Shown here in pieces: positions 1-63,428 of a stretch of 63,428 nt of DNA; positions within the stretch are counted from its first letter, which is position 1, and every line of letters starts with the position of its first letter. The stretch is from Escherichia coli. Its GTDB lineage: Bacteria > Pseudomonadota > Gammaproteobacteria > Enterobacterales > Enterobacteriaceae. The DNA lies in assembly GCF_024223415.1 (NCBI RefSeq), contig NZ_CP100504.1; one strand, written 5' to 3'. The position numbers and the translations under genes are program-made. The notes under the pieces are model-generated. The model was not told the origin of the DNA and did not search any database. It saw only the letters and a program-made list of their open reading frames with translations.

Positions 1-858
1 GTGACTGATCTTCAACAAACGTATTACCGCCAGGTAAAGAACCCGAATCCGGTGTTCACACCCCGTGAAGGTGCCGGAACGCTGAAGTTTTGCGAAAAAC
101 TGATGGAAAAGGCGGTGGGCTTCACCTCCCGTTTTGATTTCGCCATTCATGTGGCACACGCCCGTTCGCGTGGTCTGCGCCGGCGCATGCCGCCGGTACT
201 GCGTCGACGGGCCATTGATGCGCTGCTGCAGGGGCTGTGTTTCCACTATGACCCGCTGGCCAACCGCGTCCAGTGCTCCATCACCACACTGGCCATTGAG
301 TGCGGACTGGCGACGGAGTCTGCTGCCGGAAAACTCTCTATCACCCGTGCCACCCGCGCCCTGACGTTCCTCGCAGAGCTGGGCCTGATTACCTACCAGA
401 CGGAATATGACCCGCTTATCGGGTGCTACATTCCGACCGACATCACGTTCACACCGGCACTGTTTGCCGCTCTCGATGTGTCTGAGGTGGCGGTGGCAGC
501 TGCGCGCCGCAGTCGTGTGGAATGGGAAAACAGACAGCGCAAGAAGCAGGGACTGGATGCACTGGGTATGGATGAACTGATAGCGAAAGCCTGGCGTTTT
601 GTGCGTGAGCGTTTCCGCAGTTACCAGACAGAGCTTAAGTCCCGGGGAATAAAGCGTGCCCGTGCGCGTCGTGATGCGGACAGGGAACGTCAGGATATTG
701 TCACCCTGGTGAAACGGCAGCTGACGCGCGAAATCGCGGAAGGGCGCTTCACTGCTAATCGTGAGGCAGTAAAACGCGAAGTGGAGCGTCGTGTGAAGGA
801 GCGCATGATTCTGTCACGTAACCGTAATTACAGCCGGCTGGCCACAGCTTCCCCCTGA
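1..858 (+). CDS. repA1: IncFII replication initiator RepA1
   Basis: 285-aa ORF with GTG start at base 1; translation matches the RepA1 initiator of R100/R1-type plasmids; start overlaps the end of the tap leader peptide that begins at 63362. Confidence 0.9.
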
Positions 859-879
859 AAGTGACCTCCTCAGAATAAT

Positions 880-1300
880 CCGGCCCGCGCCGGAGGCATT
901 CGCACGCCTGAAGCCCGTCAGTGCACAAAAAATCAGCACCACATACAAAAAACAACCTCACCATCCACCTTCTGGAGCATCCGCTTCCCCCTGTTTTTGA
1001 TGCAAAACACCTCTCACAGACGGGGAATTTTGCTTGTCCACATTTAACTGCAAGGGACTTCCCCATAAGGTTACAACCGTTCATTCCATAAAGCGCCAGC
1101 CGACAGCCTTACAGGGTGCAATGTATCTTTTAAACACCAGTTTATATCTCCTTTAAACTACCTAATTACATTCATTTAAAAAGAAAACCTGTTCACTGCC
1201 TGTCCTGTGGACAGACAGATAGCACCTCCCACCGCAAGCGGCGGGCCCCGACCGGAGCCATTTTAGTTACAACACTCAAATACAACCACCAGGAAAACCC
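880..1300. other. oriR region (vegetative origin, approximate)
   Basis: Non-coding stretch just downstream of repA1 with a DnaA-box-like ttgtccaca (~1035) and an AT-rich tract (~1128-1190); position as in R1/R100. Boundaries are approximate. Confidence 0.35.
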
Positions 1301-1457
1301 CGGTCCAGCGCAGAACCGAAACCACAAAGCCCCTCCCTCATAACTGAAAAGCGGCCCCGCTCCGGCCCAAAGGGCCGGAACAGAGTCGCTTTTAATTATG
1401 AATGTTGTAACTAAACATCATCATCGCTGTCAGTCTTCTCGCTGGAAGTATTAAGTA

Positions 1458-1495
1458 CACGCTCGTAAGCGGCCCTGACGGCCCGCTAACGCGGA
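1458..1495. repeat. ~32-bp direct repeat, left copy, flanking the TA module
   Basis: cacgctcgtaagcggccctgacggcccgcta recurs at 2627-2670 as ctcgctcgtaagcggccctgaaggctcgctta. Confidence 0.7.
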
Positions 1496-1926
1496 GATAC
1501 GCCCCGACTTCGGGTAAACCCTCGTCGGGACCACTCCGACCGCGCACAGAAGCTCTCTCATGGCTGAAAACGGGTATGGTCTGGCAGGGCAAGGGATGGG
1601 TAAGGTGAAATCTATCAATCAGTACCGGCTTACGCCGGGCTTCGGCGGTTTTACTCCGGTATCACATGTAACCACAGCGTGCCGCCTTACATGCCGCTGG
1701 CGCGGCATAAGCATATGTTGGTGGCTGTGTCTGAAAGGTTATATACTCTGCATAAAACCTGACAACACGCAGATTGCCAGGCAAATGAGCATTATGCATC
1801 CGGTTATCGCCTGCCTGTGAAACAATATCACCGGGGCGAATATCGATACTCTGACTCGTTATACCCATGCGTGCGGCATCAAAAAACCTGCAATTGCCCT
1901 TTATTGAATGAAAGGGGGAGTCAATT

Positions 1927-2190
1927 ATGAATAGCACCACACATTACGAAAACGCCAATTTCCTGCGCGAGCTGGCCGAAAGCCTGCCTCGTATTTTTCC
2001 AGAAGGCAGTACAGACAAGTCTGCACTATTGCAACGCCTCGCTAATGAAGAACTGGCACGGGCGGAATACGACGAACAGATCCGAGCGAAAGTTGCCGCT
2101 GCTCGCGCCGATAAGCGGCCGGGAATGAGTTCCGTGCAACTGCGCCAGCAACTACAGGGACGTTATCAGGAACTGCGCAATGAGTTATGA
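1927..2190 (+). CDS. putative antitoxin partnered with ParE/RelE-family toxin
   Basis: 87-aa ORF overlapping the downstream toxin ORF by 11 nt; small, helical-looking protein; classic type II TA arrangement. Confidence 0.55.
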   Translation: MNSTTHYENANFLRELAESLPRIFPEGSTDKSALLQRLANEELARAEYDEQIRAKVAAARADKRPGMSSVQLRQQLQGRYQELRNEL

Positions 2191-2479
2191 AATAGAATGG
2201 CGACCAGGTGCGATTGAGGATATAACGGCGTTGTTTGAATATCTGGCCGAGAATGCATCTCTTTGGGATGCAAGGAACGTGACAGAGCGTCTGATCACTG
2301 CAACCGATCGTCTGGCAGATTACCCCAGGCTGTATGAAACAGATGAACGCTATGGCGAAGGGGTTCGCCGTATTAGCTTACTTGGGCAGCATGTACTTTA
2401 TGAAGTGAATGATAAGGCCCGTCGTGTCAATATCCTGGCGGTTGTAGGCCAGCGTCAGAATCCCCGATTCATTCTTTGA
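2180..2479 (+). CDS. ParE/RelE-family toxin (plasmid stabilisation)
   Basis: 99-aa ORF with a ParE/RelE-like sequence pattern, translationally coupled to the upstream small ORF. Confidence 0.7.
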   Translation: MSYEIEWRPGAIEDITALFEYLAENASLWDARNVTERLITATDRLADYPRLYETDERYGEGVRRISLLGQHVLYEVNDKARRVNILAVVGQRQNPRFIL

Positions 2480-2626
2480 GTGCCCGGCTTGATGCGGGCT
2501 TACCAGGAATCACGGTTTGGGAGCCGCCTGGAGAAATGAAATTTTCCCATGCTAAGAGTATTGAGTTGAACTAGTAGAATTGACAATTCAAAAACTGAGA
2601 ACATGAAGAAACCCTATACGTCTGTC

Positions 2627-2670
2627 ATACTCGCTCGTAAGCGGCCCTGAAGGCTCGCTTACTCGACATC
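2627..2670. repeat. ~32-bp direct repeat, right copy, flanking the TA module
   Basis: Partner of the 1458-1495 repeat; lies just downstream of the ParE/RelE toxin gene. Confidence 0.7.
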
Positions 2671-2836
2671 CGTTAGTTATAACGTCAGAAGAATTATCGA
2701 GCTTTACTCAAGATCTTCTTCGTCAATCTCCAGCCATCCACGATAAGCTGACTCTGTATCTTTCACATCGTTTTGAGTCATATCAGCATTGCGTAGAAAA
2801 TTAAAAGCTGCCGCACAAAATTGATCTTCCAGGTAT

Positions 2837-3112
2837 TTGAAATACTCCAAACCTATATCCAGCCCCAGCTGCTTTGGCGAGAGAATATCAACTGAACTGG
2901 AGTTCGTCAGAAAAATCTGCCGGGCTGAAGGTGAAACTGAGGCTGATGACGATAAATTAGTGGATGAATTTCGTCGATTAGCTGAACACCCTGATGGTTC
3001 TGATCTTATTTATTATCCAAGGGATGACCGTGAGGACAGTCATGAAGGTATCGTAAAAGAAGTGAAGGAATGGCGAGCCAAAAACGGCAAGCCGGGGTTT
3101 AAACAGGGCTGA
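2837..3112 (+). CDS. colicin/pyocin DNase-type immunity protein (Im family), orphan
   Basis: C-terminal two thirds resemble Im2/Im7/Im9 immunity proteins (HPDGSDLIYYP ... EWRAKNGKPGFKQG); N-terminus atypical; no nuclease colicin gene in the window. Confidence 0.6.
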   Translation: MKYSKPISSPSCFGERISTELEFVRKICRAEGETEADDDKLVDEFRRLAEHPDGSDLIYYPRDDREDSHEGIVKEVKEWRAKNGKPGFKQG

Positions 3113-3164
3113 GGATCTTTGCTAAAGGATTAGCTGAAAATATGGATACCAGCTGTTCACTTCC

Positions 3165-3186
3165 AGAGCGGGCTGTTGCCCGCTCT
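3165..3186. terminator. stem-loop between convergent imm and MFS genes
   Basis: Perfect inverted repeat agagcgggc-tgtt-gcccgctct lying between the imm stop (3112) and the MFS stop (3190). Confidence 0.5.
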
Positions 3187-3189
3187 GCG

Positions 3190-4422
3190 TCATGTTGCCG
3201 CCAGCGGGCGACAGATCGCCCGCAGGGCGACGGCGCTGCACAGCGGAAACAGCGCCAGCAGAAGCCAGGGATAAACCGCCTGCGGCGACGGAATGAGCGC
3301 CTGGTCAAGTAAATGACCGAGCAGTAAATTCCCGGCTAACACCGCGCACCCTCCTGCGGTGGCGAGCGCTCCGTAGTGGGCGCCCAGCGTCGACTCCTCG
3401 GCGAACAGCGGGATCAGATCCTTGGCTGCGGGCACTAACAGCATCTGGCCGAGGGTGAGCAGCGTGACAAAACCAGCCGCCGGCATTAACCGCAGCCAAC
3501 TTTCGGCGGGTGGGGCGGCGGCGAATAACGCCACGCTGGCAAAGGAAGCCGACAGCAGCAGAAAGCCCACCGGCAGGATGCGCACGGCGCCCATTCGCCG
3601 GGCGAAGCGGGCGAGAGGGAGCTGGAGGGTGATAATCAACAGCGAGGCCAGCATAAAGAGCGGCGCCAGATCCTGCTCGCGGCCGCCGGAACGTTGGATC
3701 TCCACCGGCAGAGCGAGGTAGAGTTGGTTGTAGCTCAACAGCCATGAGCTGTAGGCGAGAATAAACGCGACAAAGCGCGGCTGGCGCAAAGGCGTCCACC
3801 ATGGGACTCGTCTGCGCGTTGTTGTCGTGTGCCCGTCGGCGGGCAGACCGAAAAAGAGCACCGCCAGCGCCAGAAGAAATATTCCCGCGCCGGCGAGGGC
3901 GATATGTCGAAAGCCGATCCCGCTCAGCACGCCTCCGGCCACCGGGCCGATCACCGCTCCCAGTTCACCGCATACCGCAAACAGCGCAAACCACTCGGCG
4001 CGGCTGCGTTTCCCGTTGGCCTGGCTGTGGGTACCGGCCCGCGCCAGCAGGGCCTCTATCGACGGGGAGAACAGGGCGCCGCCGACGCCGGTCAGGCAGG
4101 CGCCAAGGATAATGGCCCACAGCGACGCCCCGCACGCCAGCAGGAGAAAACCGGCGACGCGAACGACGCAGCCGGCGAGAATGATCGCCTTAGCGCCATA
4201 GCGGTCGGCCAGCGTCCCGCCGAGGATAAACATCCCCTGTTGGGAGAAGGTACGCAGCCCGAGGATCAGGCCGATAAGTCCGCCTGAGAGCAGCATGTCG
4301 TCGCGCAGGAAGAGGGCGAGGAAAGGTACGACCGCGTAAAAGCCAATATTAAAAACGAACTGGCTTCCCAGTAACACCGGAGGCCAGAGGGTTGCCGCAG
4401 GGCGCAGGGAGAAAAGAGGCAT
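3190..4422 (-). CDS. eitD: MFS transporter, EitD-like
   Basis: Multi-pass membrane protein; likely start is the internal Met (MPLFSL) 12 nt after the upstream ATPase stop; last gene of a four-gene operon in eitABCD order. Confidence 0.55.
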   Translation of the reverse strand: MPLFSLRPAATLWPPVLLGSQFVFNIGFYAVVPFLALFLRDDMLLSGGLIGLILGLRTFSQQGMFILGGTLADRYGAKAIILAGCVVRVAGFLLLACGASLWAIILGACLTGVGGALFSPSIEALLARAGTHSQANGKRSRAEWFALFAVCGELGAVIGPVAGGVLSGIGFRHIALAGAGIFLLALAVLFFGLPADGHTTTTRRRVPWWTPLRQPRFVAFILAYSSWLLSYNQLYLALPVEIQRSGGREQDLAPLFMLASLLIITLQLPLARFARRMGAVRILPVGFLLLSASFASVALFAAAPPAESWLRLMPAAGFVTLLTLGQMLLVPAAKDLIPLFAEESTLGAHYGALATAGGCAVLAGNLLLGHLLDQALIPSPQAVYPWLLLALFPLCSAVALRAICRPLAAT

Positions 4423-4433
4423 ATCCGCCCAAC

Positions 4434-5198
4434 CTAAACGATGAAATGAATGTGCTTTTTGCCGTGGTAAGGGGAGATCTCGATTTTGGTTTTCACCCGG
4501 AAAACGTCCCACAGCAGCGCTTCGGACAAAATCTCCTCCGGCGTCCCGCTGGCGAGGATCTGCCCCTGCTGCATCACGATCAGCGAATCGCAGAACATCG
4601 CGGCATGGTTAAGATCGTGAATGGCCACAATGCTGGTTACCGGCAGCTCGCTGATCAACTGCATTAACTGCATCTGATGGTGTATATCCAGATGGTTGGT
4701 CGGCTCATCCAGCAGGATTTCGCTCGGGCTCTGCGCCAGCGCGCGGGCGATATGCACCCGCTGCCGCTCGCCGCCGGAGAGGCTTAACCATCCCTGTTCG
4801 CTTTTCTCCAGCATAGCTACCCGCTGCAGCGCGGCGGCAATCGCTTCGTCATCCTGAGCGCTCCAGTTTGAGAACGGAGAGTGGTGGGGAATGCGTCCCA
4901 GGCGCACGACGTCGCGCACCCGCATATTGGCCTCGGTCATGCCGTGTTGCTCGACGCAAGCCACGCGGCGGGCGAGCTGCTTTTTCGCCATCCGGGCGAT
5001 ATCCTGGCCGTCGAGGGTGACGCGACCTGCATCCGGGCGGCGCAGGCCCGCCAGAACGCGCAGCAGCGAGGATTTGCCGCAGCCGTTGGGCCCCAGCAGT
5101 CCGACCGTTTCGCCGCGCGGCACCCGCAGCGAGACATTATTGACGATGACCTTTTTGCCTGCCTTCCAGGTGATATTTTCAGCGCAAATACTCATCAC
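4434..5198 (-). CDS. eitC: ABC transporter ATP-binding protein (iron-siderophore type), EitC-like
   Basis: 254 aa with Walker A GPNGCGKSS, ABC signature LSGGERQR and Walker B LLDEP. Confidence 0.6.
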   Translation of the reverse strand: MMSICAENITWKAGKKVIVNNVSLRVPRGETVGLLGPNGCGKSSLLRVLAGLRRPDAGRVTLDGQDIARMAKKQLARRVACVEQHGMTEANMRVRDVVRLGRIPHHSPFSNWSAQDDEAIAAALQRVAMLEKSEQGWLSLSGGERQRVHIARALAQSPSEILLDEPTNHLDIHHQMQLMQLISELPVTSIVAIHDLNHAAMFCDSLIVMQQGQILASGTPEEILSEALLWDVFRVKTKIEISPYHGKKHIHFIV

Positions 5199-6232
5199 TT
5201 ATTCCTTGAGCGGTAGATAATCACGGCAAAGAAAGGCACCCCAACCAGGGCGGTTACTACCCCAACGGGCAGACTTTGCGGGGCAATCAGCAGGCGCGAC
5301 GCAATGTCCGCCAGTACCATCAATATCGCCCCTGCCAGCGCGCTGGCGATCAGCAACGTTCGGTGCAGCGGGCCAAAGAAGAAACGCATCACGTGCGGCA
5401 CCACCAGGCCAACAAAGCCGATTGAGCCGGCCATGCTGACGATGGTGGCGGTGATCAGCGCCGCAGTGGTGAAGAGGATCAGGCGCACGCGCGGCACAGC
5501 AATCCCCAGCGAGGCGGCGGCATCGTCGCCGAAGGTGAACGCGTCCAGCGCCCGGGCATACCACAGGCAGACCGCCAGACCCGCGAGCACCACCACGATG
5601 ACCAACTGGAATTCGGGCCAGCGGACGCCGCTGAAGCTGCCCAGCAGCCAGAACATCACATCGCGCGCCTGCTGCGCGCTGGCGGTGGTGCTGATGGTAT
5701 AGGCCGTGATGGCGTTAAATAACTGCGAGGCGGCGACGCCCGCAAGAATCGTACGCTCATTGCCGCCGCGCGCGCCGTTAGTCAGCAAGGCGACAAAGGC
5801 GAAGGCGGCGAAGGCCCCGGCAAAGGCGCCTGCCGAGAGGGAAATTGCGCCAGAGCCAAGGCCCAGCACCACGATCGACACCGCGCCGGTGGAGGCCCCG
5901 GCGGAGACGCCGAGGACGTAGGGTTCGGCGAGGGCATTCTTCAGCAAGCTTTGCAGCACGACACCGCAGATAGCGAGGCCGGCGCCGCAGCAGGCGGCGA
6001 CCAGCGCGCGGCTGAGGCGGAAATCCCAGATAACGCTCTCATAGATATGGTTGAGCGGCTCAGCGGTTAAGCCGGTTCTGTTGCTGATAGCATAAAAGAC
6101 ATTCTGCAGCGGGATGGCCAGCTCGCCAACGCTGACGCCCACAGCGATCACCAGCGCCAGCACGATCGCTGCCAGTATACACCAGCCGGTGAGCAGTATG
6201 CTGCGGCACGTCTCAATCGCGCCGACGCTCAT
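5195..6232 (-). CDS. eitB: ABC transporter permease (FecCD family), EitB-like
   Basis: 345-aa polytopic membrane protein; stop and start overlap the flanking operon genes. Confidence 0.6.
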   Translation of the reverse strand: MSVGAIETCRSILLTGWCILAAIVLALVIAVGVSVGELAIPLQNVFYAISNRTGLTAEPLNHIYESVIWDFRLSRALVAACCGAGLAICGVVLQSLLKNALAEPYVLGVSAGASTGAVSIVVLGLGSGAISLSAGAFAGAFAAFAFVALLTNGARGGNERTILAGVAASQLFNAITAYTISTTASAQQARDVMFWLLGSFSGVRWPEFQLVIVVVLAGLAVCLWYARALDAFTFGDDAAASLGIAVPRVRLILFTTAALITATIVSMAGSIGFVGLVVPHVMRFFFGPLHRTLLIASALAGAILMVLADIASRLLIAPQSLPVGVVTALVGVPFFAVIIYRSRNK

Positions 6233-7230
6233 CAGTTCAGCCCCATTTTTCTCAGCTGCTCGCCCACCTGCTCCGCGCCGTAAAGCGTGCGAATGGTCGG
6301 ATTCATCGCCTGACCGTCCATGACCACGATATGGCCTTTTTTCACCGCCTCCAGCTGGCTGACGGCGGGATCGCTTTTGAGGAATTTGATCTTCTCCTCG
6401 GCTTTATCCAGCGCCCAGCGGTTACGATCCAGGCTGGCGACCACGATCACATCCGGGTTGGCGGCAATAATGCTCTCCCAGCTCACCGTGGGCCACTCGG
6501 TTTCGGAGGTAATCGCATTATGTCCGCCCAGCACGCTGGCGATAAATCCGGAGGCGCTGTTTTTGCCGCCGACATAGGCATCGGCCGAAGGTGAGGCGCT
6601 GGAGAACCAGAAGACGAAGGAGAGATCCTTTTTGCTTTTACCAAACTCCTGGCGCAGGTCGGCTTCACGTTTTTTGAAATCGGCAATCAGCGCCTGACCA
6701 CGATCTTCGACGTTGAAAATGCGGGAAAAATCGCTAATTTCCTGATACAGCCAGGTCATATCCCACAGCTTTTGCCGGCTGCCGTACATATCGCCGGTGG
6801 CCTTTTTGGTGGCGCATACCCCCGGTGAGAGGTAGCTGTTCACGCCGACGGTGGCGAGATCTTCACGCCTGGCGACTTTGCTTTCCGGCCCCAGCAGCAG
6901 CGGCAACTGGGCGGGAACGAAATCAGGATTTTGCGCCAGCACCGATTCCAGGCTCGGAATTTCCACCGTCAAGGTTTTAATCTTCGCGTTTTGCTCAGCC
7001 AGCTGCGGTAAAACGCTGTTCGGCCAGAAGGCGCTGGCGACCACCTGCTTTTGCAGCCCGAGCAGCAGCAGAATTTCGACCGTATTTTGCCCCAGCGCGA
7101 CCACGCGCTCCGGCGGCCGGGTGAAGGTCTCCTGATAGCCGCAGTTTTCAATCGTCAGGGGGTAGGTTGTTGCCAGCGCGGAACTGACGGCGGTGAACAT
7201 CAAGCCTAACGCGCAAAGGATCTTCTTCAT
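6232..7230 (-). CDS. eitA: periplasmic substrate-binding protein, EitA-like
   Basis: 332 aa with an N-terminal signal peptide (MKKILCALGLMFTAVSSALA); first gene of the operon. Confidence 0.6.
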   Translation of the reverse strand: MKKILCALGLMFTAVSSALATTYPLTIENCGYQETFTRPPERVVALGQNTVEILLLLGLQKQVVASAFWPNSVLPQLAEQNAKIKTLTVEIPSLESVLAQNPDFVPAQLPLLLGPESKVARREDLATVGVNSYLSPGVCATKKATGDMYGSRQKLWDMTWLYQEISDFSRIFNVEDRGQALIADFKKREADLRQEFGKSKKDLSFVFWFSSASPSADAYVGGKNSASGFIASVLGGHNAITSETEWPTVSWESIIAANPDVIVVASLDRNRWALDKAEEKIKFLKSDPAVSQLEAVKKGHIVVMDGQAMNPTIRTLYGAEQVGEQLRKMGLN

Positions 7231-7283
7231 TAAACGCTATCCTTGTAAACAGGCGAGTGGATGACCAGCAAATGGGAGTAATG

Positions 7284-7304
7284 CAAATGAAACTCATTAT
7301 TATC
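7284..7304 (-). promoter_or_regulatory. Fur-box-like sequence upstream of the eit-like operon
   Basis: Minus strand reads gataataatgagtttcatt about 55 bp upstream of the binding-protein start; partial match to the Fur consensus GATAATGATAATCATTATC. Confidence 0.3.
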
Positions 7305-7382
7305 GCGGGGTTTTATACAATGCCATATTTACAGTGTCAATGTGTTCTTGCCCCCTTATTTCCAGACAGGGGTTGTATCTTA

Positions 7383-7535
7383 AGTTAATGTTACCCGCTG
7401 ACGTCGATATTCTCGCGGAGAGCGATAACCCAACGCACTGTGCGGATGGTTTTCATTGTAATGTTCGATCGCCACTGCAAGATTATGCAATGCCGTTCTT
7501 ACATTCGGTTTCGGCATGAACGCGATGTAGTCTTC
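7383..7535 (-). mobile_element. IS transposase C-terminal remnant (DDE integrase core end)
   Basis: Minus-strand frame reads ...[46 protein letters not shown], typical of the C-terminus of IS3-family-like transposases; no upstream part present. Confidence 0.45.
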
Positions 7536-7587
7536 CTTGGGGTCCGCTTGGAAAACGGAAAATATCCCACGCTAAGACTATTTTCTA

Positions 7588-7790
7588 TACAGTAACAGTT
7601 TGCTGTTTCGCTCTAACTCTCAGAATTGTTTGCCGTGTGGTTCGGAATTCCCTGGCAATAGCACTTATACTTGCCCCAGACTTAATGCGTTCGAGTACCT
7701 TCTGTTTTTGTTCTTCATTTAATACCGGTGGGCGACCAAAACGTTTTCCTGCATCCCGTGCTCTTGCTATCCCTGAATAAGTTCGTTCAA
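7588..7790 (-). pseudogene. serine recombinase (resolvase/invertase) C-terminal remnant
   Basis: Minus-strand frame reads [43 protein letters not shown]... (HTH tail of resolvase/Hin-like proteins); upstream part is in another frame and degenerate. Confidence 0.4.
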
Positions 7791-8031
7791 GTAAAAGATC
7801 TCGTTCAAATTCAGCGACCGCTGAAATCTGGTGTTCTCGGTGTTTCTGTGACTGGTGGCAATATCGCGCTCCGGGCTGGAAAACAACCCATCAAAAACGT
7901 TATTGCCAGACATTGCGAACTCACCAGGTTTGATTATTGGTACTGTTTTTTTATAAGTGCCGTGAAATAATTTCATAATAACGACACTGTATTTATTTTA
8001 TGTAATCATTGCTAATGAAATAACTTGATTA

Positions 8032-8070
8032 AGTTCCCTTTATCCAGCCTGATAGTGGATAAAGGGAACT
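8032..8070. terminator. 14-bp perfect inverted repeat downstream of parR
   Basis: agttccctttatcc-(11 nt)-ggataaagggaact just 3' of the parR stop on the minus strand; terminator or recombination-site remnant. Confidence 0.45.
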
Positions 8071-8084
8071 CAATAATAATTGAA

Positions 8085-8438
8085 TTAATTTATTAGCTTC
8101 ATCGCATTTTTTTTGGTCTCTTCATCACTTTTTTGCTCTTGTTGTGAAGAGGATTGAGTGACTATTGAAGAATTAAAATCGGCCATCTCTTTTGGAAATA
8201 GCGATCTCAATATATTCACGATATCTGAAAATGTGGTTTCTTTCGTCAGCAATTCACATAAAAGGAAAGGGGCCCTGGGATCTTGTCTGTATAAGGCCAG
8301 ACCTGCCGTCAGTGCAGCCCGGTTAAGGCGGCTGCGTTCCCCTTGCGGGATACTGTCCAGTGTATCACAAACAATTTTATCTGTTTGATTTACATCTGGA
8401 TTTAGCTTAAAGGCAATGGTTCTGCGCTTGTCCATCAT
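8085..8438 (-). CDS. parR: partition protein ParR (StbB), centromere-binding adaptor
   Basis: 117-aa product matching R1 ParR ([43 protein letters not shown]...). Confidence 0.9.
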   Translation of the reverse strand: MMDKRRTIAFKLNPDVNQTDKIVCDTLDSIPQGERSRLNRAALTAGLALYRQDPRAPFLLCELLTKETTFSDIVNILRSLFPKEMADFNSSIVTQSSSQQEQKSDEETKKNAMKLIN

Positions 8439-9400
8439 TAATTACCTATGAGATACATACCGTTAACTAAATCATATTGAGAGTTATTGGTTTTAAAAAA
8501 ACGTTCATCACGAATCTGTGTGTGTTTTTTTACTGCATCGCATATTAATTCTGCGCCACCACCTATAACCATAACATGAGTATAACCAGAAAATTCATTG
8601 AGTGTATTTAATACACGTTGCTCAAGTTTACGAAGTGCTTCATTCATTGCTTCGGTGACTATTGATATTTTGTTCTCATCATTAATTCGTTGCTTCAGAT
8701 AGTTATTATCTTTTCTGTGAATAATTATATCGTCAGCAAGATAGCTACTTCCTTTTGTTCTCGCAAGAGAAAGGGCATCTTTTACTGCAGATGTGACCAG
8801 AGATACACCAAGAGATGAGTCTCCGTATATTTTACTGATCCCCGATAATTTCCCCATTACCTGAGAAATATCTAATGTGGTGCCCCCGAGATCTATAATT
8901 AATAAAGAATCTAACTCATCCAGTTCTTGTAGAACTTCATAACCTGCCGGTATAGATTCAGGCATGACTTTTACATCTTTTATTGTGAATGTATCCCCAC
9001 CATTTAATGTAATTTTTTTCCGGAAGTTTGCTTTCTTACGCTCAATATTTTCCGTATTGGGTTGGTTATTCCTGTCGTAATACTCTGTCAGAGGAAGTGT
9101 GCAAACAATATCCACTTCGCTTACCGGCAGACCACTGGTCAGTAAGGCGTGGTGCACCGCAACGACATTAACGTCGCTGTATTGCCATGCGATATTGGTT
9201 GTGACTACAGCATCCGGGCTGATTGGATCAAATGAATACTGTTCGCTGTTCAGTGTGTAGTTAAAGACCTTTTTATCACCAAAAGAAACTGCCCACTCGC
9301 GTTTGAAGCTGTTCGGGCTAATGTGCTGTTTAATTGTTCCGTCGCTTTCCTGCCACTGTAGTTTGATGTTTGTTGAACCGTCATCAATGAATACCAACAT
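8438..9400 (-). CDS. parM: actin-like partition ATPase ParM (StbA)
   Basis: 320-aa product matching R1 ParM ([21 protein letters not shown]...). Confidence 0.9.
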
Positions 9401-9565
9401 TTATAAAACTCCTTATGGTGTTTTTTTGGTGTTTGTTTGGGTGTTTTTTGGATTTTAAGTGGGTTTATTTGTCAAGTTTACCCCATTTTAACTATCAATC
9501 AATGATTATTTGTCTTGTTTTGGTGTTTTATTGGGTTTAGTGTGGGTTGTTTTTGGGTTTTGTTT
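9401..9565. other. parC centromere and promoter region
   Basis: G/T-rich iterated short repeats (ttttggtgttt, gtttgggtgtt and similar) on both sides of a promoter-like core directly upstream of parM. Confidence 0.6.
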
Positions 9566-9910
9566 GGCGGATAACAAAAGATGTCGCCGGGCTCCTCTTT
9601 TTACTGCGCCGGCTGACGCGGCGCGGCAGGAACGCTGCCTGTGGTCAGTGTCCCGCGTCCGGCCGGGCACGGGACGGGCGCTTTTACCGCTCCCGGCTGG
9701 CGTCGGTGACAGTGTACGCCAGCCCGTCGCCCTTTTCTGATGAGCGCCCTTCAAGCCGCTTTCGCGGCATAACCTTGCCGTCAGAAAGACGACGGCTGCG
9801 GTATTCCACGGTCGGCCTGACCCGTTACCGGGCGCGGTGAACAGCCCACAGGCAGCGGGGAACGGGCGCCACAGGGGCGCCCTCCCGATGCTCCTGTGAG
9901 GATAATTCCC

Positions 9911-10837
9911 ATGCCAAACTGGTGCTCGAATCGTATGTATTTTTCTGGTGAACCGGCACAGATCGCTGAGATTAAACGACTGGCCAACGGTGCAGTCACA
10001 CCGCTTTATCGCCGCGCCACAAATGAAGGTATTCAGCTGTTTCTGGCCGGAAGTGCCGGACTTCTGCAGACCACTGAAGATGTGCGGTTTGAACCATGCC
10101 CCGGACTGACGGCTGCCGGACGTGGTGTTGTATCTCCGGAGAATATAGCGTTCACCCGCTGGCTGACACACCTGCAGAACGGTGTACTGCTGGATGAGCA
10201 AAACTGCCTGATGCTGCATGAAATCTGGCTGCAGAGCGGTACTGGACAGCGTCGCTGGGAAGGATTACCGGACGATGTCAGGGATACCATCACCGCACTT
10301 TTCACCGCAAAAAGAGGTGACTGGTGTGGCTTCTGGAGTAACGAGGATGTATCGGTGTGGTGGAACCGTCTGTGTGACAATGTACTGCCGGAAAAAAACA
10401 TGCCGTTTGACCTGCTGACGGTTCTGCCGACCCGCCTTGATGTTGAAGTGAATGGCTTCAACGGTGGTGTTCTGAACGGTGTTCCTTCTGCATATCACTG
10501 GTATACAGAACGGTATGGTGTCAAGTGGCCTTGTGGTTATGACCTGAATATCAGCAGTCAGGGGGAAAACTTCATTCAGGTGGATTTCGACACGCCGTGG
10601 TGTCAGCCGGAAAGCGACGTTATTGCAGCATTAAGCCGCCGTTTCAGCTGCACGCTGGAGCACTGGTATGCCGAACAGGGCTGTGATTTCTGTGGCTGGC
10701 AGTTGTATGAGCGCGGAGAGCTCGTTGATGTGCTGTGGGGGGAGCTGGAATGGTCTTCCCCGACAGATGACGATGAGCTGCCGGAAGTCACCGGACCTGC
10801 GTGGATAGTCGACAATGTGGCGCATTATGGCGGATGA
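9911..10837 (+). CDS. conserved leading-region protein of unknown function (DUF1281-like by recollection)
   Basis: ATG at 9911 preceded by gagga; ~308-aa Cys/Trp-rich protein; identity is from memory of IncF leading-region ORFs only. Confidence 0.55.
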
Positions 10838-11241
10838 AGTATGACGGAGACGGGCGGGCAACCGCCCGTTTCTTTTCCGGTAAAGGATGTCGCCGCAGGC
10901 TCCGCTTTACCCGGCCATGCGGGGCATGGCCTTGTGGATTTTCAGTTATGTGGCCTCAGCGTCGTGTGCGGGCTGTGCCGTGCCTCCATCGTAGCCGGGC
11001 TTCTGCGGGCGGGTTGCAAGGTAAGGTGAACCGCTGCGGTCACCCGGTCCCTCCTTCCCGTCTGCCGTGATTTTCCGGTCGTTCACCCGCTCAGATTTCG
11101 CGGTCTCACCCTCCAACTCCCGCCAGCCGTGTGCGTCAGGCTGCGGCTTCCCTTGCGCCCTTGCAACCCTGCAGGCCCGGCAAAGATGGAGGCACGGCAC
11201 CGCCCGGTGTCGCGGAATATGTGAACAACGGAGGAAATCCC

Positions 11242-11667
11242 ATGCAGTATGCGAAACCTGTCACTCTGAATGTTGAAGAGTGCGACCGTCTCTCCTTTCT
11301 GCCTTACCTGTTTGGCCAGGATTTTCTGTATGCCGAGGCATCTGTGTACGCGCTGGCGAAAAAAATGATGCCGGAATATGACGGCGGATTCTGGCACTTC
11401 ATCCGCCTGCCGGACGGTGGCGGTTACATGATGCCGGATGGCGACCGTTTCCACATGGTGAACGGTGCAAACTGGTTTGACCGTACCGTGAGTGCTGATG
11501 CCGCAGGCATCATTGTGACTTCCCTTGTGATTAACCGTCAGTTGTGGCTGTACCACGACAGCGGTGATGCAGGACTGACTCACCTGTACAGGATGCGCGA
11601 TGCGCAGTTGTGGAGCCACATCGAATTTCACCCCGAATGCAATGCGATTTACGCGGCACTGGACTGA
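11242..11667 (+). CDS. klcA: antirestriction protein KlcA/ArdB family
   Basis: 141 aa from an internal ATG with RBS ggagga; KlcA-like motifs (FLPYLFG, PDGGGYMMPD, SADAAGIIVT, AIYAALD). Confidence 0.8.
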   Translation: MQYAKPVTLNVEECDRLSFLPYLFGQDFLYAEASVYALAKKMMPEYDGGFWHFIRLPDGGGYMMPDGDRFHMVNGANWFDRTVSADAAGIIVTSLVINRQLWLYHDSGDAGLTHLYRMRDAQLWSHIEFHPECNAIYAALD

Positions 11668-11713
11668 TTAACGGACGGGGCGGCAATGCCGCCCCTGTAA
11701 AGGAGACGAGAAC

Positions 11714-12136
11714 ATGTACTGTACTGTTAAAGAAATTATCCGCGAAGTGCTGGATACAGACGTGCCGGACAGTGAATGCGTTTTTGCCGTGGTGCTGACC
11801 CGTGGGGATGTGCGCCACATAGCTCAGGACTGGAGTCTGGCAGACGATGAGCTGGAAACCGTCATGCAGCGGCTGGACGATGCCTTTGAGCATGGTGCGG
11901 ATGTCAGCGTTGTTCACGACGTTGTTCGTGAACTGATGGAAGAAAAGCGCGCCAGCCGTCATGTGACAGTCCCGGCGATGATGCTGGAAAAAGTGATGGC
12001 GCTGGCAGGCAGTGAAATGAAGCGCCTGTATGCCGTCGGAAGTGAGAACGGGGGCGACGGTGACGCATTCGTCAGGGAGGAACGCGAAGCAATGGACGTT
12101 GTGTTACAGGCGCTGGACGGGGAGACGATGTCATGA
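11714..12136 (+). CDS. hypothetical acidic leading-region protein (DUF1380-like by recollection)
   Basis: 140-aa ORF with RBS aggagacg, directly after klcA. Confidence 0.55.
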   Translation: MYCTVKEIIREVLDTDVPDSECVFAVVLTRGDVRHIAQDWSLADDELETVMQRLDDAFEHGADVSVVHDVVRELMEEKRASRHVTVPAMMLEKVMALAGSEMKRLYAVGSENGGDGDAFVREEREAMDVVLQALDGETMS

Positions 12137-12324
12137 ATATCAGCACAGAAACCCGCGAAATTCTGCGTAATTACAGGGCCGTGATTAATGCGCGGCGTCG
12201 TGAAATGGGGCAGAAACCGCTCACCACCGCGCAGATTGTTGATGAAATCTGCGATTTTGTGGCGAATCAGCAGGCGGTTTTCCTGGGCGGTCACTACATC
12301 TTACAGGGCAGCAGAAACAGGTGA
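12133..12324 (+). CDS. small hypothetical protein
   Basis: 63-aa ORF whose ATG overlaps the upstream stop (atgtcATGa), suggesting translational coupling. Confidence 0.45.
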   Translation: MNISTETREILRNYRAVINARRREMGQKPLTTAQIVDEICDFVANQQAVFLGGHYILQGSRNR

Positions 12325-12514
12325 TACAGGGGCAGGCGGTGGAGGCCGCCTGTCAGCCCGCGCGAAAACCCCTGGCAGGCTGACGCCTGCCGGAAGGGAA
12401 GCGGGCCACGCTGGCGCGTCGCCCGTTACCCTTCCCGTCTGTGATGTGTCTGACTCAGGAGTGTTTCTTTCTTATGTTATGGAACTGTTCCTGATGTTGT
12501 TGTTCCTTTATCTG

Positions 12515-13125
12515 CTGCTCTGATTCTGACTACTGCAGTGTTGTTCTGTCTGCCGGGCGCACCTTCGGCTCCCGGCTGCCTGGCGGCATCCGGTCGTCAG
12601 GCCCGACTCCGACAGGCAGCTGCTGGCGCACCCGCCAGTCTCCGCCGAACCCGCTGGCGCGGTTTCGGGCTGTCGCTACGGTCCGATGCGTGAAAACCCC
12701 GGGCTTGCAGCGACCGTTCCGGTCGCGCCGCCTCTGTCGCGCCGTGGCCTGCGCTCCAGGCATCCCGGCAAAAAGACGCCGGGATGTAAGGCGCAACGCC
12801 GTTTCGCAAACCGCGCTTCACGTCGTTGCTGCGGGTCCCTGCTCATTGCCTGCCGGGTGCCACACACCCGTATGAGTCCCTGTCGCCGGGGGCATAGACA
12901 GCCACAACCTGCCGCACTGACTGTCCAGGGTAAATGAACAGCCCACAAAATTTTTTACCCAAAACCCGGTAAAAAATTTTGCGTTCTGCCCAGGACAGGT
13001 GCGTCAGGCCGTGGCAGTGATGCCCCTTGCGGCGAAGGTTCTCAAACGGGTGAAGTTCATACCACAGGGAATACAGCAGCAGGTTCCCGCGAAACGTCAA
13101 AACTGCGGCTCCCGAAACTCAACGG
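12515..13125. repeat. leading-region ~620-bp direct repeat, copy 1 (Frpo/ssi-like)
   Basis: Near-identical by eye to 15867-16496 and 21269-21897; GC-rich with internal hairpins such as aaaattttttacc-(9 nt)-ggtaaaaaatttt. Confidence 0.85.
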
Positions 13126-13363
13126 GTGATGTTCTTTAAAAATCAGGATTTATTTCAGGCTCCGGCAATACGCATTTATGTGTTCTGTCAGTCATCCGGC
13201 TGGCAGGTAATGAGAACGCAGGAACAGAAGGAGGAAAACACCGGAGAACGTCAGACGCAGATATGAAAAAAGCAGGTCAGGGACCTGCTTAATCCACGCC
13301 GTAAGAATTGCGCAACCAATTTTGACGGCATTGTTAACCAATTTGTCATAAGGAGTTTCATTT

Positions 13364-13594
13364 ATGACGGTAAGTATTGTTTCACCTTCCGCAGCGGCTG
13401 TAAAGCCCCGCCGTCATCCCCGTTTCAGACGCGAAGACATCCCCGCGCCGGAAATTGACCCCGTGCTGAAAGCCTTCGGGCGACACATAGCCCGGAGTTT
13501 TCACCGGGGGCGTGGTGTACACATCCCCGCCATGAAAAACACGGCCTTCGGGCAGGTGCTCCGCACACTCGAACTGAAACGCGCTTTTAACTGA
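13364..13594 (+). CDS. small basic hypothetical protein
   Basis: 76-aa ORF with RBS aggag 8 nt upstream; first ORF downstream of repeat copy 1. Confidence 0.4.
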   Translation: MTVSIVSPSAAAVKPRRHPRFRREDIPAPEIDPVLKAFGRHIARSFHRGRGVHIPAMKNTAFGQVLRTLELKRAFN

Positions 13595-13645
13595 TGAGGT
13601 GAGCCGCCCCGCGAGGGGCGGCAACAGATGGAAGGAGAACATTTT

Positions 13646-15007
13646 ATGACATTAGCAGCAATCACCATGACCGCCTCGGAAGCCGCCAACCCTGTGCAGA
13701 TGTACCGCGCGACCTACTCACCGGATGACAACAAACTGCGCCTGTATGCCGCGTCACGTCTTGACCCGGAGACGTATAAAAAAGTGCATGATGCCGGTTT
13801 TCGCTGGGCACCCAAACAGGCGCTGTTTGTCGCGCCAGCCTGGACACCGGGCCGGGAAGACGTGCTCCTCTCACTTGCCGGAGAGATTGAGGATGAAGAC
13901 AGCACGCTCGCTGAACGTCAGGAAGCACGGGCGGAGCGGTTTACCGGATACAGCGGAAAGCGGGCCAGTGAATCCGCACAGGCACTTGATGAAGTGGAAA
14001 GACTGGCCGCGATGATCCCGCCCGGTCAGCCCATTCTTGTGGGGCATCACAGCGAACGCCGCGCCCGTCGTGATGCGCAGCGTATTGAAAACGGCATGAA
14101 ACGTGCCGTGATGCTCTTTGAACGTGCGGAATACTGGGAGGAGCGGGCGCGGTCGGCACTGCTTCACGCGAAGTATAAAGAACGCCCGGACGTTCGCTGG
14201 CGTCGTATCAAAAAAATCGAAGCGGATTTGCGCAAGGCTGAAAAGACCATCGCGCAGTCGCAGAAATATCTGACGATGTGGCGGGCTGAATCGCTGGATC
14301 TGAATATGGCAAAACTCATCAGCAGTCATGACCATATCAGCGCCTGTTTCCCGCTGGACAGGTATCCGCGCCCGGCAGAAAAAAGCCAGTATGAAGGAAG
14401 TCGATCGTTATGGTCGGCCCTGGATGATGACATCATCACCACGGAGCAGGCCCGCGAAATTGCGATCCGCTGTCATGAACGGCAGATTCAGCATCAACAA
14501 CGCTGGGTTAACCACTATCAGAACCGCCTGATCTATGAGCGTGCCATGCTGGACGAAAGCGGCGGCGTGGTTACCCGGACACAGGATTTTGAGCCGGGCG
14601 GACAGGTTTTCAGCCGGGGCGAGTGGCTGACCATCATCCGCGTGAACAAAAGCAACGGGGCGGTGAGTTCAGTCACAACGCCGAATTACAGTTTTCTCGG
14701 GTACAGCGGCACGATGAAAGTGACACCCGATCGCATCACGGACTACAAAGCACCATCGGCAGAAGAGGCTGCCGTCGCCAGTCAGGCCGCGAAGCGTCCG
14801 CCGGTAGTCAACTATCCGGGGGAAGGTTTCCGGGAAATGACAAAGGCGCAGTGGGCCGCCCTGCCCCGGGACTGTAAGGCCGTGCGCAGTGTGGCAGAGA
14901 CAGAAGACCACGGGGCATACCGCTACCGCCGCACAATGGACAATAATTTCCGCCTGGTGAATGTGTATATCACCGACATGAAAATCACGGAAATCCCACA
15001 GAAATAA
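13646..15007 (+). CDS. large conserved leading-region protein of unknown function (DUF3560-like by recollection)
   Basis: ~453 aa from the ATG at 13646 (RBS aggaga); immediately followed by an orphan DNA methyltransferase. Confidence 0.6.
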   Translation: MTLAAITMTASEAANPVQMYRATYSPDDNKLRLYAASRLDPETYKKVHDAGFRWAPKQALFVAPAWTPGREDVLLSLAGEIEDEDSTLAERQEARAERFTGYSGKRASESAQALDEVERLAAMIPPGQPILVGHHSERRARRDAQRIENGMKRAVMLFERAEYWEERARSALLHAKYKERPDVRWRRIKKIEADLRKAEKTIAQSQKYLTMWRAESLDLNMAKLISSHDHISACFPLDRYPRPAEKSQYEGSRSLWSALDDDIITTEQAREIAIRCHERQIQHQQRWVNHYQNRLIYERAMLDESGGVVTRTQDFEPGGQVFSRGEWLTIIRVNKSNGAVSSVTTPNYSFLGYSGTMKVTPDRITDYKAPSAEEAAVASQAAKRPPVVNYPGEGFREMTKAQWAALPRDCKAVRSVAETEDHGAYRYRRTMDNNFRLVNVYITDMKITEIPQK

Positions 15008-15053
15008 GGTATATCCCCCCGGGAAATCCCCGGGGGATGACGGAGATAATGAC

Positions 15054-15617
15054 ATGCACAGTCAGTTAAGAGAACGTATCCGGCTGATGCGCGCAAGGCT
15101 GGATAACGCCGCGCCGGTTGCTGAAATCCGGGCTGAATCTCAGCTTTTTGTGACTCCTGCCCCGGTCTGTGATCGCCTGGTGACGCTGGCGGAAATCAGC
15201 AACCGTGATCACATTCTGGAACCCTCTGCCGGCACCGGGGCCATACTGCTGGCGATTCGGGATACCGCGCCGGAGGCCATGTGTGATGCGGTGGAGATTA
15301 ACAGCGGGCTGGTCCGGTATCTGCGGGAAAATTTTAACGGTGTCAGGGTACAGTGTGGCGACTTCATGGAATGGCAGCCGGTGCAGTATTACAGCCGGAT
15401 CATTATGAATCCGCCGTTCAGTCACGGGCAGGATATCCGGCATATCCTGCGGGCTTTTTCCCTGTTGCGTCCGGGGGGCGTTCTGGTTGCCGTCTGTCTC
15501 AACGGGCCGCGCCAGCAGGAGAAGCTGTTACCGTTTTCTGACGTCCGCGAGGAGCTGCCGCGCGGCACGTTTGCTTATACCGATGTCCCGACGATGATTA
15601 TTCGTTTGCGTGCCTGA
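15054..15617 (+). CDS. orphan SAM-dependent DNA methyltransferase (amino-MTase, NPPF motif)
   Basis: 187 aa with a SAM-binding-like segment (ILEPSAGTGAILLAI) and catalytic motif IIMNPPF; no adjacent restriction endonuclease. Confidence 0.75.
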   Translation: MHSQLRERIRLMRARLDNAAPVAEIRAESQLFVTPAPVCDRLVTLAEISNRDHILEPSAGTGAILLAIRDTAPEAMCDAVEINSGLVRYLRENFNGVRVQCGDFMEWQPVQYYSRIIMNPPFSHGQDIRHILRAFSLLRPGGVLVAVCLNGPRQQEKLLPFSDVREELPRGTFAYTDVPTMIIRLRA

Positions 15618-15796
15618 TGACACAGGGCTGGCGGGAGGATAAATGCCCGTCTGTCCGCGCCGGGAAAAGACCGCGCGCCGGTGGCGCTGAAAGGGGCCGC
15701 GCTCACGCGCCGCCCCTTTCATTACGCGGACGTTCTGATGGGGGCTTCTGTCTTTTCAGACCTGTCATTTGTCTGTTACTGATGATGTTGTTGTTC

Positions 15797-15855
15797 CTGC
15801 TACTGCTACTGCTACTGCTACTGCTACTGCTACTGCTACTGCTACTGCTACTGCT
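15797..15855. repeat. hexanucleotide tandem repeat (CTGCTA)n, about 10 units
   Basis: ctgcta repeated in tandem immediately 5' of repeat copy 2; copies 1 and 3 have only a short unrepeated ctgct(g)ctc stretch at the equivalent position. Confidence 0.9.
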
Positions 15856-15866
15856 CTTCTTTTTCC

Positions 15867-16496
15867 TGCTGCTCTGATTCTGACTACTGCAGTGTTGTTC
15901 TGTCTGCCGGGCGCACCTTCGGCTCCCGGCTGCCTGGCGGCATCCGGTCGTCAGGCCCGACTCCGACAGGCAGCTGCTGGCGCACCTGCCAGTCTCCGCC
16001 GAACCCGCTGGCGCGGTTTCGGGCTGCCGCTACGGTCCGATGCGTGAAAACCCGGCTTGCAGCGACCGTTCCGGTCGCGCCGCCCCTGTCGCGCCGTGAC
16101 CTGCGCTCCAGGCATCCCGGCAAAAAGACGCCGGGATGTAAGGCGCAACGCCGTTTCGCAAACCGCGCTTCACGTCGTTGCGGCGGGTCCCTGCCCGTTG
16201 TTGTGTCCGGTGCCATTCACCTGTTTAAGCCCCTGTCGCCGGGGGCTGATACAGCCACAACCTGCCGCACTGACTGTCCAGGGTAAATGAACAGCCCACA
16301 AAATTTTTTACCCAAAACCCGGTAAAAAATTTTGCGTTCTGCCCAGGACAGGTGCGTCAGGCCGTGGCAGTGATGCCCCATGCGGCGAAGGTTCTCAAAC
16401 AGGTGATGGTGAATACCGGAGGGAACAAAGAGCAGGTCCCCGCAAAACGTCAAAACCGCGGCTCCCGAAACTCAACAGATGATGGGGGCTGAAAAC
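15867..16496. repeat. leading-region ~620-bp direct repeat, copy 2 (Frpo/ssi-like)
   Basis: Near-identical to copies 1 and 3; ends about 20 bp upstream of ssb. Confidence 0.85.
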
Positions 16497-16517
16497 ATCA
16501 ACAGAAGGAGACACATC

Positions 16518-17045
16518 ATGGCAGTTCGTGGCATTAACAAGGTCATTCTTGTCGGTCGTCTGGGAAAAGATCCGGAAGTCCGTTACATCCCAAACGGGGG
16601 CGCAGTGGCAAACCTGCAGGTGGCCACGTCAGAAAGCTGGCGCGACAAACAGACGGGGGAGATACGGGAGCAGACAGAATGGCATCGCGTGGTGCTGTTC
16701 GGCAAGCTCGCGGAAGTGGCTGGTGAGTATCTGCGCAAGGGCGCGCAGGTCTACATCGAAGGTCAGCTTCGCACCCGTAGCTGGGAGGATAACGGTATCA
16801 CCCGTTACGTCACCGAAATTCTTGTTAAGACCACGGGCACCATGCAGATGCTGGGACGTGCCGCAGGTACTCAGACTCAGCCGGAAGAGGCGCAACAGTT
16901 CAGCGGTCAGCCTCAGCCGGAATCACAGCCGGAACCGAAAAAAGGAGGCGCGAAAACGAAAGGCCGTGGACGTAAGGCCGCGCAGCCGGAGCCTCAGCAG
17001 CCGTCTGAACCCGCGTATGACTTCGATGACGACATTCCGTTCTAA
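16518..17045 (+). CDS. ssb: plasmid single-stranded DNA-binding protein
   Basis: Starts [23 protein letters not shown] (OB-fold SSB); Gln/Pro-rich tail ending DFDDDIPF; RBS aggaga. Confidence 0.9.
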
Positions 17046-17058
17046 CGAAAGACAGTGA

Positions 17059-17334
<276 letters not shown>

Positions 17335-17397
17335 GAGAGGTGCCGGACGGGAACGCGTCCGGCAGACATACAACCATCCCGGTCAAAGGAGAAATAT

Positions 17398-19354
17398 ATG
17401 TCAGTTACAGAGTCTAAGACAAAAACGGAGCGTAAATCCAGCCGTAAACCTGCAAAAACGCAGGAAACTGCACTGTCTGCCCTGCTGGCGCAGACGGAGG
17501 AAGTGAGCGTGCCGCTGGATTCACTGATTAAATCACCGCTGAATGTGCGCACGGTGCCGTATTCTGCGGAGTCCGTCAGTGAACTGGCTGATTCCATTAA
17601 GGGAGTCGGCCTGCTGCAGAATCTGGTTGTTCATGCCCTGCCAGGTGACCGTTACGGTGTCGCCGCAGGTGGTCGCCGACTGGCAGCACTCAACATGCTG
17701 GCAGAGCGTGACATCATTCAGGCTGACTGGCCTGTCCGCGTGAAAATTATTCCGCAGGAGCTGGCGACGGCTGCATCGATGACCGAGAACGGTCATCGTC
17801 GGGATATGCACCCTGCCGAACAGATTGCCGGATTCCGTGCAATGGCGCAGGAAGGCAAAACGCCTGCACAAATCGGTGATTTGCTGGGCTATTCACCCCG
17901 CCACGTTCAGCGAATGCTGAAACTGGCAGACCTTGCGCCTGTCATCCTCGATGCGCTGGCAGAAGACCGCATCACCACAGAACACTGTCAGGCGCTGGCG
18001 CTGGAGAACGACACCGCGCGTCAGGTGCAGGTGTTTGACGCTGCCTGTCAGTCGGGATGGGGCGGTAAACCGGATGTGCGGGTTATCCGCAATCTGATTA
18101 CGGAAAGTGAAGTGGCGGTGGCGGGGAACAGTAAATTCCGCTTCGTGGGGGCTGATGCTTTCTCGCCAGACGAACTGCGCACCGATTTGTTCAGCGACGA
18201 CGAGGGTGGCTATGTCGACCGCGTGGCGCTCGATGCTGCCCTGCTGGAAAAACTCCAGGCTGTCGCTGAACACCTTCGGGAAGCCGAAGGCTGGGAATGG
18301 TGCGCCGGACGCATGGAGCCTGTCGGTGAGTGTCGTGAGGATGCCGGAACCTACTGCTGTCTGCCGGAGCCGGAAGCGGTGCTGACGGAGGCGGAAGAAG
18401 AACGCCTGAACGAACTGATGACGCGTTACGACGCGCTGGAAAACCAGTGTGAGGAATCCGACCTGCTGGAAGCAGAAATGAAGCTGATGCGCTGCATGGC
18501 GAAGGTCAGGGCGTGGACGCCGGAGATGCGTGCCGGAAGCGGTGTCGTGGTGTCCTGGCGTTACGGTAATGTGTGTCCAGCGTGGTGTGCAGTTGCGCAG
18601 TGAAGATGACGCGGCTGACGACGCTGACCGCACGGAACAGGTGCAGGAGAAAGCATCAGTGGAGGAAATCAGTCTGCCGTTGCTGACGAAAATGTCCTCA
18701 GAGCGCACGCTGGCAGTCCAGGCGGCACTCATGCAGCAGCCGGACAAATCTCTGGCACTGGTGGCATGGACGCTCTGCCTGAATGTGTTTGGCAGCGGGG
18801 CGTACAGTAAACCAGCACAAATCAGCCTGGAATGTGAACATTATTCGCTGACCAGCGATGCGCCATCGGGGAAGGAAGGTGCCGCATTCATGGCGCTGAT
18901 TGCAGAAAAAGCCCGTCTTGCTGCCCTGTTACCGGAGGGATGGTCACGGGACATGACGACATTCCTTTCACTCAGTCAGGAGGTGCTGTTATCCCTGCTC
19001 AGTTTCTGCACCGCATGCAGCCTTAACGGTGTCCAGACCCGTGAGTGTGGTCACACGTCACGCAGTCCGCTTGACTCGCTGGAAACCGCTATCGGATTCC
19101 ACATGCGCGACTGGTGGCAGCCGACAAAAGCAAACTTCTTCGGACACCTGAAAAAGCCGCAGATTATCGCAGCCCTGAATGAGGCAGGACTGTCCGGTGC
19201 CGCACGGGACGCGGAGAAGATGAAGAAAGGTGATGCGGCTGAACATGCAGAGCACCATATGAAAGACAACCGCTGGGTTCCAGGCTGGATGTGTGCACCA
19301 CATCCACAGACAGATGCCACTGAACGCACCGATAACCTGGCTGATGCCGCCTGA
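17398..19354 (+). pseudogene. ParB-like nuclease domain protein, reading frame interrupted
   Basis: Two overlapping ORFs (17398-18603 and 18530-19354) in different frames; the frame switch maps to a gtgtgt dinucleotide run near 18575; joined length ~650 aa. Confidence 0.6.
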
Positions 19355-19408
19355 TGAACAACCACACCGCCCCGCCGGAGACGGGGCGGCAGCAAGGGAG
19401 ATACCGTG

Positions 19409-19843
19409 ATGAAAACTGAACTGACCCTGAATGCCCTGCAGTCCATGAACGCACAGGAATATGAAGATATCCGGGCTGCCGGAAGTGATGAACGCCGTGA
19501 GCTGACACACGCCGTGATGCGGGAACTGGATGCGCCGGACAACTGGACGATGAATGGCGAGTACGGCAGCGAGTTCGGCGGCTTTTTCCCCGTCCAGGTC
19601 CGTTTCACGCCTGCCCACGAACGTTTTCACCTGGCGTTATGTTCACCGGGCGATGTCTCTCAGGTCTGGGTGCTGGTTCTGGTGAATGCCGGTGGTGAGC
19701 CGTTTGCGGTGGTTCAGGTGCAGCGGCGGTTTGCACCGGAAGCTGTCAGCCATTCACTGGCACTGGCGGCGTCACTGGATGCGCAGGGGTACAGCGTTAA
19801 CGACATCATTCATATCCTGATGGCGGAAGGAGGTCAGGCATGA
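19409..19843 (+). CDS. psiB: plasmid SOS inhibition protein PsiB
   Basis: [40 protein letters not shown]... matches PsiB; RBS agggag. Confidence 0.9.
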
Positions 19844-20559
19844 GCGCACGTTCACAGGCACTGGTTCCTCTCAGCACAGAGCAACAGGCCGCATGGCGGG
19901 CGGTGGCGGAGACCGAAAAACGCCGCCATCAGGGTAACACGCTGGCTGAATATCCGTATGCGGGTGCGTTTTTCCGCTGTCTGAACGGAAGCCGGAGGAT
20001 ATCGCTGTCTGACCTGCGATTTTTCATGCCGTCCCTGACCGCAGAAGAACTGCACGGCAACCGTCTTCAGTGGCTGTATGCCATCGATGTGCTGATTGAA
20101 ACACAGGGCGAGGTCTGCCTCCTTCCCCTTCCCGGTGATGCAGCAGAGCGCTTGTTCCCGTCGGTGCGGTTTCGTGTCAGGGAACGCAGTCGCCATAAAT
20201 CCGCGCTGGTCATGCAGAAGTACAGCCGCCAGCAGGCGAGGGAGGCAGAGCAGAAAGCCCGTGCGTACCAGGCGCTGGTCGCTCAGGCTGAAATCGAACT
20301 GGCATTCCATTCGCCGGAAACAGTCGGAAGCTGGCATGCACGCTGGAGTGACCGGGTGGCAGAGCATGACCTGGAAACCCTGTTCTGGCAGTGGGGCGAG
20401 CGTTTTCCGTCACTGGCCGGAATGGAACGCTGGCAGTGGCAGGATATGCCGTTCTGGCAGGTTATTGCGGAAGCCAGTCTTGCAGCAAGAGAGGCCGGTC
20501 ACGCTGTCCGTGAGATGGAGCGGTGGATGGTGCCGAACAAACTCCGGGAGGCAGCGTGA
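19840..20559 (+). CDS. psiA: plasmid SOS inhibition protein PsiA
   Basis: 239-aa ORF overlapping the psiB stop; matches PsiA of F-like plasmids. Confidence 0.85.
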
Positions 20560-20739
20560 TGCGGCAACAATCACACGGATTTCCCGTGAACGGTCTGAAT
20601 GAGCGGATTATTTTCAGGGAAAGTGAGTGTGGTCAGCGTGCAGGTATATGGGCTATGATGTGCCCGGCGCTTGAGGCTTTCTGCCTCATGACGTGAAGGT
20701 GGTTTGTTGCCGTGTTGTGTGGCAGAAAGAAGATAGCCC

Positions 20740-20810
20740 CGTAGTAAGTTAATTTTCATTAACCACCACGAGGCATCCCTATGTCTAGTCCACATCAGGA
20801 TAGCCTCTTA
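20740..20810 (-). ncRNA. sok: Sok antisense RNA (approximate)
   Basis: Placed by position antisense to the mok/hok leader, from the known organisation of hok/sok loci; exact ends not determinable by eye. Confidence 0.35.
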
Positions 20811-20993
20811 CCGCGCTTTGCGCAAGGAGAAGAAGGCCATGAAACTACCACGAAGTTCCCTTGTCTGGTGTGTGTTGATCGTGTGTCTCACACTGTTGAT
20901 ATTCACTTATCTGACACGAAAATCGCTGTGCGAGATTCGTTACAGAGACGGACACAGGGAGGTGGCGGCTTTCATGGCTTACGAATCCGGTAA
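20781..20993 (+). CDS. mok: Mok (modulation of killing) overlapping reading frame
   Basis: 70-aa ORF overlapping hok in another frame, as in R1 hok/sok. Confidence 0.55.
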
Positions 20994-20997
20994 GTAG
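20839..20997 (+). CDS. hok: Hok family membrane toxin
   Basis: 52-aa product [52 protein letters not shown]. Confidence 0.85.
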
Positions 20998-21268
20998 CAA
21001 CCTGGAGGCGGGCGCAGGCCCGCCTTTTCAGGACTGATGCTGGTCTGACTACTGAAGCGCCTTTATAAAGGGGCTGCTGGTTCGCCGGTAGCCCCTTTCT
21101 CCTTGCTGATGTTGTACGGGCATGAACAACCTGACTTCAGGAAGGTCGTTTCCCTTCAGGAACGGGGATGAACGCGCGCCTGCGGCGCCCGTTCTTTTCC
21201 CCCGCCTTCTCTGGTTATGGCCTGTCAGAAATCACATCACCTTCCCTGTGATTATTCTCTTTTTCTTC

Positions 21269-21897
21269 CTGCTCTGATTCTGACTACTGCAGTGTTGTCC
21301 TGTCTGCCGGCGCACCTTCGGCTCCCGGCTGCCTGGCGGCATCCGGTCGTCAGGCCCGACTCCGACAGGCAGCTGCTGGCGCACCTGCCAGTCTCCGCCG
21401 AACCCGCTGGCGCGGTTTCGGGCTGTCGCTACGGTCCGATGCGTGAAAACCCCGGGCTTGCAGCGACCGTTCCGGTCGCGCCGCCTCTGTCGCGCCGTGG
21501 CCTGCGCTCCAGGCATCCCGGCAAAAAGACGCCGGGATGTAAGGCGCAACGCCGTTTCGCAAACCGCGCTTCACGTCGTTGCGGCGGGTCCCTGCCCGTT
21601 GTTGTGTCCGGTGCCATTCACCTGTTTAAGCCCCTGTCGCCGGGGGCTGATACAGCCACAACCTGCCGCACTGACTGTCCAGGGTAAATGAACAGCCCAC
21701 AAAATTTTTTACCCAAAACCCGGTAAAAAATTTTGCGTTCTGCCCAGGACAGGTGCGTCAGGCCGTGGCAGTGATGCCCCTTGCGGCGAAGGTTCTCAAA
21801 CAGGTGATGGTGAATACCGGAGGGAACAAAGAGCAGGTCCCCGCAAAACGTCAAAACCGCGGCTCCCGAAACTCAACAGATGATGGGGGCTGAAAAC
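21269..21897. repeat. leading-region ~620-bp direct repeat, copy 3 (Frpo/ssi-like)
   Basis: Near-identical to copies 1 and 2; ends about 20 bp upstream of the ORF at 21918. Confidence 0.85.
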
Positions 21898-21917
21898 CAG
21901 AGAGAGGAGAAAGCTGG

Positions 21918-22205
21918 ATGAGTACCCGAAATATCCACGTTAACACCGCGTCGTACACGATTCTTGTTGCCGGGAGGGAAAAAAACACCGGGGAAGAGTG
22001 GGACGTCCTGGAATTCAGCAGCCTGACTGAGCTGAAAAAATATCGCAAAAGCCACCCGGAAAAGATGGCCTTCAGCTATAGCTACGCGCTCAGCCGGGGT
22101 GTGGATACGCAGTTCCGCCATATCAACATTGCGGAAGCCGATCACTTCAAACAGTTCCTGCGTCAGATTAAGCGTGCCGGCCTCGATATCCGGGCGATCT
22201 GCTGA
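21918..22205 (+). CDS. hypothetical leading-region protein
   Basis: 95-aa ORF with RBS gaggaga; first gene downstream of repeat copy 3. Confidence 0.5.
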   Translation: MSTRNIHVNTASYTILVAGREKNTGEEWDVLEFSSLTELKKYRKSHPEKMAFSYSYALSRGVDTQFRHINIAEADHFKQFLRQIKRAGLDIRAIC

Positions 22206-22323
22206 CCGGATGTGATGAATATCCCTCCTGATTGTTGCAATCTTGTTAATGGAGATCGGGAGAGATGATATTAAGCGGAAAAATTTTTTATTAAATTTAT
22301 TCTTTCATAAAGGAGTAGCTGTT

Positions 22324-23145
22324 ATGCGATTAGCTTCCCGTTTTGGTCGGTATAATTCCATCCGTCGTGAACGTCCTTTAACGGATGATGAATTAATGCA
22401 GTTCGTGCCTTCGGTATTTTCCGGTGATAAACATGAGTCCCGGAGTGAACGTTATACGTATATTCCAACAATCAATATCATCAATAAGTTACGTGATGAA
22501 GGTTTCCAGCCATTCTTTGCCTGTCAGAGTCGGGTTCGTGATTTGGGACGCCGCGAATACAGTAAACATATGTTACGTCTTCGCAGGGAAGGGCATATTA
22601 ACGGGCAGGAAGTTCCTGAAATTATCCTGCTTAATTCACATGATGGTTCATCCAGTTATCAGATGATCCCCGGAATTTTTCGTTTTGTCTGCACAAATGG
22701 CCTGGTGTGCGGAAATAATTTTGGCGAAATCCGTGTTCCACATAAAGGTGATATTGTCGGGCAGGTTATCGAGGGAGCGTATGAAGTGCTCGGTGTCTTT
22801 GATAAGGTCACTGATAATATGGAGGCGATGAAAGAAATTCATCTTAACAGTGACGAGCAACATTTATTTGGCAGAGCTGCACTGATGGTCAGGTATGAAG
22901 ATGAAAATAAAACGCCAGTGACGCCTGAACAAATAATTACTCCCCGTCGTCGGGAAGATAAAAAGAACGATCTCTGGACAACCTGGCAGCGGGTTCAGGA
23001 GAATATGATAAAAGGTGGATTATCGGGGCGAAGTGCCTCCGGGAAAAATACCAGGACAAGAGCCATTACAGGTATTGATGGTGATATAAGAATCAACAAG
23101 GCGTTATGGGTGATTGCCGAACAGTTCAGAAAGTGGAAGTCATGA
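22324..23145 (+). CDS. DUF932-like leading-region protein
   Basis: 273 aa from the ATG at 22324 (RBS aggag); conserved partner of orf169 near oriT in F-like plasmids. Confidence 0.65.
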   Translation: MRLASRFGRYNSIRRERPLTDDELMQFVPSVFSGDKHESRSERYTYIPTINIINKLRDEGFQPFFACQSRVRDLGRREYSKHMLRLRREGHINGQEVPEIILLNSHDGSSSYQMIPGIFRFVCTNGLVCGNNFGEIRVPHKGDIVGQVIEGAYEVLGVFDKVTDNMEAMKEIHLNSDEQHLFGRAALMVRYEDENKTPVTPEQIITPRRREDKKNDLWTTWQRVQENMIKGGLSGRSASGKNTRTRAITGIDGDIRINKALWVIAEQFRKWKS

Positions 23146-23150
23146 TAATA

Positions 23151-23187
23151 TAAGTAAAGCCCCGAAAATTTTTCGGGGCTTTACTTA
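23151..23187. terminator. rho-independent-type terminator hairpin
   Basis: Perfect palindrome taagtaaagccccgaaaa-t-tttcggggctttactta starting 6 nt after the stop of the upstream gene. Confidence 0.55.
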
Positions 23188-23439
23188 TATTATCATTCTT
23201 CGGCATCGCTGTGTCGTCTGATATACCTCAATTCCATCAACCGGCTTTCCGGTTGTCTGTAAATATTGTGCCCGCGAAAAATGGTCTGGCAGGAGGCTGC
23301 GCAGTTACCGGGTATATATAAGATGGGTTCCCGCTTCGCGGGGCTTCGGCCAGTCAGCATTGTCACTCATATGATATTTTTGTGTGTGGCCTTCATGCCG
23401 CTTTTGCGGCATAACCGGTATCTGACAATGTCTGTAAGA

Positions 23440-23949
23440 TTAATTGTTCTGCACGCTGTTAATTTCCGGAAGTGATTTCTTCGTGACCGGAATCCGGATA
23501 CCTTTACTGATTTTTATCCCGGTATAAATCCGGTAAACCTCTGATGCGTAGGCAAGACGTCTCTGGTTCTGGCGTTCGGTCTTCCTGAATCCGGCATTGT
23601 ATGCACCAACGGCCTCCCAGGAGACGCCCCATTTTTTAAAGGCTATTGCCAGATAATAAGCACCGGTATAAATGTTCATGCAGGGATCTGTTGTCAGATG
23701 TTCCGGCTTAATTCCGTAGCGGGCCAGTTCGTTAAAATGCTGGGAATCTACCTGCATCAGTCCGCTGCCATATCCCGTTACCGGATTAATACCGATGGCA
23801 TTAACCCGGTAACGGGATTCTTTCCATGATATTGCTCTCAGTAAATCAGGATCTATTTTGTAATCCCGGCCTGCAAGATCAAAGCAATCAGTGGCATGGC
23901 AGATCTCATTTATAAACATCAGGCAGATGGCTAACATCCATTTTTTCAT
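23440..23949 (-). CDS. lytic transglycosylase-like protein (orf169 / gene X), SLT domain
   Basis: 169 aa from [12 protein letters not shown] with RBS gaggtgg; signal peptide; directly adjacent to oriT. Confidence 0.8.
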
Positions 23950-24364
23950 TTTTCCACCTCTGGTGACTTTATCCGTAAATAATTTAACCCACTCCACAAA
24001 AAGGCTCAACAGGTTGGTGGTTCTCACCACCAAAAGCACCACACCCCACGCAAAAACAAGTTTTTGCTGATTTACGTTTTAAATCATGTAATTAACAAAT
24101 GCTATTTATATTTAATTATTCTGAATTATTAAATAGAGAGTCGTTGGCGATCCTGTTACGACCCTATAGCGACCCTTATTAGGATCAGTACTGACAATTT
24201 TCATGAAAAACATTGATATATATTAGGGGCACCCCTAGCGCCGGATCGCATTTTTTTATAGGATAATCCTAGAGGCGCTACTAGGAGTGTCTTTCTTACT
24301 TGTAAACACTATATTCATATTTATACTGAAAAGTTCATTGCTTAATGATGAAAGGTTTTATTTT
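23950..24364. other. oriT (origin of transfer) with F-type nic site
   Basis: Minus strand reads gcaaaaacttgtttttgcgtggggtgt/ggtgcttttggtggtgagaaccacc, matching the F oriT nick region; nick falls between 24039 and 24040 on the minus strand; AT-rich region upstream of traM. Confidence 0.8.
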
Positions 24365-24748
24365 ATGGCCAGAGTAATTTTGTATATCAGTAATGATGTC
24401 TATGATAAAGTAAATGCGATAGTTGAACAGCGTCGTCAGGAGGGGGCAAGAGATAAAGATATAAGCCTTTCAGGAACTGCTTCAATGCTTCTTGAACTGG
24501 GGCTTCGCGTATATGAGGCTCAGATGGAGCGTAAAGAGTCTGCATTTAATCAGACTGAGTTTAATAAATTACTTCTTGAATGTGTTGTAAAAACACAGTC
24601 ATCAGTAGCGAAAATTTTGGGTATTGAGTCTCTAAGTCCCCATGTCTCCGGGAATCCAAAGTTTGAATATGCCAATATGGTTGAAGATATTCGTGAGAAG
24701 GTGTCATCTGAGATGGAACGATTTTTTCCAAAAAATGATGACGAATAA
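24365..24748 (+). CDS. traM: relaxosome protein TraM
   Basis: 127 aa from MARVILYISNDVYDKVNAIVEQRRQEGARDKD...; matches TraM. Confidence 0.9.
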   Translation: MARVILYISNDVYDKVNAIVEQRRQEGARDKDISLSGTASMLLELGLRVYEAQMERKESAFNQTEFNKLLLECVVKTQSSVAKILGIESLSPHVSGNPKFEYANMVEDIREKVSSEMERFFPKNDDE

Positions 24749-24809
24749 AAAAGAATTAAAAGTTGATTTACTTCAAATAACAGAGTTTTGATCTGGTTCA
24801 ATTTGATGA

Positions 24810-24910
24810 CAATTAACCACATAAAGGTTATATTAATTATGTGGTTAATGCCACGTTAAAAATTTAGTTTGAATCGCCAATGCAGGGAGTAGCACCTCCC
24901 TGCATTGACT
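24810..24910 (-). ncRNA. finP: FinP antisense RNA (approximate)
   Basis: Two inverted repeats in the traJ leader (ttaaccacat...atgtggttaa; tgcagggag-tagcac-ctccctgca) just upstream of the traJ RBS. Confidence 0.5.
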
Positions 24911-24938
24911 GTCCATAGAATCCTTTGAGGAGGTTCCT

Positions 24939-25590
24939 ATGTGTGCAATGGATCGTAGAGAAAGAGCACTCATTCGTCAATTACATTTCCCTAACGACTT
25001 AAGAGAGAACATTTCATTATTGAAATATCCCGTATGTATACGTTTTGAAGACGGTTCTTTTATAGGAACAAATCACAGCTTCGAGCGATTTATTAAATTA
25101 TCATATTGTTCATGTGATGAATGGTTTGAGCATTTGACTTTAGAATCCAAGTTACAACTATCAAGATCTGAGATGGATTCATATTTTTCAACTTATGGTG
25201 TAAGTTATATTAATAATGTTTCAATTAGTGCTATGTCATGGAGCATGGTTATCGAAACACTCAATACAAATGAAGGTTGTTTTTTCGTCTGGCGATTTAT
25301 TGAGTCAAATGACAAAAATATTTCAACATCTTTGATTTCTAAATCTAATGATGGGTTGATATTTTTTCTGGGGAATATATAGATATTGAACCCTATCTTG
25401 TAGGGTTTAGCCATTATTATTCTGCAGCAGTGACAAAAATTAGTATATCTAAATCCAAGAAGAAAACGATGAATTTTTTCAAAATGAATGGGTTTAGTTC
25501 CAGAGATCACTGGTTGGATGAAATGCTCAGGTCTGAAAAAATACTATTTCTATATGATAGAGTAAAAGGAATATTAAAAAACAAGTGTTA
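24939..25590 (+). pseudogene. traJ: transfer activator TraJ, apparent frameshift
   Basis: 147-aa ORF stops at 25382, but the +2 frame is open from 25350 to 25590; the frame change coincides with a T6 run (25363-25368); combined length ~215 aa. Confidence 0.55.
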
Positions 25591-25715
25591 ATTTATTGTG
25601 AACTTAAGGGAACCATCGGTTCCCTTTTTTGTTAATATAATTTACGTTATTTTTGTTTCTATTTTTATGGATTCGTATAATTATATTTAATTATCTAAGT
25701 GGCTGAGGAGGAGAC

Positions 25716-25943
25716 TTGAGCAGAAATATAATAAGGCCTGCTCCGGGCAATAAAGTTTTACTGGTATTGGACGATGCTACTAATCACAAGCTCTTAGGTG
25801 CCCGGGAGCGTAGCGGGAGAACAAAAACTAATGAGGTGCTAGTCAGATTACGTGATCATCTGAGCCGTTTTCCTGACTTTTATAATCCGGATGCAATAAA
25901 GGAGGGAACAGGGGAAACTGATTCGATAATTAAAGATCTTTAA
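25716..25943 (+). CDS. traY: relaxosome accessory protein TraY (short R100-type)
   Basis: 75-aa ORF with TTG start after ggaggaga; position between traJ and traA. Confidence 0.8.
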   Translation: MSRNIIRPAPGNKVLLVLDDATNHKLLGARERSGRTKTNEVLVRLRDHLSRFPDFYNPDAIKEGTGETDSIIKDL

Positions 25944-25975
25944 GTTTATTAATCTATCCACAATAGAGGTAACTT

Positions 25976-26335
25976 ATGAATGCTGTTTTAAGTGTTCAGG
26001 GTGCTTCTGCGCCCGTCAAAAAGAAGTCGTTTTTTTCTAAATTCACTCGTCTGAATATGCTTCGCCTGGCTCGCGCTGTGATCCCGGCTGCTGTTCTGAT
26101 GATGTTCTTCCCGCAACTGGCAATGGCAGCACAGGGCCAGGACCTGATGGCAAGCGGTAACACCACGGTTAAGGCGACCTTCGGTAAGGACTCCAGTGTT
26201 GTTAAATGGGTCGTTCTGGCTGAAGTTCTGGTCGGTGCTGTCATGTACATGATGACCAAAAACGTCAAGTTCCTGGCCGGTTTTGCCATCATCTCTGTAT
26301 TTATTGCTGTGGGTATGGCCGTCGTTGGCCTCTGA
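25976..26335 (+). CDS. traA: propilin TraA
   Basis: 119 aa with a long leader and hydrophobic mature pilin segment; matches F-type pilin. Confidence 0.95.
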
Positions 26336-26349
26336 CAGGAAATAAAACG

Positions 26350-26661
26350 ATGTCGGGAGACGAGAATAAACTTAAGAAATATCGTTTCCCGGAAACACTG
26401 ACCAACCAGAGCCGCTGGTTTGGCCTGCCACTGGATGAACTGATCCCCGCAGCAATCTGTGTTGGCTGGGGTATCACAACATCGAAATATCTGTTCGGTA
26501 TTGGTGCAGCTGTTCTGGTTTATTTCGGGATTAAAAAACTGAAAAAAGGGCGGGGCAGTTCCTGGTTACGTGACCTGATTTACTGGTATATGCCAACAGC
26601 CCTGCTGCGCGGTATTTTTCATAATGTTCCCGATTCGTGTTTCCGGCAGTGGATTAAATAG
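26350..26661 (+). CDS. traL: pilus assembly protein TraL
   Basis: 103-aa membrane protein in the expected position; matches TraL. Confidence 0.9.
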
Positions 26662-26682
26662 AACTGATATCAGGATTGTTAT

Positions 26683-27249
26683 ATGGAACACGGTGCCCGT
26701 TTAAGTACCAGTCGTGTAATGGCCATCGCCTTTATATTTATGTCAGTGCTTATTGTTCTCAGCCTCTCTGTTAACGTCATTCAGGGGGTGAATAACTACC
26801 GTCTTCAGAATGAGCAACGCACTGCCGTGACGCCAATGGCATTTAATGCCCCCTTTGCCGTGTCACAGAACAGTGCCGACGCCTCTTATTTACAGCAGAT
26901 GGCGCTGTCATTTATTGCCCTCCGTCTGAATGTTTCATCAGAAACCGTCGATGCCTCACATCAGGCGCTTCTGCAATATATCCGCCCGGGCGCACAGAAC
27001 CAGATGAAAGTTATTCTGGCTGAAGAAGCGAAGCGTATTAAAAACGATAACGTGAACTCAGCCTTTTTCCAGACCAGTGTTCGTGTCTGGCCTCAGTATG
27101 GCCGTGTGGAAATTCGTGGTGTGCTTAAAACCTGGATTGGTGATTCAAAACCTTTCACTGATATCAAACATTACATCCTTATTCTGAAGCGGGAAAACGG
27201 GGTGACCTGGCTGGATAATTTCGGGGAAACAGACGATGAGAAAAAATAA
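26683..27249 (+). CDS. traE: pilus assembly protein TraE
   Basis: 188 aa; position and sequence match TraE. Confidence 0.9.
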
Positions 27250-27964
27250 TACGGCAATAATATTCGGCGGCCTGTTTTTTTCCTGCAGCGTGATGGCCGC
27301 AAACGGTACGCTGGCCCCCACTGTGGTGCCAATGGTGAACGGTGGTCAGGCCAGTATTGCCATCAGCAATACCAGCCCGAATCTGTTTACCGTTCCCGGT
27401 GACCGGATTATCGCCGTGAACAGTCTGGATGGTGCCCTGACCAATAATGAGCAGACCTCCTCCGGCGGTGTGGTGGTGGCCACCGTCAACAAAAAGCCCT
27501 TTACGTTCATTCTGGAAACAGAACGTGGTCTGAATCTTTCCATTCAGGCCGTTCCCCGTGAAGGCGCGGGGCGTACCATTCAGCTGGTCAGTGACCTGCG
27601 CGGAACCGGAGAAGAAGCCGGTGCGTGGGAAACGTCCACGCCTTACGAATCCCTGCTTGTGACCATCAGCCAGGCTGTCCGTGGCGGAAAATTACCTGCA
27701 GGCTGGTATCAGGTTCCTGTGACAAAGGAAACCCTGCAGGCCCCGGCGGGGCTGTCTTCAGTGGCAGATGCCGTATGGACGGGGAATCACCTGAAGATGG
27801 TCCGCTTTGTCGTGGAAAATAAAACGCTGTCTGCCCTGAATATCCGGGAAAGTGATTTCTGGCAGCCGGGAACCCGTGCCGTGATGTTCAGCCAGCCTGC
27901 CAGCCAGTTACTGGCAGGTGCGCGCATGGATGTGTATGTCATCCGTGACGGGGAGGGCAACTGA
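27236..27964 (+). CDS. traK: T4SS secretin-like protein TraK
   Basis: 242 aa with signal peptide; matches TraK. Confidence 0.9.
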
Positions 27965-29391
27965 TGGCCAGTATCAACACCATTGTGAAACGCAAGCAGT
28001 ACTTGTGGCTGGGGATTGTGGTTGTCGGTGCAGCCTCCGCGATTGGTGGGGCACTGTATCTGTCTGATGTGGACATGTCCGGTAACGGTGAGGCGGTGGC
28101 TGAACAGGAGCCTGTACCGGATATGACCGGTGTGGTGGATACGACCTTTGATGACAAGGTGCGTCAGCATGCCACCACAGAGATGCAGGTGACGGCAGCG
28201 CAGATGCAGAAGCAGTATGAGGAAATCCGTCGTGAGCTGGATGTCCTGAACAAACAGCGCGGTGATGACCAGCGTCGTATTGAAAAGCTGGGACAGGATA
28301 ATGCTGCCCTGGCAGAGCAGGTAAAAGCCCTGGGTGCAAATCCCGTCACCGCGACCGGTGAGCCAGTACCGCAGACGCCAGCCTCACCGCCCGGCCCGGA
28401 AGGCGAACCACAGCCAGGAAACACACCCGTATCTTTCCCGCCGCAGGGCAGCGTTGCTGTTCCACCGCCGACGGCGTTTTATCCCGGGAATGGTGTCACG
28501 CCACCACCACAGGTGACGTACCAGTCTGTGCCGGTGCCTAACCGGATACAGCGTAAGGTGTTTACCCGTAATGAGGGAAAACAGGGACCATCACTGCCGT
28601 ACATTCCGTCAGGAAGTTTTGCGAAAGCCATGCTGATTGAAGGGGCGGATGCCAATGCCTCTGTCACCGGTAATGAATCCACGGTGCCGATGCAGCTGCG
28701 TATCACCGGCCTGGTGGAAATGCCGAACAGCAAGACGTATGACGCAACGGGATGTTTTGTGGGTCTGGAAGCCTGGGGGGATGTGTCCAGTGAGCGTGCC
28801 ATTGTACGCACCCGCAATATCAGCTGCCTGAAGGACGGCAAAACTATTGATATGCCGATTAAGGGGCATGTCAGCTTCCGGGGTAAAAACGGTATCAAGG
28901 GCGAAGTGGTGATGCGTAACGGCAAAATCCTCGGCTGGGCATGGGGCGCGGGATTTGTTGACGGTATCGGTCAGGGAATGGAGCGTGCCTCCCAGCCGGC
29001 TGTCGGGCTGGGTGCCACCGCTGCTTACGGGGCCGGCGATGTCCTTAAAATGGGTATCGGTGGCGGCGCATCGAAAGCCGCACAGACGCTCAGTGACTAC
29101 TACATCAAACGTGCCGAACAGTATCACCCGGTGATACCGATTGGTGCGGGCAACGAAGTGACCGTGGTGTTCCAGGACGGCTTCCAGCTGAAAACCGTGG
29201 AAGAGATGGCGCTGGAACGCACGCAGAGCAGAGCTGAAGAAGACAATCCGGAAAGTCCGGTTCCTGTTCCGCCATCGGCTGAAAGTCATCTTAACGGCTT
29301 TAATACTGACCAGATGCTGAAGCAGCTGGGCAACCTGAATCCGCAGCAGTTTATGTCCGGCAGCCAGGGAGGGGGCAACGATGGCAAATAA
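27964..29391 (+). CDS. traB: T4SS core protein TraB
   Basis: 475 aa with an N-terminal TM segment and a Pro-rich linker; matches TraB. Confidence 0.9.
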   Translation: MASINTIVKRKQYLWLGIVVVGAASAIGGALYLSDVDMSGNGEAVAEQEPVPDMTGVVDTTFDDKVRQHATTEMQVTAAQMQKQYEEIRRELDVLNKQRGDDQRRIEKLGQDNAALAEQVKALGANPVTATGEPVPQTPASPPGPEGEPQPGNTPVSFPPQGSVAVPPPTAFYPGNGVTPPPQVTYQSVPVPNRIQRKVFTRNEGKQGPSLPYIPSGSFAKAMLIEGADANASVTGNESTVPMQLRITGLVEMPNSKTYDATGCFVGLEAWGDVSSERAIVRTRNISCLKDGKTIDMPIKGHVSFRGKNGIKGEVVMRNGKILGWAWGAGFVDGIGQGMERASQPAVGLGATAAYGAGDVLKMGIGGGASKAAQTLSDYYIKRAEQYHPVIPIGAGNEVTVVFQDGFQLKTVEEMALERTQSRAEEDNPESPVPVPPSAESHLNGFNTDQMLKQLGNLNPQQFMSGSQGGGNDGK

Positions 29392-29965
29392 TATGTCACT
29401 CCGTCAGATATGCCATGCCACCCGGTATGTTGTTGTCCGGGGCCTGTGTTGGTTGTTCTGGTGTCTGAAATACGCCGTCATTCTGCCACTGGCCACAATG
29501 GCCCTGATGGCTCTGTTTGTTTTATGGAAGGACAACACCACACCGGGAAAATTACTGGTTCAGGAAATTGACTTCGTAAGACAAACAGCCCCTGCCGGGC
29601 AGTTTCCTGTAAGAGAATGTTTGCCTTCTCTGCATGATCTTCCAGGAGCAGAAGAGAAAATCTGCCGTTACCGTGCTGCTGATGCTGCAGATTATGTCAG
29701 GGAGACTGACCGGTCACTGATGCAACTGGTCACCGCATTCTGGGCAACGCTGGCACTTATGTATATGTCGTTTGCGGCAGGCACCGGGAAATATCCGGTG
29801 CGACCCGGAAAAATGAAATGTGTCCGTGTGGCAACAGCAGATGAGCGTCTGAAGGAAGTTCTTGCAGAAGACACTTCCCTGCCGGGAAAAATCAGGGAAT
29901 GCCATGTTTATTTCCCTGATGACCGAACAAACAGAAGCAACGGAGATAAAAATGAACATGCGTAA
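29381..29965 (+). CDS. traP: conjugal transfer protein TraP
   Basis: 194-aa membrane protein in the expected position. Confidence 0.85.
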   Translation: MANNMSLRQICHATRYVVVRGLCWLFWCLKYAVILPLATMALMALFVLWKDNTTPGKLLVQEIDFVRQTAPAGQFPVRECLPSLHDLPGAEEKICRYRAADAADYVRETDRSLMQLVTAFWATLALMYMSFAAGTGKYPVRPGKMKCVRVATADERLKEVLAEDTSLPGKIRECHVYFPDDRTNRSNGDKNEHA

Positions 29966-30272
29966 TATTAATGTTATTACAGCCCGCGTTGTGCCGGATA
30001 AAAACGTATCAGATGATTTTATGCATGCTGTTCTCAGTAACTGCACCACAAAAATAGTTCTTCCTGCTCCGAAGGTGTTCAGTTCTGAATCATTGCCGCA
30101 CAAATTTAATATGGCTGCTGTCGGTGTGATGAAGAAGGGAATGTCGATGAGCTTATTTTCTTCTCCGGGAAATACAGTGGTCTCCGGACATCCCTGTGCA
30201 GGGAAAACAAATCTGACAGCAGAGTTAATTTCTGCTGTTGTGGGGAGTAATAAAAAAGGAGAAGGGCAATGA
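29952..30272 (+). CDS. TrbD/TrbG-like small transfer protein
   Basis: 106-aa ORF from MNMRNINVITARVV (RBS ggag) filling the traP-traV gap; cannot tell whether it corresponds to trbD, trbG or a fusion. Confidence 0.5.
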   Translation: MNMRNINVITARVVPDKNVSDDFMHAVLSNCTTKIVLPAPKVFSSESLPHKFNMAAVGVMKKGMSMSLFSSPGNTVVSGHPCAGKTNLTAELISAVVGSNKKGEGQ

Positions 30273-30784
30273 AACAGATTTCTTTATTTATTCCTCTGCT
30301 GGGAACCTTATTACTTTCCGGCTGCGCAGGAACAAATACGGAATTTGAGTGTAACGCCACCACATCCGATACCTGTATGACGATGGAGCAGGCCAATGAG
30401 AAGGCCAAAAAACTGGAGCAGTCCTCAGAAGCAAAGCCGGTTGCGGCATCACTGCCGCGCCTGGCTGAAGGGAACTTCCGGACAATGCCGGTGCAGACCA
30501 TCACCGCGACCACTCCGTCCGGCAGCAGACCTGCGGTGACGACACTTCCGGAGCAGAAACTGCTGACACCTCGCCCGCTGTTTACTGCAGCCCGGGAAGT
30601 GAAAACGGTTGTCCCGGTCAGTTCAGTTGCGCCGGTAACGCCTCCCCGTCCGTTAAGAACGGGTGAGCAGACGGCAGCATTATGGATAGCACCATATATT
30701 GATAATCAGGATGTTTATCATCAGCCATCCAGTGTGTTTTTTGTTATTAAACCGTCTGCGTGGGGAAAACCACGTATTAATTAA
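30269..30784 (+). CDS. traV: outer-membrane lipoprotein TraV
   Basis: 171 aa with lipobox LLLSGCAG; matches TraV. Confidence 0.9.
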   Translation: MKQISLFIPLLGTLLLSGCAGTNTEFECNATTSDTCMTMEQANEKAKKLEQSSEAKPVAASLPRLAEGNFRTMPVQTITATTPSGSRPAVTTLPEQKLLTPRPLFTAAREVKTVVPVSSVAPVTPPRPLRTGEQTAALWIAPYIDNQDVYHQPSSVFFVIKPSAWGKPRIN

Positions 30785-30918
30785 CTGGCCCTGAAGTTGT
30801 ATATCAGCCGGCAATGTCGGCGGGCTTTCTGTATTCAAAATCTGCCTGTAAAACGAGTGCCCTGTGCGTGAAAAGGGATGGGCGGTAGCGTGTCAGAACA
30901 TGTCGGGAGGAATATTCC

Positions 30919-31140
30919 GTGAGTGATGAAGCCGATGAAGCATATTCAGTGACAGAACAACTGACCATGACAGGAATAAACCGGATACGCCAGAAAATAA
31001 ATGCTCATGGTATTCCTGTTTATCTCTGTGAAGCATGCGGAAATCCTATTCCGGAAGCCCGGCGGAAAATATTTCCCGGTGTGACGTTGTGCGTTGAATG
31101 TCAGGCGTATCAGGAAAGGCAGAGGAAACACTATGCATAA
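30919..31140 (+). CDS. traR: TraR (DksA/TraR C4 zinc-finger family)
   Basis: 73 aa with CEACGNPIPEARRKIFPGVTLCVECQ zinc-finger motif. Confidence 0.9.
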   Translation: MSDEADEAYSVTEQLTMTGINRIRQKINAHGIPVYLCEACGNPIPEARRKIFPGVTLCVECQAYQERQRKHYA

Positions 31141-31609
31141 ATCAGAAAATGAAAAAATAGATTTTATTATGGATGAGCATGAGCGGATATTCAGAAAACA
31201 GGGTTCTTTGTGTATGGCACTGGGTAAGGGCTTTTTAGTTATAGCTATTCTTTGTGGTGTTGCCACATTCTGTGTTTCTGGCCTGTATCTGAAATCCCTG
31301 TGCCTGTCTGTTGCCTGCTGTTGTGGGGTATTCAGTCGTATTTTTAATTATTACAGCGTACCGGAGGAATCACGCATGGTACTCAGTCGTCAGGAATTAC
31401 TCCGGCTTATGCTTCTGACTGAAGACGTACCGGATGTGAGACAGGAACTGCTTAACCGTTTGTTGTCCGGTAAAAAACTGACTGGTCGGGATGAACAGGA
31501 TATCCGGCGTCTCTGGCAGGAGAAAGTGGATGCAATGCAGGAGTCTGCCACCCGTCAGCGTGAACAGGATACTATTCGGAAGTTTACTGAAGGGATATTC
31601 AGTGATTAA
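31133..31609 (+). CDS. hypothetical membrane protein (cargo between traR and traC)
   Basis: ~158 aa from MHKSENEK (RBS gaggaaa), overlapping the traR stop; one hydrophobic segment; visibly AT-rich. Confidence 0.5.
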   Translation: MHKSENEKIDFIMDEHERIFRKQGSLCMALGKGFLVIAILCGVATFCVSGLYLKSLCLSVACCCGVFSRIFNYYSVPEESRMVLSRQELLRLMLLTEDVPDVRQELLNRLLSGKKLTGRDEQDIRRLWQEKVDAMQESATRQREQDTIRKFTEGIFSD

Positions 31610-31632
31610 TATACAAGCGGAGATAATAAAGA

Positions 31633-31848
31633 ATGCATACCTTTATTTTTCTTGTGCTGATAAAAAATATTAACGGTGGCGGAAGCTGGAATATTACACC
31701 CATGCCAAATACGGACGTATGCGTGCAGGTTCTTCGGACAATCGAGTCACACGGAGGCAGGGGATTTGGAAATACAGGGGAATGTATTGAAGTTAAAACA
31801 AATAAACCTTTGAACAACGTGATGGATACACTGAATGGGGGGCAATGA
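31633..31848 (+). CDS. small hypothetical protein
   Basis: 71-aa ORF with RBS ggag; hydrophobic N-terminus; AT-rich. Confidence 0.4.
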   Translation: MHTFIFLVLIKNINGGGSWNITPMPNTDVCVQVLRTIESHGGRGFGNTGECIEVKTNKPLNNVMDTLNGGQ

Positions 31849-31875
31849 GTGCTTACTGCTTCAAAGGAAAATGAA

Positions 31876-32238
31876 ATGAAGTCGATATATTTAGAATCTG
31901 TTCTGGCTTTTATATTTGTTGGCGTTATGGCTATGTTGATATGTGGTCTTTTTTACAATGACTACCTTGAGCAACAACCTGCAACACCAGAACAACTGAG
32001 AGAGATTACACAGGATATCCCCTGTGCAGCAGAAGCATTTAAGGAAGCTATTAAGTCTGACACATCTGATTATCAGCCTGAACCTTTAAGTCTTGGTAAG
32101 GCAAAAAAGCTTGCATCAGCGTGTAGAGAAAGAAACGAAATGGCAGAGGTGAAACGGGTAAGAGAAAATGAGCGCAATAAGATTCGCGAAAAACAAATTC
32201 AGGCATTAAATGATGCTCATTCAGTAAAGGAACGTTAA
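31876..32238 (+). CDS. hypothetical membrane-anchored protein
   Basis: ~120 aa from MKSIYLESVLAFIFVGVMAMLICG (RBS aaagga); charged C-terminal region; AT-rich. Confidence 0.45.
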   Translation: MKSIYLESVLAFIFVGVMAMLICGLFYNDYLEQQPATPEQLREITQDIPCAAEAFKEAIKSDTSDYQPEPLSLGKAKKLASACRERNEMAEVKRVRENERNKIREKQIQALNDAHSVKER

Positions 32239-32363
32239 TCCTGGTTTCCTGTTAAAAGCCTCCATCTCTTATTTGTGCTGTGGTTTCAGGAATGGCACTG
32301 CGTGATATATCCACGGCCACAGACTGATATTTTCCTTTTTTAAACGCACTAAGGAATACGCAT

Positions 32364-34994
32364 ATGAGTAATAACCCACTTGAGGCCGTCACTCAGGCGG
32401 TTAACTCCCTCGTCACAGCACTGAAACTGCCTGACGAATCAGCAAAGGCCAATGAAGTGCTGGGCGAAATGAGCTTCCCGCAGTTCAGCCGTCTGCTGCC
32501 GTACCGTGATTACAACCAGGAATCCGGTCTGTTCATGAATGACACCACGATGGGCTTTATGCTGGAAGCCATTCCCATCAATGGGGCGAATAAGTCCATT
32601 GTGGAGGCACTCGATCACATGCTGCGCACCAAACTGCCGCGCGATATTCCGTTGTGTATCAATCTGATGTCCAGTCAGCTGGTTGGTGACAGGATTGAAT
32701 ACGGGCTGCGTGAGTTCTCCTGGTCAGGTGAACAGGCTGAACGGTTTAACGCCATTACCCGGGCCTATTATATGAAAGCGGCAGCGACACAGTTTCCGCT
32801 GCCGGAGGGGATGAATCTGGCCCTGACCCTGCGCCATTACCGGGTGTTTATCTCGTACTGTTCTCCTTCGAAGAAAAAAAGCCGGGCCGACATTCTGGAA
32901 ATGGAAAACCTGGTGAAAATCATCCGGGCGTCGTTACAGGGGGCCAGTATCACCACACAGACGGTGGATGCACAGGCCTTTATCGATATTGTCGGGGAGA
33001 TGATTAACCATAACCCGGACTCCCTGTACCCGAAAAAACGTCAGCTGGACCCGTATTCTGATCTGAATTATCAGTGTGTGGAGGACAGTTTTGATCTGAA
33101 AGTCCGGGCTGATTACCTGACGCTGGGCCTGCGTGAGAACGGCAGGAACAGCACGGCCCGCATCCTGAATTTCCATCTGGCCCGTAACCCGGAAATCGCC
33201 TTCCTGTGGAACATGGCCGACAACTACAGCAACCTGCTGAACCCGGAACTGTCCATCTCCTGTCCGTTCATCCTGACGCTGACTCTGGTGGTGGAAGACC
33301 AGGTGAAAACCCACAGCGAAGCCAACCTGAAGTACATGGACCTGGAGAAAAAGTCGAAGACCTCCTATGCCAAATGGTTTCCGTCCGTGGAGAAAGAGGC
33401 GAAGGAGTGGGGGGAACTGCGTCAGCGGCTGGGCTCCGGTCAGTCCTCCGTGGTGTCCTACTTCCTCAACATCACAGCATTCTGCAAGGACAATAATGAA
33501 ACGGCGCTGAAAGTGGAGCAGGACATCCTGAACAGCTTTCGTAAAAACGGTTTTGAGCTGATTTCACCGCGCTTTAACCACATGCGCAATTTCCTGACCT
33601 GCCTGCCCTTTATGGCCGGGAAAGGGCTGTTTAAACAGCTGAAAGAGGCCGGAGTGGTTCAGCGCGCAGAGAGCTTTAATGTGGCCAACCTGATGCCGTT
33701 AGTGGCGGATAACCCCCTGACACCGGCAGGTCTGCTGGCACCCACCTACCGTAACCAGCTGGCGTTTATCGATATTTTCTTCCGGGGGATGAATAACACC
33801 AATTACAACATGGCGGTCTGTGGCACCTCCGGGGCCGGTAAAACCGGGCTGATACAGCCACTTATCCGCAGCGTGCTGGACTCCGGGGGCTTTGCCGTGG
33901 TGTTCGACATGGGGGATGGCTACAAGTCCCTGTGTGAGAACATGGGGGGCGTATATCTGGACGGTGAAACCCTGCGCTTTAACCCGTTTGCGAACATCAC
34001 CGATATTGACCAGTCAGCGGAGCGTGTCCGCGACCAGCTGTCGGTGATGGCCAGCCCCAACGGTAACCTGGATGAAGTGCATGAAGGTCTGCTGCTGCAG
34101 GCGGTCAGGGCATCATGGCTGGCCAAAGAGAACAGGGCTCGTATTGATGACGTGGTGGATTTCCTGAAAAACGCCAGTGACAGCGAGCAGTATGCCGGGT
34201 CACCGACTATCCGCAGCCGTCTGGACGAAATGATTGTGCTGCTTGACCAGTACACTGCCAACGGCACTTACGGCCAGTATTTTAACTCTGATGAGCCGTC
34301 CCTGCGGGATGATGCAAAAATGGTGGTGCTGGAGCTGGGCGGACTGGAAGACCGTCCGTCACTGCTGGTTGCGGTGATGTTCTCCCTGATTATCTACATC
34401 GAGAACAGGATGTACCGCACGCCGCGTAACCTCAAGAAACTGAACGTTATTGATGAAGGCTGGCGTCTGCTGGACTTCAAAAATCACAAGGTCGGTGAAT
34501 TTATTGAGAAAGGCTACCGTACGGCCCGCCGTCATACCGGTGCCTATATCACCATCACACAGAACATCGTCGACTTTGACTCTGACAAGGCCTCCAGTGC
34601 TGCCCGCGCGGCATGGGGTAACTCCTCCTACAAAATTATCCTCAGACAGAGTGCGAAGGAGTTCGCGAAATACAACCAGCTGTATCCGGACCAGTTCCAG
34701 CCACTGCAGCGCGACATGATTGGTAAGTTTGGTGCGGCCAAAGACCAGTGGTTCAGTTCCTTCCTGCTGCAGGTGGAAAACCATTCCTCCTGGCACCGCC
34801 TGTTTGTGGACCCGTTAAGCCGCGCCATGTACAGCTCTGACGGCCCGGATTTTGAGTTTGTGCAGCAGAAACGTAAAGAGGGGCTGAGTATTCATGAGGC
34901 GGTGTGGCAGCTGGCGTGGAAGAAGTCAGGGCCGGAGATGGCTTCGCTGGAAGCCTGGCTGGAAGAACATGAGAAATACAGGAGTGTTGCATGA
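32364..34994 (+). CDS. traC: T4SS ATPase TraC (VirB4-like)
   Basis: 876 aa with Walker A GTSGAGKT; matches TraC. Confidence 0.95.
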   Translation: MSNNPLEAVTQAVNSLVTALKLPDESAKANEVLGEMSFPQFSRLLPYRDYNQESGLFMNDTTMGFMLEAIPINGANKSIVEALDHMLRTKLPRDIPLCINLMSSQLVGDRIEYGLREFSWSGEQAERFNAITRAYYMKAAATQFPLPEGMNLALTLRHYRVFISYCSPSKKKSRADILEMENLVKIIRASLQGASITTQTVDAQAFIDIVGEMINHNPDSLYPKKRQLDPYSDLNYQCVEDSFDLKVRADYLTLGLRENGRNSTARILNFHLARNPEIAFLWNMADNYSNLLNPELSISCPFILTLTLVVEDQVKTHSEANLKYMDLEKKSKTSYAKWFPSVEKEAKEWGELRQRLGSGQSSVVSYFLNITAFCKDNNETALKVEQDILNSFRKNGFELISPRFNHMRNFLTCLPFMAGKGLFKQLKEAGVVQRAESFNVANLMPLVADNPLTPAGLLAPTYRNQLAFIDIFFRGMNNTNYNMAVCGTSGAGKTGLIQPLIRSVLDSGGFAVVFDMGDGYKSLCENMGGVYLDGETLRFNPFANITDIDQSAERVRDQLSVMASPNGNLDEVHEGLLLQAVRASWLAKENRARIDDVVDFLKNASDSEQYAGSPTIRSRLDEMIVLLDQYTANGTYGQYFNSDEPSLRDDAKMVVLELGGLEDRPSLLVAVMFSLIIYIENRMYRTPRNLKKLNVIDEGWRLLDFKNHKVGEFIEKGYRTARRHTGAYITITQNIVDFDSDKASSAARAAWGNSSYKIILRQSAKEFAKYNQLYPDQFQPLQRDMIGKFGAAKDQWFSSFLLQVENHSSWHRLFVDPLSRAMYSSDGPDFEFVQQKRKEGLSIHEAVWQLAWKKSGPEMASLEAWLEEHEKYRSVA

Positions 34995-35377
34995 CCATAA
35001 CGCAAAAAACGACTGACGTTACAGCCCCCCGACGCAGCCACTGGTGGTGGACGGTGCCGGGATACCTGGCAATGGTGTTACTGAACGCAGCCATCAGTTA
35101 CGGCATTGTCAGACTGAACGCACCGGTGACTGCCGCCTTCAACATGAAACAGACCGTGGATGCGTTTTTTGACAGCGCCAGTCAGAAACAACTGTCAGAA
35201 GCACAGTCAAAAGCCCTTTCAGCGCGTTTTAACACGGCACTGGAAGCCAGCCTGCAGGCGTGGCAGCAGAAACACCACGCGGTCATTCTGGTGTCGCCTG
35301 CTGTGGTACAGGGGGCACCGGATATCACCCGGGAAATCCAGCAGGATATTGCCCGGCGAATGAGGGCGGAGCCATGA
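34991..35377 (+). CDS. trbI: TrbI
   Basis: 128-aa membrane protein coupled to traC and traW by overlapping stop and start codons. Confidence 0.85.
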   Translation: MTITQKTTDVTAPRRSHWWWTVPGYLAMVLLNAAISYGIVRLNAPVTAAFNMKQTVDAFFDSASQKQLSEAQSKALSARFNTALEASLQAWQQKHHAVILVSPAVVQGAPDITREIQQDIARRMRAEP

Positions 35378-36006
35378 GATGCCGGGGGCTGATTGCCCTG
35401 CTTATATGGGGGCAGAGTGTGGCCGCCGCCGATCTTGGTACCTGGGGCGATCTGTGGCCGGTAAAGGAGCCGGACATGCTGACGGTGATCATGCAGCGCC
35501 TGACGGCACTGGAGCAGTCCGGTGAGATGGGCCGGAAAATGGATGCCTTTAAGGAGCGGGTGATCCGTAACAGCCTGCGGCCCCCTGCCGTGCCCGGTAT
35601 CGGACGCACAGAGAAATACGGCAGCCGGTTGTTTGACCCGTCCGTCAGACTGGCTGCGGATATCCGGGATAACGAAGGGCGGGTGTTTGCCCGTCAGGGT
35701 GAAGTGATGAATCCGCTGCAGTATGTTCCTTTTAACCAGACGCTGTATTTCATCAATGGCGATGATCCGGCGCAGGTGGCCTGGATGAAACGCCAGACGC
35801 CGCCCACACTGGAGAGCAAAATTATCCTCGTGCAGGGCAGTATCCCGGAGACGCAGAAGTCTCTGGACAGCCGTGTTTACTTTGACCAGAACGGTGTGCT
35901 CTGCCAGCGCCTCGGCATTGATCAGGTCCCGGCACGGGTGAGCGCCGTTCCCGGCGATCGCTTCCTGAAGGTGGAATTTATTCCGGCAGAGGAGGGCAGA
36001 AAATGA
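35374..36006 (+). CDS. traW: pilus assembly protein TraW
   Basis: 210 aa from MRCRGLIALLIWGQSVAAA (signal peptide); ATG overlaps the trbI stop. Confidence 0.9.
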   Translation: MRCRGLIALLIWGQSVAAADLGTWGDLWPVKEPDMLTVIMQRLTALEQSGEMGRKMDAFKERVIRNSLRPPAVPGIGRTEKYGSRLFDPSVRLAADIRDNEGRVFARQGEVMNPLQYVPFNQTLYFINGDDPAQVAWMKRQTPPTLESKIILVQGSIPETQKSLDSRVYFDQNGVLCQRLGIDQVPARVSAVPGDRFLKVEFIPAEEGRK

Positions 36007-36995
36007 AGCGAAGCCTGTGGCTGCTGATGTTATTCCTTCTCGCCGGTCATGTCCCTGCAGCGTCTGCGGATTCTGCCTGTGAGGGGCGTTTTGTAAACCC
36101 GATCACGGATATCTGCTGGAGCTGTATTTTCCCGCTCTCGCTGGGCAGTATCAAAGTCAGTCAGGGTAAGGTCCCCGACACGGCGAACCCGTCGATGCCC
36201 ATTCAGATTTGTCCGGCACCGCCGCCGCTGTTCAGGCGTATCGGGCTGGCCATTGGTTACTGGGAGCCGATGGCGCTGACGGACGTCACCCGGTCACCGG
36301 GATGCATGGTTAACCTGGGCTTCAGCCTGCCGGCTTTTGGTAAAACGGCACAGGGAACGGCGAAAAAGGATGAGAAGCAGGTGAACGGGGCGTTCTATCA
36401 CGTTCACTGGTACAAATACCCGCTGACGTACTGGCTGAACATCATCACATCGCTGGGCTGTCTGGAAGGTGGTGACCTGGATATCGCTTATCTTTCTGAA
36501 ATAGACCCCACCTGGACGGACAGCAGCCTGACCACCATTCTCAATCCGGAAGCTGTCATCTTTGCCAATCCGATAGCACAGGGGGCCTGTGCAGCAGATG
36601 CCATTGCCAGCGCCTTTAATATGCCTCTCGATGTTCTGTTCTGGTGTGCCGGTTCGCAGGGCAGTATGTACCCGTTCAATGGCTGGGTGAGTAATGAGTC
36701 CAGTCCGTTGCAGTCCTCCCTGCTGGTCAGTGAACGCATGGCGTTCAAGCTGCACCGTCAGGGCATGATTATGGAAACCATCGGGAAAAATAACGCCGTC
36801 TGTAATGAATATCCGTCCCCAATCCTGCCCAAAGAACGCTGGCGTTACCAGATGGTGAATATGTACCCGGACAGCGGACAGTGCCACCCGTTCGGGCGCA
36901 GTGTGATGCGCTGGGAGACGGGAAAAAATCCGCCCAACACAAAGAAAAACTTTGGCTACCTGATGTGGCGTAAACGTAACTGTGTATTTCTGTAA
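36003..36995 (+). CDS. traU: TraU
   Basis: 330 aa with signal peptide; Cys-rich; matches TraU. Confidence 0.9.
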   Translation: MKRSLWLLMLFLLAGHVPAASADSACEGRFVNPITDICWSCIFPLSLGSIKVSQGKVPDTANPSMPIQICPAPPPLFRRIGLAIGYWEPMALTDVTRSPGCMVNLGFSLPAFGKTAQGTAKKDEKQVNGAFYHVHWYKYPLTYWLNIITSLGCLEGGDLDIAYLSEIDPTWTDSSLTTILNPEAVIFANPIAQGACAADAIASAFNMPLDVLFWCAGSQGSMYPFNGWVSNESSPLQSSLLVSERMAFKLHRQGMIMETIGKNNAVCNEYPSPILPKERWRYQMVNMYPDSGQCHPFGRSVMRWETGKNPPNTKKNFGYLMWRKRNCVFL

Positions 36996-37021
36996 CTTAA
37001 ACAAAAAGAGGAATATTTTAA

Positions 37022-37330
37022 ATGGAAAAGAAATTAAGCAGTAAATACATTCATATGTATATGAGTATATCCCGAGTGTTCATTCGTTTGACAGGCAATG
37101 TATTAAAACTGTTTCCTTTTGCTATGGTGATATTCCCTGTGGTGTGGTTTTATCTTTGCCCTGAACATATTATCTCAGACATTGTTAACGACTGGCAGGA
37201 TGCAGATACACTGGAAAAAATACTGCTTGTCAAACTGTATCTGAAGACGGTTCTTATTCTGACAGTGGTAAGCGTTGTTGTCTTGTATCTTTCGTCAGAT
37301 AAGTTTATGCCTGTTAAACGCAGGAAATGA
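37022..37330 (+). CDS. small hypothetical membrane protein (cargo between traU and trbC)
   Basis: 102 aa with two hydrophobic segments; visibly AT-rich compared with flanking tra genes. Confidence 0.45.
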   Translation: MEKKLSSKYIHMYMSISRVFIRLTGNVLKLFPFAMVIFPVVWFYLCPEHIISDIVNDWQDADTLEKILLVKLYLKTVLILTVVSVVVLYLSSDKFMPVKRRK

Positions 37331-37392
37331 GTCTGGTGGTTCTCATAAATATAACTGTGTGTGCATGTGTACAATATAAGTAAAGGTGCGTT

Positions 37393-37914
37393 ATGGGATT
37401 TTTCTCGTTTTTACGAAAGATAAGTAATAAAGAAAAAGGGGTGGTTATCTATGAGAAGCAGTGGTTCTCACTGCTGGAAAAGGTGAGTGCTTTTGATGAG
37501 GTCAGACAATGGGCTGAAAGTAATGGCGGAGCATATTATCCTATGCTGGAGTGTCGTCGGCTTACAGACAGTGAAAATGTCAGGAAATCAGAGGATATAC
37601 TGAACCGACTGGAGTTTATTGACAGAAGATTTCGGGAATTCATCAGCATTATGTCTGAACATATTAATAATGATAAAACTAAATCCATGTGGGAGAGGGA
37701 ATTGTCTGAATATCCACCGGAAAAAATATACCAGGTCCAGAGAGAGGGAGAACATCTGTCATTAAAAAATTATGGTGATGATATTACTCTGAACAGAGAT
37801 ACCGCCGTGGCTACGGTGCAGATTACTGTCAGCAGAAAATGCATTACTCAGGAAGAAATGGATGAATTATATGCATTGTCTGAGAGACTGAAAGAAAAGT
37901 GCGCCGGTAATTAA
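37393..37914 (+). CDS. hypothetical protein (cargo between traU and trbC)
   Basis: 173-aa soluble-looking ORF with RBS aaaggtg; no recognisable motif; AT-rich. Confidence 0.5.
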   Translation: MGFFSFLRKISNKEKGVVIYEKQWFSLLEKVSAFDEVRQWAESNGGAYYPMLECRRLTDSENVRKSEDILNRLEFIDRRFREFISIMSEHINNDKTKSMWERELSEYPPEKIYQVQREGEHLSLKNYGDDITLNRDTAVATVQITVSRKCITQEEMDELYALSERLKEKCAGN

Positions 37915-37940
37915 ATTATATCACTGTGCCGGGAGATGAT

Positions 37941-38579
37941 ATGAGCCGGAAAATATTTGAACTTTTTGCCCTGACAGCAGGACTGTTTATTTCTGCCCAC
38001 GCTTCGGAAAATGTGAATACACCCGAAAACCGCCAGTTCCTGAAGCAGCAGGAAACACTGAGTCAGCAGTTACGTGAAAAACCGGACACACAGCTGCAGG
38101 CATGGGCAGAACAGCAGGTCAGGGCGAATCCCCTTCAGCATTCCGATAACCAGTTTCTCGATGAACTGGTCCGTAAACAGCAGGCTGCTCAGAAGGATAA
38201 ACCACAGCAGGGTGCCCTGTATTTTGTGTCGTTTTCCATACCCGAAGAGGGGCTGAAACGGATGCTGGGCGAAACCCGGCACTACGGTATTCCGGCCACA
38301 CTGCGGGGCATGGTGAACAACGACCTGAAGGCTACGGCTGAAGCCGTGTTGTCCCTGGTGAAGAACGGGGCAACCGATGGTGTTCAGATTGACCCGACGC
38401 TGTTTTCACAGTACGGCATTCGCAGCGTTCCGGCCCTGGTGGTGTTCTGCAGACAGGGGCACGACATCATCCGGGGAAACCTGCGTGTCAGACAGGCACT
38501 GGAGAAAGTGGCCAGCGCGGGGGACTGCCGGCAGGTGGCTCAGGGACTGCTGGACGGCACCGGGGATAAATCGCAATAA
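37941..38579 (+). CDS. trbC: TrbC
   Basis: ~212 aa from MSRKIFELFALTAGLFISAHA (signal peptide; RBS gggaga); matches TrbC. Confidence 0.9.
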   Translation: MSRKIFELFALTAGLFISAHASENVNTPENRQFLKQQETLSQQLREKPDTQLQAWAEQQVRANPLQHSDNQFLDELVRKQQAAQKDKPQQGALYFVSFSIPEEGLKRMLGETRHYGIPATLRGMVNNDLKATAEAVLSLVKNGATDGVQIDPTLFSQYGIRSVPALVVFCRQGHDIIRGNLRVRQALEKVASAGDCRQVAQGLLDGTGDKSQ

Positions 38580-38626
38580 GTTTACCTGCAGGCTATTACC
38601 GGATTGACCCGGACATCCGTGCACTG

Positions 38627-38947
38627 GTGTCCGCGATGAACGTGCATGGATTTCGCACATATGCGTCCTGTCAGGGGCATGGCTTCCCTGTTACGAAACT
38701 GCCGCCTTATATCGCCTTTTCCTGTCCGGTAAAAATGGCTGCCCTTCTGGAGCAGCGACTGCGGCAGGATGCTGAATCAGCAATACCACGTCTGACATGG
38801 GGATGGTCGGTGAAGGGGACTTTTAACAGTGATTTTCAGCTTTGCTTCCGGCTTCAGCCTGAAAGCCCTCATCACTGGTATCACCGGTACTGTCGCCGCT
38901 CACTGCGTGCAGACTTCAGGACGCTGGTCCGCTTACTGAATCCGTAA
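38627..38947 (+). CDS. hypothetical Cys/His/Trp-rich protein
   Basis: 106-aa ORF (GTG at 38627 or ATG at 38636) between trbC and traN; function unknown. Confidence 0.4.
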   Translation: MSAMNVHGFRTYASCQGHGFPVTKLPPYIAFSCPVKMAALLEQRLRQDAESAIPRLTWGWSVKGTFNSDFQLCFRLQPESPHHWYHRYCRRSLRADFRTLVRLLNP

Positions 38948-38971
38948 ATCTGTTCCCGTAAGGAGGCATTG

Positions 38972-39394
38972 ATGGCGCTGACAAAGAAGCAGCGGGAAAA
39001 ACTGCGTATGAAATTCGGCGGTCGTTGTGCGTACTGCGGCTGTGAACTGCCGGAAAAAGGCTGGCATGCCGACCATGTTCAGGCGGTGCTCCGCAAGTCA
39101 GAGCAGTGCATGAAGGCTGCAGAAAAGCGCATTTTCAGGCTGAAATCCACCGGTGATGTTTTCAGACCGGAGGCCGACTGTCCGGAAAACCTCGTCCCGG
39201 CCTGTGCGCCGTGCAACCTGCTGAAAACAACATATTCGCTGGAGATGTTCAGAACGCAGGTGTCCCTGCAGGTTGAACGGGGGCGAAGAAGCAGCGTGAA
39301 TTTCAGGACCGCAGAACGGTTCGGGCTGATTCAGGTGGTGAACAAACCAGTCGTGTTCTGGTTTGAGCAATATCAGAGGGAGAGTGAGGTATGA
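38972..39394 (+). CDS. HNH endonuclease
   Basis: 140 aa with CAYCGC...WHADHV...PACAPCN (HNH fold with paired Cys motifs); RBS aggagg. Confidence 0.75.
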   Translation: MALTKKQREKLRMKFGGRCAYCGCELPEKGWHADHVQAVLRKSEQCMKAAEKRIFRLKSTGDVFRPEADCPENLVPACAPCNLLKTTYSLEMFRTQVSLQVERGRRSSVNFRTAERFGLIQVVNKPVVFWFEQYQRESEV

Positions 39395-41241
39395 AACGTC
39401 TTCTGCCATTGCTGCTGGGGCTGGCAGTCAGTGTGGCACAGGCTGACAGCAACAGTGATTACCGGGCGGGTTCTGATTTTGCCCGTCAGATTCAGGGGCA
39501 GGGTACAGGCAGTATTCAGAATTTTAATCCGCAGGAAAGCATTCCCGGCTATAACGCGAATACGGACGAGACAAAATATTACGGTGGAGTGACTGCCGGC
39601 GGGGATGGCGGCCTGAAAAATGACGGCACCACGGAATGGGCGACCGGTGAAACCGGAAAAACTATCACAGAGTCATTCATGAACAAGCCGAAAGACATTC
39701 TTTCACCGGATGCGCCGTTTATCCAGACCGGCAGGGATGTGGTGAACCGGGCTGACAGCATTGTGGGAAACACCGGGCAGCAGTGCAGTGCGCAGGAGAT
39801 AAACCGCAGTGAATTCACAAACTATACCTGTGAGCGGGACACGATGGTGGAGGAGTACTGCACACGGACTGCCAGTATCACCGGGGACTGGAAATACACG
39901 GATGAATATCGTGAGGTGACGATACCGCACTCACAGTTCCAGTTCAGTATGAACGGGCTGAAACTGGTGTTCAGTGTCACGGCTCCGGTAACCGGTACAG
40001 TGGAAAGTGCATCATTGTCTGTATACGCCGCTTTTTTCTTCCTGAATTCTCGTTATACCTTCATGAATTCGACGTTCAATGTTGGCCTGGTAAACGGGCA
40101 GTCGGGTACTTTCCCCTTGTCCGGGGCGACAGGTTTGCAGGTGACACAGGGGCAGGTTCTGACCGGTAGTGGCTGTACTGCAAACGGTAATTGCCTCCCG
40201 CACGGGAACGGTGACAGGAAAGTCTATGAATCGCTTGTCAGTGGTGCTTCCACCTTTACGCTGAAACTCAGGATGAAGGTCCGTGATAAAGAATGGGTTC
40301 CCCGGGGGGAGTGGGTGGAGAGTTGTCCGTTTAATAAAGCGGATGGCGTGCTGAAAGGCACTGAGTGTTCAGAGCCGGGGGGTACGAAAACGGGTGTGAT
40401 GGAAGGTAAACCCTGGAGCATCACACAGGCATGCTGGGCATACCGGGATAAATATGTCACACAGTCCGCAGATAACGGCACCTGTCAGAAATATGTCGAT
40501 AATCCGGCCTGTACGCTGGCCTCACGTCAGTGCGCGTTTTATTCCGATGAGGGAAGCTGTCTGCATGAGTATGCCACGTACTCCTGCGAGTCCAGAACAT
40601 CAGGAAAAGTGATGGTCTGTGGTGGTGATGTCTTCTGCCTTGACGGTGAATGCGATAAGGCACAGAGCGGAAAAAGCAGTGATTTTGGTGAGGCTGTATC
40701 ACAGCTGGCTGCGCTTGCCGCCGCAGGTAAGGATGTCGCCGCCCTGAATGGTGTGGATGTCAGGGCTTTCACGGGCGAGGCGAAATTCTGCCGTAAGGCC
40801 GCAGCCGGCTTCAGTAACTGCTGTAAGGATGGTGGCTGGGGTCAGGATGTGGGGCTGGCGAAGTGTAACAGTGAAGAAAAGGCGCTGGGAAAGGCAAAGG
40901 ACAACAAACTGACGGTGAGTGTTGGCGAGTTCTGTTCGAAAAAGGTACTCGGTGTCTGCCTGCAGAAAAAGCGCAGCTACTGCCAGTTTGATTCGAAACT
41001 GGCGCAGATAGTCCAGCAGCAGGGGCGTAACGGGCAGCTGCGTATCGGGTTTGGCAGCGCCAAAAGTCCTGACTGCCGTGGAATAACCGTGGATGAACTA
41101 CAGCGTATTAAGTTCGACCAGCTGGACTTCACTAACTTCTACGAAGACCTGATGAATAACCAGAAAATCCCGGACAGTGGCGTTCTGACGCAGAAAGTGA
41201 AAGAGCAGATTGCTGACCAGCTGAAGCAGGCAGGACAATAA
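39391..41241 (+). CDS. traN: mating-pair stabilisation protein TraN
   Basis: 616 aa, Cys-rich with signal peptide; matches TraN. Confidence 0.95.
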   Translation: MKRLLPLLLGLAVSVAQADSNSDYRAGSDFARQIQGQGTGSIQNFNPQESIPGYNANTDETKYYGGVTAGGDGGLKNDGTTEWATGETGKTITESFMNKPKDILSPDAPFIQTGRDVVNRADSIVGNTGQQCSAQEINRSEFTNYTCERDTMVEEYCTRTASITGDWKYTDEYREVTIPHSQFQFSMNGLKLVFSVTAPVTGTVESASLSVYAAFFFLNSRYTFMNSTFNVGLVNGQSGTFPLSGATGLQVTQGQVLTGSGCTANGNCLPHGNGDRKVYESLVSGASTFTLKLRMKVRDKEWVPRGEWVESCPFNKADGVLKGTECSEPGGTKTGVMEGKPWSITQACWAYRDKYVTQSADNGTCQKYVDNPACTLASRQCAFYSDEGSCLHEYATYSCESRTSGKVMVCGGDVFCLDGECDKAQSGKSSDFGEAVSQLAALAAAGKDVAALNGVDVRAFTGEAKFCRKAAAGFSNCCKDGGWGQDVGLAKCNSEEKALGKAKDNKLTVSVGEFCSKKVLGVCLQKKRSYCQFDSKLAQIVQQQGRNGQLRIGFGSAKSPDCRGITVDELQRIKFDQLDFTNFYEDLMNNQKIPDSGVLTQKVKEQIADQLKQAGQ

Positions 41242-41264
41242 GGTATGGAAAATAACCGGGGGAA

Positions 41265-41513
41265 ATGATGAAGGTCATATTCACGTCGAACCGTTTTATT
41301 GATTTTCTTATCCGGCTTTTGATTACAGCGATTGTCATTTCCCCGGTAATTATCTGGTCGTGGGATACGGTAAAAGAAACCACGGCAGACGGGATGCCTG
41401 CCGCTGCTTTCGTTATCCTTTACTCCGGTGTGCTCCTGTTTATTCTGTATTTTTGTTTTTCTGCCCTGACCTGCAGAAAACCGATGAAAGAAAAAATGAT
41501 GAAAGGAATGAAG
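41265..41513 (+). CDS. trbE: TrbE (small membrane protein), frame runs into traF without a stop
   Basis: MMKVIFTSNRFIDFLIRLLITAIVISPVIIW... two TM segments; RBS ggggga; no stop codon before the TraF start in the same frame. Confidence 0.6.
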
Positions 41514-42257
41514 ATGAATAAAGCATTACTGCCACTGTTACTCTGCTGCTTTATTTTTCCGGCGTCAGGGAAAGATGCAGGCTGGCAGTGGTATAACGAG
41601 AAAATAAATCCGAAGGAAAAAGAAAATAAACCTGTACCTGCAGCCCCCCGTCAGGAGCCGGATATTATGCAGAAACTGGCCGCGCTGCAGACGGCAACAA
41701 AGCGGGCGCTGTACGAAGCCATTCTGTATCCCGGCGTGGATAATTTTGTGAAATATTTCCGGCTGCAGAATTACTGGACTCAGCAGGCCGGGCTTTTCAC
41801 CATGAGTGCTAAAAAAGCTATGCTGGCACATCCCGAACTGGACTATAACCTGCAGTACAGCCATTACAACGGCACGGTCCGGAACCAGCTGGCGGCAGAC
41901 CAGGCGCAGCAGCGACAGGCCATTGCGAAACTGGCTGAACACTACGGCATCATGTTTTTTTACCGGGGGCAGGACCCCATCGACGGGCAACTGGCGCAGG
42001 TCATTAATGGCTTCCGGGATACCTATGGTCTGAGTGTTATTCCCGTTTCCGTGGATGGCGTGATTAATCCGCTGTTGCCGGATTCCCGGACTGACCAGGG
42101 GCAGGCGCAGCGCCTCGGCGTGAAATATTTCCCGGCCATGATGCTGGTAGACCCGAAACAGGGCAGTGTTCGCCCGTTATCATACGGCTTTATTTCGCAG
42201 GATGACCTGGCAAAACAATTCCTGAACGTTTCTGAAGACTTTAAACCGAATTTTTAA
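41514..42257 (+). CDS. traF: pilus assembly protein TraF (thioredoxin-like fold)
   Basis: 247 aa from MNKALLPLLLCCFIFPASG (signal peptide) with RBS aaagga upstream; matches TraF. Confidence 0.85.
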   Translation: MNKALLPLLLCCFIFPASGKDAGWQWYNEKINPKEKENKPVPAAPRQEPDIMQKLAALQTATKRALYEAILYPGVDNFVKYFRLQNYWTQQAGLFTMSAKKAMLAHPELDYNLQYSHYNGTVRNQLAADQAQQRQAIAKLAEHYGIMFFYRGQDPIDGQLAQVINGFRDTYGLSVIPVSVDGVINPLLPDSRTDQGQAQRLGVKYFPAMMLVDPKQGSVRPLSYGFISQDDLAKQFLNVSEDFKPNF

Positions 42258-42377
42258 AGAGGTCATTTAAATGAATTTTATTTCTTTATGGCCTTTATTG
42301 CTGGCCCAGGTGACAGTCATGTCACTGACAGTGATTTTCCTTGCTGCTGACAGGCGTTTTTTTCATGGGACTGTTTT

Positions 42378-42632
42378 GTGGTTTGTACCCTGTCCATGAT
42401 GATGGCGGAAGGTATTGTTATTATGAAATATGAATTGTGGCATATCCCTCCTGCCCTGCTGGGTCTGGCAGGAGTGTTGTCATGGTTGCTGCTGCTACTC
42501 CATACAGGATATTTTTCAGGCATATCAGAAGGAGTGCATAAGCGTTTGTGGCTCGCTGTTGCCGCAGTGTTTTCTGGTGCGGGAATGATTATATTCTACT
42601 GGTTGCTCCATGCATTGCATCAGAAAACATAA
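42378..42632 (+). CDS. TrbA-like membrane protein (tentative)
   Basis: 84-aa hydrophobic ORF in the traF-traQ interval where F carries trbA and antisense artA; a minus-strand ORF (42589-42807) may correspond to artA. Confidence 0.35.
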   Translation: MVCTLSMMMAEGIVIMKYELWHIPPALLGLAGVLSWLLLLLHTGYFSGISEGVHKRLWLAVAAVFSGAGMIIFYWLLHALHQKT

Positions 42633-42863
42633 TAAAATAACGAATAGTTAATGCGAGAATAAGACACATCCAGAGAATAAATATTATAAGTGCGAGTTTT
42701 GCTCTTCTTATTCGTAACGCGGACAAGTAATTTATTACAGAGAGGAGCATCCAGAGTTCAATGCATATTATTATTAATATAAAAACAGAGAGCGTGATAA
42801 TTAACATAACTGTGTCTGATTGATGAAATCAGCAATATACTGAATAATAATGGTGTTTTAAAT

Positions 42864-43145
42864 ATGAGAAAATATAAATTCTCTTTACCCCGGCTTGATA
42901 TTACGGGTATGTGGGTATTTTCCCTGGGTGTCTGGTTTCATATCGTCGCCCGTCTTGTTCACAGCAAACCCGGGATGGCTTTTTTTCTGGCGGAGCTTAT
43001 TGCGGCTATTCTCGTGCTGTTCGGTGCATACCAGGTGCTGGATGCATGGATTGCCCGGGTCAGCCGGGAAGAGCGTGAGGCGCTGGAAGCCAGGCAACAG
43101 GCCATGATGGAAGAGCAGCTGGAGGGCGGACATGTCTCTCACTAA
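42864..43145 (+). CDS. traQ: pilin chaperone TraQ
   Basis: 93-aa membrane protein; matches TraQ. Confidence 0.85.
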   Translation: MRKYKFSLPRLDITGMWVFSLGVWFHIVARLVHSKPGMAFFLAELIAAILVLFGAYQVLDAWIARVSREEREALEARQQAMMEEQLEGGHVSH

Positions 43146-43686
43146 ATTACTGCCGGTTATTCTGTTGATGATGGCCACCGGGGTGCAGGCCTCCACCCGG
43201 GATGAAATTGAACGACTCTGGAATCCGCAGGGTATGGCTGCGCAGCCTGCACAACCGGCAGCAGACACGCCAGCCAGGACAGACAAGACAGAAAAGCCGG
43301 CTCCCCGCTGGTTCCGCCTCAGCAACGGCAGGCAGGTTAACCTGGCCGACTGGAAGGTGGTGCTGTTTATGCAGGGGCATTGCCCTTACTGTCACCAGTT
43401 TGACCCGGTACTGAAGCAGCTGGCACAGCAGTACGGCTTTTCCGTTTTTCCCTACACCCTGGATGGTCAGGGGGATACCGCCTTTCCGGAAGCATTACCG
43501 GTGCCACCGGACGTGATGCAGACCTTCTTCCCGAATATTCCGGTGGCCACACCGACCACCTTCCTGGTCAACGTCAACACACTTGAGGCATTACCGCTTT
43601 TACAGGGGGCAACGGATGCCGCCGGTTTTATGGCGCGGATGGATACCGTTCTGCAGATGTACGGAGGGAAAAAAGGTGCGAAATAA
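43132..43686 (+). CDS. trbB: TrbB (periplasmic thioredoxin-like disulfide isomerase)
   Basis: 184 aa with signal peptide and CPYC active-site motif. Confidence 0.9.
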   Translation: MSLTKLLPVILLMMATGVQASTRDEIERLWNPQGMAAQPAQPAADTPARTDKTEKPAPRWFRLSNGRQVNLADWKVVLFMQGHCPYCHQFDPVLKQLAQQYGFSVFPYTLDGQGDTAFPEALPVPPDVMQTFFPNIPVATPTTFLVNVNTLEALPLLQGATDAAGFMARMDTVLQMYGGKKGAK

Positions 43687-43990
43687 GCAGGTGGTGTTAC
43701 TCATTGCCGGAATATCCGGCATCGCGACGGGAATAATCGTCAGCCTGAATATCCCCTTTATCCGTCAGGGACTTTTTTATCCCGCCAGCCCTGTAGAAAT
43801 TGTCGTTTCGCTGTGTCTTACCTTTTCTGTTTCTGTTGTGTTTTTTGTGGGGGCAATTGTGGGATGGATTTTGGTGTCTGAAATATATTACAGCCGCATG
43901 ACCGGTCTGAATGAATCATCAGTAATATCAGAGGAAACTTATAATGACAGAAAACAAAAAGAATCAGGAATTCAAAATAAGAAAAATTAG
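43679..43990 (+). CDS. trbJ: TrbJ-like membrane protein
   Basis: ~103 aa from a GTG overlapping the trbB stop; two TM segments; position matches trbJ. Confidence 0.5.
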   Translation, partial: RNKQVVLLIAGISGIATGIIVSLNIPFIRQGLFYPASPVEIVVSLCLTFSVSVVFFVGAIVGWILVSEIYYSRMTGLNESSVISEETYNDRKQKESGIQNKKN

Positions 43991-44336
43991 ACGGAATATT
44001 GAGTATAGTTTCAGAGGTTCTGACAGATATTTTGATTTGTTTTTTGTTTTCCTTGTTGCCGGAATTGTTTTATGGGCAGTTATGCACGTTATTTTCGATG
44101 TCTGTATTGATTCGTGGATGGCCGACCCGAAATTACTTAATTTCCAGTATATGTGGAATGTTCTGATGAAAGTCATTCCGTTTACGTTATGGGCGCTGGC
44201 AGCAGGGTTTCTTGTTACATTTTTTCTGTCCCCAATGTGCGAATTAATATTAGGAAATATCGGGATATTCCTGCTGAAATGTCGTATGCGCCGGGAGAAC
44301 AAATTAAGGGAGGTCAAGAATGATGCCACGCATTAA
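43944..44336 (+). CDS. trbF: TrbF
   Basis: 130-aa membrane protein in the expected position. Confidence 0.75.
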   Translation: MTENKKNQEFKIRKIRRNIEYSFRGSDRYFDLFFVFLVAGIVLWAVMHVIFDVCIDSWMADPKLLNFQYMWNVLMKVIPFTLWALAAGFLVTFFLSPMCELILGNIGIFLLKCRMRRENKLREVKNDATH

Positions 44337-45696
44337 ACCTCTTCTGGTTCTTTGTGCCGCTTTACTGACGGTCACACCCGCAGCGTCAGCGGATGTGAAC
44401 AGCGACATGAATCAGTTCTTTAACAAGCTGGGCTTCGCCTCCAATACCACACAGCCGGGCGTCTGGCAGGGGCAGGCCGCCGGGTATGCCTATGGTGGCT
44501 CCCTGTATGCCCGCACCCAGGTCAAAAATATCCAGCTGATTTCCATGACGCTGCCGGATATCAATGCCGGATGTGGCGGCATCGACGCCTATCTCGGCTC
44601 GTTCAGTTTTATTAATGGCGAGCAGTTGCAGCGTTTTGTTAAGCAGATTATGAGCAATGCTGCCGGTTACTTTTTTGACCTTGCCCTGCAGACAACGGTG
44701 CCGGAAATAAAAACCGCAAAAGACTTCGTACAGAAAATGGCAAGCGACATTAACAGTATGAACCTCAGTTCCTGCCAGGCTGCACAGGGGATTATCGGCG
44801 GGCTTTTCCCCCGGACGCAGGTGTCCCAGCAGAAAGTCTGTCAGGACATTGCCGGTGAGAGCAATATTTTTGCTGACTGGGCGGCTTCCCGGCAGGGATG
44901 TACCGTTGGCGGGAAATCTGACAGCGTCAGGGATAAAGCCAGCGACAAGGATAAGGAGCGGGTGACCAAAAACATCAACATCATGTGGAATGCTCTTTCC
45001 AAAAACAGAATGTTTGACGGCAACAAAGAGCTGAAAGAGTTTGTGATGACGCTGACCGGCTCACTGGTGTTTGGTCCCAACGGCGAAATCACACCGCTGT
45101 CGGCCAGAACCACTGACCGCTCAATTATCCGGGCCATGATGGAAGGCGGCACAGCAAAAATTTATCACTGCAACGATTCTGATAAATGCCTGAAAGTAGT
45201 GGCAGACACACCGGTGACCATCAGCCGGGATAATGCACTGAAGTCTCAGATTACTAAACTTCTGGCCAGCATTCAGAATAAGGCGGTCAGTGACACATCT
45301 CTGGATGACAAGGAAAAAGGCTTTATTTCCAGTACCACTATCCCCGTCTTCAAATACCTGGTTGACCCGCAGATGCTCGGTGTTTCCAACAGTATGATTT
45401 ACCAGCTGACGGACTATATCGGTTACGACATCCTGCTGCAGTACATTCAGGAGCTGATACAGCAGGCCCGGGCGATGGTGGCCACAGGAAATTATGACGA
45501 AGCAGTTATCGAACATATTAACGACAACATGAATGATGCCACCCGGCAGATTGCGGCGTTTCAGTCACAGGTGCAGGTACAGCAGGATGCGCTGCTGGTT
45601 GTCGATCGTCAGATGAGCTACATGCGTCAGCAGCTTTCCGCCCGCATGCTCAGTCGTTACCAGAACAACTATCACTTCGGAGGGAGCACGCTGTGA
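44320..45696 (+). CDS. traH: pilus assembly protein TraH
   Basis: 458 aa with signal peptide; matches TraH. Confidence 0.95.
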   Translation: MMPRIKPLLVLCAALLTVTPAASADVNSDMNQFFNKLGFASNTTQPGVWQGQAAGYAYGGSLYARTQVKNIQLISMTLPDINAGCGGIDAYLGSFSFINGEQLQRFVKQIMSNAAGYFFDLALQTTVPEIKTAKDFVQKMASDINSMNLSSCQAAQGIIGGLFPRTQVSQQKVCQDIAGESNIFADWAASRQGCTVGGKSDSVRDKASDKDKERVTKNINIMWNALSKNRMFDGNKELKEFVMTLTGSLVFGPNGEITPLSARTTDRSIIRAMMEGGTAKIYHCNDSDKCLKVVADTPVTISRDNALKSQITKLLASIQNKAVSDTSLDDKEKGFISSTTIPVFKYLVDPQMLGVSNSMIYQLTDYIGYDILLQYIQELIQQARAMVATGNYDEAVIEHINDNMNDATRQIAAFQSQVQVQQDALLVVDRQMSYMRQQLSARMLSRYQNNYHFGGSTL

Positions 45697-48515
45697 ATGA
45701 AGTTTATGTGATTGCCGGTGGTGAGTGGTTGCGGAATAACCTGAATGCCATTGCCGCCTTTATGGGAACCAGAACGTGGGATTCCATTGAAAAAATTGCG
45801 CTCACATTGTCTGTTCTCGCGGTGGCCGTAATGTGGGTACAGCGGCACAACGTGATGGATTTGCTGGGCTGGGTGGCCGTGTTTGTGCTTATCAGCCTGC
45901 TGGTTAATGTCCGTACATCGGTGCAGATTATTGATAACAGTGACCTGGTCAAAGTTCACCGGGTGGATAATGTGCCGGTCGGACTGGCGATGCCACTTTC
46001 ACTGACGACCCGTATCGGGCATGCAATGGTGGCCAGTTACGAGATGATCTTCACGCAACCGGACAGTGTCACCTACAGCAAAACGGGGATGCTGTTTGGC
46101 GCAGAACTGGTATCAAAAAGCACCGACTTTTTGTCCCGTAATCCGGAAATCGCCAATCTTTTCCAGGATTATGTGCAGAACTGCGTGATGGGGGATATTT
46201 ACCTGAACCACAAATATACGCTGGAGGAGCTGATGGCCTCCGCTGATCCCTACACGCTGATTTTTTCCCGCCCCAGCCCGCTGCGGGGCGTTTATGACAG
46301 CAATAATAATTTCGTAACCTGTAAGGACGCTTCGGTTTCGCTGAAAGACAAGCTGAATCTGGACACACAGAGTGGCGGAAAAACCTGGCATTATTATGCC
46401 CAGCAGCTATTTGGCGGACGCCCTGATCCTAACCTGCTGTTCAGTACGCTGATTGGCGACAGTTACAGTTACTTCTATGGCTCAAGTAAATCAGCCAGCC
46501 AGATCATCCGCCAGAATGTCACCATCAATGCGCTGAAGGAGGGGATCACCAGTTATGCCGCACGTAATGGTGATTCGGCCAGCCTGGTGAATCTGGCCAC
46601 CACGTCATCGATGGAGAAACAACGTCTGGCACATGTATCAATCGGTCATGTGGCGATGCGGACACTGCCCATGACGCAGACCATCCTGACGGGGATCGCC
46701 ATCGGTATTTTCCCGCTCCTGGTACTGGCGGCTGTATTCAACAAACTGACGCTGTCCGTCCTGAAAGGCTATGTGTTTGCCCTGATGTGGTTGCAGTCAT
46801 GGCCAATGTTGTACGCCATTCTGAACAGCGCCATGACATTTTATGCAAAGCAGAATGGTGCACCGGTGGTGCTCTCGGAAATTTCACAGATACAGCTGAA
46901 ATACTCCGATCTGGCTTCCACTGCCGGGTATCTTTCCATGATGATCCCGCCATTATCCTGGATGATGGTCAGGGGGCTCGGGGCAGGATTTTCCAGTGTG
47001 TACAGCCATTTCGCTTCCTCTGCTATCAGCCCGACCGCCAGTGCAGCAGGCAGTGTGGTTGACGGTAATTACTCCTACGGCAACATGCAGACGGAGAACG
47101 TGAACGGCTTCAGCTGGAGCACCAACAGCACCACGTCGTTTGGTCAGATGATGTACCAGACCGGCAGTGGCGCAACTGCCACACAGACCCGTGACGGTAA
47201 TATGGTGATGGATGCAAGCGGAGCGATGTCCCGGTTACCGGTCGGCATCAATGCAACGCGTCAGATTGCGGCGGCACAACAGGAAATGGCCCGGGAAGCA
47301 TCGAACAGAGCAGAAAGTGCCCTGCATGGGTTCAGCAGCAGTATTGCCAGTGCCTGGAACACGCTCAGTCAGTTTGGTTCTAACCGGGGGAGCAGTGATT
47401 CTGTCACCGGTGGTGCTGACAGTACGATGAGTGCACAGGACTCCATGATGGCCAGCCGTATGCGCAGTGCAGTGGAAAGCTATGCGAAGGCGCATAATAT
47501 CAGTAATGAGCAGGCGACTCAGGAACTGGCATCCAGAAGTACGAGAGCTTCTGCCGGGATGTATGGAGATGCTCATGCTGAATGGGGGGTTAAACCTGGA
47601 ATTCTTGGTGTTGGTGGCGGCTTAGGTGTTAAAGGTGGTGGTCGCGCTGGTATTGATTGGGAAGATAATGATGCGCATACGGCAAGTAGTAATACTCAGT
47701 CGAGCCATAATGCTCGTCATGATATCGATGCCAGAGCTACACAAGACTTTAAAGAGGCCAGCGATTACTTTACCAGTCGCAAGGTCAGTGAGTCCGGCAG
47801 CCATACTGACAATAATGCTGATTCCCGTGTGGATCAGTTGTCTGCAGCCCTGAATTCAGCGAAGCAGAGTTACGACCAGTTCACGACGAATATGACCCGC
47901 AGCCATGAATATGCTGAAATGGCATCCCGTACTGAAAGCATGAGTGGGCAGATGAGTGAAGACCTGTCGCAACAGTTTGCACAGTATGTGATGAAACACG
48001 CGCCGCAGGATGCCGAAGCTATTCTGACAAACACCAGTTCACCGGAGATTGCAGAACGCCGTCGGGCTATGGCGTGGTCTTTTGTTCAGGAACAGGTGCA
48101 GCCTGGTGTTGATAATGCCTGGCGTGAATCCCGTGGGGACATCGGTAAAGGAATGGAGAGCGTACCTTCGGGTGGTGGCAGCCAGGATATTATTGCTGAT
48201 CATCAGGGGCATCAGGCCATTATTGAGCAAAGAACGCAGGACAGTAATATCCGTAATGATGTAAAACATCAGGTTGATAATATGGTCACAGAATACCGAG
48301 GCAATATCGGAGATACTCAGAGCAGCATACGTGGCGAAGAAAATATTGTAGGAAGACAGTATTCTGAACTACAAAATCACCATAAAACAGAGGCATTATC
48401 TCAGAATAATAAATATAATGAAGAAAAATCGGGTCAGGAAAGAATGCCCGGGGCTGACAGTCCACAGGAACTGATGAAAAGAGCAAAGGAGTATCAGGAT
48501 AAGCACAAGCAATAA
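45693..48515 (+). CDS. traG: TraG (pilus assembly, mating-pair stabilisation, entry-exclusion target)
   Basis: 940 aa with N-terminal polytopic domain and large periplasmic C-terminal domain. Confidence 0.95.
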   Translation: MNEVYVIAGGEWLRNNLNAIAAFMGTRTWDSIEKIALTLSVLAVAVMWVQRHNVMDLLGWVAVFVLISLLVNVRTSVQIIDNSDLVKVHRVDNVPVGLAMPLSLTTRIGHAMVASYEMIFTQPDSVTYSKTGMLFGAELVSKSTDFLSRNPEIANLFQDYVQNCVMGDIYLNHKYTLEELMASADPYTLIFSRPSPLRGVYDSNNNFVTCKDASVSLKDKLNLDTQSGGKTWHYYAQQLFGGRPDPNLLFSTLIGDSYSYFYGSSKSASQIIRQNVTINALKEGITSYAARNGDSASLVNLATTSSMEKQRLAHVSIGHVAMRTLPMTQTILTGIAIGIFPLLVLAAVFNKLTLSVLKGYVFALMWLQSWPMLYAILNSAMTFYAKQNGAPVVLSEISQIQLKYSDLASTAGYLSMMIPPLSWMMVRGLGAGFSSVYSHFASSAISPTASAAGSVVDGNYSYGNMQTENVNGFSWSTNSTTSFGQMMYQTGSGATATQTRDGNMVMDASGAMSRLPVGINATRQIAAAQQEMAREASNRAESALHGFSSSIASAWNTLSQFGSNRGSSDSVTGGADSTMSAQDSMMASRMRSAVESYAKAHNISNEQATQELASRSTRASAGMYGDAHAEWGVKPGILGVGGGLGVKGGGRAGIDWEDNDAHTASSNTQSSHNARHDIDARATQDFKEASDYFTSRKVSESGSHTDNNADSRVDQLSAALNSAKQSYDQFTTNMTRSHEYAEMASRTESMSGQMSEDLSQQFAQYVMKHAPQDAEAILTNTSSPEIAERRRAMAWSFVQEQVQPGVDNAWRESRGDIGKGMESVPSGGGSQDIIADHQGHQAIIEQRTQDSNIRNDVKHQVDNMVTEYRGNIGDTQSSIRGEENIVGRQYSELQNHHKTEALSQNNKYNEEKSGQERMPGADSPQELMKRAKEYQDKHKQ

Positions 48516-48535
48516 TATTGTATGGGGAGATGATA

Positions 48536-49015
48536 ATGAGATGTTTAACCCATATTGCTCTGGTAACGGTGATACAGTTTATCGCCTGTTATCTGGCTGG
48601 TTGGGGGAATGCCGAAACAATTTTTATGCTGTTCTTCATAGTACTATGGCAGGGACTGTTTATATGGTTGTTCTCTCAAATACGAAAAAAACGGAATGTG
48701 TCGGATGAGTTTAAGTTTAGTAAAGGCGTTTGGTATATAACGATGCCAGTATCTTCCTTACTCTCTCCATTATTAAGCCTGATGGTTTTTATCATTGGTA
48801 CACTATACGAATTAAGGCGAGTTAGTGGTTGTGTAAGTGTAAGAGAATGGATGCAATCTCAGGTAAATGAACAAACTAATGAAGATTTGCATCTGGATTT
48901 TGATAATATGGATTTTCATCGTACTAATCCTGCAACAGGGTTACCTATGTCAGGTATTGGTGTGGATATCGGTGGTAATTCATATGGTTATAGTTCAAAA
49001 CGATATGATGAGTGA
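48536..49015 (+). CDS. traS: entry exclusion protein TraS
   Basis: ~159-aa hydrophobic inner-membrane protein between traG and traT; AT-rich as is typical for traS. Confidence 0.75.
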   Translation: MRCLTHIALVTVIQFIACYLAGWGNAETIFMLFFIVLWQGLFIWLFSQIRKKRNVSDEFKFSKGVWYITMPVSSLLSPLLSLMVFIIGTLYELRRVSGCVSVREWMQSQVNEQTNEDLHLDFDNMDFHRTNPATGLPMSGIGVDIGGNSYGYSSKRYDE

Positions 49016-49063
49016 ATCTTAATTTGTATATTATGACGTTTTATTCAATATGAAGGAACATTG

Positions 49064-49795
49064 ATGAAAATGAAAAAATTGATGATGGTTGCACTGGTCA
49101 GTTCCACTCTGGCCCTTTCAGGGTGTGGTGCGATGAGCACAGCAATCAAGAAGCGTAACCTTGAGGTGAAGACTCAGATGAGTGAGACCATCTGGCTTGA
49201 ACCCGCCAGCGAACGCACGGTATTTCTGCAGATCAAAAACACGTCTGATAAAGACATGAGTGGGCTGCAGGGTAAAATTGCTGATGCTGTGAAAGCAAAA
49301 GGATATCAGGTGGTGACTTCTCCGGATAAAGCCTACTACTGGATTCAGGCGAATGTGCTGAAGGCCGATAAGATGGATCTGCGGGAGTCTCAGGGATGGC
49401 TGAACCGTGGTTATGAAGGCGCAGCTGTTGGTGCAGCGTTAGGTGCCGGTATTACCGGCTATAACTCAAATTCTGCCGGTGCCACACTCGGTGTAGGCCT
49501 TGCTGCTGGTCTGGTGGGTATGGCTGCAGATGCGATGGTGGAAGATGTGAACTATACCATGATCACGGATGTGCAGATTGCAGAGCGTACTAAGGCAACG
49601 GTGACAACGGATAATGTTGCCGCCCTGCGTCAGGGCACATCAGGTGCGAAAATTCAGACCAGTACTGAAACGGGTAACCAGCATAAATACCAGACCCGTG
49701 TGGTCTCAAATGCGAACAAGGTTAACCTGAAATTTGAAGAGGCGAAGCCTGTTCTCGAAGACCAGCTGGCCAAATCAATCGCAAATATTCTCTGA
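49064..49795 (+). CDS. traT: surface exclusion lipoprotein TraT
   Basis: 243 aa from [26 protein letters not shown] (lipobox); matches TraT. Confidence 0.95.
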
Positions 49796-49805
49796 ACCTC
49801 GTCAG

Positions 49806-49830
49806 GAGGCTGATCTGACCGGCCTCCTTG
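49806..49830. terminator. hairpin downstream of traT
   Basis: aggaggc-(loop)-gcctcct inverted repeat 10 nt after the traT stop. Confidence 0.4.
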
Positions 49831-49910
49831 CTGACGCCTCGCGTTGCTCGTTGTCCAACCCCGGGATGTAACAAAATAAATTTTGTCATCTCCCGGCGTT
49901 TCCGAAATAA
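49831..49910. repeat. ~80-bp conserved intergenic motif, copy A
   Basis: ctgacgcctcgcgttgctcgttgtccaaccccgg ... tcccggcgtttccgaaataaa; arms shared with 61554-61640 and partly with 62207-62250. Confidence 0.8.
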
Positions 49911-49997
49911 ATATGAAAACACTGAGCGGTTGTGCAAATTCTTTGTGCGACCGTGAAGTGTTGCCGGCGAAGCCGGGATCTTCCGGAGAAAGTCATT

Positions 49998-50735
49998 ATG
50001 ACATCAGACAATATCGCTGAATATGTTGGTGAGAATAATCAATTTACTGAGAAGCCTGTAACTGAATACCCCCCGGTGATACAGGATAATACAGTGACGA
50101 CTAAAGATTATCTGTACAGCAATAATATTGATACTGACCTTTTAGTGGTTATCGGAGGGCTTATTGTTATATTGTTTCTCATGATGCTTATCATGTACTT
50201 TATTAATTCTCTCAGGCATAAGGAATTAACTGAAATACTGACAAAAATATCTTTTCCTGAAAAATCCGGGAGCAATTCGCTTAAACCGGAAGCGGTCAGC
50301 TGTAATTTGTTGTCCCTGTGTGTGCTGGCACCGGTATTCTGTACACCCAGAAAGCTGGCAGAAGTCTCCAGGGAGATCATCGTGGCGAGTGCGCAGGAAA
50401 TTGCATGGACGCCGGGGAGCAGTCGTATTGATGGCCACCAGGCGGAGAATATCACCTGGGCGATTTCATCGCAGTCTCCTGCCGATAAGTATGATCTCAT
50501 CAATAAAACGTCCCGTGTTTCTCCTGACAGTGGCCGTTTTTATGAACCGGACACAGTTCTGGATCACCGTGAACGGGTACGCCTTTTTATTCAGATCCAG
50601 TTTCCGCATGGGAGTGACTGGTCTGAAGTATTGCGCCTGACTGACATTGTTACAGAGAAGGTCTCTTCCGGCAGGACTGCAGGCGGGTATCACCACCGGC
50701 ATACAGGGTACACCTGGTCTGTTTCTGTGAATTAA
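49998..50735 (+). CDS. hypothetical single-pass membrane protein (cargo between traT and traD)
   Basis: ~245 aa from MTSDNIAEY; one TM helix ([22 protein letters not shown]); AT-rich; preceded by motif copy A. Confidence 0.55.
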
Positions 50736-50785
50736 CCCCACATCATCCTTTTCTGCCCTGTTCCAGATTTTCCCGGAGTTTCATC

Positions 50786-52777
50786 ATGAGTTTTAACGCA
50801 AAGGATATGACCCAGGGCGGTCAGATTGCGTCCATGCGTATCCGCATGTTCAGCCAGATCGCCAATATCATGCTTTACTGCCTGTTTATTTTTTTCTGGA
50901 TACTCGTTGGTCTGATTTTATGGGTAAAAATAAGCTGGCAGACGTTTGTGAACGGCTGTATTTACTGGTGGTGTACCACGCTGGAAGGCATGCGGGATTT
51001 AATCAAGTCCCAGCCAGTATATGAGATTCAGTATTACGGCAAAACCTTCCGGATGAACTCTGCCCAGGTACTGCATGATAAATATATGATCTGGTGCGGT
51101 GAGCAGCTATGGTCCGCATTCGTTCTGGCGTCTGTCGTGGCCCTGGTTATTTGCCTGATCACCTTCTTTGTTGTCTCCTGGATTCTGGGGCGTCAGGGTA
51201 AACAACAGAGCGAAAATGAAGTCACAGGTGGTCGTCAGCTGACAGACAATCCGAAAGACGTTGCCCGGATGCTGAAAAAAGACGGCAAGGACTCCGATAT
51301 CCGGATTGGCGACCTGCCGATTATCCGGGATTCCGAAATCCAGAACTTCTGTCTGCACGGCACGGTCGGGGCCGGTAAGTCGGAGGTTATCCGTCGTCTG
51401 GCCAACTACGCCCGTCAGCGCGGTGATATGGTGGTGATTTATGACCGTTCAGGGGAATTTGTTAAAAGTTACTATGATCCCTCCATCGATAAAATCCTGA
51501 ATCCGCTGGATGCCCGCTGTGCCGCATGGGATTTGTGGAAGGAGTGTCTGACACAGCCGGATTTTGATAATACCGCAAATACTCTGATCCCTATGGGTAC
51601 AAAAGAGGACCCGTTCTGGCAGGGTTCAGGACGTACCATTTTTGCGGAAGCGGCGTACCTGATGCGTAATGACCCCAACCGCAGCTACAGCAAACTGGTG
51701 GACACACTGCTTTCCATCAAAATCGAAAAACTGCGTACCTTCCTGCGTAATTCTCCGGCGGCCAACCTGGTGGAAGAGAAAATTGAGAAAACGGCGATTT
51801 CCATCCGTGCTGTGCTGACCAACTACGTGAAAGCCATCCGTTACCTGCAGGGGATTGAGCATAACGGTGAGCCCTTCACCATACGTGACTGGATGCGTGG
51901 TGTCCGGGAAGATCAGAAAAACGGCTGGCTGTTTATTTCGTCGAACGCCGACACCCATGCCTCCCTGAAGCCGGTGATCTCCATGTGGCTGTCCATTGCC
52001 ATTCGTGGTCTGCTGGCAATGGGAGAAAACCGTAACCGTCGTGTGTGGTTTTTCTGTGATGAGTTACCCACGTTACACAAACTGCCGGACCTGGTGGAGA
52101 TCCTGCCGGAAGCCCGTAAGTTCGGTGGCTGTTATGTGTTTGGTATCCAGTCCTATGCCCAGCTGGAAGATATCTACGGTGAGAAAGCGGCGGCCACGCT
52201 GTTTGACGTCATGAACACCCGTGCTTTTTTCCGTTCCCCGAGCCATAAGATTGCAGAGTTCGCTGCCGGTGAGATTGGTGAGAAAGAGCACCTGAAAGCC
52301 AGCGAGCAGTATTCCTACGGTGCTGACCCGGTACGTGACGGGGTATCGACCGGTAAGGATATGGAGCGTCAGACGCTGGTCAGTTATTCCGACATTCAGT
52401 CTCTGCCGGATCTGACCTGCTATGTCACTCTGCCCGGACCGTATCCGGCAGTAAAACTCTCCCTGAAATATCAGGCACGACCGAAGGTCGCTCCGGAGTT
52501 TATTCCGCGTGACATCAACCCGGAAATGGAGAACCGTCTGAGTGCCGTACTTGCCGCAAGGGAAGCAGAAGGTCGTCAGATGGCCAGCCTCTTTGAACCG
52601 GAGGTTGCCTCCGGAGAAGATGTGACTCAGGCTGAACAGCCACAACAGCCACAACAGCCACAACAGCCACAACAGCCACAACAGCCACAACAGCCGGTGT
52701 CTCCTGCCATCAACGATAAGAAGTCAGATTCAGGTGTGAATGTTCCGGCAGGGGGATCGAGCAGGAGCTGGAAATGA
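50786..52777 (+). CDS. traD: type IV coupling protein TraD
   Basis: 663 aa with N-terminal TM segments, Walker A GTVGAGKS and a C-terminal QPQ repeat tail. Confidence 0.95.
52637..52690. repeat. 9-bp tandem repeat (cagccacaa)n inside traD
   Basis: About six tandem units encoding the (QPQ)n tract in the TraD C-terminal tail. Confidence 0.9.
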
Positions 52778-52974
52778 AACCGGAAGAAGAGATGGAACAG
52801 CAACTGCCACCCGGGATCAGTGAATCCGGTGAAGTGGTGGATATGGCCGCTTATGAGGCATGGCAACAGGAAAATCATCCGGACATCCAGCAGCAGATGC
52901 AGCGTCGTGAAGAGGTGAACATTAATGTGCACCGGGAGCGTGGGGAGGATGTTGAGCCGGGAGATGATTTCTGA
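52774..52974 (+). CDS. small acidic hypothetical protein between traD and traI
   Basis: 66-aa ORF overlapping the traD stop and ending exactly at the traI start. Confidence 0.45.
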
Positions 52975-55900
52975 TGATGAGTATCGCGCAGGTCAGATCG
53001 GCCGGAAGTGCCGGTAACTATTATACCGACAAGGATAATTACTATGTACTGGGCAGCATGGGAGAACGCTGGGCCGGCAGGGGGGCTGAACAGCTGGGAC
53101 TGCAGGGCAGTGTCGATAAGGATGTTTTTACCCGTCTTCTGGAGGGAAGGCTGCCGGACGGAGCGGATCTAAGCCGCATGCAGGATGGCAGTAATAAGCA
53201 TCGTCCCGGCTACGACCTGACCTTCTCCGCCCCCAAAAGTGTCTCCATGATGGCCATGCTCGGGGGGGACAAACGTCTTATTGAAGCACATAACCAGGCC
53301 GTGGACTTTGCTGTTCGTCAGGTGGAGGCGCTGGCCTCCACACGGGTGATGACGGACGGACAGTCAGAAACGGTACTGACCGGTAATCTGGTGATGGCAC
53401 TGTTTAACCACGACACCAGTCGCGATCAGGAACCACAGTTACATACGCATGCGGTGGTGGCTAATGTCACGCAGCATAACGGTGAGTGGAAGACACTGAG
53501 CAGTGACAAAGTGGGGAAAACGGGGTTCATTGAGAATGTGTACGCTAATCAGATTGCCTTTGGCAGGCTCTACCGGGAAAAACTGAAAGAGCAGGTTGAG
53601 GCGCTGGGCTATGAAACCGAAGTGGTGGGTAAGCACGGTATGTGGGAGATGCCGGGCGTACCGGTGGAGGCCTTTTCCGGACGCTCACAGACTATCCGGG
53701 AGGCCGTCGGGGAAGATGCCTCGCTGAAATCCCGGGATGTGGCGGCACTGGATACGCGAAAATCCAAACAGCACGTCGATCCTGAAGTCAGAATGGCTGA
53801 ATGGATGCAGACGCTGAAGGAAACCGGGTTCGACATCCGGGCATATCGTGACGCGGTGGATCAGCGTGCGGAGACCCGCACGCAGGCGCCCGGGGCTGTT
53901 TCACAGGAGGGGCCGGATGTGCAGCAGGCGGTGACACAGGCGATTGCCGGATTAAGTGAACGAAAAATGCAGTTTACGTACACGGACGTGCTGGCCAGAA
54001 CGGTCGGTATACTGCCGCCGGAAAATGGTGTGATTGAACGGGCACGCGCCGGTATCGATGAGGCCATCAGTCGTGAGCAGCTTATCCCCCTCGACCGTGA
54101 GAAGGGGCTGTTCACATCAGGAATTCATGTGCTCGATGAGCTGTCCGTCCGGGCACTCAGTCGTGACATCATGAAACAGAACCGGGTGACCGTACATCTG
54201 GAGAAAAGTGTCCCCCGGACGGCTGGTTACAGCGATGCGGTCAGTGTTCTGGCACAGGACCGTCCGTCGCTGGCCATTGTGTCCGGGCAGGGCGGTGCAG
54301 CCGGGCAGCGTGAGCGGGTGGCTGAACTGGTCATGATGGCCCGGGAGCAGGGGCGGGAGGTGCAGATTATCGCCGCTGACCGTCGCTCGCAGATGAACCT
54401 GAAGCAGGATGAACGGCTGTCCGGTGAGCTGATAACCGGACGTCGTCAGCTGCAGGAGGGCATGGCCTTCACGCCGGGCAGTACTGTTATCGTCGACCAG
54501 GGCGAAAAACTCTCCCTGAAAGAGACGTTAACCCTGCTGGACGGTGCCGCACGTCATAACGTACAGGTCCTGATAACCGACAGCGGGCAGCGAACCGGTA
54601 CAGGCAGTGCACTGATGGCCATGAAGGATGCCGGGGTGAACACGTATCGCTGGCAGGGCGGAGAACAGCGACCGGCCACCATCATCAGTGAACCGGACCG
54701 GAATGTCCGCTATGACCGGCTGGCCGGAGATTTTGCGGCCAGCGTGAAAGCCGGAGAAGAGAGCGTGGCACAGGTCAGCGGGGTACGGGAACAGGCCATA
54801 CTGACACAGGCCATTCGCAGTGAGCTGAAAACACAGGGCGTGCTCGGACACCCGGAGGTGACCATGACGGCACTGTCACCGGTCTGGCTGGACAGCCGGA
54901 GCCGTTATCTGCGGGATATGTACCGACCGGGGATGGTGATGGAGCAGTGGAACCCGGAGACACGCAGTCATGACCGCTATGTTATCGACCGGGTGACGGC
55001 GCAGAGTCACAGCCTGACCCTGCGGGATGCGCAGGGCGAAACGCAGGTGGTGCGTATTTCCTCCCTGGACAGCAGCTGGTCGCTGTTCCGGCCGGAAAAA
55101 ATGCCGGTGGCAGACGGCGAGCGACTGAGGGTGACAGGGAAAATTCCCGGACTCCGCGTCTCCGGCGGTGACCGCCTGCAGGTGGCATCCGTCAGTGAAG
55201 ATGCGATGACGGTTGTTGTGCCGGGGCGGGCTGAACCGGCCACCCTGCCTGTGGCTGATTCACCGTTCACGGCACTGAAGCTGGAGAACGGCTGGGTGGA
55301 AACGCCCGGGCATTCCGTCAGCGACAGTGCGAAGGTTTTTGCCTCCGTCACACAGATGGCAATGGACAACGCCACCCTGAACGGTCTGGCCCGCAGTGGT
55401 CGTGATGTCCGGCTGTATTCTTCACTGGATGAAACCCGTACTGCGGAAAAACTTGCCCGCCATCCCTCCTTTACGGTGGTTTCTGAGCAGATAAAGGCGC
55501 GTGCCGGTGAGACATTGCTGGAAACCGCTATCAGTCTGCAGAAAGCCGGGCTTCACACGCCGGCACAGCAGGCTATTCATCTGGCCCTTCCTGTGCTGGA
55601 AAGTAAAAACCTGGCCTTCAGCATGGTGGACCTGCTGACAGAGGCGAAGTCGTTTGCTGCAGAAGGAACCAGTTTTACTGAACTGGGAGGGGAAATCAAT
55701 GCGCAGATAAAACGCGGTGATTTACTGTATGTGGATGTGGCAAAAGGCTATGGCACAGGCCTGCTGGTTTCCCGTGCGTCGTATGAGGCAGAAAAGAGCA
55801 TTCTTCGCCATATTCTCGAAGGTAAGGAGGCGGTCACGCCGCTGATGGAGAGAGTACCTGGCGAACTCATGGAGAAACTGACATCAGGACAGCGTGCCGC

Positions 55901-58244
55901 CACCCGCATGATACTGGAAACGTCCGACCGTTTCACGGTGGTGCAGGGCTATGCCGGTGTGGGTAAGACCACACAGTTCCGGGCGGTGATGTCAGCCGTG
56001 AACATGCTGCCGGAGAGTGAGCGTCCCCGTGTCGTTGGGCTGGGTCCCACGCACCGCGCGGTCGGGGAGATGCGCAGCGCCGGCGTGGATGCACAGACAC
56101 TGGCGTCCTTTCTGCATGACACGCAGCTGCAGCAGCGCAGCGGAGAAACGCCGGATTTCAGCAACACGCTGTTCCTGCTCGATGAGAGCTCAATGGTGGG
56201 CAATACCGACATGGCACGGGCATACGCCCTGATTGCGGCCGGTGGCGGTCGTGCTGTGGCCAGCGGTGACACGGACCAGCTGCAGGCCATCGCGCCCGGT
56301 CAGCCTTTCCGTCTCCAGCAGACGCGCAGTGCTGCCGATGTGGTCATCATGAAGGAGATTGTGCGTCAGACGCCGGAACTGCGGGAGGCGGTATACAGCC
56401 TGATTAACCGGGATGTGGAAAGGGCACTGTCCGGGCTTGAGAGTGTGAAACCGTCTCAGGTTCCCCGTCAGGAGGGCGCATGGGCACCGGAGCACTCCGT
56501 GACGGAGTTCAGTCACAGCCAGGAAGCGAAACTGGCAGAAGCGCAGCAGAAGGCGATGCTGAAAGGCGAGGCTTTCCCGGATATCCCCATGACACTGTAT
56601 GAAGCCATTGTCCGCGACTATACCGGCAGGACACCGGAAGCACGGGAGCAGACGCTGATTGTCACACACCTGAATGAGGACCGGCGCGTACTGAACAGCA
56701 TGATTCATGATGCACGGGAAAAGGCCGGTGAGCTGGGCAAAGAGCAGGTCATGGTGCCTGTCCTGAACACAGCGAATATACGTGACGGAGAACTGCGTCG
56801 TCTCTCCACCTGGGAGAATAACCCGGATGCCCTTGCCCTGGTGGATAGTGTGTATCACCGGATTGCCGGTATCAGCAAGGATGACGGGCTGATAACCCTG
56901 GAGGATGCGGAAGGTAACACGCGGCTGATTTCGCCCCGGGAGGCGGTGGCTGAAGGCGTCACACTGTACACCCCGGACACCATCCGGGTGGGAACCGGTG
57001 ACCGGATGCGCTTCACGAAGAGTGACCGGGAGCGCGGTTATGTGGCCAACAGCGTCTGGACGGTGACAGCGGTTTCCGGTGACAGTGTCACGCTGTCGGA
57101 CGGACAGCAGACCCGGGTGATTCGCCCCGGTCAGGAGCGGGCAGAGCAACATATTGACCTGGCTTATGCCATCACCGCCCACGGTGCGCAGGGGGCAAGT
57201 GAAACCTTTGCCATCGCGCTTGAAGGCACGGAAGGTAACCGGAAACTGATGGCAGGCTTTGAGTCAGCTTATGTAGCCCTGTCGCGTATGAAGCAGCATG
57301 TGCAGGTGTACACCGATAACCGTCAGGGCTGGACGGATGCCATCAACAATGCCGTACAGAAAGGAACTGCCCACGATGTGTTTGAACCGAAACCGGACCG
57401 GGAGGTCATGAATGCAGAGCGGCTGTTCAGTACGGCGCGGGAGCTGCGGGACGTGGCGGCAGGCCGTGCCGTTCTTCGTCAGGCGGGACTTGCCGGGGGA
57501 GACAGTCCTGCACGGTTTATTGCTCCGGGACGTAAATATCCGCAACCGTATGTGGCACTGCCGGCTTTTGACCGTAACGGCAGGTCCGCCGGTATCTGGC
57601 TGAACCCGCTGACCACGGATGACGGAAACGGGCTGCGGGGATTCAGCGGTGAAGGCCGGGTGAAAGGCAGCGGGGATGCACAGTTTGTGGCCCTGCAGGG
57701 CAGCCGTAACGGAGAGAGCCTGCTGGCTGATAATATGCAGGATGGTGTCCGGATTGCCCGTGATAATCCTGACAGCGGTGTGGTGGTGAGAATCGCCGGT
57801 GAAGGCCGTCCGTGGAATCCCGGTGCCATCACCGGTGGTCGCGTGTGGGGGGATATCCCGGACAACAGCGTCCAGCCGGGGGCCGGAAATGGTGAACCGG
57901 TTACAGCTGAAGTGCTGGCACAGCGGCAGGCTGAAGAGGCCATCCGCCGTGAAACGGAACGTCGCGCAGATGAAATTGTCCGTAAAATGGCAGAGAACAA
58001 ACCTGACCTGCCGGATGGCAGAACAGAGCAGGCTGTCAGGGAGATTGCCGGGCAGGAGCGTGACCGGGCTGCCATAACTGAACGGGAAGCCGCGCTGCCG
58101 GAGAGTGTGCTGCGTGAATCACAACGGGAGCGGGAAGCGGTCCGGGAGGTTGCCCGGGAAAATCTGCTGCAGGAGCGTCTGCAGCAGATGGAGCGGGATA
58201 TGGTCCGTGACCTGCAGAAAGAGAAAACCCTGGGCGGAGACTGA
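52974..58244 (+). CDS. traI: relaxase/helicase TraI
   Basis: 1756 aa starting [27 protein letters not shown] (relaxase domain) followed by helicase motifs. Confidence 0.95.
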   Translation: MMSIAQVRSAGSAGNYYTDKDNYYVLGSMGERWAGRGAEQLGLQGSVDKDVFTRLLEGRLPDGADLSRMQDGSNKHRPGYDLTFSAPKSVSMMAMLGGDKRLIEAHNQAVDFAVRQVEALASTRVMTDGQSETVLTGNLVMALFNHDTSRDQEPQLHTHAVVANVTQHNGEWKTLSSDKVGKTGFIENVYANQIAFGRLYREKLKEQVEALGYETEVVGKHGMWEMPGVPVEAFSGRSQTIREAVGEDASLKSRDVAALDTRKSKQHVDPEVRMAEWMQTLKETGFDIRAYRDAVDQRAETRTQAPGAVSQEGPDVQQAVTQAIAGLSERKMQFTYTDVLARTVGILPPENGVIERARAGIDEAISREQLIPLDREKGLFTSGIHVLDELSVRALSRDIMKQNRVTVHLEKSVPRTAGYSDAVSVLAQDRPSLAIVSGQGGAAGQRERVAELVMMAREQGREVQIIAADRRSQMNLKQDERLSGELITGRRQLQEGMAFTPGSTVIVDQGEKLSLKETLTLLDGAARHNVQVLITDSGQRTGTGSALMAMKDAGVNTYRWQGGEQRPATIISEPDRNVRYDRLAGDFAASVKAGEESVAQVSGVREQAILTQAIRSELKTQGVLGHPEVTMTALSPVWLDSRSRYLRDMYRPGMVMEQWNPETRSHDRYVIDRVTAQSHSLTLRDAQGETQVVRISSLDSSWSLFRPEKMPVADGERLRVTGKIPGLRVSGGDRLQVASVSEDAMTVVVPGRAEPATLPVADSPFTALKLENGWVETPGHSVSDSAKVFASVTQMAMDNATLNGLARSGRDVRLYSSLDETRTAEKLARHPSFTVVSEQIKARAGETLLETAISLQKAGLHTPAQQAIHLALPVLESKNLAFSMVDLLTEAKSFAAEGTSFTELGGEINAQIKRGDLLYVDVAKGYGTGLLVSRASYEAEKSILRHILEGKEAVTPLMERVPGELMEKLTSGQRAATRMILETSDRFTVVQGYAGVGKTTQFRAVMSAVNMLPESERPRVVGLGPTHRAVGEMRSAGVDAQTLASFLHDTQLQQRSGETPDFSNTLFLLDESSMVGNTDMARAYALIAAGGGRAVASGDTDQLQAIAPGQPFRLQQTRSAADVVIMKEIVRQTPELREAVYSLINRDVERALSGLESVKPSQVPRQEGAWAPEHSVTEFSHSQEAKLAEAQQKAMLKGEAFPDIPMTLYEAIVRDYTGRTPEAREQTLIVTHLNEDRRVLNSMIHDAREKAGELGKEQVMVPVLNTANIRDGELRRLSTWENNPDALALVDSVYHRIAGISKDDGLITLEDAEGNTRLISPREAVAEGVTLYTPDTIRVGTGDRMRFTKSDRERGYVANSVWTVTAVSGDSVTLSDGQQTRVIRPGQERAEQHIDLAYAITAHGAQGASETFAIALEGTEGNRKLMAGFESAYVALSRMKQHVQVYTDNRQGWTDAINNAVQKGTAHDVFEPKPDREVMNAERLFSTARELRDVAAGRAVLRQAGLAGGDSPARFIAPGRKYPQPYVALPAFDRNGRSAGIWLNPLTTDDGNGLRGFSGEGRVKGSGDAQFVALQGSRNGESLLADNMQDGVRIARDNPDSGVVVRIAGEGRPWNPGAITGGRVWGDIPDNSVQPGAGNGEPVTAEVLAQRQAEEAIRRETERRADEIVRKMAENKPDLPDGRTEQAVREIAGQERDRAAITEREAALPESVLRESQREREAVREVARENLLQERLQQMERDMVRDLQKEKTLGGD

Positions 58245-58263
58245 TACAGGAAGACAAACACTG

Positions 58264-59010
58264 ATGACAACGGATAACACGAATACGACACGTAACGATT
58301 CACTGGCTGCACGGACCGATACCTGGTTGCAGTCGTTTCTGGTCTGGTCACCCGGACAGCGGGATATCATCAAAACGGTGGCACTGGTGCTGATGGTACT
58401 GGACCACATCAATCTGATATTCCAGCTGAAGCAGGAATGGATGTTTCTGGCCGGGCGAGGAGCCTTTCCGCTGTTTGCCCTGGTGTGGGGGCTGAATCTG
58501 TCCCGTCATGCGCATATCCGGCAACCGGCCATTAACCGGCTGTGGGGATGGGGAATTATTGCCCAGTTCGCATATTATCTGGCCGGCTTTCCCTGGTATG
58601 AGGGGAATATCCTGTTTGCCTTTGCAGTGGCGGCACAGGTGCTGACGTGGTGTGAAACGCGCAGTGGGTGGCGTACGGCAGCGGCCATTCTTCTGATGGC
58701 CCTGTGGGGGCCCTTGTCCGGCACCAGTTACGGCATTGCCGGGCTGCTGATGCTGGCAGTCAGCCACCGGCTGTACCGGGCGGAAGACAGAGCGGAACGT
58801 CTGGCGCTGGTCGCCTGCCTGCTGGCTGTTATTCCGGCGCTTAACCTTGCCACCAGTGATGCAGCGGCGGTGGCCGGTCTTGTGATGACGGTGCTGACCG
58901 TTGGTCTGGTGTCGTGTGCAGGAAAATCATTACCCCGTTTCTGGCCCGGGGATTTTTTCCCGGTATTCTACGCCTGTCATCTGGCTGTGCTGGGCGTTCT
59001 GGCGCCGTGA
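58264..59010 (+). CDS. traX: pilin N-acetylase TraX
   Basis: 248-aa polytopic membrane protein from MTTDNTNTTRN; last tra gene before finO. Confidence 0.85.
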   Translation: MTTDNTNTTRNDSLAARTDTWLQSFLVWSPGQRDIIKTVALVLMVLDHINLIFQLKQEWMFLAGRGAFPLFALVWGLNLSRHAHIRQPAINRLWGWGIIAQFAYYLAGFPWYEGNILFAFAVAAQVLTWCETRSGWRTAAAILLMALWGPLSGTSYGIAGLLMLAVSHRLYRAEDRAERLALVACLLAVIPALNLATSDAAAVAGLVMTVLTVGLVSCAGKSLPRFWPGDFFPVFYACHLAVLGVLAP

Positions 59011-59064
59011 CGGGTGTGGTATCTTTGACCGTAACAGGATGATTCGTCAGAGGCAGAACACAGC

Positions 59065-59625
59065 ATGACAGAGCAGAAGCGACCGGTACTGACACTGAAG
59101 CGGAAAACGGAAGGGGAGACGCCTGTCCGCAGCCGGAAAACCATCATCAATGTCACCACGCCACCAAAGTGGAAGGTGAAAAAGCAGAAGCTGGCCGAGA
59201 AAGCAGCCCGGGAAGCAGAGCTGGCGGCAAAAAAAGCGCAGGCCAGACAGGCACTGTCCATTTATCTGAACCTGCCCACGCTGGATGAGGCCGTGAATAC
59301 CCTGAAACCCTGGTGGCCGGGATTGTTTGACGGTGACACGCCCCGGCTTCTGGCCTGCGGTATCCGGGACGTGTTACTGGAAGACGTGGCGCAGCGGAAT
59401 ATCCCGCTCTCGCATAAAAAACTGCGCAGGGCGCTGAAGGCCATCACCCGTTCAGAAAGCTATCTGTGTGCCATGAAAGCCGGTGCCTGCCGGTATGACA
59501 CGGAAGGGTATGTGACGGAGCATATTTCTCAGGAGGAGGAAGCGTATGCGGCAGCGCGTCTGGATAAAATCCGCCGCCAGAACCGGATAAAGGCAGAACT
59601 TCAGGCCGTGCTTGATGAGAAATAA
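59065..59625 (+). CDS. finO: fertility inhibition protein FinO (intact)
   Basis: 186 aa starting [14 protein letters not shown]...; matches FinO; uninterrupted. Confidence 0.9.
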
Positions 59626-59755
59626 AAAAGCCTCCGTCAGAGAGAGGAGGCAGGGAAATAAGGCTTAAAGGAAATAACTTCCGTACCCAAAAGGAAATCG
59701 GTCCACTGAATTATTTAACACCATAATGCTGACGGGTTAAAGAGGAGTGATAAAG

Positions 59756-59968
59756 ATGAATGGATTCAGAAACAGTTCACGGAACGGTCAGGTCTGGCGC
59801 TGGCAGCGTGCCGGAAGCCGGGCCGTTATTCTGGAGGTCAGTGGACGCTGGATGGAAGCGGCAGAAGCATGGCGACGGGCTGCCGGTGTTGCACCCCGGA
59901 CAGACTGGCAGCAGTTTGCCCGAAAAAGGGCTGAACAATGCCACCGACGCTGCCGGGGAAGGGTGTAA
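59756..59968 (+). CDS. small Arg/Trp-rich hypothetical protein
   Basis: 70-aa ORF with strong RBS agaggag 8 nt upstream. Confidence 0.45.
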   Translation: MNGFRNSSRNGQVWRWQRAGSRAVILEVSGRWMEAAEAWRRAAGVAPRTDWQQFARKRAEQCHRRCRGRV

Positions 59969-60212
59969 CGAAAAAGCAGCCTTCATTACTCCAGGGATTC
60001 AGAAGGCTGAATAATGCATGAGATTTGCTTTTTTTAATATCCGGTCGGGCAGTATGACCGGACAGTTCTGAGTAGCACAGAGTTTTTTCCGTATTAAGTC
60101 GTGATTTTATATTTTGTGATTAATTTCGCAAAATAAGGTGTTATTCAGTGTGTGCTGCGATATTCAGGATTACCTGAAATACAGGTGCCATTTATCTGAT
60201 ATGGAGAATAAT

Positions 60213-60674
60213 ATGAGGAAATATATTCCACTGGTATTATTTATCTTTTCATGGCCGGTATTGTGTGCAGATATTCATGGACGGGTTGTTCGTGTACTGG
60301 ACGGTGATACCATCGAGGTCATGGACTCACGGAAGGCAGTGCGGATCAGGCTGGTAAATATTGATGCACCGGAAAAGAAACAGGATTATGGCCGGTGGTC
60401 AACGGACATGATGAAATCACTGGTTGCAGGAAAAACGGTTACCGTCACATATTTTCAGCGAGATCGTTATGGTCGTATTCTCGGGCAGGTTTATGCACCA
60501 GACGGAATGAATGTTAATCAGTTTATGGTCCGGGCCGGGGCTGCCTGGGTATATGAGCAGTACAACACAGATCCCGTGCTGCCTGTCCTTCAGAACGAAG
60601 CCAGACAACAAAAACGTGGGCTCTGGTCAGATGCTGATCCGGTTCCCCCCTGGATATGGAGACACCGTAAATAA
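60213..60674 (+). CDS. nuc: secreted thermonuclease (staphylococcal nuclease homologue)
   Basis: 153 aa from MRKYIPLVLFIFSWPVLCA (signal peptide); SNase-like motifs (VLDGDTIEV, RLVNIDAPE); RBS ggaga. Confidence 0.75.
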   Translation: MRKYIPLVLFIFSWPVLCADIHGRVVRVLDGDTIEVMDSRKAVRIRLVNIDAPEKKQDYGRWSTDMMKSLVAGKTVTVTYFQRDRYGRILGQVYAPDGMNVNQFMVRAGAAWVYEQYNTDPVLPVLQNEARQQKRGLWSDADPVPPWIWRHRK

Positions 60675-60719
60675 AGCGATGGCAATCTTATCATTCATCT
60701 GTTCTCAGCGGGAATAAAA

Positions 60720-60929
60720 ATGGCGAAAACAAAACAGGAATGGCTGTATCAGTTACGGCGATGTTCATCAGTCAATACGCTGGAAAAAATTATTCATAAA
60801 AACAGAGACAGTTTATTAAACAGTGAACGTGAATCATTTAATTCAGCAGCAGACCACCGGTTAGCGGAATTAATCACCGGAAAGTTATATGACAGGATAC
60901 CAAAAGAGATATGGAAATATGTAAGGTAA
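60720..60929 (+). CDS. small hypothetical protein
   Basis: 69-aa ORF 37 bp upstream of the DUF2726-like gene. Confidence 0.4.
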   Translation: MAKTKQEWLYQLRRCSSVNTLEKIIHKNRDSLLNSERESFNSAADHRLAELITGKLYDRIPKEIWKYVR

Positions 60930-60966
60930 TAATTCAACATAATTAATTTCCAGGAACAGATAAATA

Positions 60967-61557
60967 ATGAAGTTGATTATTTTTATTCTCATTGTTCTGA
61001 TTATTGCAGCGTTACTTATCCGGATTATCCTCAGAAGTGTAAATCAGCATTCTCCTTTGCTGATGCAGTTACATGCGGCAGGTATACGGACCGGTGATGC
61101 AGAGCGAATACTGTCCGGCGGTGAATACTGGCAACGTCAGAAGACGCTGCTGACAGAAAGGGAAGTCAGTTTTATGAAAGGACTGTTCAGAATTGTGGAT
61201 ATGAAGCGGTGGTATCTGTGTCCGCAGGTACGGGTCGCGGATATCGTCCAGCTGAACGGGAATATCCGGCCACGATCACGCCAGTGGTGGCAGTTATTCA
61301 GGATGGTGTCTCAGTGGCATGTTGATGTGGTTATCGTTGAGCGGCGTTCGTTCAGTATTGTTGCAGCAGTAGAGCTGGATGATGCCAGCCATTTACGACC
61401 GGAACGCAGACGCCGGGATATTCTTCTGGAAGAGGTTCTGAGGCAGGCTGGTATTCCGTTGCTCAGAAGCCACGATGCCAGAAAACTGCTGCAGATGACC
61501 GGAGAATGGCTGAATACAACAGGGGCTGATCAGCAGTCCCCGGAACATCGTAGCTGA
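60967..61557 (+). CDS. membrane-anchored DUF2726-like protein (predicted nuclease-related fold)
   Basis: 196 aa with an N-terminal TM helix (MKLIIFILIVLIIAALLIRIIL) and acidic and basic residues spaced like a PD-(D/E)xK-type motif (HVDVVIVERR...VELDD); family call from memory. Confidence 0.55.
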   Translation: MKLIIFILIVLIIAALLIRIILRSVNQHSPLLMQLHAAGIRTGDAERILSGGEYWQRQKTLLTEREVSFMKGLFRIVDMKRWYLCPQVRVADIVQLNGNIRPRSRQWWQLFRMVSQWHVDVVIVERRSFSIVAAVELDDASHLRPERRRRDILLEEVLRQAGIPLLRSHDARKLLQMTGEWLNTTGADQQSPEHRS

Positions 61558-61640
61558 CGCCTTCGCGTTGCTCAGTTGTCCAACCCCGGAAACGGGAAAA
61601 AGCAAGTTTTCCCCGCTCCCGGCGTTTCCGTAATAAAAAA
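61554..61640. repeat. ~80-bp conserved intergenic motif, copy B
   Basis: ctgacgccttcgcgttgctcagttgtccaaccccgg ... ctcccggcgtttccgtaataaaaaacgggaaatgg; begins at the DUF2726-like stop codon. Confidence 0.8.
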
Positions 61641-61711
61641 CGGGAAATGGTGGTCACAGAATAAATTCCGGAACTACCTGTACCCAAACTTTATATAATA
61701 AAGGTGAATAT

Positions 61712-62161
61712 ATGGAATATGATGATGTATCAGAATTGATGATTAAGCGTGAACACAATATTCTTATTGTTGGGAATTCTGCCTCCCACATTGATAAGTT
61801 TTTTAAGGAGTATTCTATACCAAGTTCTAAATATTATGATTTCACTCAGATTAACAGTGATTCAGATGTAGAGAGAAATGAGAATGCTGTCTCTTTTATC
61901 AGGGATGCAATGAATAGTGAAGAGCTCACAATCATTTTTAATTGCGTTGGGTGGCCTGATTTAGGTGGTGGATCAGCAGTATCACTGTTTGCAATGATGG
62001 CCAGAAAATTTGGTAAACAACTTATTGTCGCTGTAAGTGAAAAGTATGCCATCAAATTAAAAGACAACTTTGATATTATTGGGATGTTGTCATATGGTAA
62101 AGAAAATTTTATTGCCATGAGTCATACGAAAAGCGAGTTAACTGGAGGGAAACGTCGGTAA
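61712..62161 (+). CDS. hypothetical protein with a Gly-rich (GGGS) loop
   Basis: 149-aa ORF with RBS aaaggtga; pattern of hydrophobic strands (ILIVGN, TIIFNCVGWPDLGGGSAVS, QLIVAV) suggests a Rossmann-like fold; AT-rich. Confidence 0.5.
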   Translation: MEYDDVSELMIKREHNILIVGNSASHIDKFFKEYSIPSSKYYDFTQINSDSDVERNENAVSFIRDAMNSEELTIIFNCVGWPDLGGGSAVSLFAMMARKFGKQLIVAVSEKYAIKLKDNFDIIGMLSYGKENFIAMSHTKSELTGGKRR

Positions 62162-62206
62162 CGGATTAAAAATAGATGTAAATAAAAAGCATACTTATTG
62201 GCTGGA

Positions 62207-62250
62207 GTGACGCCTTCGTGCTTCGGTAGTAAAAAACGGGAAATGAAGGT
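62207..62250. repeat. partial copy C of the conserved intergenic motif
   Basis: tgacgccttcgtgcttcggtagtaaaaaacgggaaatgaagg shares both ends with copy B but lacks the central part; lies upstream of srnB. Confidence 0.6.
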
Positions 62251-62375
62251 AATAGTCAGCAACAGGGAATGTGGTATTATCGCGGCGGGTGTCTGAGCCT
62301 TTCTGGTTCAGGCAAGACGCAGGTACCAGAAATGCGAAGACCCCACTTGTTAATCCATTAACTCGTGAGGTCTGC

Positions 62376-62582
62376 ATGAAGTACTTGAACACTACTGATT
62401 GTAGCCTCTTCCTTGCAGAGAGGTCAAAGTTTATGACGAAATATGCCCTTATCGGGTTGCTCGCCGTGTGCGCCACGGTGTTGTGTTTTTCACTGATATT
62501 CAGGGAACGGTTATGTGAACTGAATATTCACAGGGGAAATACAGTGGTGCAGGTAACTCTGGCCTACGAAGCACGGAAGTAA
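62376..62582 (+). CDS. srnB: SrnB (Hok/Gef-family membrane toxin locus)
   Basis: 68-aa ORF MKYLNTTDCSLFLAERSKFMTKYALIGLLAVCATVLCFSLIFRERLCELNIHRGNTVVQVTLAYEARK; Hok-like core starts at MTKYAL; a GC-rich fold-back region follows. Confidence 0.8.
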   Translation: MKYLNTTDCSLFLAERSKFMTKYALIGLLAVCATVLCFSLIFRERLCELNIHRGNTVVQVTLAYEARK

Positions 62583-62865
62583 GCTGCCGGGCGGGGACGG
62601 AAGTCCCCGCTTTCCGGGAGTGTGAGGTATTTCAGGGGCAGACACCCTACACGTCAGAAACCGCCGGTCCCGCCCGGGGCCGGCACACAGGTTAAGGCAT
62701 TTCCTGTTTTTCAGCCATTTCGCAACAAAATTCACACTAAACGACAGTAATCCCCGTTGATTTGTGCGCCAACACAGATCGTCGTCACAATTCTCAAGTC
62801 GCTGATTTCAAAAAACTGTAGTATCCTCTGCGAAACGATCCCTGTTTGAGTATTGAGGAGGCGGG

Positions 62866-63126
62866 ATGTCGCAGATCGAAAATGCAGTAACTTCCTCACC
62901 GAAACGCATTTACAGAAAAGGTAATCCGTTAACCGGAGCCGAGAAACAACGTATATCTGTTTCCCGGAAAAAGGGGACACATAAAGCGATTAATGTTTTC
63001 ATCCAGAGTGAACTCAAAGATGATTTGACACAGCTTTGTAAAGATTCGGGCTTAACTCAAAAAGAAATGATAGAGCACTGGATTTTGAAAGAAAAAGCTG
63101 CGATGGATAATGCGAATAGAAGGTAA
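62866..63126 (+). CDS. repA2: replication regulator RepA2 (CopB)
   Basis: 86 aa starting MSQIENAVTSS..., CopB-like; sits upstream of the copA/tap/repA1 control region. Confidence 0.8.
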   Translation: MSQIENAVTSSPKRIYRKGNPLTGAEKQRISVSRKKGTHKAINVFIQSELKDDLTQLCKDSGLTQKEMIEHWILKEKAAMDNANRR

Positions 63127-63169
63127 CTAAGTTACTTTCTTGAACATTTGAATTGCGGATGCTAGATTA

Positions 63170-63265
63170 CTGATCGTTTAAGGAATTTTGTGGCTGGCCA
63201 CGCCGTAAGGTGGCAGGGAACTGGTTCTGATGTGGATTTACAGGAGCCAGAAAAGTGAAAACCCC
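63170..63265 (-). ncRNA. copA: CopA antisense RNA (approximate)
   Basis: Stem-loop-rich region between repA2 and tap; placed by analogy with R1/R100 copy-number control; ends not determinable by eye. Confidence 0.4.
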
Positions 63266-63361
63266 GATAATCTTCAGCAAGTTTGGCGACTAAGAGAAGA
63301 TTAACGGGGCCATCTAAAAACCGTATAGCCAACAATTCAGCTATGCGGGGAGTATAGTTAT

Positions 63362-63428
63362 ATGCCCGGAAAAGTTCAAGACTTCTTTCTGTGCTCACTC
63401 CTTCTGCGCATTGTAAGTGCAGGATGGT
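63362..63428 (+). CDS. tap: RepA leader peptide Tap (RepA6), 5' part; continues on bases 1-6
   Basis: [22 protein letters not shown] encoded to the window end; joining to bases 1-6 gives ...WCD-stop, with the repA1 GTG overlapping (translational coupling). Confidence 0.8.

Follow-up and report, generated by a model that had tools for sequence, protein, structure and literature searches.

The window, the 63,428-nt stretch of DNA analyzed here, looks like a complete IncFII-type F-like conjugative plasmid, with repA at 1–858, parMR at 8085–9400, the tra region at 24365–59010, and finO at 59065–59625. In its leading region, two open reading frames are located between ssb, which is followed by a DUF905 gene, and the psiB–psiA pair (Table 1). 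ORF1 starts with ATG and encodes 401 residues; ORF2 starts with GTG, encodes 274 residues, lies in the +1 frame relative to ORF1, and overlaps it by 74 nt. Both are present in the list of ORFs as the original prediction had described them, namely as two overlapping pieces, in different frames, of a ParB-like leading-region gene of about 650 codons between ssb and psiB. The identities of the neighboring genes were borne out by comparison with annotated relatives.

Table 1. Features of the disrupted locus and its surroundings. Nucleotide positions are those of the window; residue positions are those of the restored protein.
Feature	Position	Strand	Remarks
Frpo2-type repeat (predicted single-strand promoter region)	15838..16499	.	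Direct-repeat families D1-D3
ssb	16479..17045	+	Annotated start of relatives corresponds to 16518
DUF905 gene (yfjA/yubL homologue)	17074..17334	+	Annotated start of relatives corresponds to 17101
Frameshifted pbf/orf652/yfjB/parB2 homologue (ParB-fusion leading-region gene)	17398..19354	+	1957 nt, against 1959 nt intact; megablast 95-98% identity and TG re-insertion
ORF1	17398..18603	+	Native residues 1-391, then 10 out-of-frame residues (..NVCPAWCAVAQ) and a TGA stop
TGTGTGT tract, (TG)3 followed by T, where one TG (2 nt) is deleted	18570..18576	+	Alignment with L001 and L002
ORF2, out-of-frame remainder	18530..19354	+	GTG 18530, in-frame ATG 18569; native residues 391-652
psiB	19406..19843	+	Next gene downstream; alternative start 19409
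psiA	19840..20559	+	
ParB_N domain	residues ~35-135		AlphaFold2 model
HTH domain	residues ~139-220		AlphaFold2 model
Middle alpha/beta domain	residues ~225-400		Terminal beta-hairpin, strands 382-388 and 391-400; AlphaFold2 model
Acidic linker, low confidence	residues ~403-425		AlphaFold2 model
All-helical C-terminal domain	residues ~427-648		AlphaFold2 model

The frame change had been placed in a gtgtgt run near 18575, and alignment with intact homologues located the only length difference in this run. In a three-way alignment with the alleles of pMbl488 (L001) and p1522kTc1 (L002), the window is shorter by 2 nt, one TG, after position 18569. The intact allele of p1522kTc1 reads AATGTGTGTGTCC and that of pMbl488 reads AACGTATGTGTCC; the window reads AATGTGTGTCC at 18568–18578. 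A short TGTGTGTG run, (TG)4 in intact copies, has therefore lost one TG, the identity of the missing unit being ambiguous within 18570–18576. The reading frame is broken at codon 391: in ORF1 the native ...SWRYGNVCVQRGVQLRSEDD... becomes ...SWRYGNVCPAWCAVAQ*, with translation from ATG 17398 ending at the TGA at 18601–18603, and ORF2 picks up the native reading at ...VQRGVQLRSEDD. The full coding sequence is otherwise still there, and when the TG was put back, a contiguous ORF of 652 aa with ParB domains at its N terminus and no other stop was obtained, so that the gene, the site of the break, and the size had all been predicted correctly. The two ORFs are halves of one gene, variously named pbf, orf652, yfjB, or parB2, and the retention of all the coding sequence together with its restoration to 652 aa by a single TG argues that the locus is, by descent, a disrupted member of this group.

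Intact, single-frame copies are the norm among relatives. When the interval 17398–19354 was compared with PLSDB by megablast, more than 5000 records matched near full length at 95–98% nucleotide identity, and the same picture was obtained with RefSeq complete E. coli, of which 4008 records matched near full length. Among the matches listed, each spans 1959 nt (1926 nt if the alignment begins at query position 34), exceeding the window by 2 nt, and almost all of those listed carry a single CDS annotation; the named Pbf/orf652/YfjB/ParB2 members fall within the same range of identity. With E<1e-30 as the threshold, an exhaustive HMMER search returned 1206 cluster representatives; the full-length homologues, some 600–770 aa in size, can be aligned along the entire query even at identities as low as ~30%, which argues for deep conservation of the single-polypeptide architecture. 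No single polypeptide of about 650 aa joins the ParB part to the C-terminal region in the window. In a sample of 120 metagenomic copies, roughly one in ten was disrupted, at other and varied positions, and some of these disruptions may be assembly errors.

Among the named members of the group, pbf (ParB fusion) of pMccB17 encodes 652 aa and is homologous to orf652 of F (Manwaring et al. 1999; PMC10912980). pMccB17 pbf, F orf652, which is yfjB, and pED208 parB2 occupy the same position between ssb/DUF905 and psiB as the window gene (PMC10912980, PMC8406263), and the pbf-type named genes likewise combine a ParB_N and HTH N terminus with a C terminus that lacks a known domain. The window gene differs from them in its mosaic sequence and in the 2-nt deletion that splits its frame. 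In F, the single-strand promoter Frpo2 drives transcription of yfjB along with ssb, yfjA, psiB, and psiA; the product is made for a short time in cells that have just become transconjugants, and, judging from plating assays, the genes lying downstream of Frpo2 seem to be dispensable (PMC9849209). In pED208, where the gene belongs to an ssb–parB2–psiB–psiA leading-region cluster, Cre-ParB2 passes through the T4SS, and a parB2 deletion left pilus production, plasmid transfer, and SOS induction without detectable change (PMC8406263). R100 (NR1), a fully conjugative IncFII plasmid, carries Tn10 inside the same gene (PMC2797631), a natural inactivation that shows its loss to be tolerated; the inactivation in R100 is a transposon insertion, whereas that in the window would be a frameshift by dinucleotide slippage. 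A 2026 preprint on leading-region processing uses ParB solely as a microscopy tool and does not cover this gene.

The window gene, like F yfjB, lies downstream of an Frpo2-type repeat (PMC9849209). The leading region contains three copies of the repeat, and this one precedes the ssb–yfjA–pbf–psiB–psiA cluster, for which it would serve as a promoter if the description of Frpo1 and Frpo2 in F (PMC9849209) applies here. On the plus strand, no sigma-70-like promoter or terminator was found inside 18500–19400, and psiB could face polarity from the premature stop. No partner ParA ATPase is encoded beside the gene, whose neighbors are ssb, the DUF905 gene, psiB, and psiA; the partition genes of the plasmid are parM and parR at 8085–9400.

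The product had been described as a protein with a nuclease domain. This term is an annotation label only, and the N-terminal part instead matches the N-terminal and HTH domains of ParB, Spo0J, Noc, and KorB, which are of the CTP-binding type. In ORF1, ParB_N (PF02195) was detected at residues 38–131 with 32.8 bits (cut-off 26.3) and HTH_ParB (PF17762) at residues 136–222 with 35 bits (cut-off 22.6), and NCBIfam TIGR00180 scored 65.6 bits against a cut-off of 58.45. The GGRRLAAL motif corresponds to the GxxRxxA arginine motif of the CTP-dependent DNA-clamp family, with G91 and R94 invariant in 63 homologues. A phmmer search matched the N-terminal ~200 residues to Spo0J (1vz0; E 2.6e-17), and Foldseek matched the predicted fold to ParB, Noc, Spo0J, and KorB with E values of 1e-9 to 1e-6. 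ORF2 gave no Pfam or NCBIfam match. Unlike these ParB-type proteins, with which it shares the N-terminal region and the predicted fold, the window protein has no adjacent ParA and possesses an extra middle domain and a helical C-terminal domain of ~230 aa with no solved relative; transient expression in transconjugants and translocation through the T4SS set its group further apart (PMC9849209, PMC8406263).

An AlphaFold2 model of the restored protein (mean pLDDT 89.6) delineates what is lost. The 401-aa product keeps ParB_N, the HTH domain, and most of the middle domain, and is without the last beta-strand of the middle domain (residues 391–400), the acidic linker, and the entire conserved helical C-terminal domain. 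A natural N-only homologue, P0061, with 441 aa and 41% identity, stops just past the acidic linker; another plasmid lineage commonly carries it, on many contigs. Its existence indicates that the N-terminal module can stand alone, and by analogy the 401-aa product might keep some activity; P0061, however, retains the final beta-strand of the middle domain that the product has lost. A C-terminal-only natural split seemed to be represented by P0060 in locus L127, and this candidate was rejected, since an internal deletion (residues 167–377) and a frameshift make it another pseudogene. ORF2 contains two weak potential starts, GTG 18530 with GGAG 4 nt upstream and ATG 18569, from which the C-terminal module may be translated separately to some extent.

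Comparison across alleles shows that both halves of the gene are under purifying selection, with dN/dS values of 0.10–0.19 for the N-terminal part and 0.10–0.30 for the C-terminal part. In an alignment of 63 sequences, the C-terminal residues W574, K610, A618, W627, and P629 are nearly invariant, which together with the low dN/dS argues that the lost part is normally functional. Once restored, the gene has a mosaic structure: over the first 300 nt it matches the allele of pMbl488 (IncK2/Z) exactly, and over nucleotides 450–1959 only 6 positions separate it from the p1522k allele. Of the 785 nt of the ORF2 part, 4 differ from the intact allele of NZ_MW800637.1 (99.5% identity), with synonymous and non-synonymous changes numbering 2 each. 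So few differences argue for a recent frameshift, and the recency of the event would explain why ORF2 is still intact, decay being not yet visible in the window's own copy.

The distribution of the deletion was assessed in PLSDB (72,556 plasmids), RefSeq E. coli (20,395 records), and metagenome contigs. A 101-nt query spanning the site matched 4825 PLSDB and 3375 RefSeq E. coli records, none of which reaches 99% identity; the best matches were 101/103, with identical flanks and an extra TG. The BLAST low-complexity filter was on, and the query still aligned across the tract normally. A 40-nt junction query, designed so that intact alleles cannot seed, gave no hit in either PLSDB or RefSeq E. 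coli. A degenerate junction pattern detected no carrier among the metagenome contigs, and the deletion was absent from the 120 sampled metagenome copies.

An exact-sequence look-up of the 401-aa product retrieved NCBI SRA12207.1, 'ParB-like nuclease [Escherichia coli]', which is encoded on UDHK01000021.1 of the E. coli draft assembly GCA_900482235.1. This contig shows zero mismatches to the window over 2126 aligned nt (window 17001–19278), (TG)3 included. Outside this segment the two diverge: the upstream sequence is 98.1% identical with 119 mismatches, ssb is ~90% identical, and the contig has no DUF3560 or methyltransferase gene upstream of ssb and a duplicated antirestriction region. The diverged flanks and the different upstream gene content, rather than metadata, argue that the contig belongs to a different plasmid backbone, which places the allele on two different plasmids. 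The contig has also suffered an extra 152-nt deletion at window 18951–19102, between ACATG direct repeats, in the out-of-frame part, as expected of sequence free of selection. According to the original prediction, the idea of a broken gene would be refuted if related plasmids were to encode two distinct proteins with matching boundaries. The present contig is the one relative that shares the ORF1 boundary, and it does so trivially, having inherited this very allele; in its second ORF the 152-nt deletion has destroyed still more.

A sequencing or assembly error, in which case the true plasmid would have (TG)4 and an intact 652-aa gene, has to be weighed against this independent copy. The absence of the allele from all the plasmid, E. 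coli, and metagenome sequences searched would fit an error, as would two other small indels in conserved genes: a change from G6 to G5 in a G homopolymer of traD and 4 nt missing at the 3' end of trbE. Both were missed by a frame test against pKP04CTXM, in which internal stops were present in this gene alone among ~65 shared CDSs, and were found by inspection of the alignment. They could hint at an imperfect sequence; they are not good evidence for a poor one, since at least 7 further PLSDB records, which have no annotated traD CDS, contain the traD G5 allele too. Furthermore, the loss of a dinucleotide from a 4-unit tract is an atypical platform artefact, and thousands of (TG)4 alleles from all platforms show no such error. 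The identical allele is also found in an independently assembled E. coli contig with flanks that are 2–10% different. Because the same allele occurs on two independently assembled plasmids, it is regarded as real, and an error is very unlikely. The original prediction had left a choice between a pseudogene, a slippage site, and a sequencing error; of these, a pseudogene originating by slippage, through a lost TG unit, is supported.

The loss of one TG from (TG)4 supports slipped-strand mispairing as its likely cause, and the position of the frame change within a dinucleotide repeat raises a further alternative, that slippage at this site is regulated. The tract would then be a phase-variation switch or the site of a programmed +1/−2 ribosomal or transcriptional frameshift yielding the full-length protein, and the 74-nt overlap would let a +1 shift make a near-native fusion. 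The tract is merely 3 units long here and 4 in intact alleles, far from a long uninterrupted, slippage-prone run. Intact relatives have 8 nt between an AAY codon and CCAGCG (GTGTGTGT, GTATGTGT, or GTGTGTAT). In a census of 120 loci, retrieved from metagenome contigs with a variable-gap pattern, all tracts are 8 nt long (57 GTGTGTGT, 50 GTATGTGT, and 13 GTGTGTAT), and the pure TG run is interrupted in 63 of these alleles. Phase variation was rejected on the constancy of the tract in 120/120 loci; nor was repeat-number polymorphism seen among close copies in ~4800 PLSDB plasmid records or 3375 RefSeq E. coli records. As for a programmed shift, the listed homologues each consist of one CDS in a single frame and their proteins align as single polypeptides, and inspection of 18530–18603 revealed no evident slippery or stimulatory motif. 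Regulated slippage is an extremely improbable account of the locus, and the recurrent or programmed slippage site considered in the original prediction is unsupported, the tract length being invariant in all relatives examined.

A functional split is another alternative. ORF1 and ORF2 could work as two polypeptides, with re-initiation at GTG 18530 or ATG 18569, or the short N-terminal form alone could be functional. The break falls only ~10 residues before the low-confidence acidic linker that, in the AlphaFold2 model, separates two confidently folded modules; GGAG precedes GTG 18530 at a distance of 4 nt, the natural 441-aa N-only homologue is present on many contigs, and the ORF2 part of the window remains intact and 99.5% identical to a functional allele. 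The state of ORF2 is, however, explained by recency, given only 4 differences, and the sole other carrier has a frame-breaking 152-nt deletion in it. ORF1 lacks the last beta-strand of the middle domain that the natural short form keeps, and among the 1206 cluster representatives the full-length homologues keep the single-polypeptide form. We regard a functional split as quite unlikely. A related proposal, that the frameshift trims a two-module protein to its ParB_N, HTH, and middle domains, a short form resembling the 441-aa homologues, with the C-terminal module perhaps made by re-initiation, is judged quite unlikely as well. If it were true, the set of products that the plasmid passes to new recipients, or expresses in them, would be altered, or polarity would lower psiB and psiA expression.

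Very probably, then, the locus represents a recent and real slipped-strand frameshift allele of the leading-region ParB-fusion gene. According to this model, slipped-strand mispairing would have dropped one TG unit from the (TG)4 tract, possibly leaving a truncated 401-aa protein from ATG 17398, and the remaining 750 nt, now out of frame, appear to be decaying. Such a loss would be tolerated, since under laboratory conditions neither transfer nor maintenance of the plasmid requires the gene.

Overall, this is probably a commonplace inactivation of recent date, and it is neither phase-variable nor a programmed shift. The locus adds one more disrupted copy of an already known accessory gene whose loss is known to be tolerated, and the finding matters little in itself. 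In annotation, 17398–19354 should be flagged as a single frameshifted pseudogene and not as two genes. As a natural truncation that separates the ParB/HTH/middle part from the conserved C-terminal domain, the allele is useful for functional tests of pbf/yfjB/parB2.

Compared with the intact alleles of two other plasmids, the frameshifted ParB-fusion gene pbf (window 17398-19354) is a recombinant mosaic. Its first 300 nucleotides are completely identical to the allele of pMbl488, an IncK2/Z plasmid, and nucleotides 450-1959 are nearly identical to that of p1522kTc1, which is typed as IncFIA by PLSDB replicon typing. The frameshift allele itself is carried by two different backbones, that of the window and that of the E. 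coli contig UDHK01000021.1, with a recombination breakpoint close to the 3' end of ssb.

The protein obtained by restoring the reading frame belongs to a large family, with 1206 representatives of clusters matching at E<1e-30, and its conserved C-terminal domain is confidently predicted to be all-helical. Neither Pfam nor NCBIfam has a model for this domain, and the PDB holds no relative of its fold; its matches are confined to weak, local SAP-like and Rho-N-like similarities. The existence of a natural homologue that stops immediately past the acidic linker suggests that the N-terminal module of the ParB-fusion protein is an autonomous unit. Within the collection, 87 index blocks contain this shorter form, and in contig JAOPDJ010000015.1 its gene is followed by hok and then by a gene for a T4 coupling protein. 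Downstream of pbf in the window, the + strand of the GC-rich hairpin lacks a T-tail.

Coordinates of the features discussed (window positions unless a contig is named)
Feature	Location	Remarks
Natural 441-aa N-terminal-only ParB-fusion homologue	JAOPDJ010000015.1 (L126) 4001-5326	41% identity
Conserved C-terminal domain, restored protein residues ~427-648	18677-19354	
GC-rich perfect hairpin, 12 pairs, CACCGCCCCGCCGGAGACGGGGCGGCA	19365-19391	between pbf stop codon and psiB
~650-nt repeat, copy 1	12484-13146	upstream of DUF3560/methyltransferase genes
~650-nt repeat, copy 2 (Frpo2-type)	15838-16499	upstream of ssb
~650-nt repeat, copy 3	21237-21900	upstream of ygeA-like ORF 21918-22205
(CTGCTA) x 9.8, perfect hexanucleotide tandem repeat	15797-15855	
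trbE/traF joint ORF	41265-42257	4-nt deletion after 41469
traD, frameshifted	50786-52966	G run at 52751-52755

The three copies of the ~650-nt leading-region repeat, which share 66-99% identity from segment to segment, correspond to the Frpo/ssi repeats of F and are putative single-strand promoters here. The hexanucleotide tandem repeat lies directly past the methyltransferase gene, at the beginning of the Frpo2-type copy, and gives rise to spurious poly-Leu and poly-Ala-Thr ORFs.

Two genes of the transfer region are also altered in frame. In traD, a change from G6 to G5 shifts the frame, such that the ORF stops at 52777 after 663 aa and the C-terminus of TraD is shortened by ~60 residues. 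The ...GDDF tail is among those lost, although another frame can still be read through it up to ~52966. Work on pED208 interprets this tail as the end of TraD that interacts with TraM (PMC8406263). An allele of equal length is present in at least seven PLSDB records (120/121 identity), none of which has an annotated traD CDS. Relative to pKP04CTXM, trbE carries a 4-nt deletion close to its 3' end, which alters the tail of TrbE and brings trbE and traF into one frame as a single 330-aa ORF.

Follow-up and report, generated by a model that had tools for sequence, protein, structure and literature searches.

Two Hok-family killer loci, a RelE/ParE-family pair and ParMRC form a probable layered maintenance kit on an IncFII, F-like plasmid

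The window, the whole 63,428-bp stretch of DNA that was analysed, is a complete circular IncFII, F-like plasmid of Escherichia coli that very probably bears the classical multi-layer maintenance kit, consisting of the ParMRC partition system, hok/mok/sok, srnB/srnC and a type II toxin-antitoxin pair. These four modules are the ones that an earlier sequence-only reading had named, and to judge from their sequences all look intact. Expression of each module, and its stabilising effect on this plasmid, would follow from the family to which it belongs. That reading took the modules as layered stabilisation of a plasmid with little selectable cargo. The layering is supported and is already known, as the textbook view of IncF maintenance; the tie to a cargo-poor plasmid is not, since F and many resistance-laden IncF plasmids are layered alike. 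The span from 20740 to 62582 to which the arrangement had been assigned contains both Hok loci, but the type II pair and ParMRC lie outside it.

Results

The plasmid and its cargo

Because the tap ORF runs across both window ends, the plasmid is complete. Rfam matches to CopA, FinP and traJ_5 put it among F-like plasmids, and its replicon shows the order copB-copA-repA1, with copB at 62866-63126 and the Rfam match to CopA at 63253-63344. The origin of transfer is marked by its nic-site motif.

24033 to 24049, minus strand: oriT nic-site motif GTGGGGTGTGGTGCTTT, an exact match with 0.02 expected by chance

From the position and strand of this F-type motif it follows that the leading side is the side of decreasing coordinates. 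The hok locus, 3 kb from the nick, thus lies in the leading region, where it had been placed, and the gene order there is that of F, psiB-psiA-flm. The description of srnB as next to the replicon agrees equally well with the position of copB and CopA. Cargo is indeed slight: the eitABCD iron uptake genes and an orphan colicin immunity gene are present, and no resistance genes occur on the plasmid. Frameshifts are seen in traJ and in a parB-like gene of the leading region, so that some decay or sequencing error is present in the molecule.

Two Hok-family killer loci

Both of the proposed Hok-type loci proved real, with Pfam HOK_GEF and Rfam sok matches above threshold at each (sok gathering score, 59; 88.9 bits at 20665-20841 and 93.5 bits at 62287-62443). 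A six-frame scan of the window found exactly two Hok-family ORFs and no third Hok gene. For the first locus, the start formerly given, 20740, falls inside the Sok gene, and the full R1-type hok/mok/sok locus extends over 20630-21063.

20630 to 20659, plus strand: hok mRNA promoter from the promoter scan (TGGTCA, 18-nt spacer, TATGAT; 9/12 match)
20666 to 21063, plus strand: predicted full-length hok mRNA, 398 nt, from the fold and the Rfam sok match
20727 to 20790, minus strand: predicted gene of about 64 nt for the antisense RNA Sok, which is complementary to the Shine-Dalgarno (SD) sequence and start codon of mok
20781 to 20993, plus strand: mok ORF of 70 aa, out of frame with the hok gene that it overlaps, with SD GAGG at 20770-20773, by direct reading
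20797 to 20825, minus strand: putative Sok promoter, read by eye (TTGCGC, 17-nt spacer, TATCCT)
20839 to 20997, plus strand: hok toxin gene, 52 aa (Pfam HOK_GEF, E 1.2e-21)

The hok mRNA promoter lies 7 nt upstream of the GGCGCUUGAGG 5' end, and its region is unchanged in F flm. The mRNA comprises a 5' tac element, ucb, the mok SD, the mok and hok ORFs, a 3' hairpin (21007-21029) and fbi. Its predicted fold (minimum free energy, MFE, -175.9 kcal/mol; z -8.25) is closed from 5' to 3' end by tac-fbi pairing of nt 1-10 with nt 387-396, and the mok SD (nt 105-109) is sequestered by pairing with ucb nt 71-75. This closed fold fits the published R1 model, and the numbering G4/C5/T6, A70/G71/C72 and A106 agrees with the R1 study PMC9841398. 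In the MFE fold of nt 1-361 the 5' end enters a local hairpin (nt 2-29) and the SD is still paired; for 3'-truncated mRNAs the published open tac-ucb form was not reproduced by MFE folding, which may miss the published conformer. Translation of mok would be a prerequisite for that of hok, as in the hok/sok family. Hok itself matches the Hok subfamily model NCBIfam PRK09738 over its full length at 126 bits (cut-off, 73). The ends of the Sok RNA were placed from the promoter position and a U-tract, and the predicted RNA is a hairpin with a U-rich tail (-27.7 kcal/mol, z -6.1). Its promoter, at 8/12, scores under the threshold of the promoter scan; its putative assignment follows the Sok promoter of R1.

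The R1 locus (parB) shares with the window a 52-aa Hok, a 70-aa overlapping mok and a Sok lying over the mok start, together with a 398-nt hok mRNA that has the same tac-fbi closure, SD-ucb pairing and nucleotide numbering. The two Hok proteins are presumably identical, and no difference between the loci was found in the comparison of these features. The flmABC locus of F (stm/parL) occupies the same position, between psiA and oriT. Its DNA is 92.9% identical to that of the window locus, FlmA differs from Hok by one residue (H39/Y), and in the Sok/FlmB hairpin region the two are separated by indels of 3 nt and 2 nt and by several substitutions. By sequence, the window locus has the allele of R1 and not that of F.

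The second locus, srnB/srnC (62253-62648), lies between finO and the copB-copA-repA1 replicon. The ORF coordinates given in the sequence-only reading were exact.

62253 to 62280, plus strand: srnB mRNA promoter from the promoter scan (TAGTCA, 16-nt spacer, TG-TATTAT; 9/12 match, extended -10)
62287 to 62648, plus strand: predicted full-length srnB mRNA, about 362 nt, from 5'-3' closure
62325 to 62391, minus strand: predicted gene for the antisense RNA SrnC, which spans the SD (62367-62370) and the start codon at 62376; ends inferred
62376 to 62582, plus strand: srnB ORF, 68 aa (Pfam HOK_GEF, E 5.2e-09)
62427 to 62398, minus strand: SrnC promoter from the promoter scan (TTGACC, 18-nt spacer, TACAAT; 10/12 match)

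Here the upstream start shares its reading frame with the toxin, a 49-aa Hok-family protein beginning at an internal ATG (62433). The predicted mRNA fold (MFE -155.1 kcal/mol, z -7.19) is closed by pairing of nt 1-9 with nt 353-361 and again has its SD (nt 80-85) paired; the predicted SrnC hairpin reaches -25.6 kcal/mol (z -3.9). In F, srnB/srnC occupies the same slot, from finO to copB of a FII/FIC-type replicon. The DNA is 95.4% identical and the protein 100% identical in both its 49-aa and its 68-aa form; the mRNA carries five substitutions, with all four of those in the ORF synonymous. Both loci also share the upstream start in frame with the toxin, the SD, the promoter of the antisense RNA and the 5'-3' closure. 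The homology with F extends upstream to 62258, in the -35 hexamer of the srnB promoter; the genes farther upstream (DUF2726, a 149-aa ORF) differ from those of F.

In F, flm and srnB stand where hok and srnB stand here. F srnB is reported to kill segregants that have lost the plasmid (Nielsen 1991, as cited elsewhere), and PCR and sequence surveys find that hok-sok, srnBC and a type II pair co-occur on many IncF plasmids. The 601 bp surrounding hok are 100% identical in many plasmids, with at least 5000 matching records, and 2895 records match the srnB region; given such counts, chance is excluded for the killer loci as read from sequence. Pairwise comparison found no significant DNA similarity between the two loci. 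Their antisense RNAs should consequently not cross-neutralise, and the loci can act as independent layers.

The partition system

ParMRC, also named in the sequence-only reading, is present on the minus strand at 8085-9565.

8085 to 8438, minus strand: parR, adaptor of 117 aa (Pfam Plasmid_stab_B, E 6e-30)
8438 to 9400, minus strand: parM, actin-like ATPase of 320 aa (PDB 1mwk, R1 ParM, E 2e-212 over residues 1-320)
9416 to 9565, minus strand: parC centromere, ten 11-bp iterons in two sets of five, read from the sequence

ParM has the Pfam StbA_N and ParM C-terminal domains and shows essentially no difference from the R1 protein that was crystallised. ParR, directly downstream with an overlap of 1 nt, matches the ParR (StbB) of pB171 (PDB 2jd3, E 1.3e-09). 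In parC, five iterons (9565-9511) and five more (9470-9416) flank a 40-bp core promoter (9510-9471), and Tandem Repeats Finder reports period-11 arrays at 9417-9451 and 9531-9567. R1 ParMRC (parA/stb) likewise has a 117-aa ParR and a parC promoter flanked on each side by five 11-bp iterons, and no difference from it was seen.

The type II pair

The type II pair (1927-2479) is real as well, although the designation ParE-type, rather than RelE-type, went further than the evidence establishes.

1927 to 2190, plus strand: antitoxin, 87 aa, the C-terminal 40 residues resembling PaaA2
2180 to 2479, plus strand: RelE/ParE-superfamily toxin, 99 aa (Pfam ParE_toxin, PF05016, E 8.1e-13)

The two genes overlap by 11 nt, the toxin starting before the antitoxin stop. 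By sequence and model the toxin belongs to the RelE/ParE superfamily, either as a ParE-like or as a RelE-like member. Its AlphaFold2 model has a beta-alpha-alpha-beta3 topology at moderate confidence (pLDDT 63.6), and Foldseek matches that model to both ParE and RelE structures with probability 1.0 and a TM of about 0.6. We hold it doubtful that the toxin acts like RelE, as a ribosome-dependent mRNA endonuclease, and not like ParE, as a gyrase poison. A RelE-like activity would be compatible with the breadth of PF05016, which spans both groups, with a Foldseek list in which RelE, HigB and YoeB are mixed with ParE at similar scores, and with an NCBI name that says merely RelE/ParE family. The majority of the top Foldseek matches are nevertheless ParE-type; among the Foldseek matches ParE2 from the PaaA2-ParE2 complex has the highest identity (24%), the best PDB sequence match is Caulobacter ParE1 (E 0.04, with nothing added by profile search), and one source calls the toxin ParE1/3/4. 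The antitoxin also points towards ParE, its C-terminus resembling PaaA2, the partner of ParE2 (PDB 3zbe, E 0.0038; Pfam PaaA2 18.7 bits, under the cut-off of 27). No ParD/RHH domain was found in the antitoxin, which sources label a plasmid stabilization protein.

PaaA2-ParE2 of E. coli O157:H7 and ParD-ParE of Caulobacter and RK2 have in common with this pair the RelE/ParE fold and an antitoxin gene that lies upstream of the toxin gene and overlaps it. The window antitoxin aligns at its C-terminus with the toxin-binding part of PaaA2, but it has an extra N-terminal part of 45 residues with no family match, and the toxin, known here from sequence and model, is only 20-24% identical to solved ParE toxins. 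Unlike PaaA2-ParE2, the pair has no recognised PaaR2-like regulator; an upstream 86-aa ORF has no family match. Here as elsewhere, a two-gene addiction module sits just past repA1/ori in the IncFII type II slot. Known occupants are parD/kis-kid in R1, pemIK in R100 and yacAB in pHK01-type plasmids, and the slot varies further: pHK09 has yacAB, pTB-nb3 has a toxin-first RelE/ParE-family pair, and this plasmid has a ParE-like pair. Backbone homology to pHK09 stops at 1709 and restarts at 3112.

The promoter scan found no sigma-70-like promoter for the type II operon. This and the frameshifts in traJ and the parB-like gene could suggest that at least one module is an inactive remnant riding with the backbone, making true stabilisation less layered, but that is hardly likely when the toxin and antitoxin ORFs are all full length, SrnB is the same as that of F, the 601-bp hok region is invariant in many plasmids, promoters are intact, as are the RNA structure elements, and at least 1000 contigs carry the identical toxin sequence and at least 1000 the identical antitoxin sequence.

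Discussion

In the layered maintenance that we favour, ParR would bind the ten parC iterons and ParM filaments would push sister plasmids apart. Pairing of tac with fbi and a sequestered mok SD would keep the stable hok mRNA inactive while its 3' end is slowly trimmed, and the unstable Sok RNA would block translation of mok, and hence of hok, for as long as the plasmid still makes Sok. Plasmid-free segregants would lose Sok and be killed by the membrane toxin Hok. By the same mechanism, but through an antisense RNA of unrelated sequence, srnB/srnC would provide an independent second layer, and the RelE/ParE-fold toxin of the type II pair would be neutralised by a labile antitoxin.

Alternatively, hok/sok in the leading region might serve mainly, once the plasmid has entered by conjugation, to help it establish early, to exclude phages or to counter defences, leaving vertical stability to srnB and the type II pair. 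The locus lies amid ssb, psiB, anti-restriction and orphan methylase genes, and the transferred strand would be the minus strand, the template for hok mRNA and not for Sok. hok/Sok is reported to be enriched in leading regions, with a possible role in establishment (Samuel 2024, as cited elsewhere). Sequence favours neither role, and both are compatible; yet hok has its own double-stranded promoter, and no ssDNA-promoter repeat lies directly upstream of it, such repeats being at 16043-16496 and 21447-21897. The locus is moreover of the R1 parB type, and plasmid stabilisation by R1 parB is the founding example of post-segregational killing. We consider a mainly establishment role unlikely.

Beyond layered maintenance, there is a slim chance that the two Hok-family loci are specialised by position and not redundant, and that the ParE-like pair is an uncharacterised subtype in a swappable toxin-antitoxin slot. 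The incoming minus T-strand would then template hok-sense RNA, and Sok would become possible only once the complementary strand had been made. If so, new transconjugants may for a short time be primed by the toxin, in a state of "commitment" or abortive defence, and ordinary vertical loss would fall to srnB beside the replicon; the ParE-like pair, whose PaaA2-like antitoxin has an unassigned N-terminal half, could be a subtype found beside the IncFII origin.

Two Hok-family loci

Two Hok-family killer loci, a type II toxin-antitoxin pair and a ParMRC partition system are present on this plasmid, as the sequence-only reading had proposed, and the gene identities and features listed here confirm it. 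The span given there for the whole set, 20740-62582, holds both Hok loci, while the type II pair and parMRC lie outside it.

Features of the stabilisation modules
1927-2190, plus strand: type II antitoxin, 87 aa
2180-2479, plus strand: type II toxin, 99 aa, overlapping the antitoxin gene by 11 nt
8085-8438, minus strand: parR, matching Pfam Plasmid_stab_B and pB171 ParR
8438-9400, minus strand: parM, matching crystallised R1 ParM, E 2e-212 over all 320 residues
9416-9565, upstream of parM: parC, 11-bp iterons, five on each side of a 40-bp core and ten in all
Ending at 20659, plus strand: hok mRNA promoter from a promoter scan, TGGTCA, 18-nt spacer, TATGAT
20781-20993, plus strand: mok, 70 aa, overlapping hok in a different frame
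20839-20997, plus strand: hok, 52 aa, Pfam HOK_GEF E 1.2e-21, NCBIfam Hok subfamily 126 bits over the full length
Minus strand: Sok promoter, TTGCGC, 17-nt spacer, TATCCT, a weak consensus match read by eye
About 20790 to 20727, minus strand: predicted Sok RNA, 64 nt, long hairpin with U-rich tail, z -6.1
Plus strand: srnB mRNA promoter, TAGTCA, 16-nt spacer, TG-TATTAT
62433, plus strand: in-frame internal ATG of srnB, yielding the 49-aa form annotated in F
Antisense to srnB: SrnC promoter, TTGACC, 18-nt spacer, TACAAT, 10/12 match

The hok transcript is predicted to start at GGCGCUUGAGG (20666). Counted from this base, G4, C5, T6, A70, G71, C72 and A106 (in the GAGG Shine-Dalgarno sequence, SD) fall at the same positions as in a mutational study of R1 (PMC9841398). 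The 601 bp around the locus are 100% identical to many plasmids; the flm locus of F, in the equivalent position after psiA, is 92.9% identical. From the nucleotide numbering and the known features of R1 hok/sok, we take the locus to be of the R1 type. The fold predicted for the 398-nt hok RNA (-175.9 kcal/mol, z -8.25) pairs nt 1-10 with 387-396, joining the 5' tac element to the 3' fbi element, and the mok SD with nt 71-75 (ucb); as modelled, the RNA adopts the closed form that the literature describes as untranslatable. The predicted Sok RNA spans the mok SD and start codon. The interval first assigned to the locus, 20740-20997, covered the ORFs and most of Sok and missed the promoter, the 5' tac and ucb elements and the 3' fbi.

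At the second locus, the srnB ORF occupies exactly the coordinates first read for it (62376-62582, 68 aa). Its 68-aa and 49-aa products are both identical to those of F, where the DNA is 95.4% identical over 495 bp; five substitutions separate the mRNA regions, and all four within the ORF are synonymous. The srnB mRNA (about 362 nt, z -7.19) is also predicted to close 5' to 3', nt 1-9 with 353-361, with its SD paired, and the predicted SrnC antisense RNA spans the SD (62367-62370) and the ATG at 62376. For both the hok and srnB mRNAs, minimum-free-energy folds of the trimmed forms lacked the published open conformer. The start of copB lies 284 bp downstream of the srnB ORF, likewise in F.

Within 62240-62260, homology to F srnB starts at position 62258, with the -35 hexamer of the promoter of srnB, which reads TAGTCA here and TATTAA in F; a recombination junction therefore touches this promoter. 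Between finO and srnB lies a cluster (60138-62161) encoding an SNase-family nuclease, Hha, a DUF2726 protein whose weak match is restriction-endonuclease-like, and an ORF of 149 aa that matches no family; F has different sequence in its place.

Cross-talk between the two loci was rejected on a blastn of one against the other, which returned no significant nucleotide similarity (no match exceeded 12 nt, and each had E > 1) and argues that each antisense RNA would be specific to its own locus. A third Hok-family gene in the window was also rejected: a phmmer scan of all six frames, using Hok and SrnB as queries, gave the two loci alone, the next best hit having E 0.09.

The type II pair and ParMRC

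The type II pair lies just past the replication origin. At E 8e-13 its toxin matches Pfam ParE_toxin, which spans RelE and ParE. Against PDB sequences the 99-aa toxin had a sole match, Caulobacter ParE1 (E 0.04), and a profile of 30 homologues gave noise alone (a sirtuin at E 0.28, ParE1 at E 0.72). An AlphaFold (AF2) model of moderate quality (pLDDT 63.6) has beta-alpha-alpha-beta3 topology, and Foldseek searches with it returned ParE, PfiT, PrpT and ParE2 intermixed with RelE, HigB and YoeB. The C-terminus of the antitoxin resembles PaaA2, which partners ParE2 (E 0.004), in a match that scores below the Pfam threshold. We therefore place the pair in the RelE/ParE superfamily and regard it as probably ParE-like; the original label "ParE-type" is a probable one. 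A promoter scan found no promoter for the operon, and the sole inverted repeat that could mark an operator is a 9-nt palindrome at 1838-1851.

We compared the slot that holds the pair, positions 1710-3111, with stretches 2504-8852 (L001) and 6800-7800 (L006) of its relatives. Backbone homology to pHK09 stops at 1709, inside an 86-aa ORF (1560-1820) between the origin region and the pair, and restarts at 3112. That ORF has no family match and occurs in many plasmids as "hypothetical protein". The slot holds the ParE-like pair and an orphan colicin/pyocin immunity gene here, yacAB in pHK09, and in pTB-nb3 a RelE/ParE-family pair with the toxin gene first; judged from these alignments, the occupant of the slot next to the IncFII origin varies among relatives.

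For ParMRC, the iteron arrangement of parC agrees with that of R1 parC.

Plasmid identity and cargo

Other backbone and cargo features
1-858: repA1, IncFII initiator, its GTG start opening the window
2837-3112: orphan nuclease-colicin immunity gene
3190-7230: eitABCD, substrate-binding protein, FecCD permease, ABC ATPase and MFS transporter
13267-13369, minus strand: AS-pc01 (Rfam)
46412-46497, minus strand: AS-traG (Rfam)
55823-55899, minus strand: AS-traI (Rfam)
59865-60048, minus strand: AS-pc02 (Rfam, 202 bits), wholly antisense to an unannotated small ORF (59760-60014) just past finO
finO-srnB interval: other non-backbone genes, for the SNase-family nuclease, Hha, the DUF2726 protein and the 149-aa ORF

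The far end of the window lies inside the tap leader peptide. Joining the last 67 bases to the first 8 closes the tap ORF exactly, and the resulting 24-aa peptide is identical to that of pHK09; this shows the window to be a complete circular plasmid, 63,428 bp in length. By megablast it has a mosaic F-like backbone nearest the pHK01/pHK09 group of IncFII plasmids (~97% identity), whose ISEcp1-blaCTX-M-14 region it lacks. For the first 25 kb, no PLSDB record reached 80% coverage in one place (best 76%), and the best single-place coverage among E. coli complete genomes was 81%; the plasmid combines known modules as a mosaic. An Rfam scan of the window found CopA, FinP, the traJ 5' UTR, two "sok" matches and the four antisense RNAs listed, first described on pHK01.

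No resistance gene was found in the 63,428-bp window. With eitABCD, colicin immunity and few others, the description "little obvious selectable cargo" was fair.

Leading region and transfer genes

The F-type nic motif GTGGGGTGTGGTGCTTT occurs once, at 24033-24049 on the minus strand. It follows that transfer involves this strand and that sequence below coordinate 24 kb is the first to enter the recipient. Moving away from nic, hok is reached at 3 kb and then psiA, psiB, a parB-like gene and ssb, the same order as in F, where flm holds the hok position.

Three copies of a direct repeat of ~450 bp (12694-13122, 16043-16496 and 21447-21897) occur in the leading region, hok lying between the second and third. 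They match the two repeats of F, one upstream of ssb and one upstream of the gene that follows flm, and are probably single-strand promoter elements of the Frpo/ssi type.

A 187-aa ORF (15054-15617) matches PADLOC orphan/type II methyltransferase models. The ORF at 9896-10837 has no PADLOC match; its equivalent carries the annotation "DNA methylase" in both pHK09 and F. Between the two ORFs is an antirestriction gene, and the combination fits the anti-defence character of leading regions. The PADLOC scan, which covered neighbouring ORFs of no assigned function, found no defence system, returning one SNase-domain match and orphan methyltransferase matches alone.

Two genes are interrupted. In traJ (24939-25600), a 1-nt deletion in a T-run near 25361 shortens the product to 147 aa; a 99.4% identical allele in pZ1834-2 encodes 217 aa. 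If real, the deletion removes the activator of the tra operon and the plasmid may be transfer-deficient; alternatively, it could be a homopolymer sequencing error. The ParB/Spo0J-like gene (17398-19354) is split by a 2-nt deletion at ~18569 into ORFs of 401 and 274 aa, whereas in F and pHK09 it is unbroken (652 aa).

Significance

This is a known arrangement, since IncF plasmids as a standard combine active partition with several independent addiction modules. In F, flm sits in the leading region and srnB next to copB of RepFIC. Both parA (ParMRC) and parB (hok/sok) come from R1, which also has a type II pair, parD, adjoining its replicon. Of 103 IncF plasmids surveyed by PCR, 86 had hok-sok and 59 had srnBC, and addiction systems averaged 2.54 per plasmid; in one comparative study, most of the sequenced F33 plasmids in Table 2 have pemKI together with hok-sok and srnBC. 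The plasmid homologues named as studied in a recent survey are Hok, SrnB, Flm and PndA; that survey reports hok to be enriched on large conjugative plasmids with partition systems and present in leading regions. By this comparison the finding is correct and ordinary.

We infer the functions of all modules from their identity to studied systems, and on that footing the interpretation as layered stabilisation is supported. The combination of active partition and addiction modules explains the persistence of such plasmids in the absence of selection and the difficulty of curing them. Beyond correct annotation the finding matters little. The annotation records a relative of pHK01-type backbones that lacks CTX-M, carries eitABCD and has another type II module beside its replicon, which may be of interest for tracking IncFII backbone evolution.

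Follow-up and report, generated by a model that had tools for sequence, protein, structure and literature searches.

The traJ gene of this IncFII F-like plasmid is very probably a genuine, vertically inherited loss-of-function allele. One base is missing from a run of seven T, leaving six, together with an adjacent G-to-A substitution (M141I) and a synonymous C-to-T change at 25271. Translation ends five codons past the shift, keeping the PAS dimerisation domain and linker and losing the LuxR-type helix-turn-helix (HTH) domain for the traY promoter. The traY-traX operon would go without activation, probably leaving the plasmid essentially non-self-transmissible, and the intact FinP/FinO repressor would be left without a useful target.

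The window, that is, the whole stretch of DNA analysed (63,428 nt), starts with the IncFII repA1 gene (1-858) and ends with CopA (63253-63344). In between lie a leading region, an oriT-proximal traM, a full F-type tra region extending to traX, and finO, so that the window has the look of an entire F-like plasmid. Its backbone is mosaic, and a near-identical record overall was absent from PLSDB and from the complete RefSeq E. coli genomes. Downstream of oriT, the genes follow the order traM (24365-24748), traJ (from 24939) and traY (25716-25943), identical to that of annotated relatives, and traJ occupies two reading frames:

24365..24748, + strand: traM, 127 aa, intact; matched by tblastn with a relative's TraM over the full length and without gaps; annotated traM at the same position in three close relatives (L001-L003)
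24939..25382, + strand: traJ 5' fragment, ATG to TAG, 147 aa made of 142 native codons (with M141I) and 5 out-of-frame codons; PAS domain and linker only
25361..25367, + strand: mutated traJ site by alignment, A at 25361 (G in relatives) followed by T6 at 25362-25367 (T7 in relatives)
25352..25591, + strand: traJ 3' fragment, out of frame, TAA at 25589-25591; codes for the helical, LuxR-type HTH domain at the C terminus (from about residue 143 to 217 in intact TraJ)
25716..25943, + strand: traY, 75 aa, TTG start, head of the TraJ-dependent operon; called as an ORF, with annotated traY in the same place in L001-L003

As a sequence-only reading of this DNA had proposed, the traJ ORF is present from ATG to TAG (24939-25382) and ends after 147 aa. 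The shift falls at codon 142 and the stop, TAG at 25380-25382, lies five codons beyond it. That reading had also placed an open +2 frame at 25350-25590 and the switch between frames at a run of six T at 25363-25368. The frame is indeed open and completes TraJ, but runs from 25352 to 25591, and the six-T run lies one base to the left, at 25362-25367. Jointly the two halves amount to a TraJ of normal size, 217 aa by alignment with relatives where about 215 had been suggested. The claim that the plasmid is without a full-length TraJ activator also stands, traJ being split at the T-run with its halves in different frames.

The nearest comparison is with L001-L003 (99.3-99.5% identity over 941 nt), in which traJ is a single 654-nt CDS for a 217-aa protein labelled either TraJ or hypothetical protein. 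Where the window reads GATA-TTTTTT, all three read GATGTTTTTTT, so that the window has A for G at 25361 and is one T short. The product of the downstream frame, ending in ...KNKC, matches the intact TraJ of L002 at every position from 143 to 217 (100% identity), and differs from L001 and L003 at the last residue alone (C versus Y). This match identifies the downstream frame as homologous to TraJ rather than open by chance. Restoring one T yields a protein that matches the TraJ of the relatives except for M141I. The synonymous C-to-T change at window position 25271 is likewise absent from the T7 alleles. T7 is the longest homopolymer of intact traJ, and hence the likeliest place in the gene for a slippage mutation.

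The effect on the protein was assessed with family models and structure prediction. Against NCBIfam NF010273, the window product covers positions 1-142 of 215 (E = 3e-53), with 143-215 missing, and the TraJ of an intact relative covers positions 1-213 of 215 (E = 2e-86). The intact protein scores 289 bits against a curated cutoff of 445, indicating that the 217-aa TraJ belongs to a divergent allele group, which in turn explains the 'hypothetical protein' labels. As an observation in its own right, this group is called 'hypothetical protein' in many RefSeq plasmids (L001-L003 and RefSeq relatives), an annotation gap. A Pfam-A scan of intact TraJ returned no significant match, and the newer PF27685 shows in precomputed annotation tables only. 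With phmmer, the F TraJ PAS domain (4KQD) can be aligned to residues 28-123 (E = 0.0012), the PAS of the 217-aa TraJ being about 21-23% identical to F TraJ.

An AlphaFold (AF2) model of TraJ (mean pLDDT 70) comprises a PAS domain at 30-122, a low-confidence linker at 125-144 and five helices at 145-216. Foldseek searches with this model ranked the F TraJ PAS 4KQD first (TM-score 0.78, normalised to target), followed by full-length matches to EL222 and VqmA, regulators that combine a PAS or LOV domain with a LuxR-type HTH. When homologues as distant as 37% identity were aligned, 24 of 61 invariant columns fell within residues 150-206, in the out-of-frame part, which holds the residues best conserved across the family. 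The window product thus has the N-terminal PAS in frame and lacks the C-terminal HTH, which lies in the other frame past the stop at 25380-25382. According to the model, the break falls in the PAS-HTH linker and removes the whole DNA-binding domain, and the 147-aa product is predicted to be unable to bind the traY promoter. In F-like plasmids the PAS domain of TraJ mediates homodimerisation (PMC7555446; this review and PMC5102898 are the background sources for TraJ used here).

The distribution of the allele was determined across public sequence collections. A 101-nt probe centred on the break matched 44 plasmid and 46 E. coli genome records. No match among these records reached at least 99% identity, and all matches listed span 102 nt, so all are G+T7; intermediates of the type G+T6 or A+T7 were likewise not found among the 44 plasmid and 46 E. 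coli genome records. A metagenome pattern scan, which permitted G or A together with T6-T8, recovered four contigs, all G+T7 and each encoding an intact 217-aa protein. Conversely, the exact 147-aa protein is present in NCBI, Logan and ENA (SRA12281.1, UTJ29610.1, WP_249960394.1), and the exact A+T6 string occurs on six other public contigs, namely a single assembly from NCBI (GCA_900482235.1), Logan assemblies of four different runs (SRR6986358, ERR2223693, ERR1156339, SRR19977217) and one ENA metagenome assembly (ERZ27280688). ERR1156339 (L014) and GCA_900482235.1 (L013) possibly derive from one isolate, sharing one single SNP relative to the window, and the T6 allele is best counted as about five independent observations rather than seven, on at least four backgrounds besides that of the window.

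In all T6 carriers, traJ is identical to that of the window over 653 nt, including T at 25271. The T6 haplotype always carries the two non-homopolymer SNPs (25271 T and 25361 A), which occur in no T7 record. The backbones of the carriers differ despite this identity. Compared with the window across 21868-35322, L008 has 0 differences in the traM-traJ-traY module (24000-26000), 17 mismatches in 23000-24000 and 85 in 29000-30000 (traP/trbD region). Identity within the module alongside divergence nearby places the T6 allele on a recombinant mosaic backbone.

These data bear directly on the alternative that T6 is a sequencing or assembly error and that traJ of the true plasmid is intact, which had been offered by the sequence-only reading as an equal possibility and which we now regard as scarcely credible. 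In its favour, the lesion is of the homopolymer type, and traD in this record has lost 1 nt from a G-run, a change private to the record among its sisters but recurring elsewhere in records that flag frameshifts in adjacent genes too. Against this, the six other contigs, from different projects, assemblers and backgrounds, share the A+T6 haplotype and the 147-aa product with the window, and T6 is always linked to 25271 T and 25361 A, both unseen in T7 records. The window contains 111 homopolymers of at least 6 bases and 22 other runs of at least 7 bases, and these leave genes in frame: tra and backbone genes with a counterpart in a reference plasmid are full length and in frame apart from traJ, traD and a ParB-like gene. 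The data behind SRR19977217 (L011), with two extra homopolymer deletions, are possibly error-prone. As a miscall would not recur across assemblers in one haplotype yet miss some 90 members of the other, the deposited sequences argue that the broken traJ is truly an inherited allele, with sequencing error set aside.

A different verdict applies to the second lesion:

50786..52777, + strand: traD (locus 50786-52974), 663 codons, cut by a 1-nt deletion (G5 at 52751-52755); last 73 codons out of frame at 52753-52971, up to traI

The gene is recovered by tblastn as two segments in different frames, and alignment with pGZM7d gives G6 versus G5 in the window. The two sister plasmids, GCA_900482235.1 and ERR1156339, which were fetched via the exact TraI sequence, have G6 and an intact traD, with zero base substitutions over 9.6 kb; the one other difference in GCA_900482235.1 is the glutamine/proline repeat count in its traD (741 aa). 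The protein collection searched held no exact copy of the truncated TraD. Other deposited plasmids share the traD G5, and their traI and traT likewise carry frameshift flags, a pattern that has the signature of a long-read error hotspot at GGGGGGATC. The traD break is private to the window, and a recent mutation and an assembly error are about equally likely. The complete tra operon described by the sequence-only reading is therefore not what the record contains, since traD carries its own frameshift (G5 for G6, 52751-52755), possibly through an assembly error. The C-terminal tail of TraD, which binds TraM (PMC7555446), is among the 73 out-of-frame codons. A single record thus holds two look-alike homopolymer frameshifts, one in traJ that is independently corroborated and real, and one in traD that is private, located at an error-prone G-run and doubtful.

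Several other observations were made outside the tra region. A segment at 1927-2479 and 2837-3112 replaces the yacAB/exonuclease/ISEcp1-blaCTX-M-14 segment of the closest backbone relatives; within it are an overlapping, toxin-antitoxin-like gene pair (87 and 99 aa) and a 91-aa ORF resembling a colicin-immunity protein, and no resistance gene was seen in it. The leading region contains a repeat of roughly 170-400 nt in three copies (12500-12810, 15770-16160 and 21260-21560), coding small hypothetical ORFs and resembling the single-strand promoter (ssi/Frpo) repeats of F-like leading regions. Two hok/sok-type loci lie at 20665-20841 in the leading region and at 62287-62443 beside the replicon (Rfam sok, 88.9 and 93.5 bits). 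The gene for a large ParB-like nuclease, also in the leading region, is split by a 2-nt deletion near 18570 into ORFs at 17398-18603 (401 aa) and 18530-19354 (274 aa), where the counterpart in pKP04CTXM has 652 aa. This deletion lies outside any homopolymer, and the split is common to GCA_900482235.1, in which the same 401-aa fragment is annotated.

The regulatory surroundings of traJ are preserved:

24806..24834, + strand: traJ promoter-like site, ATGACA-17-TATATT, 10 of 12 consensus matches, a consensus match only; just upstream of the 5' UTR start at 24839
24839..24944, + strand: traJ 5' UTR, the FinP target; Rfam RF00243 (traJ_5) over the whole model (1-109), 109.6 bits where the gathering score is 50
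24870..24945, - strand: FinP antisense RNA gene, overlapping the 5' UTR and the start codon of traJ; Rfam RF00107 over the whole model (1-76), 95 bits where the gathering score is 45
24980-24952, - strand: FinP promoter-like site, TTGACG-17-TACGAT, from a consensus scan
25606..25626, + strand: terminator-like hairpin after traJ, from a consensus scan; 9-bp stem followed by a T-run
59065..59625, + strand: finO, 186 aa, intact; 100% identity over 186 aa to annotated FinO; NCBIfam NF010317 covered from 1 to 186 of 186, 363 bits where the cutoff is 136

Consistent with the sequence-only reading, finO and finP are both intact, FinO being full length at 186 aa (363 bits versus 136) and FinP scoring 95 bits against 45 with RF00107. 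All five differences from L001, the nearest T7 relative over the 941 nt, lie inside the traJ CDS, and the flanks at 24780-24938 and 25593-25720 are identical, which leaves the gene for FinP, the promoters and the stretch between traJ and traY unaltered. FinOP acts on the translation of traJ mRNA. The idea of a doubly repressed transfer system consequently becomes moot, as the traJ product is without a DNA-binding domain anyway.

Other readings grant that T6 is real and assign it a function. One, raised by the sequence-only reading as a slippage-prone switch, is that the T-run reversibly turns transfer competence on and off by phase variation, with slipped-strand mispairing toggling T6 and T7 within populations. 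The length of the tract in the intact gene, the fact that a one-base gain would restore the frame, and a downstream frame undamaged in all carriers would all suit such a switch, but it is very improbable given the distribution of alleles: about 90 records and four metagenome contigs with G are all T7, seven sequences with A are all T6, and neither G+T6, A+T7 nor T8 was found among them. A tract of 6-7 nt is also short for a contingency locus. With only two states seen, each fixed on its own haplotype, and with perfect linkage to the flanking SNPs, one historical event fits better than frequent toggling. In another reading, ribosomes slipping back one base on A-UUU-UUU-C would still make full-length TraJ(M141I) at a low level, which would throttle transfer further. 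After a -1 slip at the second UUU, tRNA-Phe would pair perfectly again in the A site and the product would read ...GLIFFSGEY..., native except for M141I, and a hairpin lies 18 nt downstream (25386-25410). The heptamer A UUU UUU C, however, appears to depart from the canonical X XXY YYZ in the zero frame, in that its P-site codon would become AUU after the slip; the spacing of 18 nt exceeds the usual 5-9 nt between slippery site and structure; and no homologue has the two-frame layout, all being single-frame. Programmed frameshifting was rejected because the downstream hairpin is unexceptional (z = -1.76; 12 of 200 shuffles fold as well) and common to the in-frame alleles, in which it is unchanged. 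We give this reading hardly any credence.

The remaining alternative concerns the fragment itself. The 147-aa PAS-only product could be a dominant-negative anti-activator that forms dead heterodimers with TraJ from plasmids of the same allele group, whether these arrive or are already resident, the allele being maintained and not decaying. It keeps the whole dimerisation domain, with PAS mediating TraJ homodimerisation (PMC7555446), as well as promoter, 5' UTR and Shine-Dalgarno sequence (SD), and the allele is unchanged on mosaic backbones. Intact FinOP, on the other hand, would leave the fragment poorly translated, a truncated TraJ may be unstable, and a recent origin of the allele would account just as well for its lack of change. 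We consider this role unlikely, and trace full-length TraJ from -1 frameshifting less likely still. A dominant-negative role is compatible with loss of self-transfer, and if true would amount to protein-level fertility inhibition by a plasmid that gave up self-transfer.

Simple loss of function of traJ remains the preferred reading, and from the sequence we infer, on good grounds, that activation of PY and efficient self-transfer would be lost. Among the sisters, ERR2223693 (L009) is without traB through the 5' part of traD (positions 6098-7510), and SRR19977217 has three SNPs and two further indels relative to the window, the indels being 1-nt homopolymer deletions at 6908 and 11006 in traB (G6 to G5) and traC (A7 to A6). 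These lesions could reflect decay after TraJ loss or, for the SRR19977217 run, read errors. The traB-traD deletion in one sister, together with further frameshifts in sisters and window, suggests relaxed selection on tra genes, and the plasmid lineage seems to be losing self-transfer. Within traJ itself, all T6 carriers are identical, with no further decay downstream, a state also expected of a young allele or of some remaining selection.

The traJ break is an ordinary loss-of-function lesion of an allele already in public databases, and invokes no new mechanism. A search of the literature on natural traJ frameshifts found nothing specific to the A+T6 allele. Its practical value lies in annotation and epidemiology. 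Typing tools score A+T6 plasmids as 'conjugative' from relaxase, type IV secretion system (T4SS) and coupling-protein genes, and without a DNA-binding TraJ these plasmids are probably not self-transmissible. The case advises caution with in silico 'conjugative' calls and provides an example of separating real from artefactual homopolymer frameshifts.

Three known systems offer a comparison. In classical group A, MOBF12 F-like plasmids (F, R1, R100 and pSLT; PRK13719 sub-models; 4KQD and 4EW7), TraJ is an activator of PY composed of a PAS domain and a C-terminal HTH. The window gene resembles these in its position between traM and traY, its Rfam-recognised 5' UTR and FinP, and an N-terminal PAS fold like 4KQD; once its frame is restored, the protein matches NCBIfam models for TraJ along their whole length (E = 2e-86), and TraJ is annotated in relatives. 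Unlike classical TraJ, it belongs to a distinct 217-aa allele group with a sub-cutoff score, and in the window its HTH is out of frame and the product incomplete. The FinOP fertility inhibition system, comprising the FinP antisense RNA and the FinO chaperone, is matched in both components, which are full length, with finO uninterrupted. In the F plasmid, finO is reportedly interrupted by an IS3 insertion; the window thus combines an intact finO with a broken traJ, whereas F combines a broken finO with an intact traJ. Laboratory traJ null mutants of F (e.g., amber or frameshift alleles) are said to be transfer-deficient, and natural decay of the tra region has reportedly been seen in IncF plasmids. 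The window is like both in that the activator is lost and the structural tra genes are largely intact, with more tra lesions in its sisters, but unlike the laboratory nulls, the A+T6 allele circulates naturally and is found in several public samples.

Follow-up and report, generated by a model that had tools for sequence, protein, structure and literature searches.

The analysed window, a stretch of 63,428 nucleotides from Escherichia coli contig NZ_CP100504.1, carried three small open reading frames between traR and traC, all on the plus strand. The slot was bounded upstream by traR (30919–31140), encoding a DksA-like protein of 73 amino acids that was 97–100% identical to the annotated TraR in L001, L003, L010, L011, L012 and L014, and downstream by traC (32364–34994), encoding a VirB4-type ATPase of 876 amino acids. 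ORF1 (31133–31609; 158 amino acids), ORF2 (31633–31848; 71 amino acids) and ORF3 (31876–32238; 120 amino acids) were followed by a 125-nt spacer (32239–32363) containing the traC ribosome-binding site. For ORF1 and ORF3 the ATG starts were used, which lie in frame inside longer calls from TTG/GTG starts at 31094 and 31849. Ribosome-binding sites were found 7 nt upstream of ORF1 (GAGG), whose ATG overlapped the traR stop codon (ATGCATAA), 10 nt upstream of ORF2 (GGAG) and 7 nt upstream of ORF3 (AGGA). The PGAP calls in the 99.3% identical plasmid L001 (1734–2210, 2290–2505 and 2533–2895) coincided with the three ORFs, which lie where the initial annotation had placed them. The frame of ORF1 was open in homologues of 23–46% identity, with the C-terminal domain kept, and that of ORF3 at 39% identity. 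The three ORFs are real genes.

GC content in 300-nt windows was 0.39–0.49 across positions 30950–32300, compared with 0.52–0.60 on both flanks. The GC3 of ORF1, ORF2 and ORF3 was 0.42, 0.42 and 0.29, respectively, versus 0.47–0.71 in the other named tra genes and 0.50–0.71 in the set of traK, traB, traV, traC, trbI, traW, traU, traN, traH, traG, traD and traI. The ORFs were therefore AT-richer than the flanking tra genes, as had been claimed, yet equally low GC3 occurred elsewhere in the window, namely in traR (0.38), trbD (0.38) and the ORF at the traS position (0.33). Two ORFs at 37022–37914 were also AT-rich (GC3 0.40–0.41). GC3 was likewise low in the Klebsiella slot (0.37–0.48 versus 0.62–0.71), so that the low value is a persistent feature and not a sign of recent arrival.

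Searches of Pfam, NCBIfam, PADLOC and PHROG with single sequences and alignments gave no significant match to ORF1–3, consistent with the initial annotation, which had noted no recognisable motifs. Sequence-profile searches of the PDB gave no matches, and ORF1–3 showed neither sequence similarity nor paralogy to other ORFs of the window. No Rfam family was found in the interval, including the ORF3–traC spacer, and the flanks of the slot showed neither mobility-type repeats nor insertion-sequence ends or an integrase.

A scan of positions 30700–32500 revealed no sigma-70-like promoter and no convincing terminator. In published RNA-seq data of the IncFII(K) plasmid pBIC1a, the five hypothetical genes between traV and traC had expression values of 7–14, with traC at 11 and traV at 22 (PMC6286996). 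Since the ORF1 start overlaps the traR stop, no promoter or terminator intervenes and the pBIC1a levels match, ORF1–3 are almost certainly expressed together with the tra genes, as had been proposed, and would be co-transcribed with them in the window plasmid.

By sequence and gene order, ORF1–3 are the known R100-type genes yfhA/yfiA, yfiB and yfiC, long annotated as hypothetical (the names YfhA, YafA and YfiC were taken from sources including PMC2762410); the name yfiB for ORF2 is the probable one from gene order. The traR–traC ORFs of R100/NR1 (yfhA, yfiA, yfiB and yfiC, all hypothetical) are direct homologues in the same slot and the same order. Over residues 1–130, ORF1 shared 97.7% identity with the ORF that immediately follows traR in NR1, and it shared 68% with the next one, while ORF2 and ORF3 were 94% and 78% identical to their NR1 counterparts; the genes are thus orthologous by sequence and position. 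NR1 differs in carrying a truncated yfhA-type copy, the last residues of which (QRKHYA and the stop) derive from the 3′ end of traR, followed by a full yfiA-type copy, whereas the window has one full-length ORF1. ORF3 of the window differs from that of NR1 in its allele group and by a 5-residue insertion. A UniRef cluster 99% identical to ORF3 is named ‘YfiC protein’. A literature search for functional work on yfhA, yfiA, yfiB, yfiC or the traR–traC interval found none.

Hydropathy and alignments indicated two transmembrane helices in ORF1. The predicted layout was an N-terminal cytoplasmic helix, a two-transmembrane hairpin (approximately residues 25–80) and a three-helix cytoplasmic C-terminal domain with the motif RLLSGKKLTGRDExDIRRLW. 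The AlphaFold model (pLDDT 83.8) contained helices at residues 2–47, 51–74, 86–98, 100–111 and 118–156. In alignments, the identity of ORF1 to its homologues was 0.38–0.67 in the N-terminus, 0.09–0.34 in the hairpin and 0.32–0.95 in the C-terminal domain. The dN/dS of ORF1 was 0.36–0.78. Diversifying selection, considered on the basis of the whole-gene ratio, was dropped, as the divergence was confined to the membrane hairpin; the ratio was not taken as evidence of selection because relaxed constraint on the hairpin explains the divergence equally well.

Homology of ORF1 to the YfhA/YafA family was found with phmmer at E-values of 1e-94 to 4e-34 among the matches listed, one of which carries the name ‘protein YafA’. 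In tblastn, IncI1 YafA was 33–39% identical to ORF1 over 96–97% of the query, and the top AFDB matches were YfhA (94%) and YafA (27–36%, TM-score 0.72–0.77). ORF1 shares the architecture of the family, with an N-terminal helix, a two-transmembrane hairpin and a C-terminal RLLSGKxLTGRDE domain. An exhaustive profile search of 1.84 billion representatives recovered only 112 relatives, many of them fragments, and Foldseek against AFDB50 returned the YfhA/YafA family itself and noise-level SLATT-like matches, nothing else. The ORF1 family is narrow, with no annotated function among its relatives.

The family spans IncF, IncI1/K, IncI2 and IncX-like plasmids. Homologues of 23–32% identity were located directly 3′ of traR, the two genes overlapping by 14 or 8 nt or being separated by 13 nt, and down to 23% overall identity the C-terminal domain was kept and the frames were intact. 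The linkage of ORF1 to the transfer operon appears to be ancient. Other homologues lay between a NusG-like gene and virB1–virB4 in Rep3/IncX-like plasmids; a tblastn search of PLSDB with one of these (P0250) gave no match. In the IncX-like plasmids, a small ORF separates the NusG-like gene from the homologue of ORF1; it resembled a ribbon-helix-helix protein by eye only, and the idea that it was TraR-like was rejected since the cysteines were absent. The family was also found outside transfer operons, beside fopA and repZ in IncI1 and beside hicAB in R721, which makes a role tied to one type of secretion system unlikely. YafA of IncI1/IncK (R64, pCol1B9, pESBL ‘Hp2’) shared the architecture and the C-terminal motif with ORF1 at 33–39% full-length identity. 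It differed in lying outside the transfer genes, 3′ of fopA and beside repZ, in having no traR partner and in a longer C-terminal tail.

No other gene of the slot was as well conserved as ORF2, which has two conserved cysteines, C30 and C51. Its dN/dS was 0.13–0.25, comparable with that of traV (0.15–0.24), and its full length was conserved at a dS of about 1. When the F-like plasmids of E. coli and Klebsiella were compared, ORF2 (63–66% identity) was as conserved as TraC (62–67%) and TraB (69%) and more so than TraV (49–54%). These values point to a gene that co-diverges with the transfer backbone and that is constrained as strongly as core Tra proteins are. Two homopolymers, an A6 run (31662–31667) and a G6 run (31837–31842), lie within the gene, and frameshift variants at the homopolymers occur in databases. 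ORF2 had no hydrophobic segment of transmembrane grade (maximum 19-residue Kyte–Doolittle score 0.92). The AlphaFold model (pLDDT 76.9) was a soluble beta-beta-alpha-beta-alpha fold with the hydrophobic N-terminus as a beta-strand. The initial description of three small membrane-associated proteins thus applies to ORF1, with two transmembrane helices, and to ORF3, with one at the N-terminus, but not to ORF2, which is predicted to be soluble.

The predicted transmembrane helix of ORF3 covered approximately residues 5–27, and the C-terminal helix was basic. A conserved motif (QQPATPEQL...TPCAAEAF) and conserved cysteines C50 and C83 were present. The charges flanking the helix and the paired cysteines suggest that the extramembrane domain of this bitopic protein is periplasmic. 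ORF3 had a dN/dS of 0.70–0.79, and its Klebsiella homologue was 39% identical and located in the same slot. Among plasmids holding the module, the ORF3–traC spacer was 98.5–99.5% conserved. It showed no similarity to a four-transmembrane ORF of Salmonella and Klebsiella, of which it had been considered a possible remnant.

The view that this is a variable slot in F-like tra operons was confirmed by comparison of the interval. Between traR/traV and traC, F had no ORF, the window three and R100/NR1 four; Salmonella plasmid p1 had one ORF1-family gene and a four-transmembrane ORF, and the slot of Klebsiella IncFII(K) plasmids contained five or six different small membrane ORFs. Near-identical copies of the module, annotated as hypothetical, were found in more than 1,100 PLSDB plasmids and in 577 of 5,426 complete E. 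coli genomes; 1,148 of the 3,548 matching PLSDB records held at least 80% of the interval. The module was absent from F and from about two-thirds of E. coli F-like plasmids, and was intact in approximately 2,300 Klebsiella plasmids. Homologues of ORF2 and ORF3 occurred in approximately 3,500–3,600 PLSDB records, with a conjugative typing for about 97% of these, and the loci that were opened were all MPF_F, with the genes in the traV/traR–traC slot. Core components of F-type mating-pair formation would be present in all transfer-proficient F-like plasmids; ORF1–3, missing from F and pMRSN346355_61.1, do not belong to that core.

The plasmids without the module retained traces of it. In F (L016) and pMRSN346355_61.1 (L003), the 160-nt traR–traC spacer aligned with the first ~165 nt of ORF1; it kept the ATGCATAA overlap, contained a 1-nt frameshift and then jumped to the traC ribosome-binding site. 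Plasmid pWI2 retained the 5′ end of ORF1 and the 3′ end of ORF3, and L014 retained ORF1, ORF2 and the 3′ end of ORF3. Since these spacers are ORF1 remnants and pWI2 and L014 carry partial deletions, the variation of the slot is mostly due to deletion. F is a deletion derivative that lost the module and was left with a pseudogene stub of ORF1. The initial annotation had taken the ORFs for inserted, horizontally acquired cargo, and here the results disagree with it. Although the composition is atypical, the module is not a recently acquired foreign island, because the empty sites are what deletions left behind, ORF2 has diverged in step with TraC and TraB, and the linkage of traR and ORF1 is old, being found at 23–32% identity.

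A further deletion, of 56 bp, was private to the window and left a hybrid direct repeat (AAGTTTACTGAAGGGA; 31580–31595, plus strand). It replaced the last four residues of ORF1 (NKSE by IFSD) and shortened the ORF1–ORF2 spacer from 79 to 23 nt. All best matches in PLSDB and in the 5,426 E. coli genomes were split in two at this point.

Taken together, ORF1–3 probably belong to the accessory genes of F-like transfer operons, old but not essential, and modulate the donor cell. They would be transcribed within the long tra operon, with translation of ORF1 coupled to that of traR through the ATGCATAA overlap, so that the proteins would be made in transfer-proficient donors together with the pilus-assembly proteins. 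ORF1 would sit in the inner membrane, with a hairpin free to vary, while the parts of it that are conserved, the N-terminal helix and the helical C-terminal domain, would lie in the cytoplasm. ORF2 would act as a small soluble alpha/beta protein constrained like the core Tra proteins, and ORF3 as a single-pass membrane protein with a fast-evolving helical domain, probably in the periplasm. The proteins are presumably not structural parts of the secretion machine; their likeliest role would be to modulate the donor, at the envelope or the transfer apparatus, like other small dispensable Tra/Trb proteins. The history of the slot would be mainly one of deletion, plus recombination between ORF1 alleles. 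The IncI1 homologue YafA was scored as non-essential for plasmid maintenance and transfer by Tn-seq (PMC4288162). F transfers without ORF1–3.

Close parallels include TraP, TrbD, TrbE and TrbI of F, which, like ORF1–3, are small, mostly located in the inner membrane, encoded inside the pilus-assembly part of the tra operon, dispensable for transfer and variably present among F-like plasmids; trbD is also similarly AT-rich (GC3 0.38). They differ in that ORF1–3 show no sequence similarity to them among the window ORFs and are absent from F, and in that the ORF1 family extends beyond F-type systems. Several observations weigh against the accessory-gene reading: family and fold searches were empty or generic, so that homology assigns no function; the fast evolution of ORF1 and ORF3 also fits a diversifying specificity determinant, or decay; the ORF1 family occurs outside transfer operons as well; the frequent loss of the module and the ORF2 frameshift variants in databases show how readily it is given up; and low GC3 persists in both lineages.

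Conflict cargo, a reading already raised in the initial annotation and here extended to genes for exclusion (entry or surface), for immunity against a membrane-acting toxin and for anti-phage or anti-defence functions, with the ORF1 hairpin and the variable ORF3 domain as specificity determinants, is an unlikely explanation of the module. The hypervariable hairpin (9–34% identity) lies beside C-terminal domains that are 88–95% identical in some allele pairs, and two ORF1 alleles are stacked in tandem in R100, as is often seen with immunity genes. Such variability is, however, also expected of a pure membrane anchor under relaxed constraint, and the conserved parts are predicted to be cytoplasmic. 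The dN/dS of 0.66–0.79 for ORF1 and ORF3 would fit specificity determinants, but strong purifying selection acts on ORF2, which has diverged in step with the backbone.

Proteins for entry exclusion of the TraS type resemble those of the slot in being small, encoded by AT-rich genes of the tra region, allelically diverse and located in the inner membrane, and the ORF at the traS position shares the AT-richness of ORF1–3. In F-like plasmids, traS sits between traG and traT. The window already has an ORF at this position (48518–49015) plus traT, whereas ORF1–3 lie between traR and traC and have no similarity to that ORF. The ORF1 family also spans plasmids with unrelated transfer systems, unlike TraS, and plasmids of the IncI1 and IncX groups have their own genes for exclusion.

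As to defence, SLATT/two-transmembrane effectors (CBASS, retron Ec48) share with ORF1 an N-terminal helix, a two-transmembrane hairpin and a helical cytoplasmic region. The two independent matches behind this likeness, to the NCBIfam retron Ec48 2TM model (E 0.8) and to an AFDB ‘SMODS and SLOG-associating 2TM effector’ (E 0.77, TM-score 0.44), are very weak and at noise level, and no sensor or nucleotide-synthase gene lies near ORF1. No PADLOC model matched ORF1–3 at E-values up to 1. The slot also belongs to the section of the plasmid that is transferred last, and so late an entry into the recipient suits establishment or anti-defence genes poorly. Neither exclusion nor anti-defence gained positive support.

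It is rather doubtful that ORF1 is instead a membrane-tethered adaptor with a conserved cytoplasmic domain that captures a host or plasmid regulatory factor, linked to TraR, NusG-like proteins and FopA, with ORF2 and ORF3 as separate F-type accessories. Its start overlaps the traR stop in the window and in homologues of 23–32% identity, but TraR can do without ORF1, since F retains traR after losing it. In IncX-like plasmids the gene stands at the start of the virB operon, preceded by a NusG-like gene and a small ORF, and the IncI1 copy is directly 3′ of the FinO-domain gene fopA; adjacency to three unrelated regulators may, however, reflect only placement in plasmid regulatory regions, and the R721 copy adjoins hicAB. 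Across plasmids that differ in secretion-system and relaxase type, it is the cytoplasmic N- and C-terminal portions that are mainly conserved, which suggests a partner common to the hosts, although no known binding-domain fold or motif was found in ORF1.

Similarly speculative is the broader proposal that the YfhA/YafA family constitutes a previously unrecognised class of conjugation-associated factors, membrane-tethered with a conserved cytoplasmic domain, independent of secretion type and coupled to TraR, NusG-like or FopA regulators, with YfiB–YfiC as a conserved pair specific to F-type plasmids. Under this proposal, ORF1 might control a host process in donors or be a SLATT-like two-transmembrane effector. 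Finally, it is very improbable that the genes are decaying ballast, once useful and now neutral, being lost and kept only by their position inside an essential operon: the independent deletions in F, pWI2 and L014, the window's own loss of 56 bp at the 3′ end of ORF1, the ORF2 frameshift variants and the high dN/dS of ORF1 and ORF3 would fit decay, but the low dN/dS and full length of ORF2 at a dS of about 1, the ORF1 C-terminal domain kept in intact frames to 23% identity, and the intact module in so many E. coli genomes and Klebsiella plasmids argue against it.

As a finding of a genome scan, the slot is ordinary, since hundreds of deposited sequences match its genes almost exactly. Antibiotic resistance in E. 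coli and Klebsiella is carried mainly by IncF plasmids, whose tra operon ranks among the most thoroughly studied bacterial operons. The conserved genes of the traR/traV–traC slot occur in about one-third of E. coli F-like plasmids and in most Klebsiella IncFII(K) plasmids, yet their loss from F, the model plasmid, has kept them uncharacterised. With F recognised as a deletion derivative, ORF2 as constrained like the core Tra proteins and the ORF1 family as common to several groups of conjugative plasmids, a gap in annotation becomes three genes open to testing.

The F-like (MPF_F) tra operon of the window carries three small genes between traR (30919–31140) and traC (32364–34994), namely ORF1 (31133–31609, 158 aa), ORF2 (31633–31848, 71 aa) and ORF3 (31876–32238, 120 aa). 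All five lie on the plus strand; the operon also includes traB (27964–29391) and traV (30269–30784), between which traP and trbD are located. The three ORFs are real genes, and PGAP calls in the 99.3%-identical plasmid p4 of Klebsiella pneumoniae Kp1 matched them exactly, confirming the coordinates in the initial annotation. The ribosome-binding sites it proposed are represented by Shine-Dalgarno-like sequences 7–10 nt upstream of each ORF. The traR stop and ORF1 start codons overlap (ATGCATAA), and the subsequent gaps measure 23 nt (ORF1–ORF2), 27 nt (ORF2–ORF3) and 125 nt (ORF3–traC). Neither a promoter-like site nor a credible terminator was found within 30700–32500, and Rfam and repeat searches of the slot returned no family match and no notable repeats. 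In pBIC1a RNA-seq data, the corresponding Klebsiella slot ORFs had transcript levels like those of the adjacent tra genes. The overlap, the lack of detected signals and these transcripts support the proposed expression with the transfer genes.

The GC content of 30950–32300 was 0.39–0.49, versus 0.52–0.60 in the flanks. GC3 was 0.42, 0.42 and 0.29 for ORF1, ORF2 and ORF3, respectively, and 0.50–0.71 for traK, traB, traV, traC, trbI, traW, traU, traN, traH, traG, traD and traI. The genes are therefore more AT-rich than flanking tra genes by GC and GC3, as had been stated, but AT-richness just as high is seen in traR, trbD, the ORF at the traS position and a pair of ORFs located between traU and trbC. 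GC3 was also low in the Klebsiella slot genes (0.37–0.48 versus 0.62–0.71). AT-richness is a stable property of slot accessory genes and not a sign of recent arrival.

Since the same genes have been deposited and labelled hypothetical for more than two decades, they are already known. A megablast search of PLSDB with 30900–32400 matched 3,548 records, 1,148 of them over at least 80% of the interval; in the latter, ORF1–ORF3 were always annotated as hypothetical proteins, with ORF1 labelled yfiA in some. Among 5,426 complete E. coli genomes, 890 had a match and 577 had at least 80% of the module, and the matching places were plasmid-borne in 1,190 of 1,192 cases. Databases name ORF1 YfhA (AFDB) or YafA and ORF3 YfiC; from gene order we infer that ORF2 is yfiB, a name given by no source checked. 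In R100, YfhA comes after traR and F has no counterpart; the tra region comprises 40 ORFs in R100 versus 37 in F (2009, PMC2762410). As first noted, the proteins lack recognisable motifs: searches with all three gave no family match in Pfam, NCBIfam, PADLOC or PHROG and no match in the PDB. No literature on their function was found.

The slot is variable, as originally described, its content differing among F, pWI2, L014 (a plasmid with a partial slot), NR1/R100 and Klebsiella plasmids. In about two thirds of the matching PLSDB plasmids, the alignment was limited to traR and the first ~110 nt of ORF1. The 160-nt traR–traC spacer of F and pMRSN346355_61.1 aligned with the 5′-most ~165 nt of ORF1, keeping the ATGCATAA overlap, followed by a 1-nt frameshift and a direct junction to the traC ribosome-binding site. 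These frameshifted yfhA/yfiA-family 5′ ends lie at about 1575–1741 in the F locus (L016), where the record leaves them unannotated, and at 3234–3400 in the pMRSN346355_61.1 locus (L003). In pWI2, a diverged ORF1 5′ end is fused with the final ~190 nt of ORF3; in L014, ORF1 and ORF2 remain but ORF3 is reduced to its 3′ end. Given these remnants and partial deletions, the "empty" slot is a deletion scar. The window itself has lost, compared with its relatives, 56 bp between imperfect direct repeats (AAGTT[T/A]ACTGAAGGGA), a deletion that altered the last four ORF1 residues and shortened the ORF1–ORF2 spacer from 79 to 23 nt; it was not found in other PLSDB or E. coli genome records.

NR1/R100 has four slot ORFs with a tandem ORF1-family pair, whereas the window has three with one ORF1 copy. 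The first NR1/R100 ORF (137 aa) is 97.7% identical to ORF1 residues 1–130, the second is a 157-aa paralogue with 68% identity to ORF1, and the orthologues of ORF2 and ORF3 are 94% and 78% identical. The first copy (yfhA) ends in ...RRLWQE-TQRKHYA*, of which QRKHYA* represents the TraR C-terminal residues; the ATGCATAA overlap then recurs, followed by the second allele, yfiA (L010 542–1421). The pair was made by unequal crossover.

ORF2 and ORF3 also occur in ~2,200–2,300 Klebsiella plasmid records. In three loci opened, all of IncFII(K) type and without traR, they lie between traV and traC amid five or six further genes for small membrane proteins. Identity between the E. coli and Klebsiella lineages was 63–66% for ORF2, 62–67% for TraC, 69% for TraB, 49–54% for TraV and 39% for ORF3. 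Nei–Gojobori dN/dS was 0.13–0.25 for ORF2, comparable to traV (0.15–0.24), 0.36–0.78 for ORF1 and 0.70–0.79 for ORF3. The high ORF1 value is regional, identity to homologues being 38–67% at the N-terminus, 9–34% in the membrane hairpin and 32–95% in the C-terminal domain. A freely drifting membrane anchor fits this pattern as well as diversifying selection does, so ORF1 divergence was dropped as evidence of a specificity function.

Single-base changes in two homopolymer runs of ORF2 (A6, 31662–31667; G6, 31837–31842) separate many database copies (including L002 2259–2504). Some variants have a replaced N-terminus (pMyJU781, A5), others a C-terminus lengthened into the ORF3 leader, and some have compensating double shifts; these are either sequencing errors or real length variation. 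The Klebsiella slot also holds a paralogue pair (L008 2687–2977 and 3604–4008; L009 2669–2977 and 3219–3623) with a common cysteine-containing domain (HW.NDC.LLE.NI...N.L.C) C-terminal to their TM segments, and a 4-TM ORF immediately 5′ of traC.

ORF3 has a single N-terminal TM helix, a basic C-terminal helix, a conserved QQPATPEQL...TPCAAEAF motif and two conserved cysteines, C50 and C83. Acidic residues following the TM helix, together with the cysteine pair, point to an N-in, C-out orientation. The description of the products as small membrane-associated proteins was correct except for ORF2, which is not a membrane protein.

Using tblastn, full-length ORF1 homologues (27–39% identity) were detected in a range of contexts. 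The homologue of IncI1/IncK plasmids lies directly 3′ of a ProQ/FinO-domain gene (fopA/yafB) and adjoins repA/repZ, and in the IncI2 plasmid R721 it adjoins hicAB. Only 112 relatives emerged from a profile search against 1.84 billion representatives, and genomic contexts were read for the most distant. Three (23–32% identity) directly follow traR in divergent F-like operons, overlapping it by 14 or 8 nt or starting 13 nt beyond it, so the traR–ORF1 pairing is ancient. Two lie in Rep3/IncX-like plasmids at the head of a virB-like operon (L018 5179–7446; L022 1894–3914), in the order NusG-like gene, 74–88-aa cysteine-free ORF, YafA-family gene, virB1 (SLT), virB3 and virB4; by eye, the cysteine-free ORF resembles a ribbon-helix-helix protein. 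Another is on a large contig, with TraG_N, Hcp and an integrase in the vicinity. Judged by these contexts, members of the family travel with conjugation genes that belong to several unrelated types of secretion system. In the IncI1 plasmid pESBL, YafA was non-essential for maintenance and transfer by Tn-seq (PMC4288162); the paper that named FopA gives the function of yafA as unknown.

The proposal of inserted, horizontally acquired cargo does not agree with the ORF1 scar in F, the divergence of ORF2 at the pace of TraC and TraB, or the ancient traR–ORF1 pair. ORF1–ORF3 are instead ancestral accessory backbone lost by F.

Elsewhere in the window, one CTGA unit (4 nt) is deleted after about 41465 in trbE–traF (41265–42257; CCCTGACTGACC -> CCCTGACC) relative to the closest plasmid. 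The deletion shifts the trbE frame, so that TrbE (residues 2–76) runs into TraF (residues 83–330) as a single 330-aa ORF; the traF start codon and ribosome-binding site are still intact. A second AT-rich variable slot between traU and trbC contains ORFs at 37022–37330 (102 aa, GC3 0.41) and 37393–37914 (173 aa, GC3 0.40), neither with an NCBIfam family; the closest relative, Kp1 p4, has about 630 bp of unrelated, unannotated sequence there. Between trbC and traN are a 106-aa hypothetical protein (38627–38947) and a 141-aa protein (38969–39394) with an HNH endonuclease signature, according to annotation in the relative, and a weak hit, below the cut-off, against a retron-associated HNH model (E 2.4e-4). 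The traS gene of F-like plasmids lies between traG and traT, a position held in the window by a 165-aa ORF (48518–49015; GC3 0.33; no NCBIfam family) that is compatible with a divergent entry-exclusion allele.

We lean towards ORF1–ORF3 being an old, non-essential, donor-side accessory module. Plasmids lacking them are classed as conjugative; F is one of these and transfers efficiently. The proteins would be accessory factors produced in transfer-competent donors, in which ORF1 may hold its conserved cytoplasmic domain against the inner membrane and ORF3 may extend a variable, helical domain into the periplasm, with ORF2 as a constrained soluble partner. A role in conflict, for example exclusion, immunity or defence, would suit the allele diversity and tandem stacking of alleles but is doubtful, given the lack of a match to any defence family, the cytoplasmic location of the conserved portion and the presence of ORF 48518–49015 at the traS position. 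Nothing found supports an exclusion or anti-defence role, and the initial interpretation was half right. Synteny with TraR, NusG-like or FopA neighbours is suggestive of ORF1 as a regulatory adaptor, but F retains traR without ORF1 and we regard this role as unlikely. Decaying ballast is highly improbable, contradicted by the constraint on ORF2 and by how deeply the C-terminal domain of ORF1 is conserved.

For the function of the three genes, comparative handles are provided by F as a deletion derivative and by ORF2, which is constrained like core genes. Further handles are the YfhA/YafA family, shared across plasmids, and the linkage of this family to regulators.
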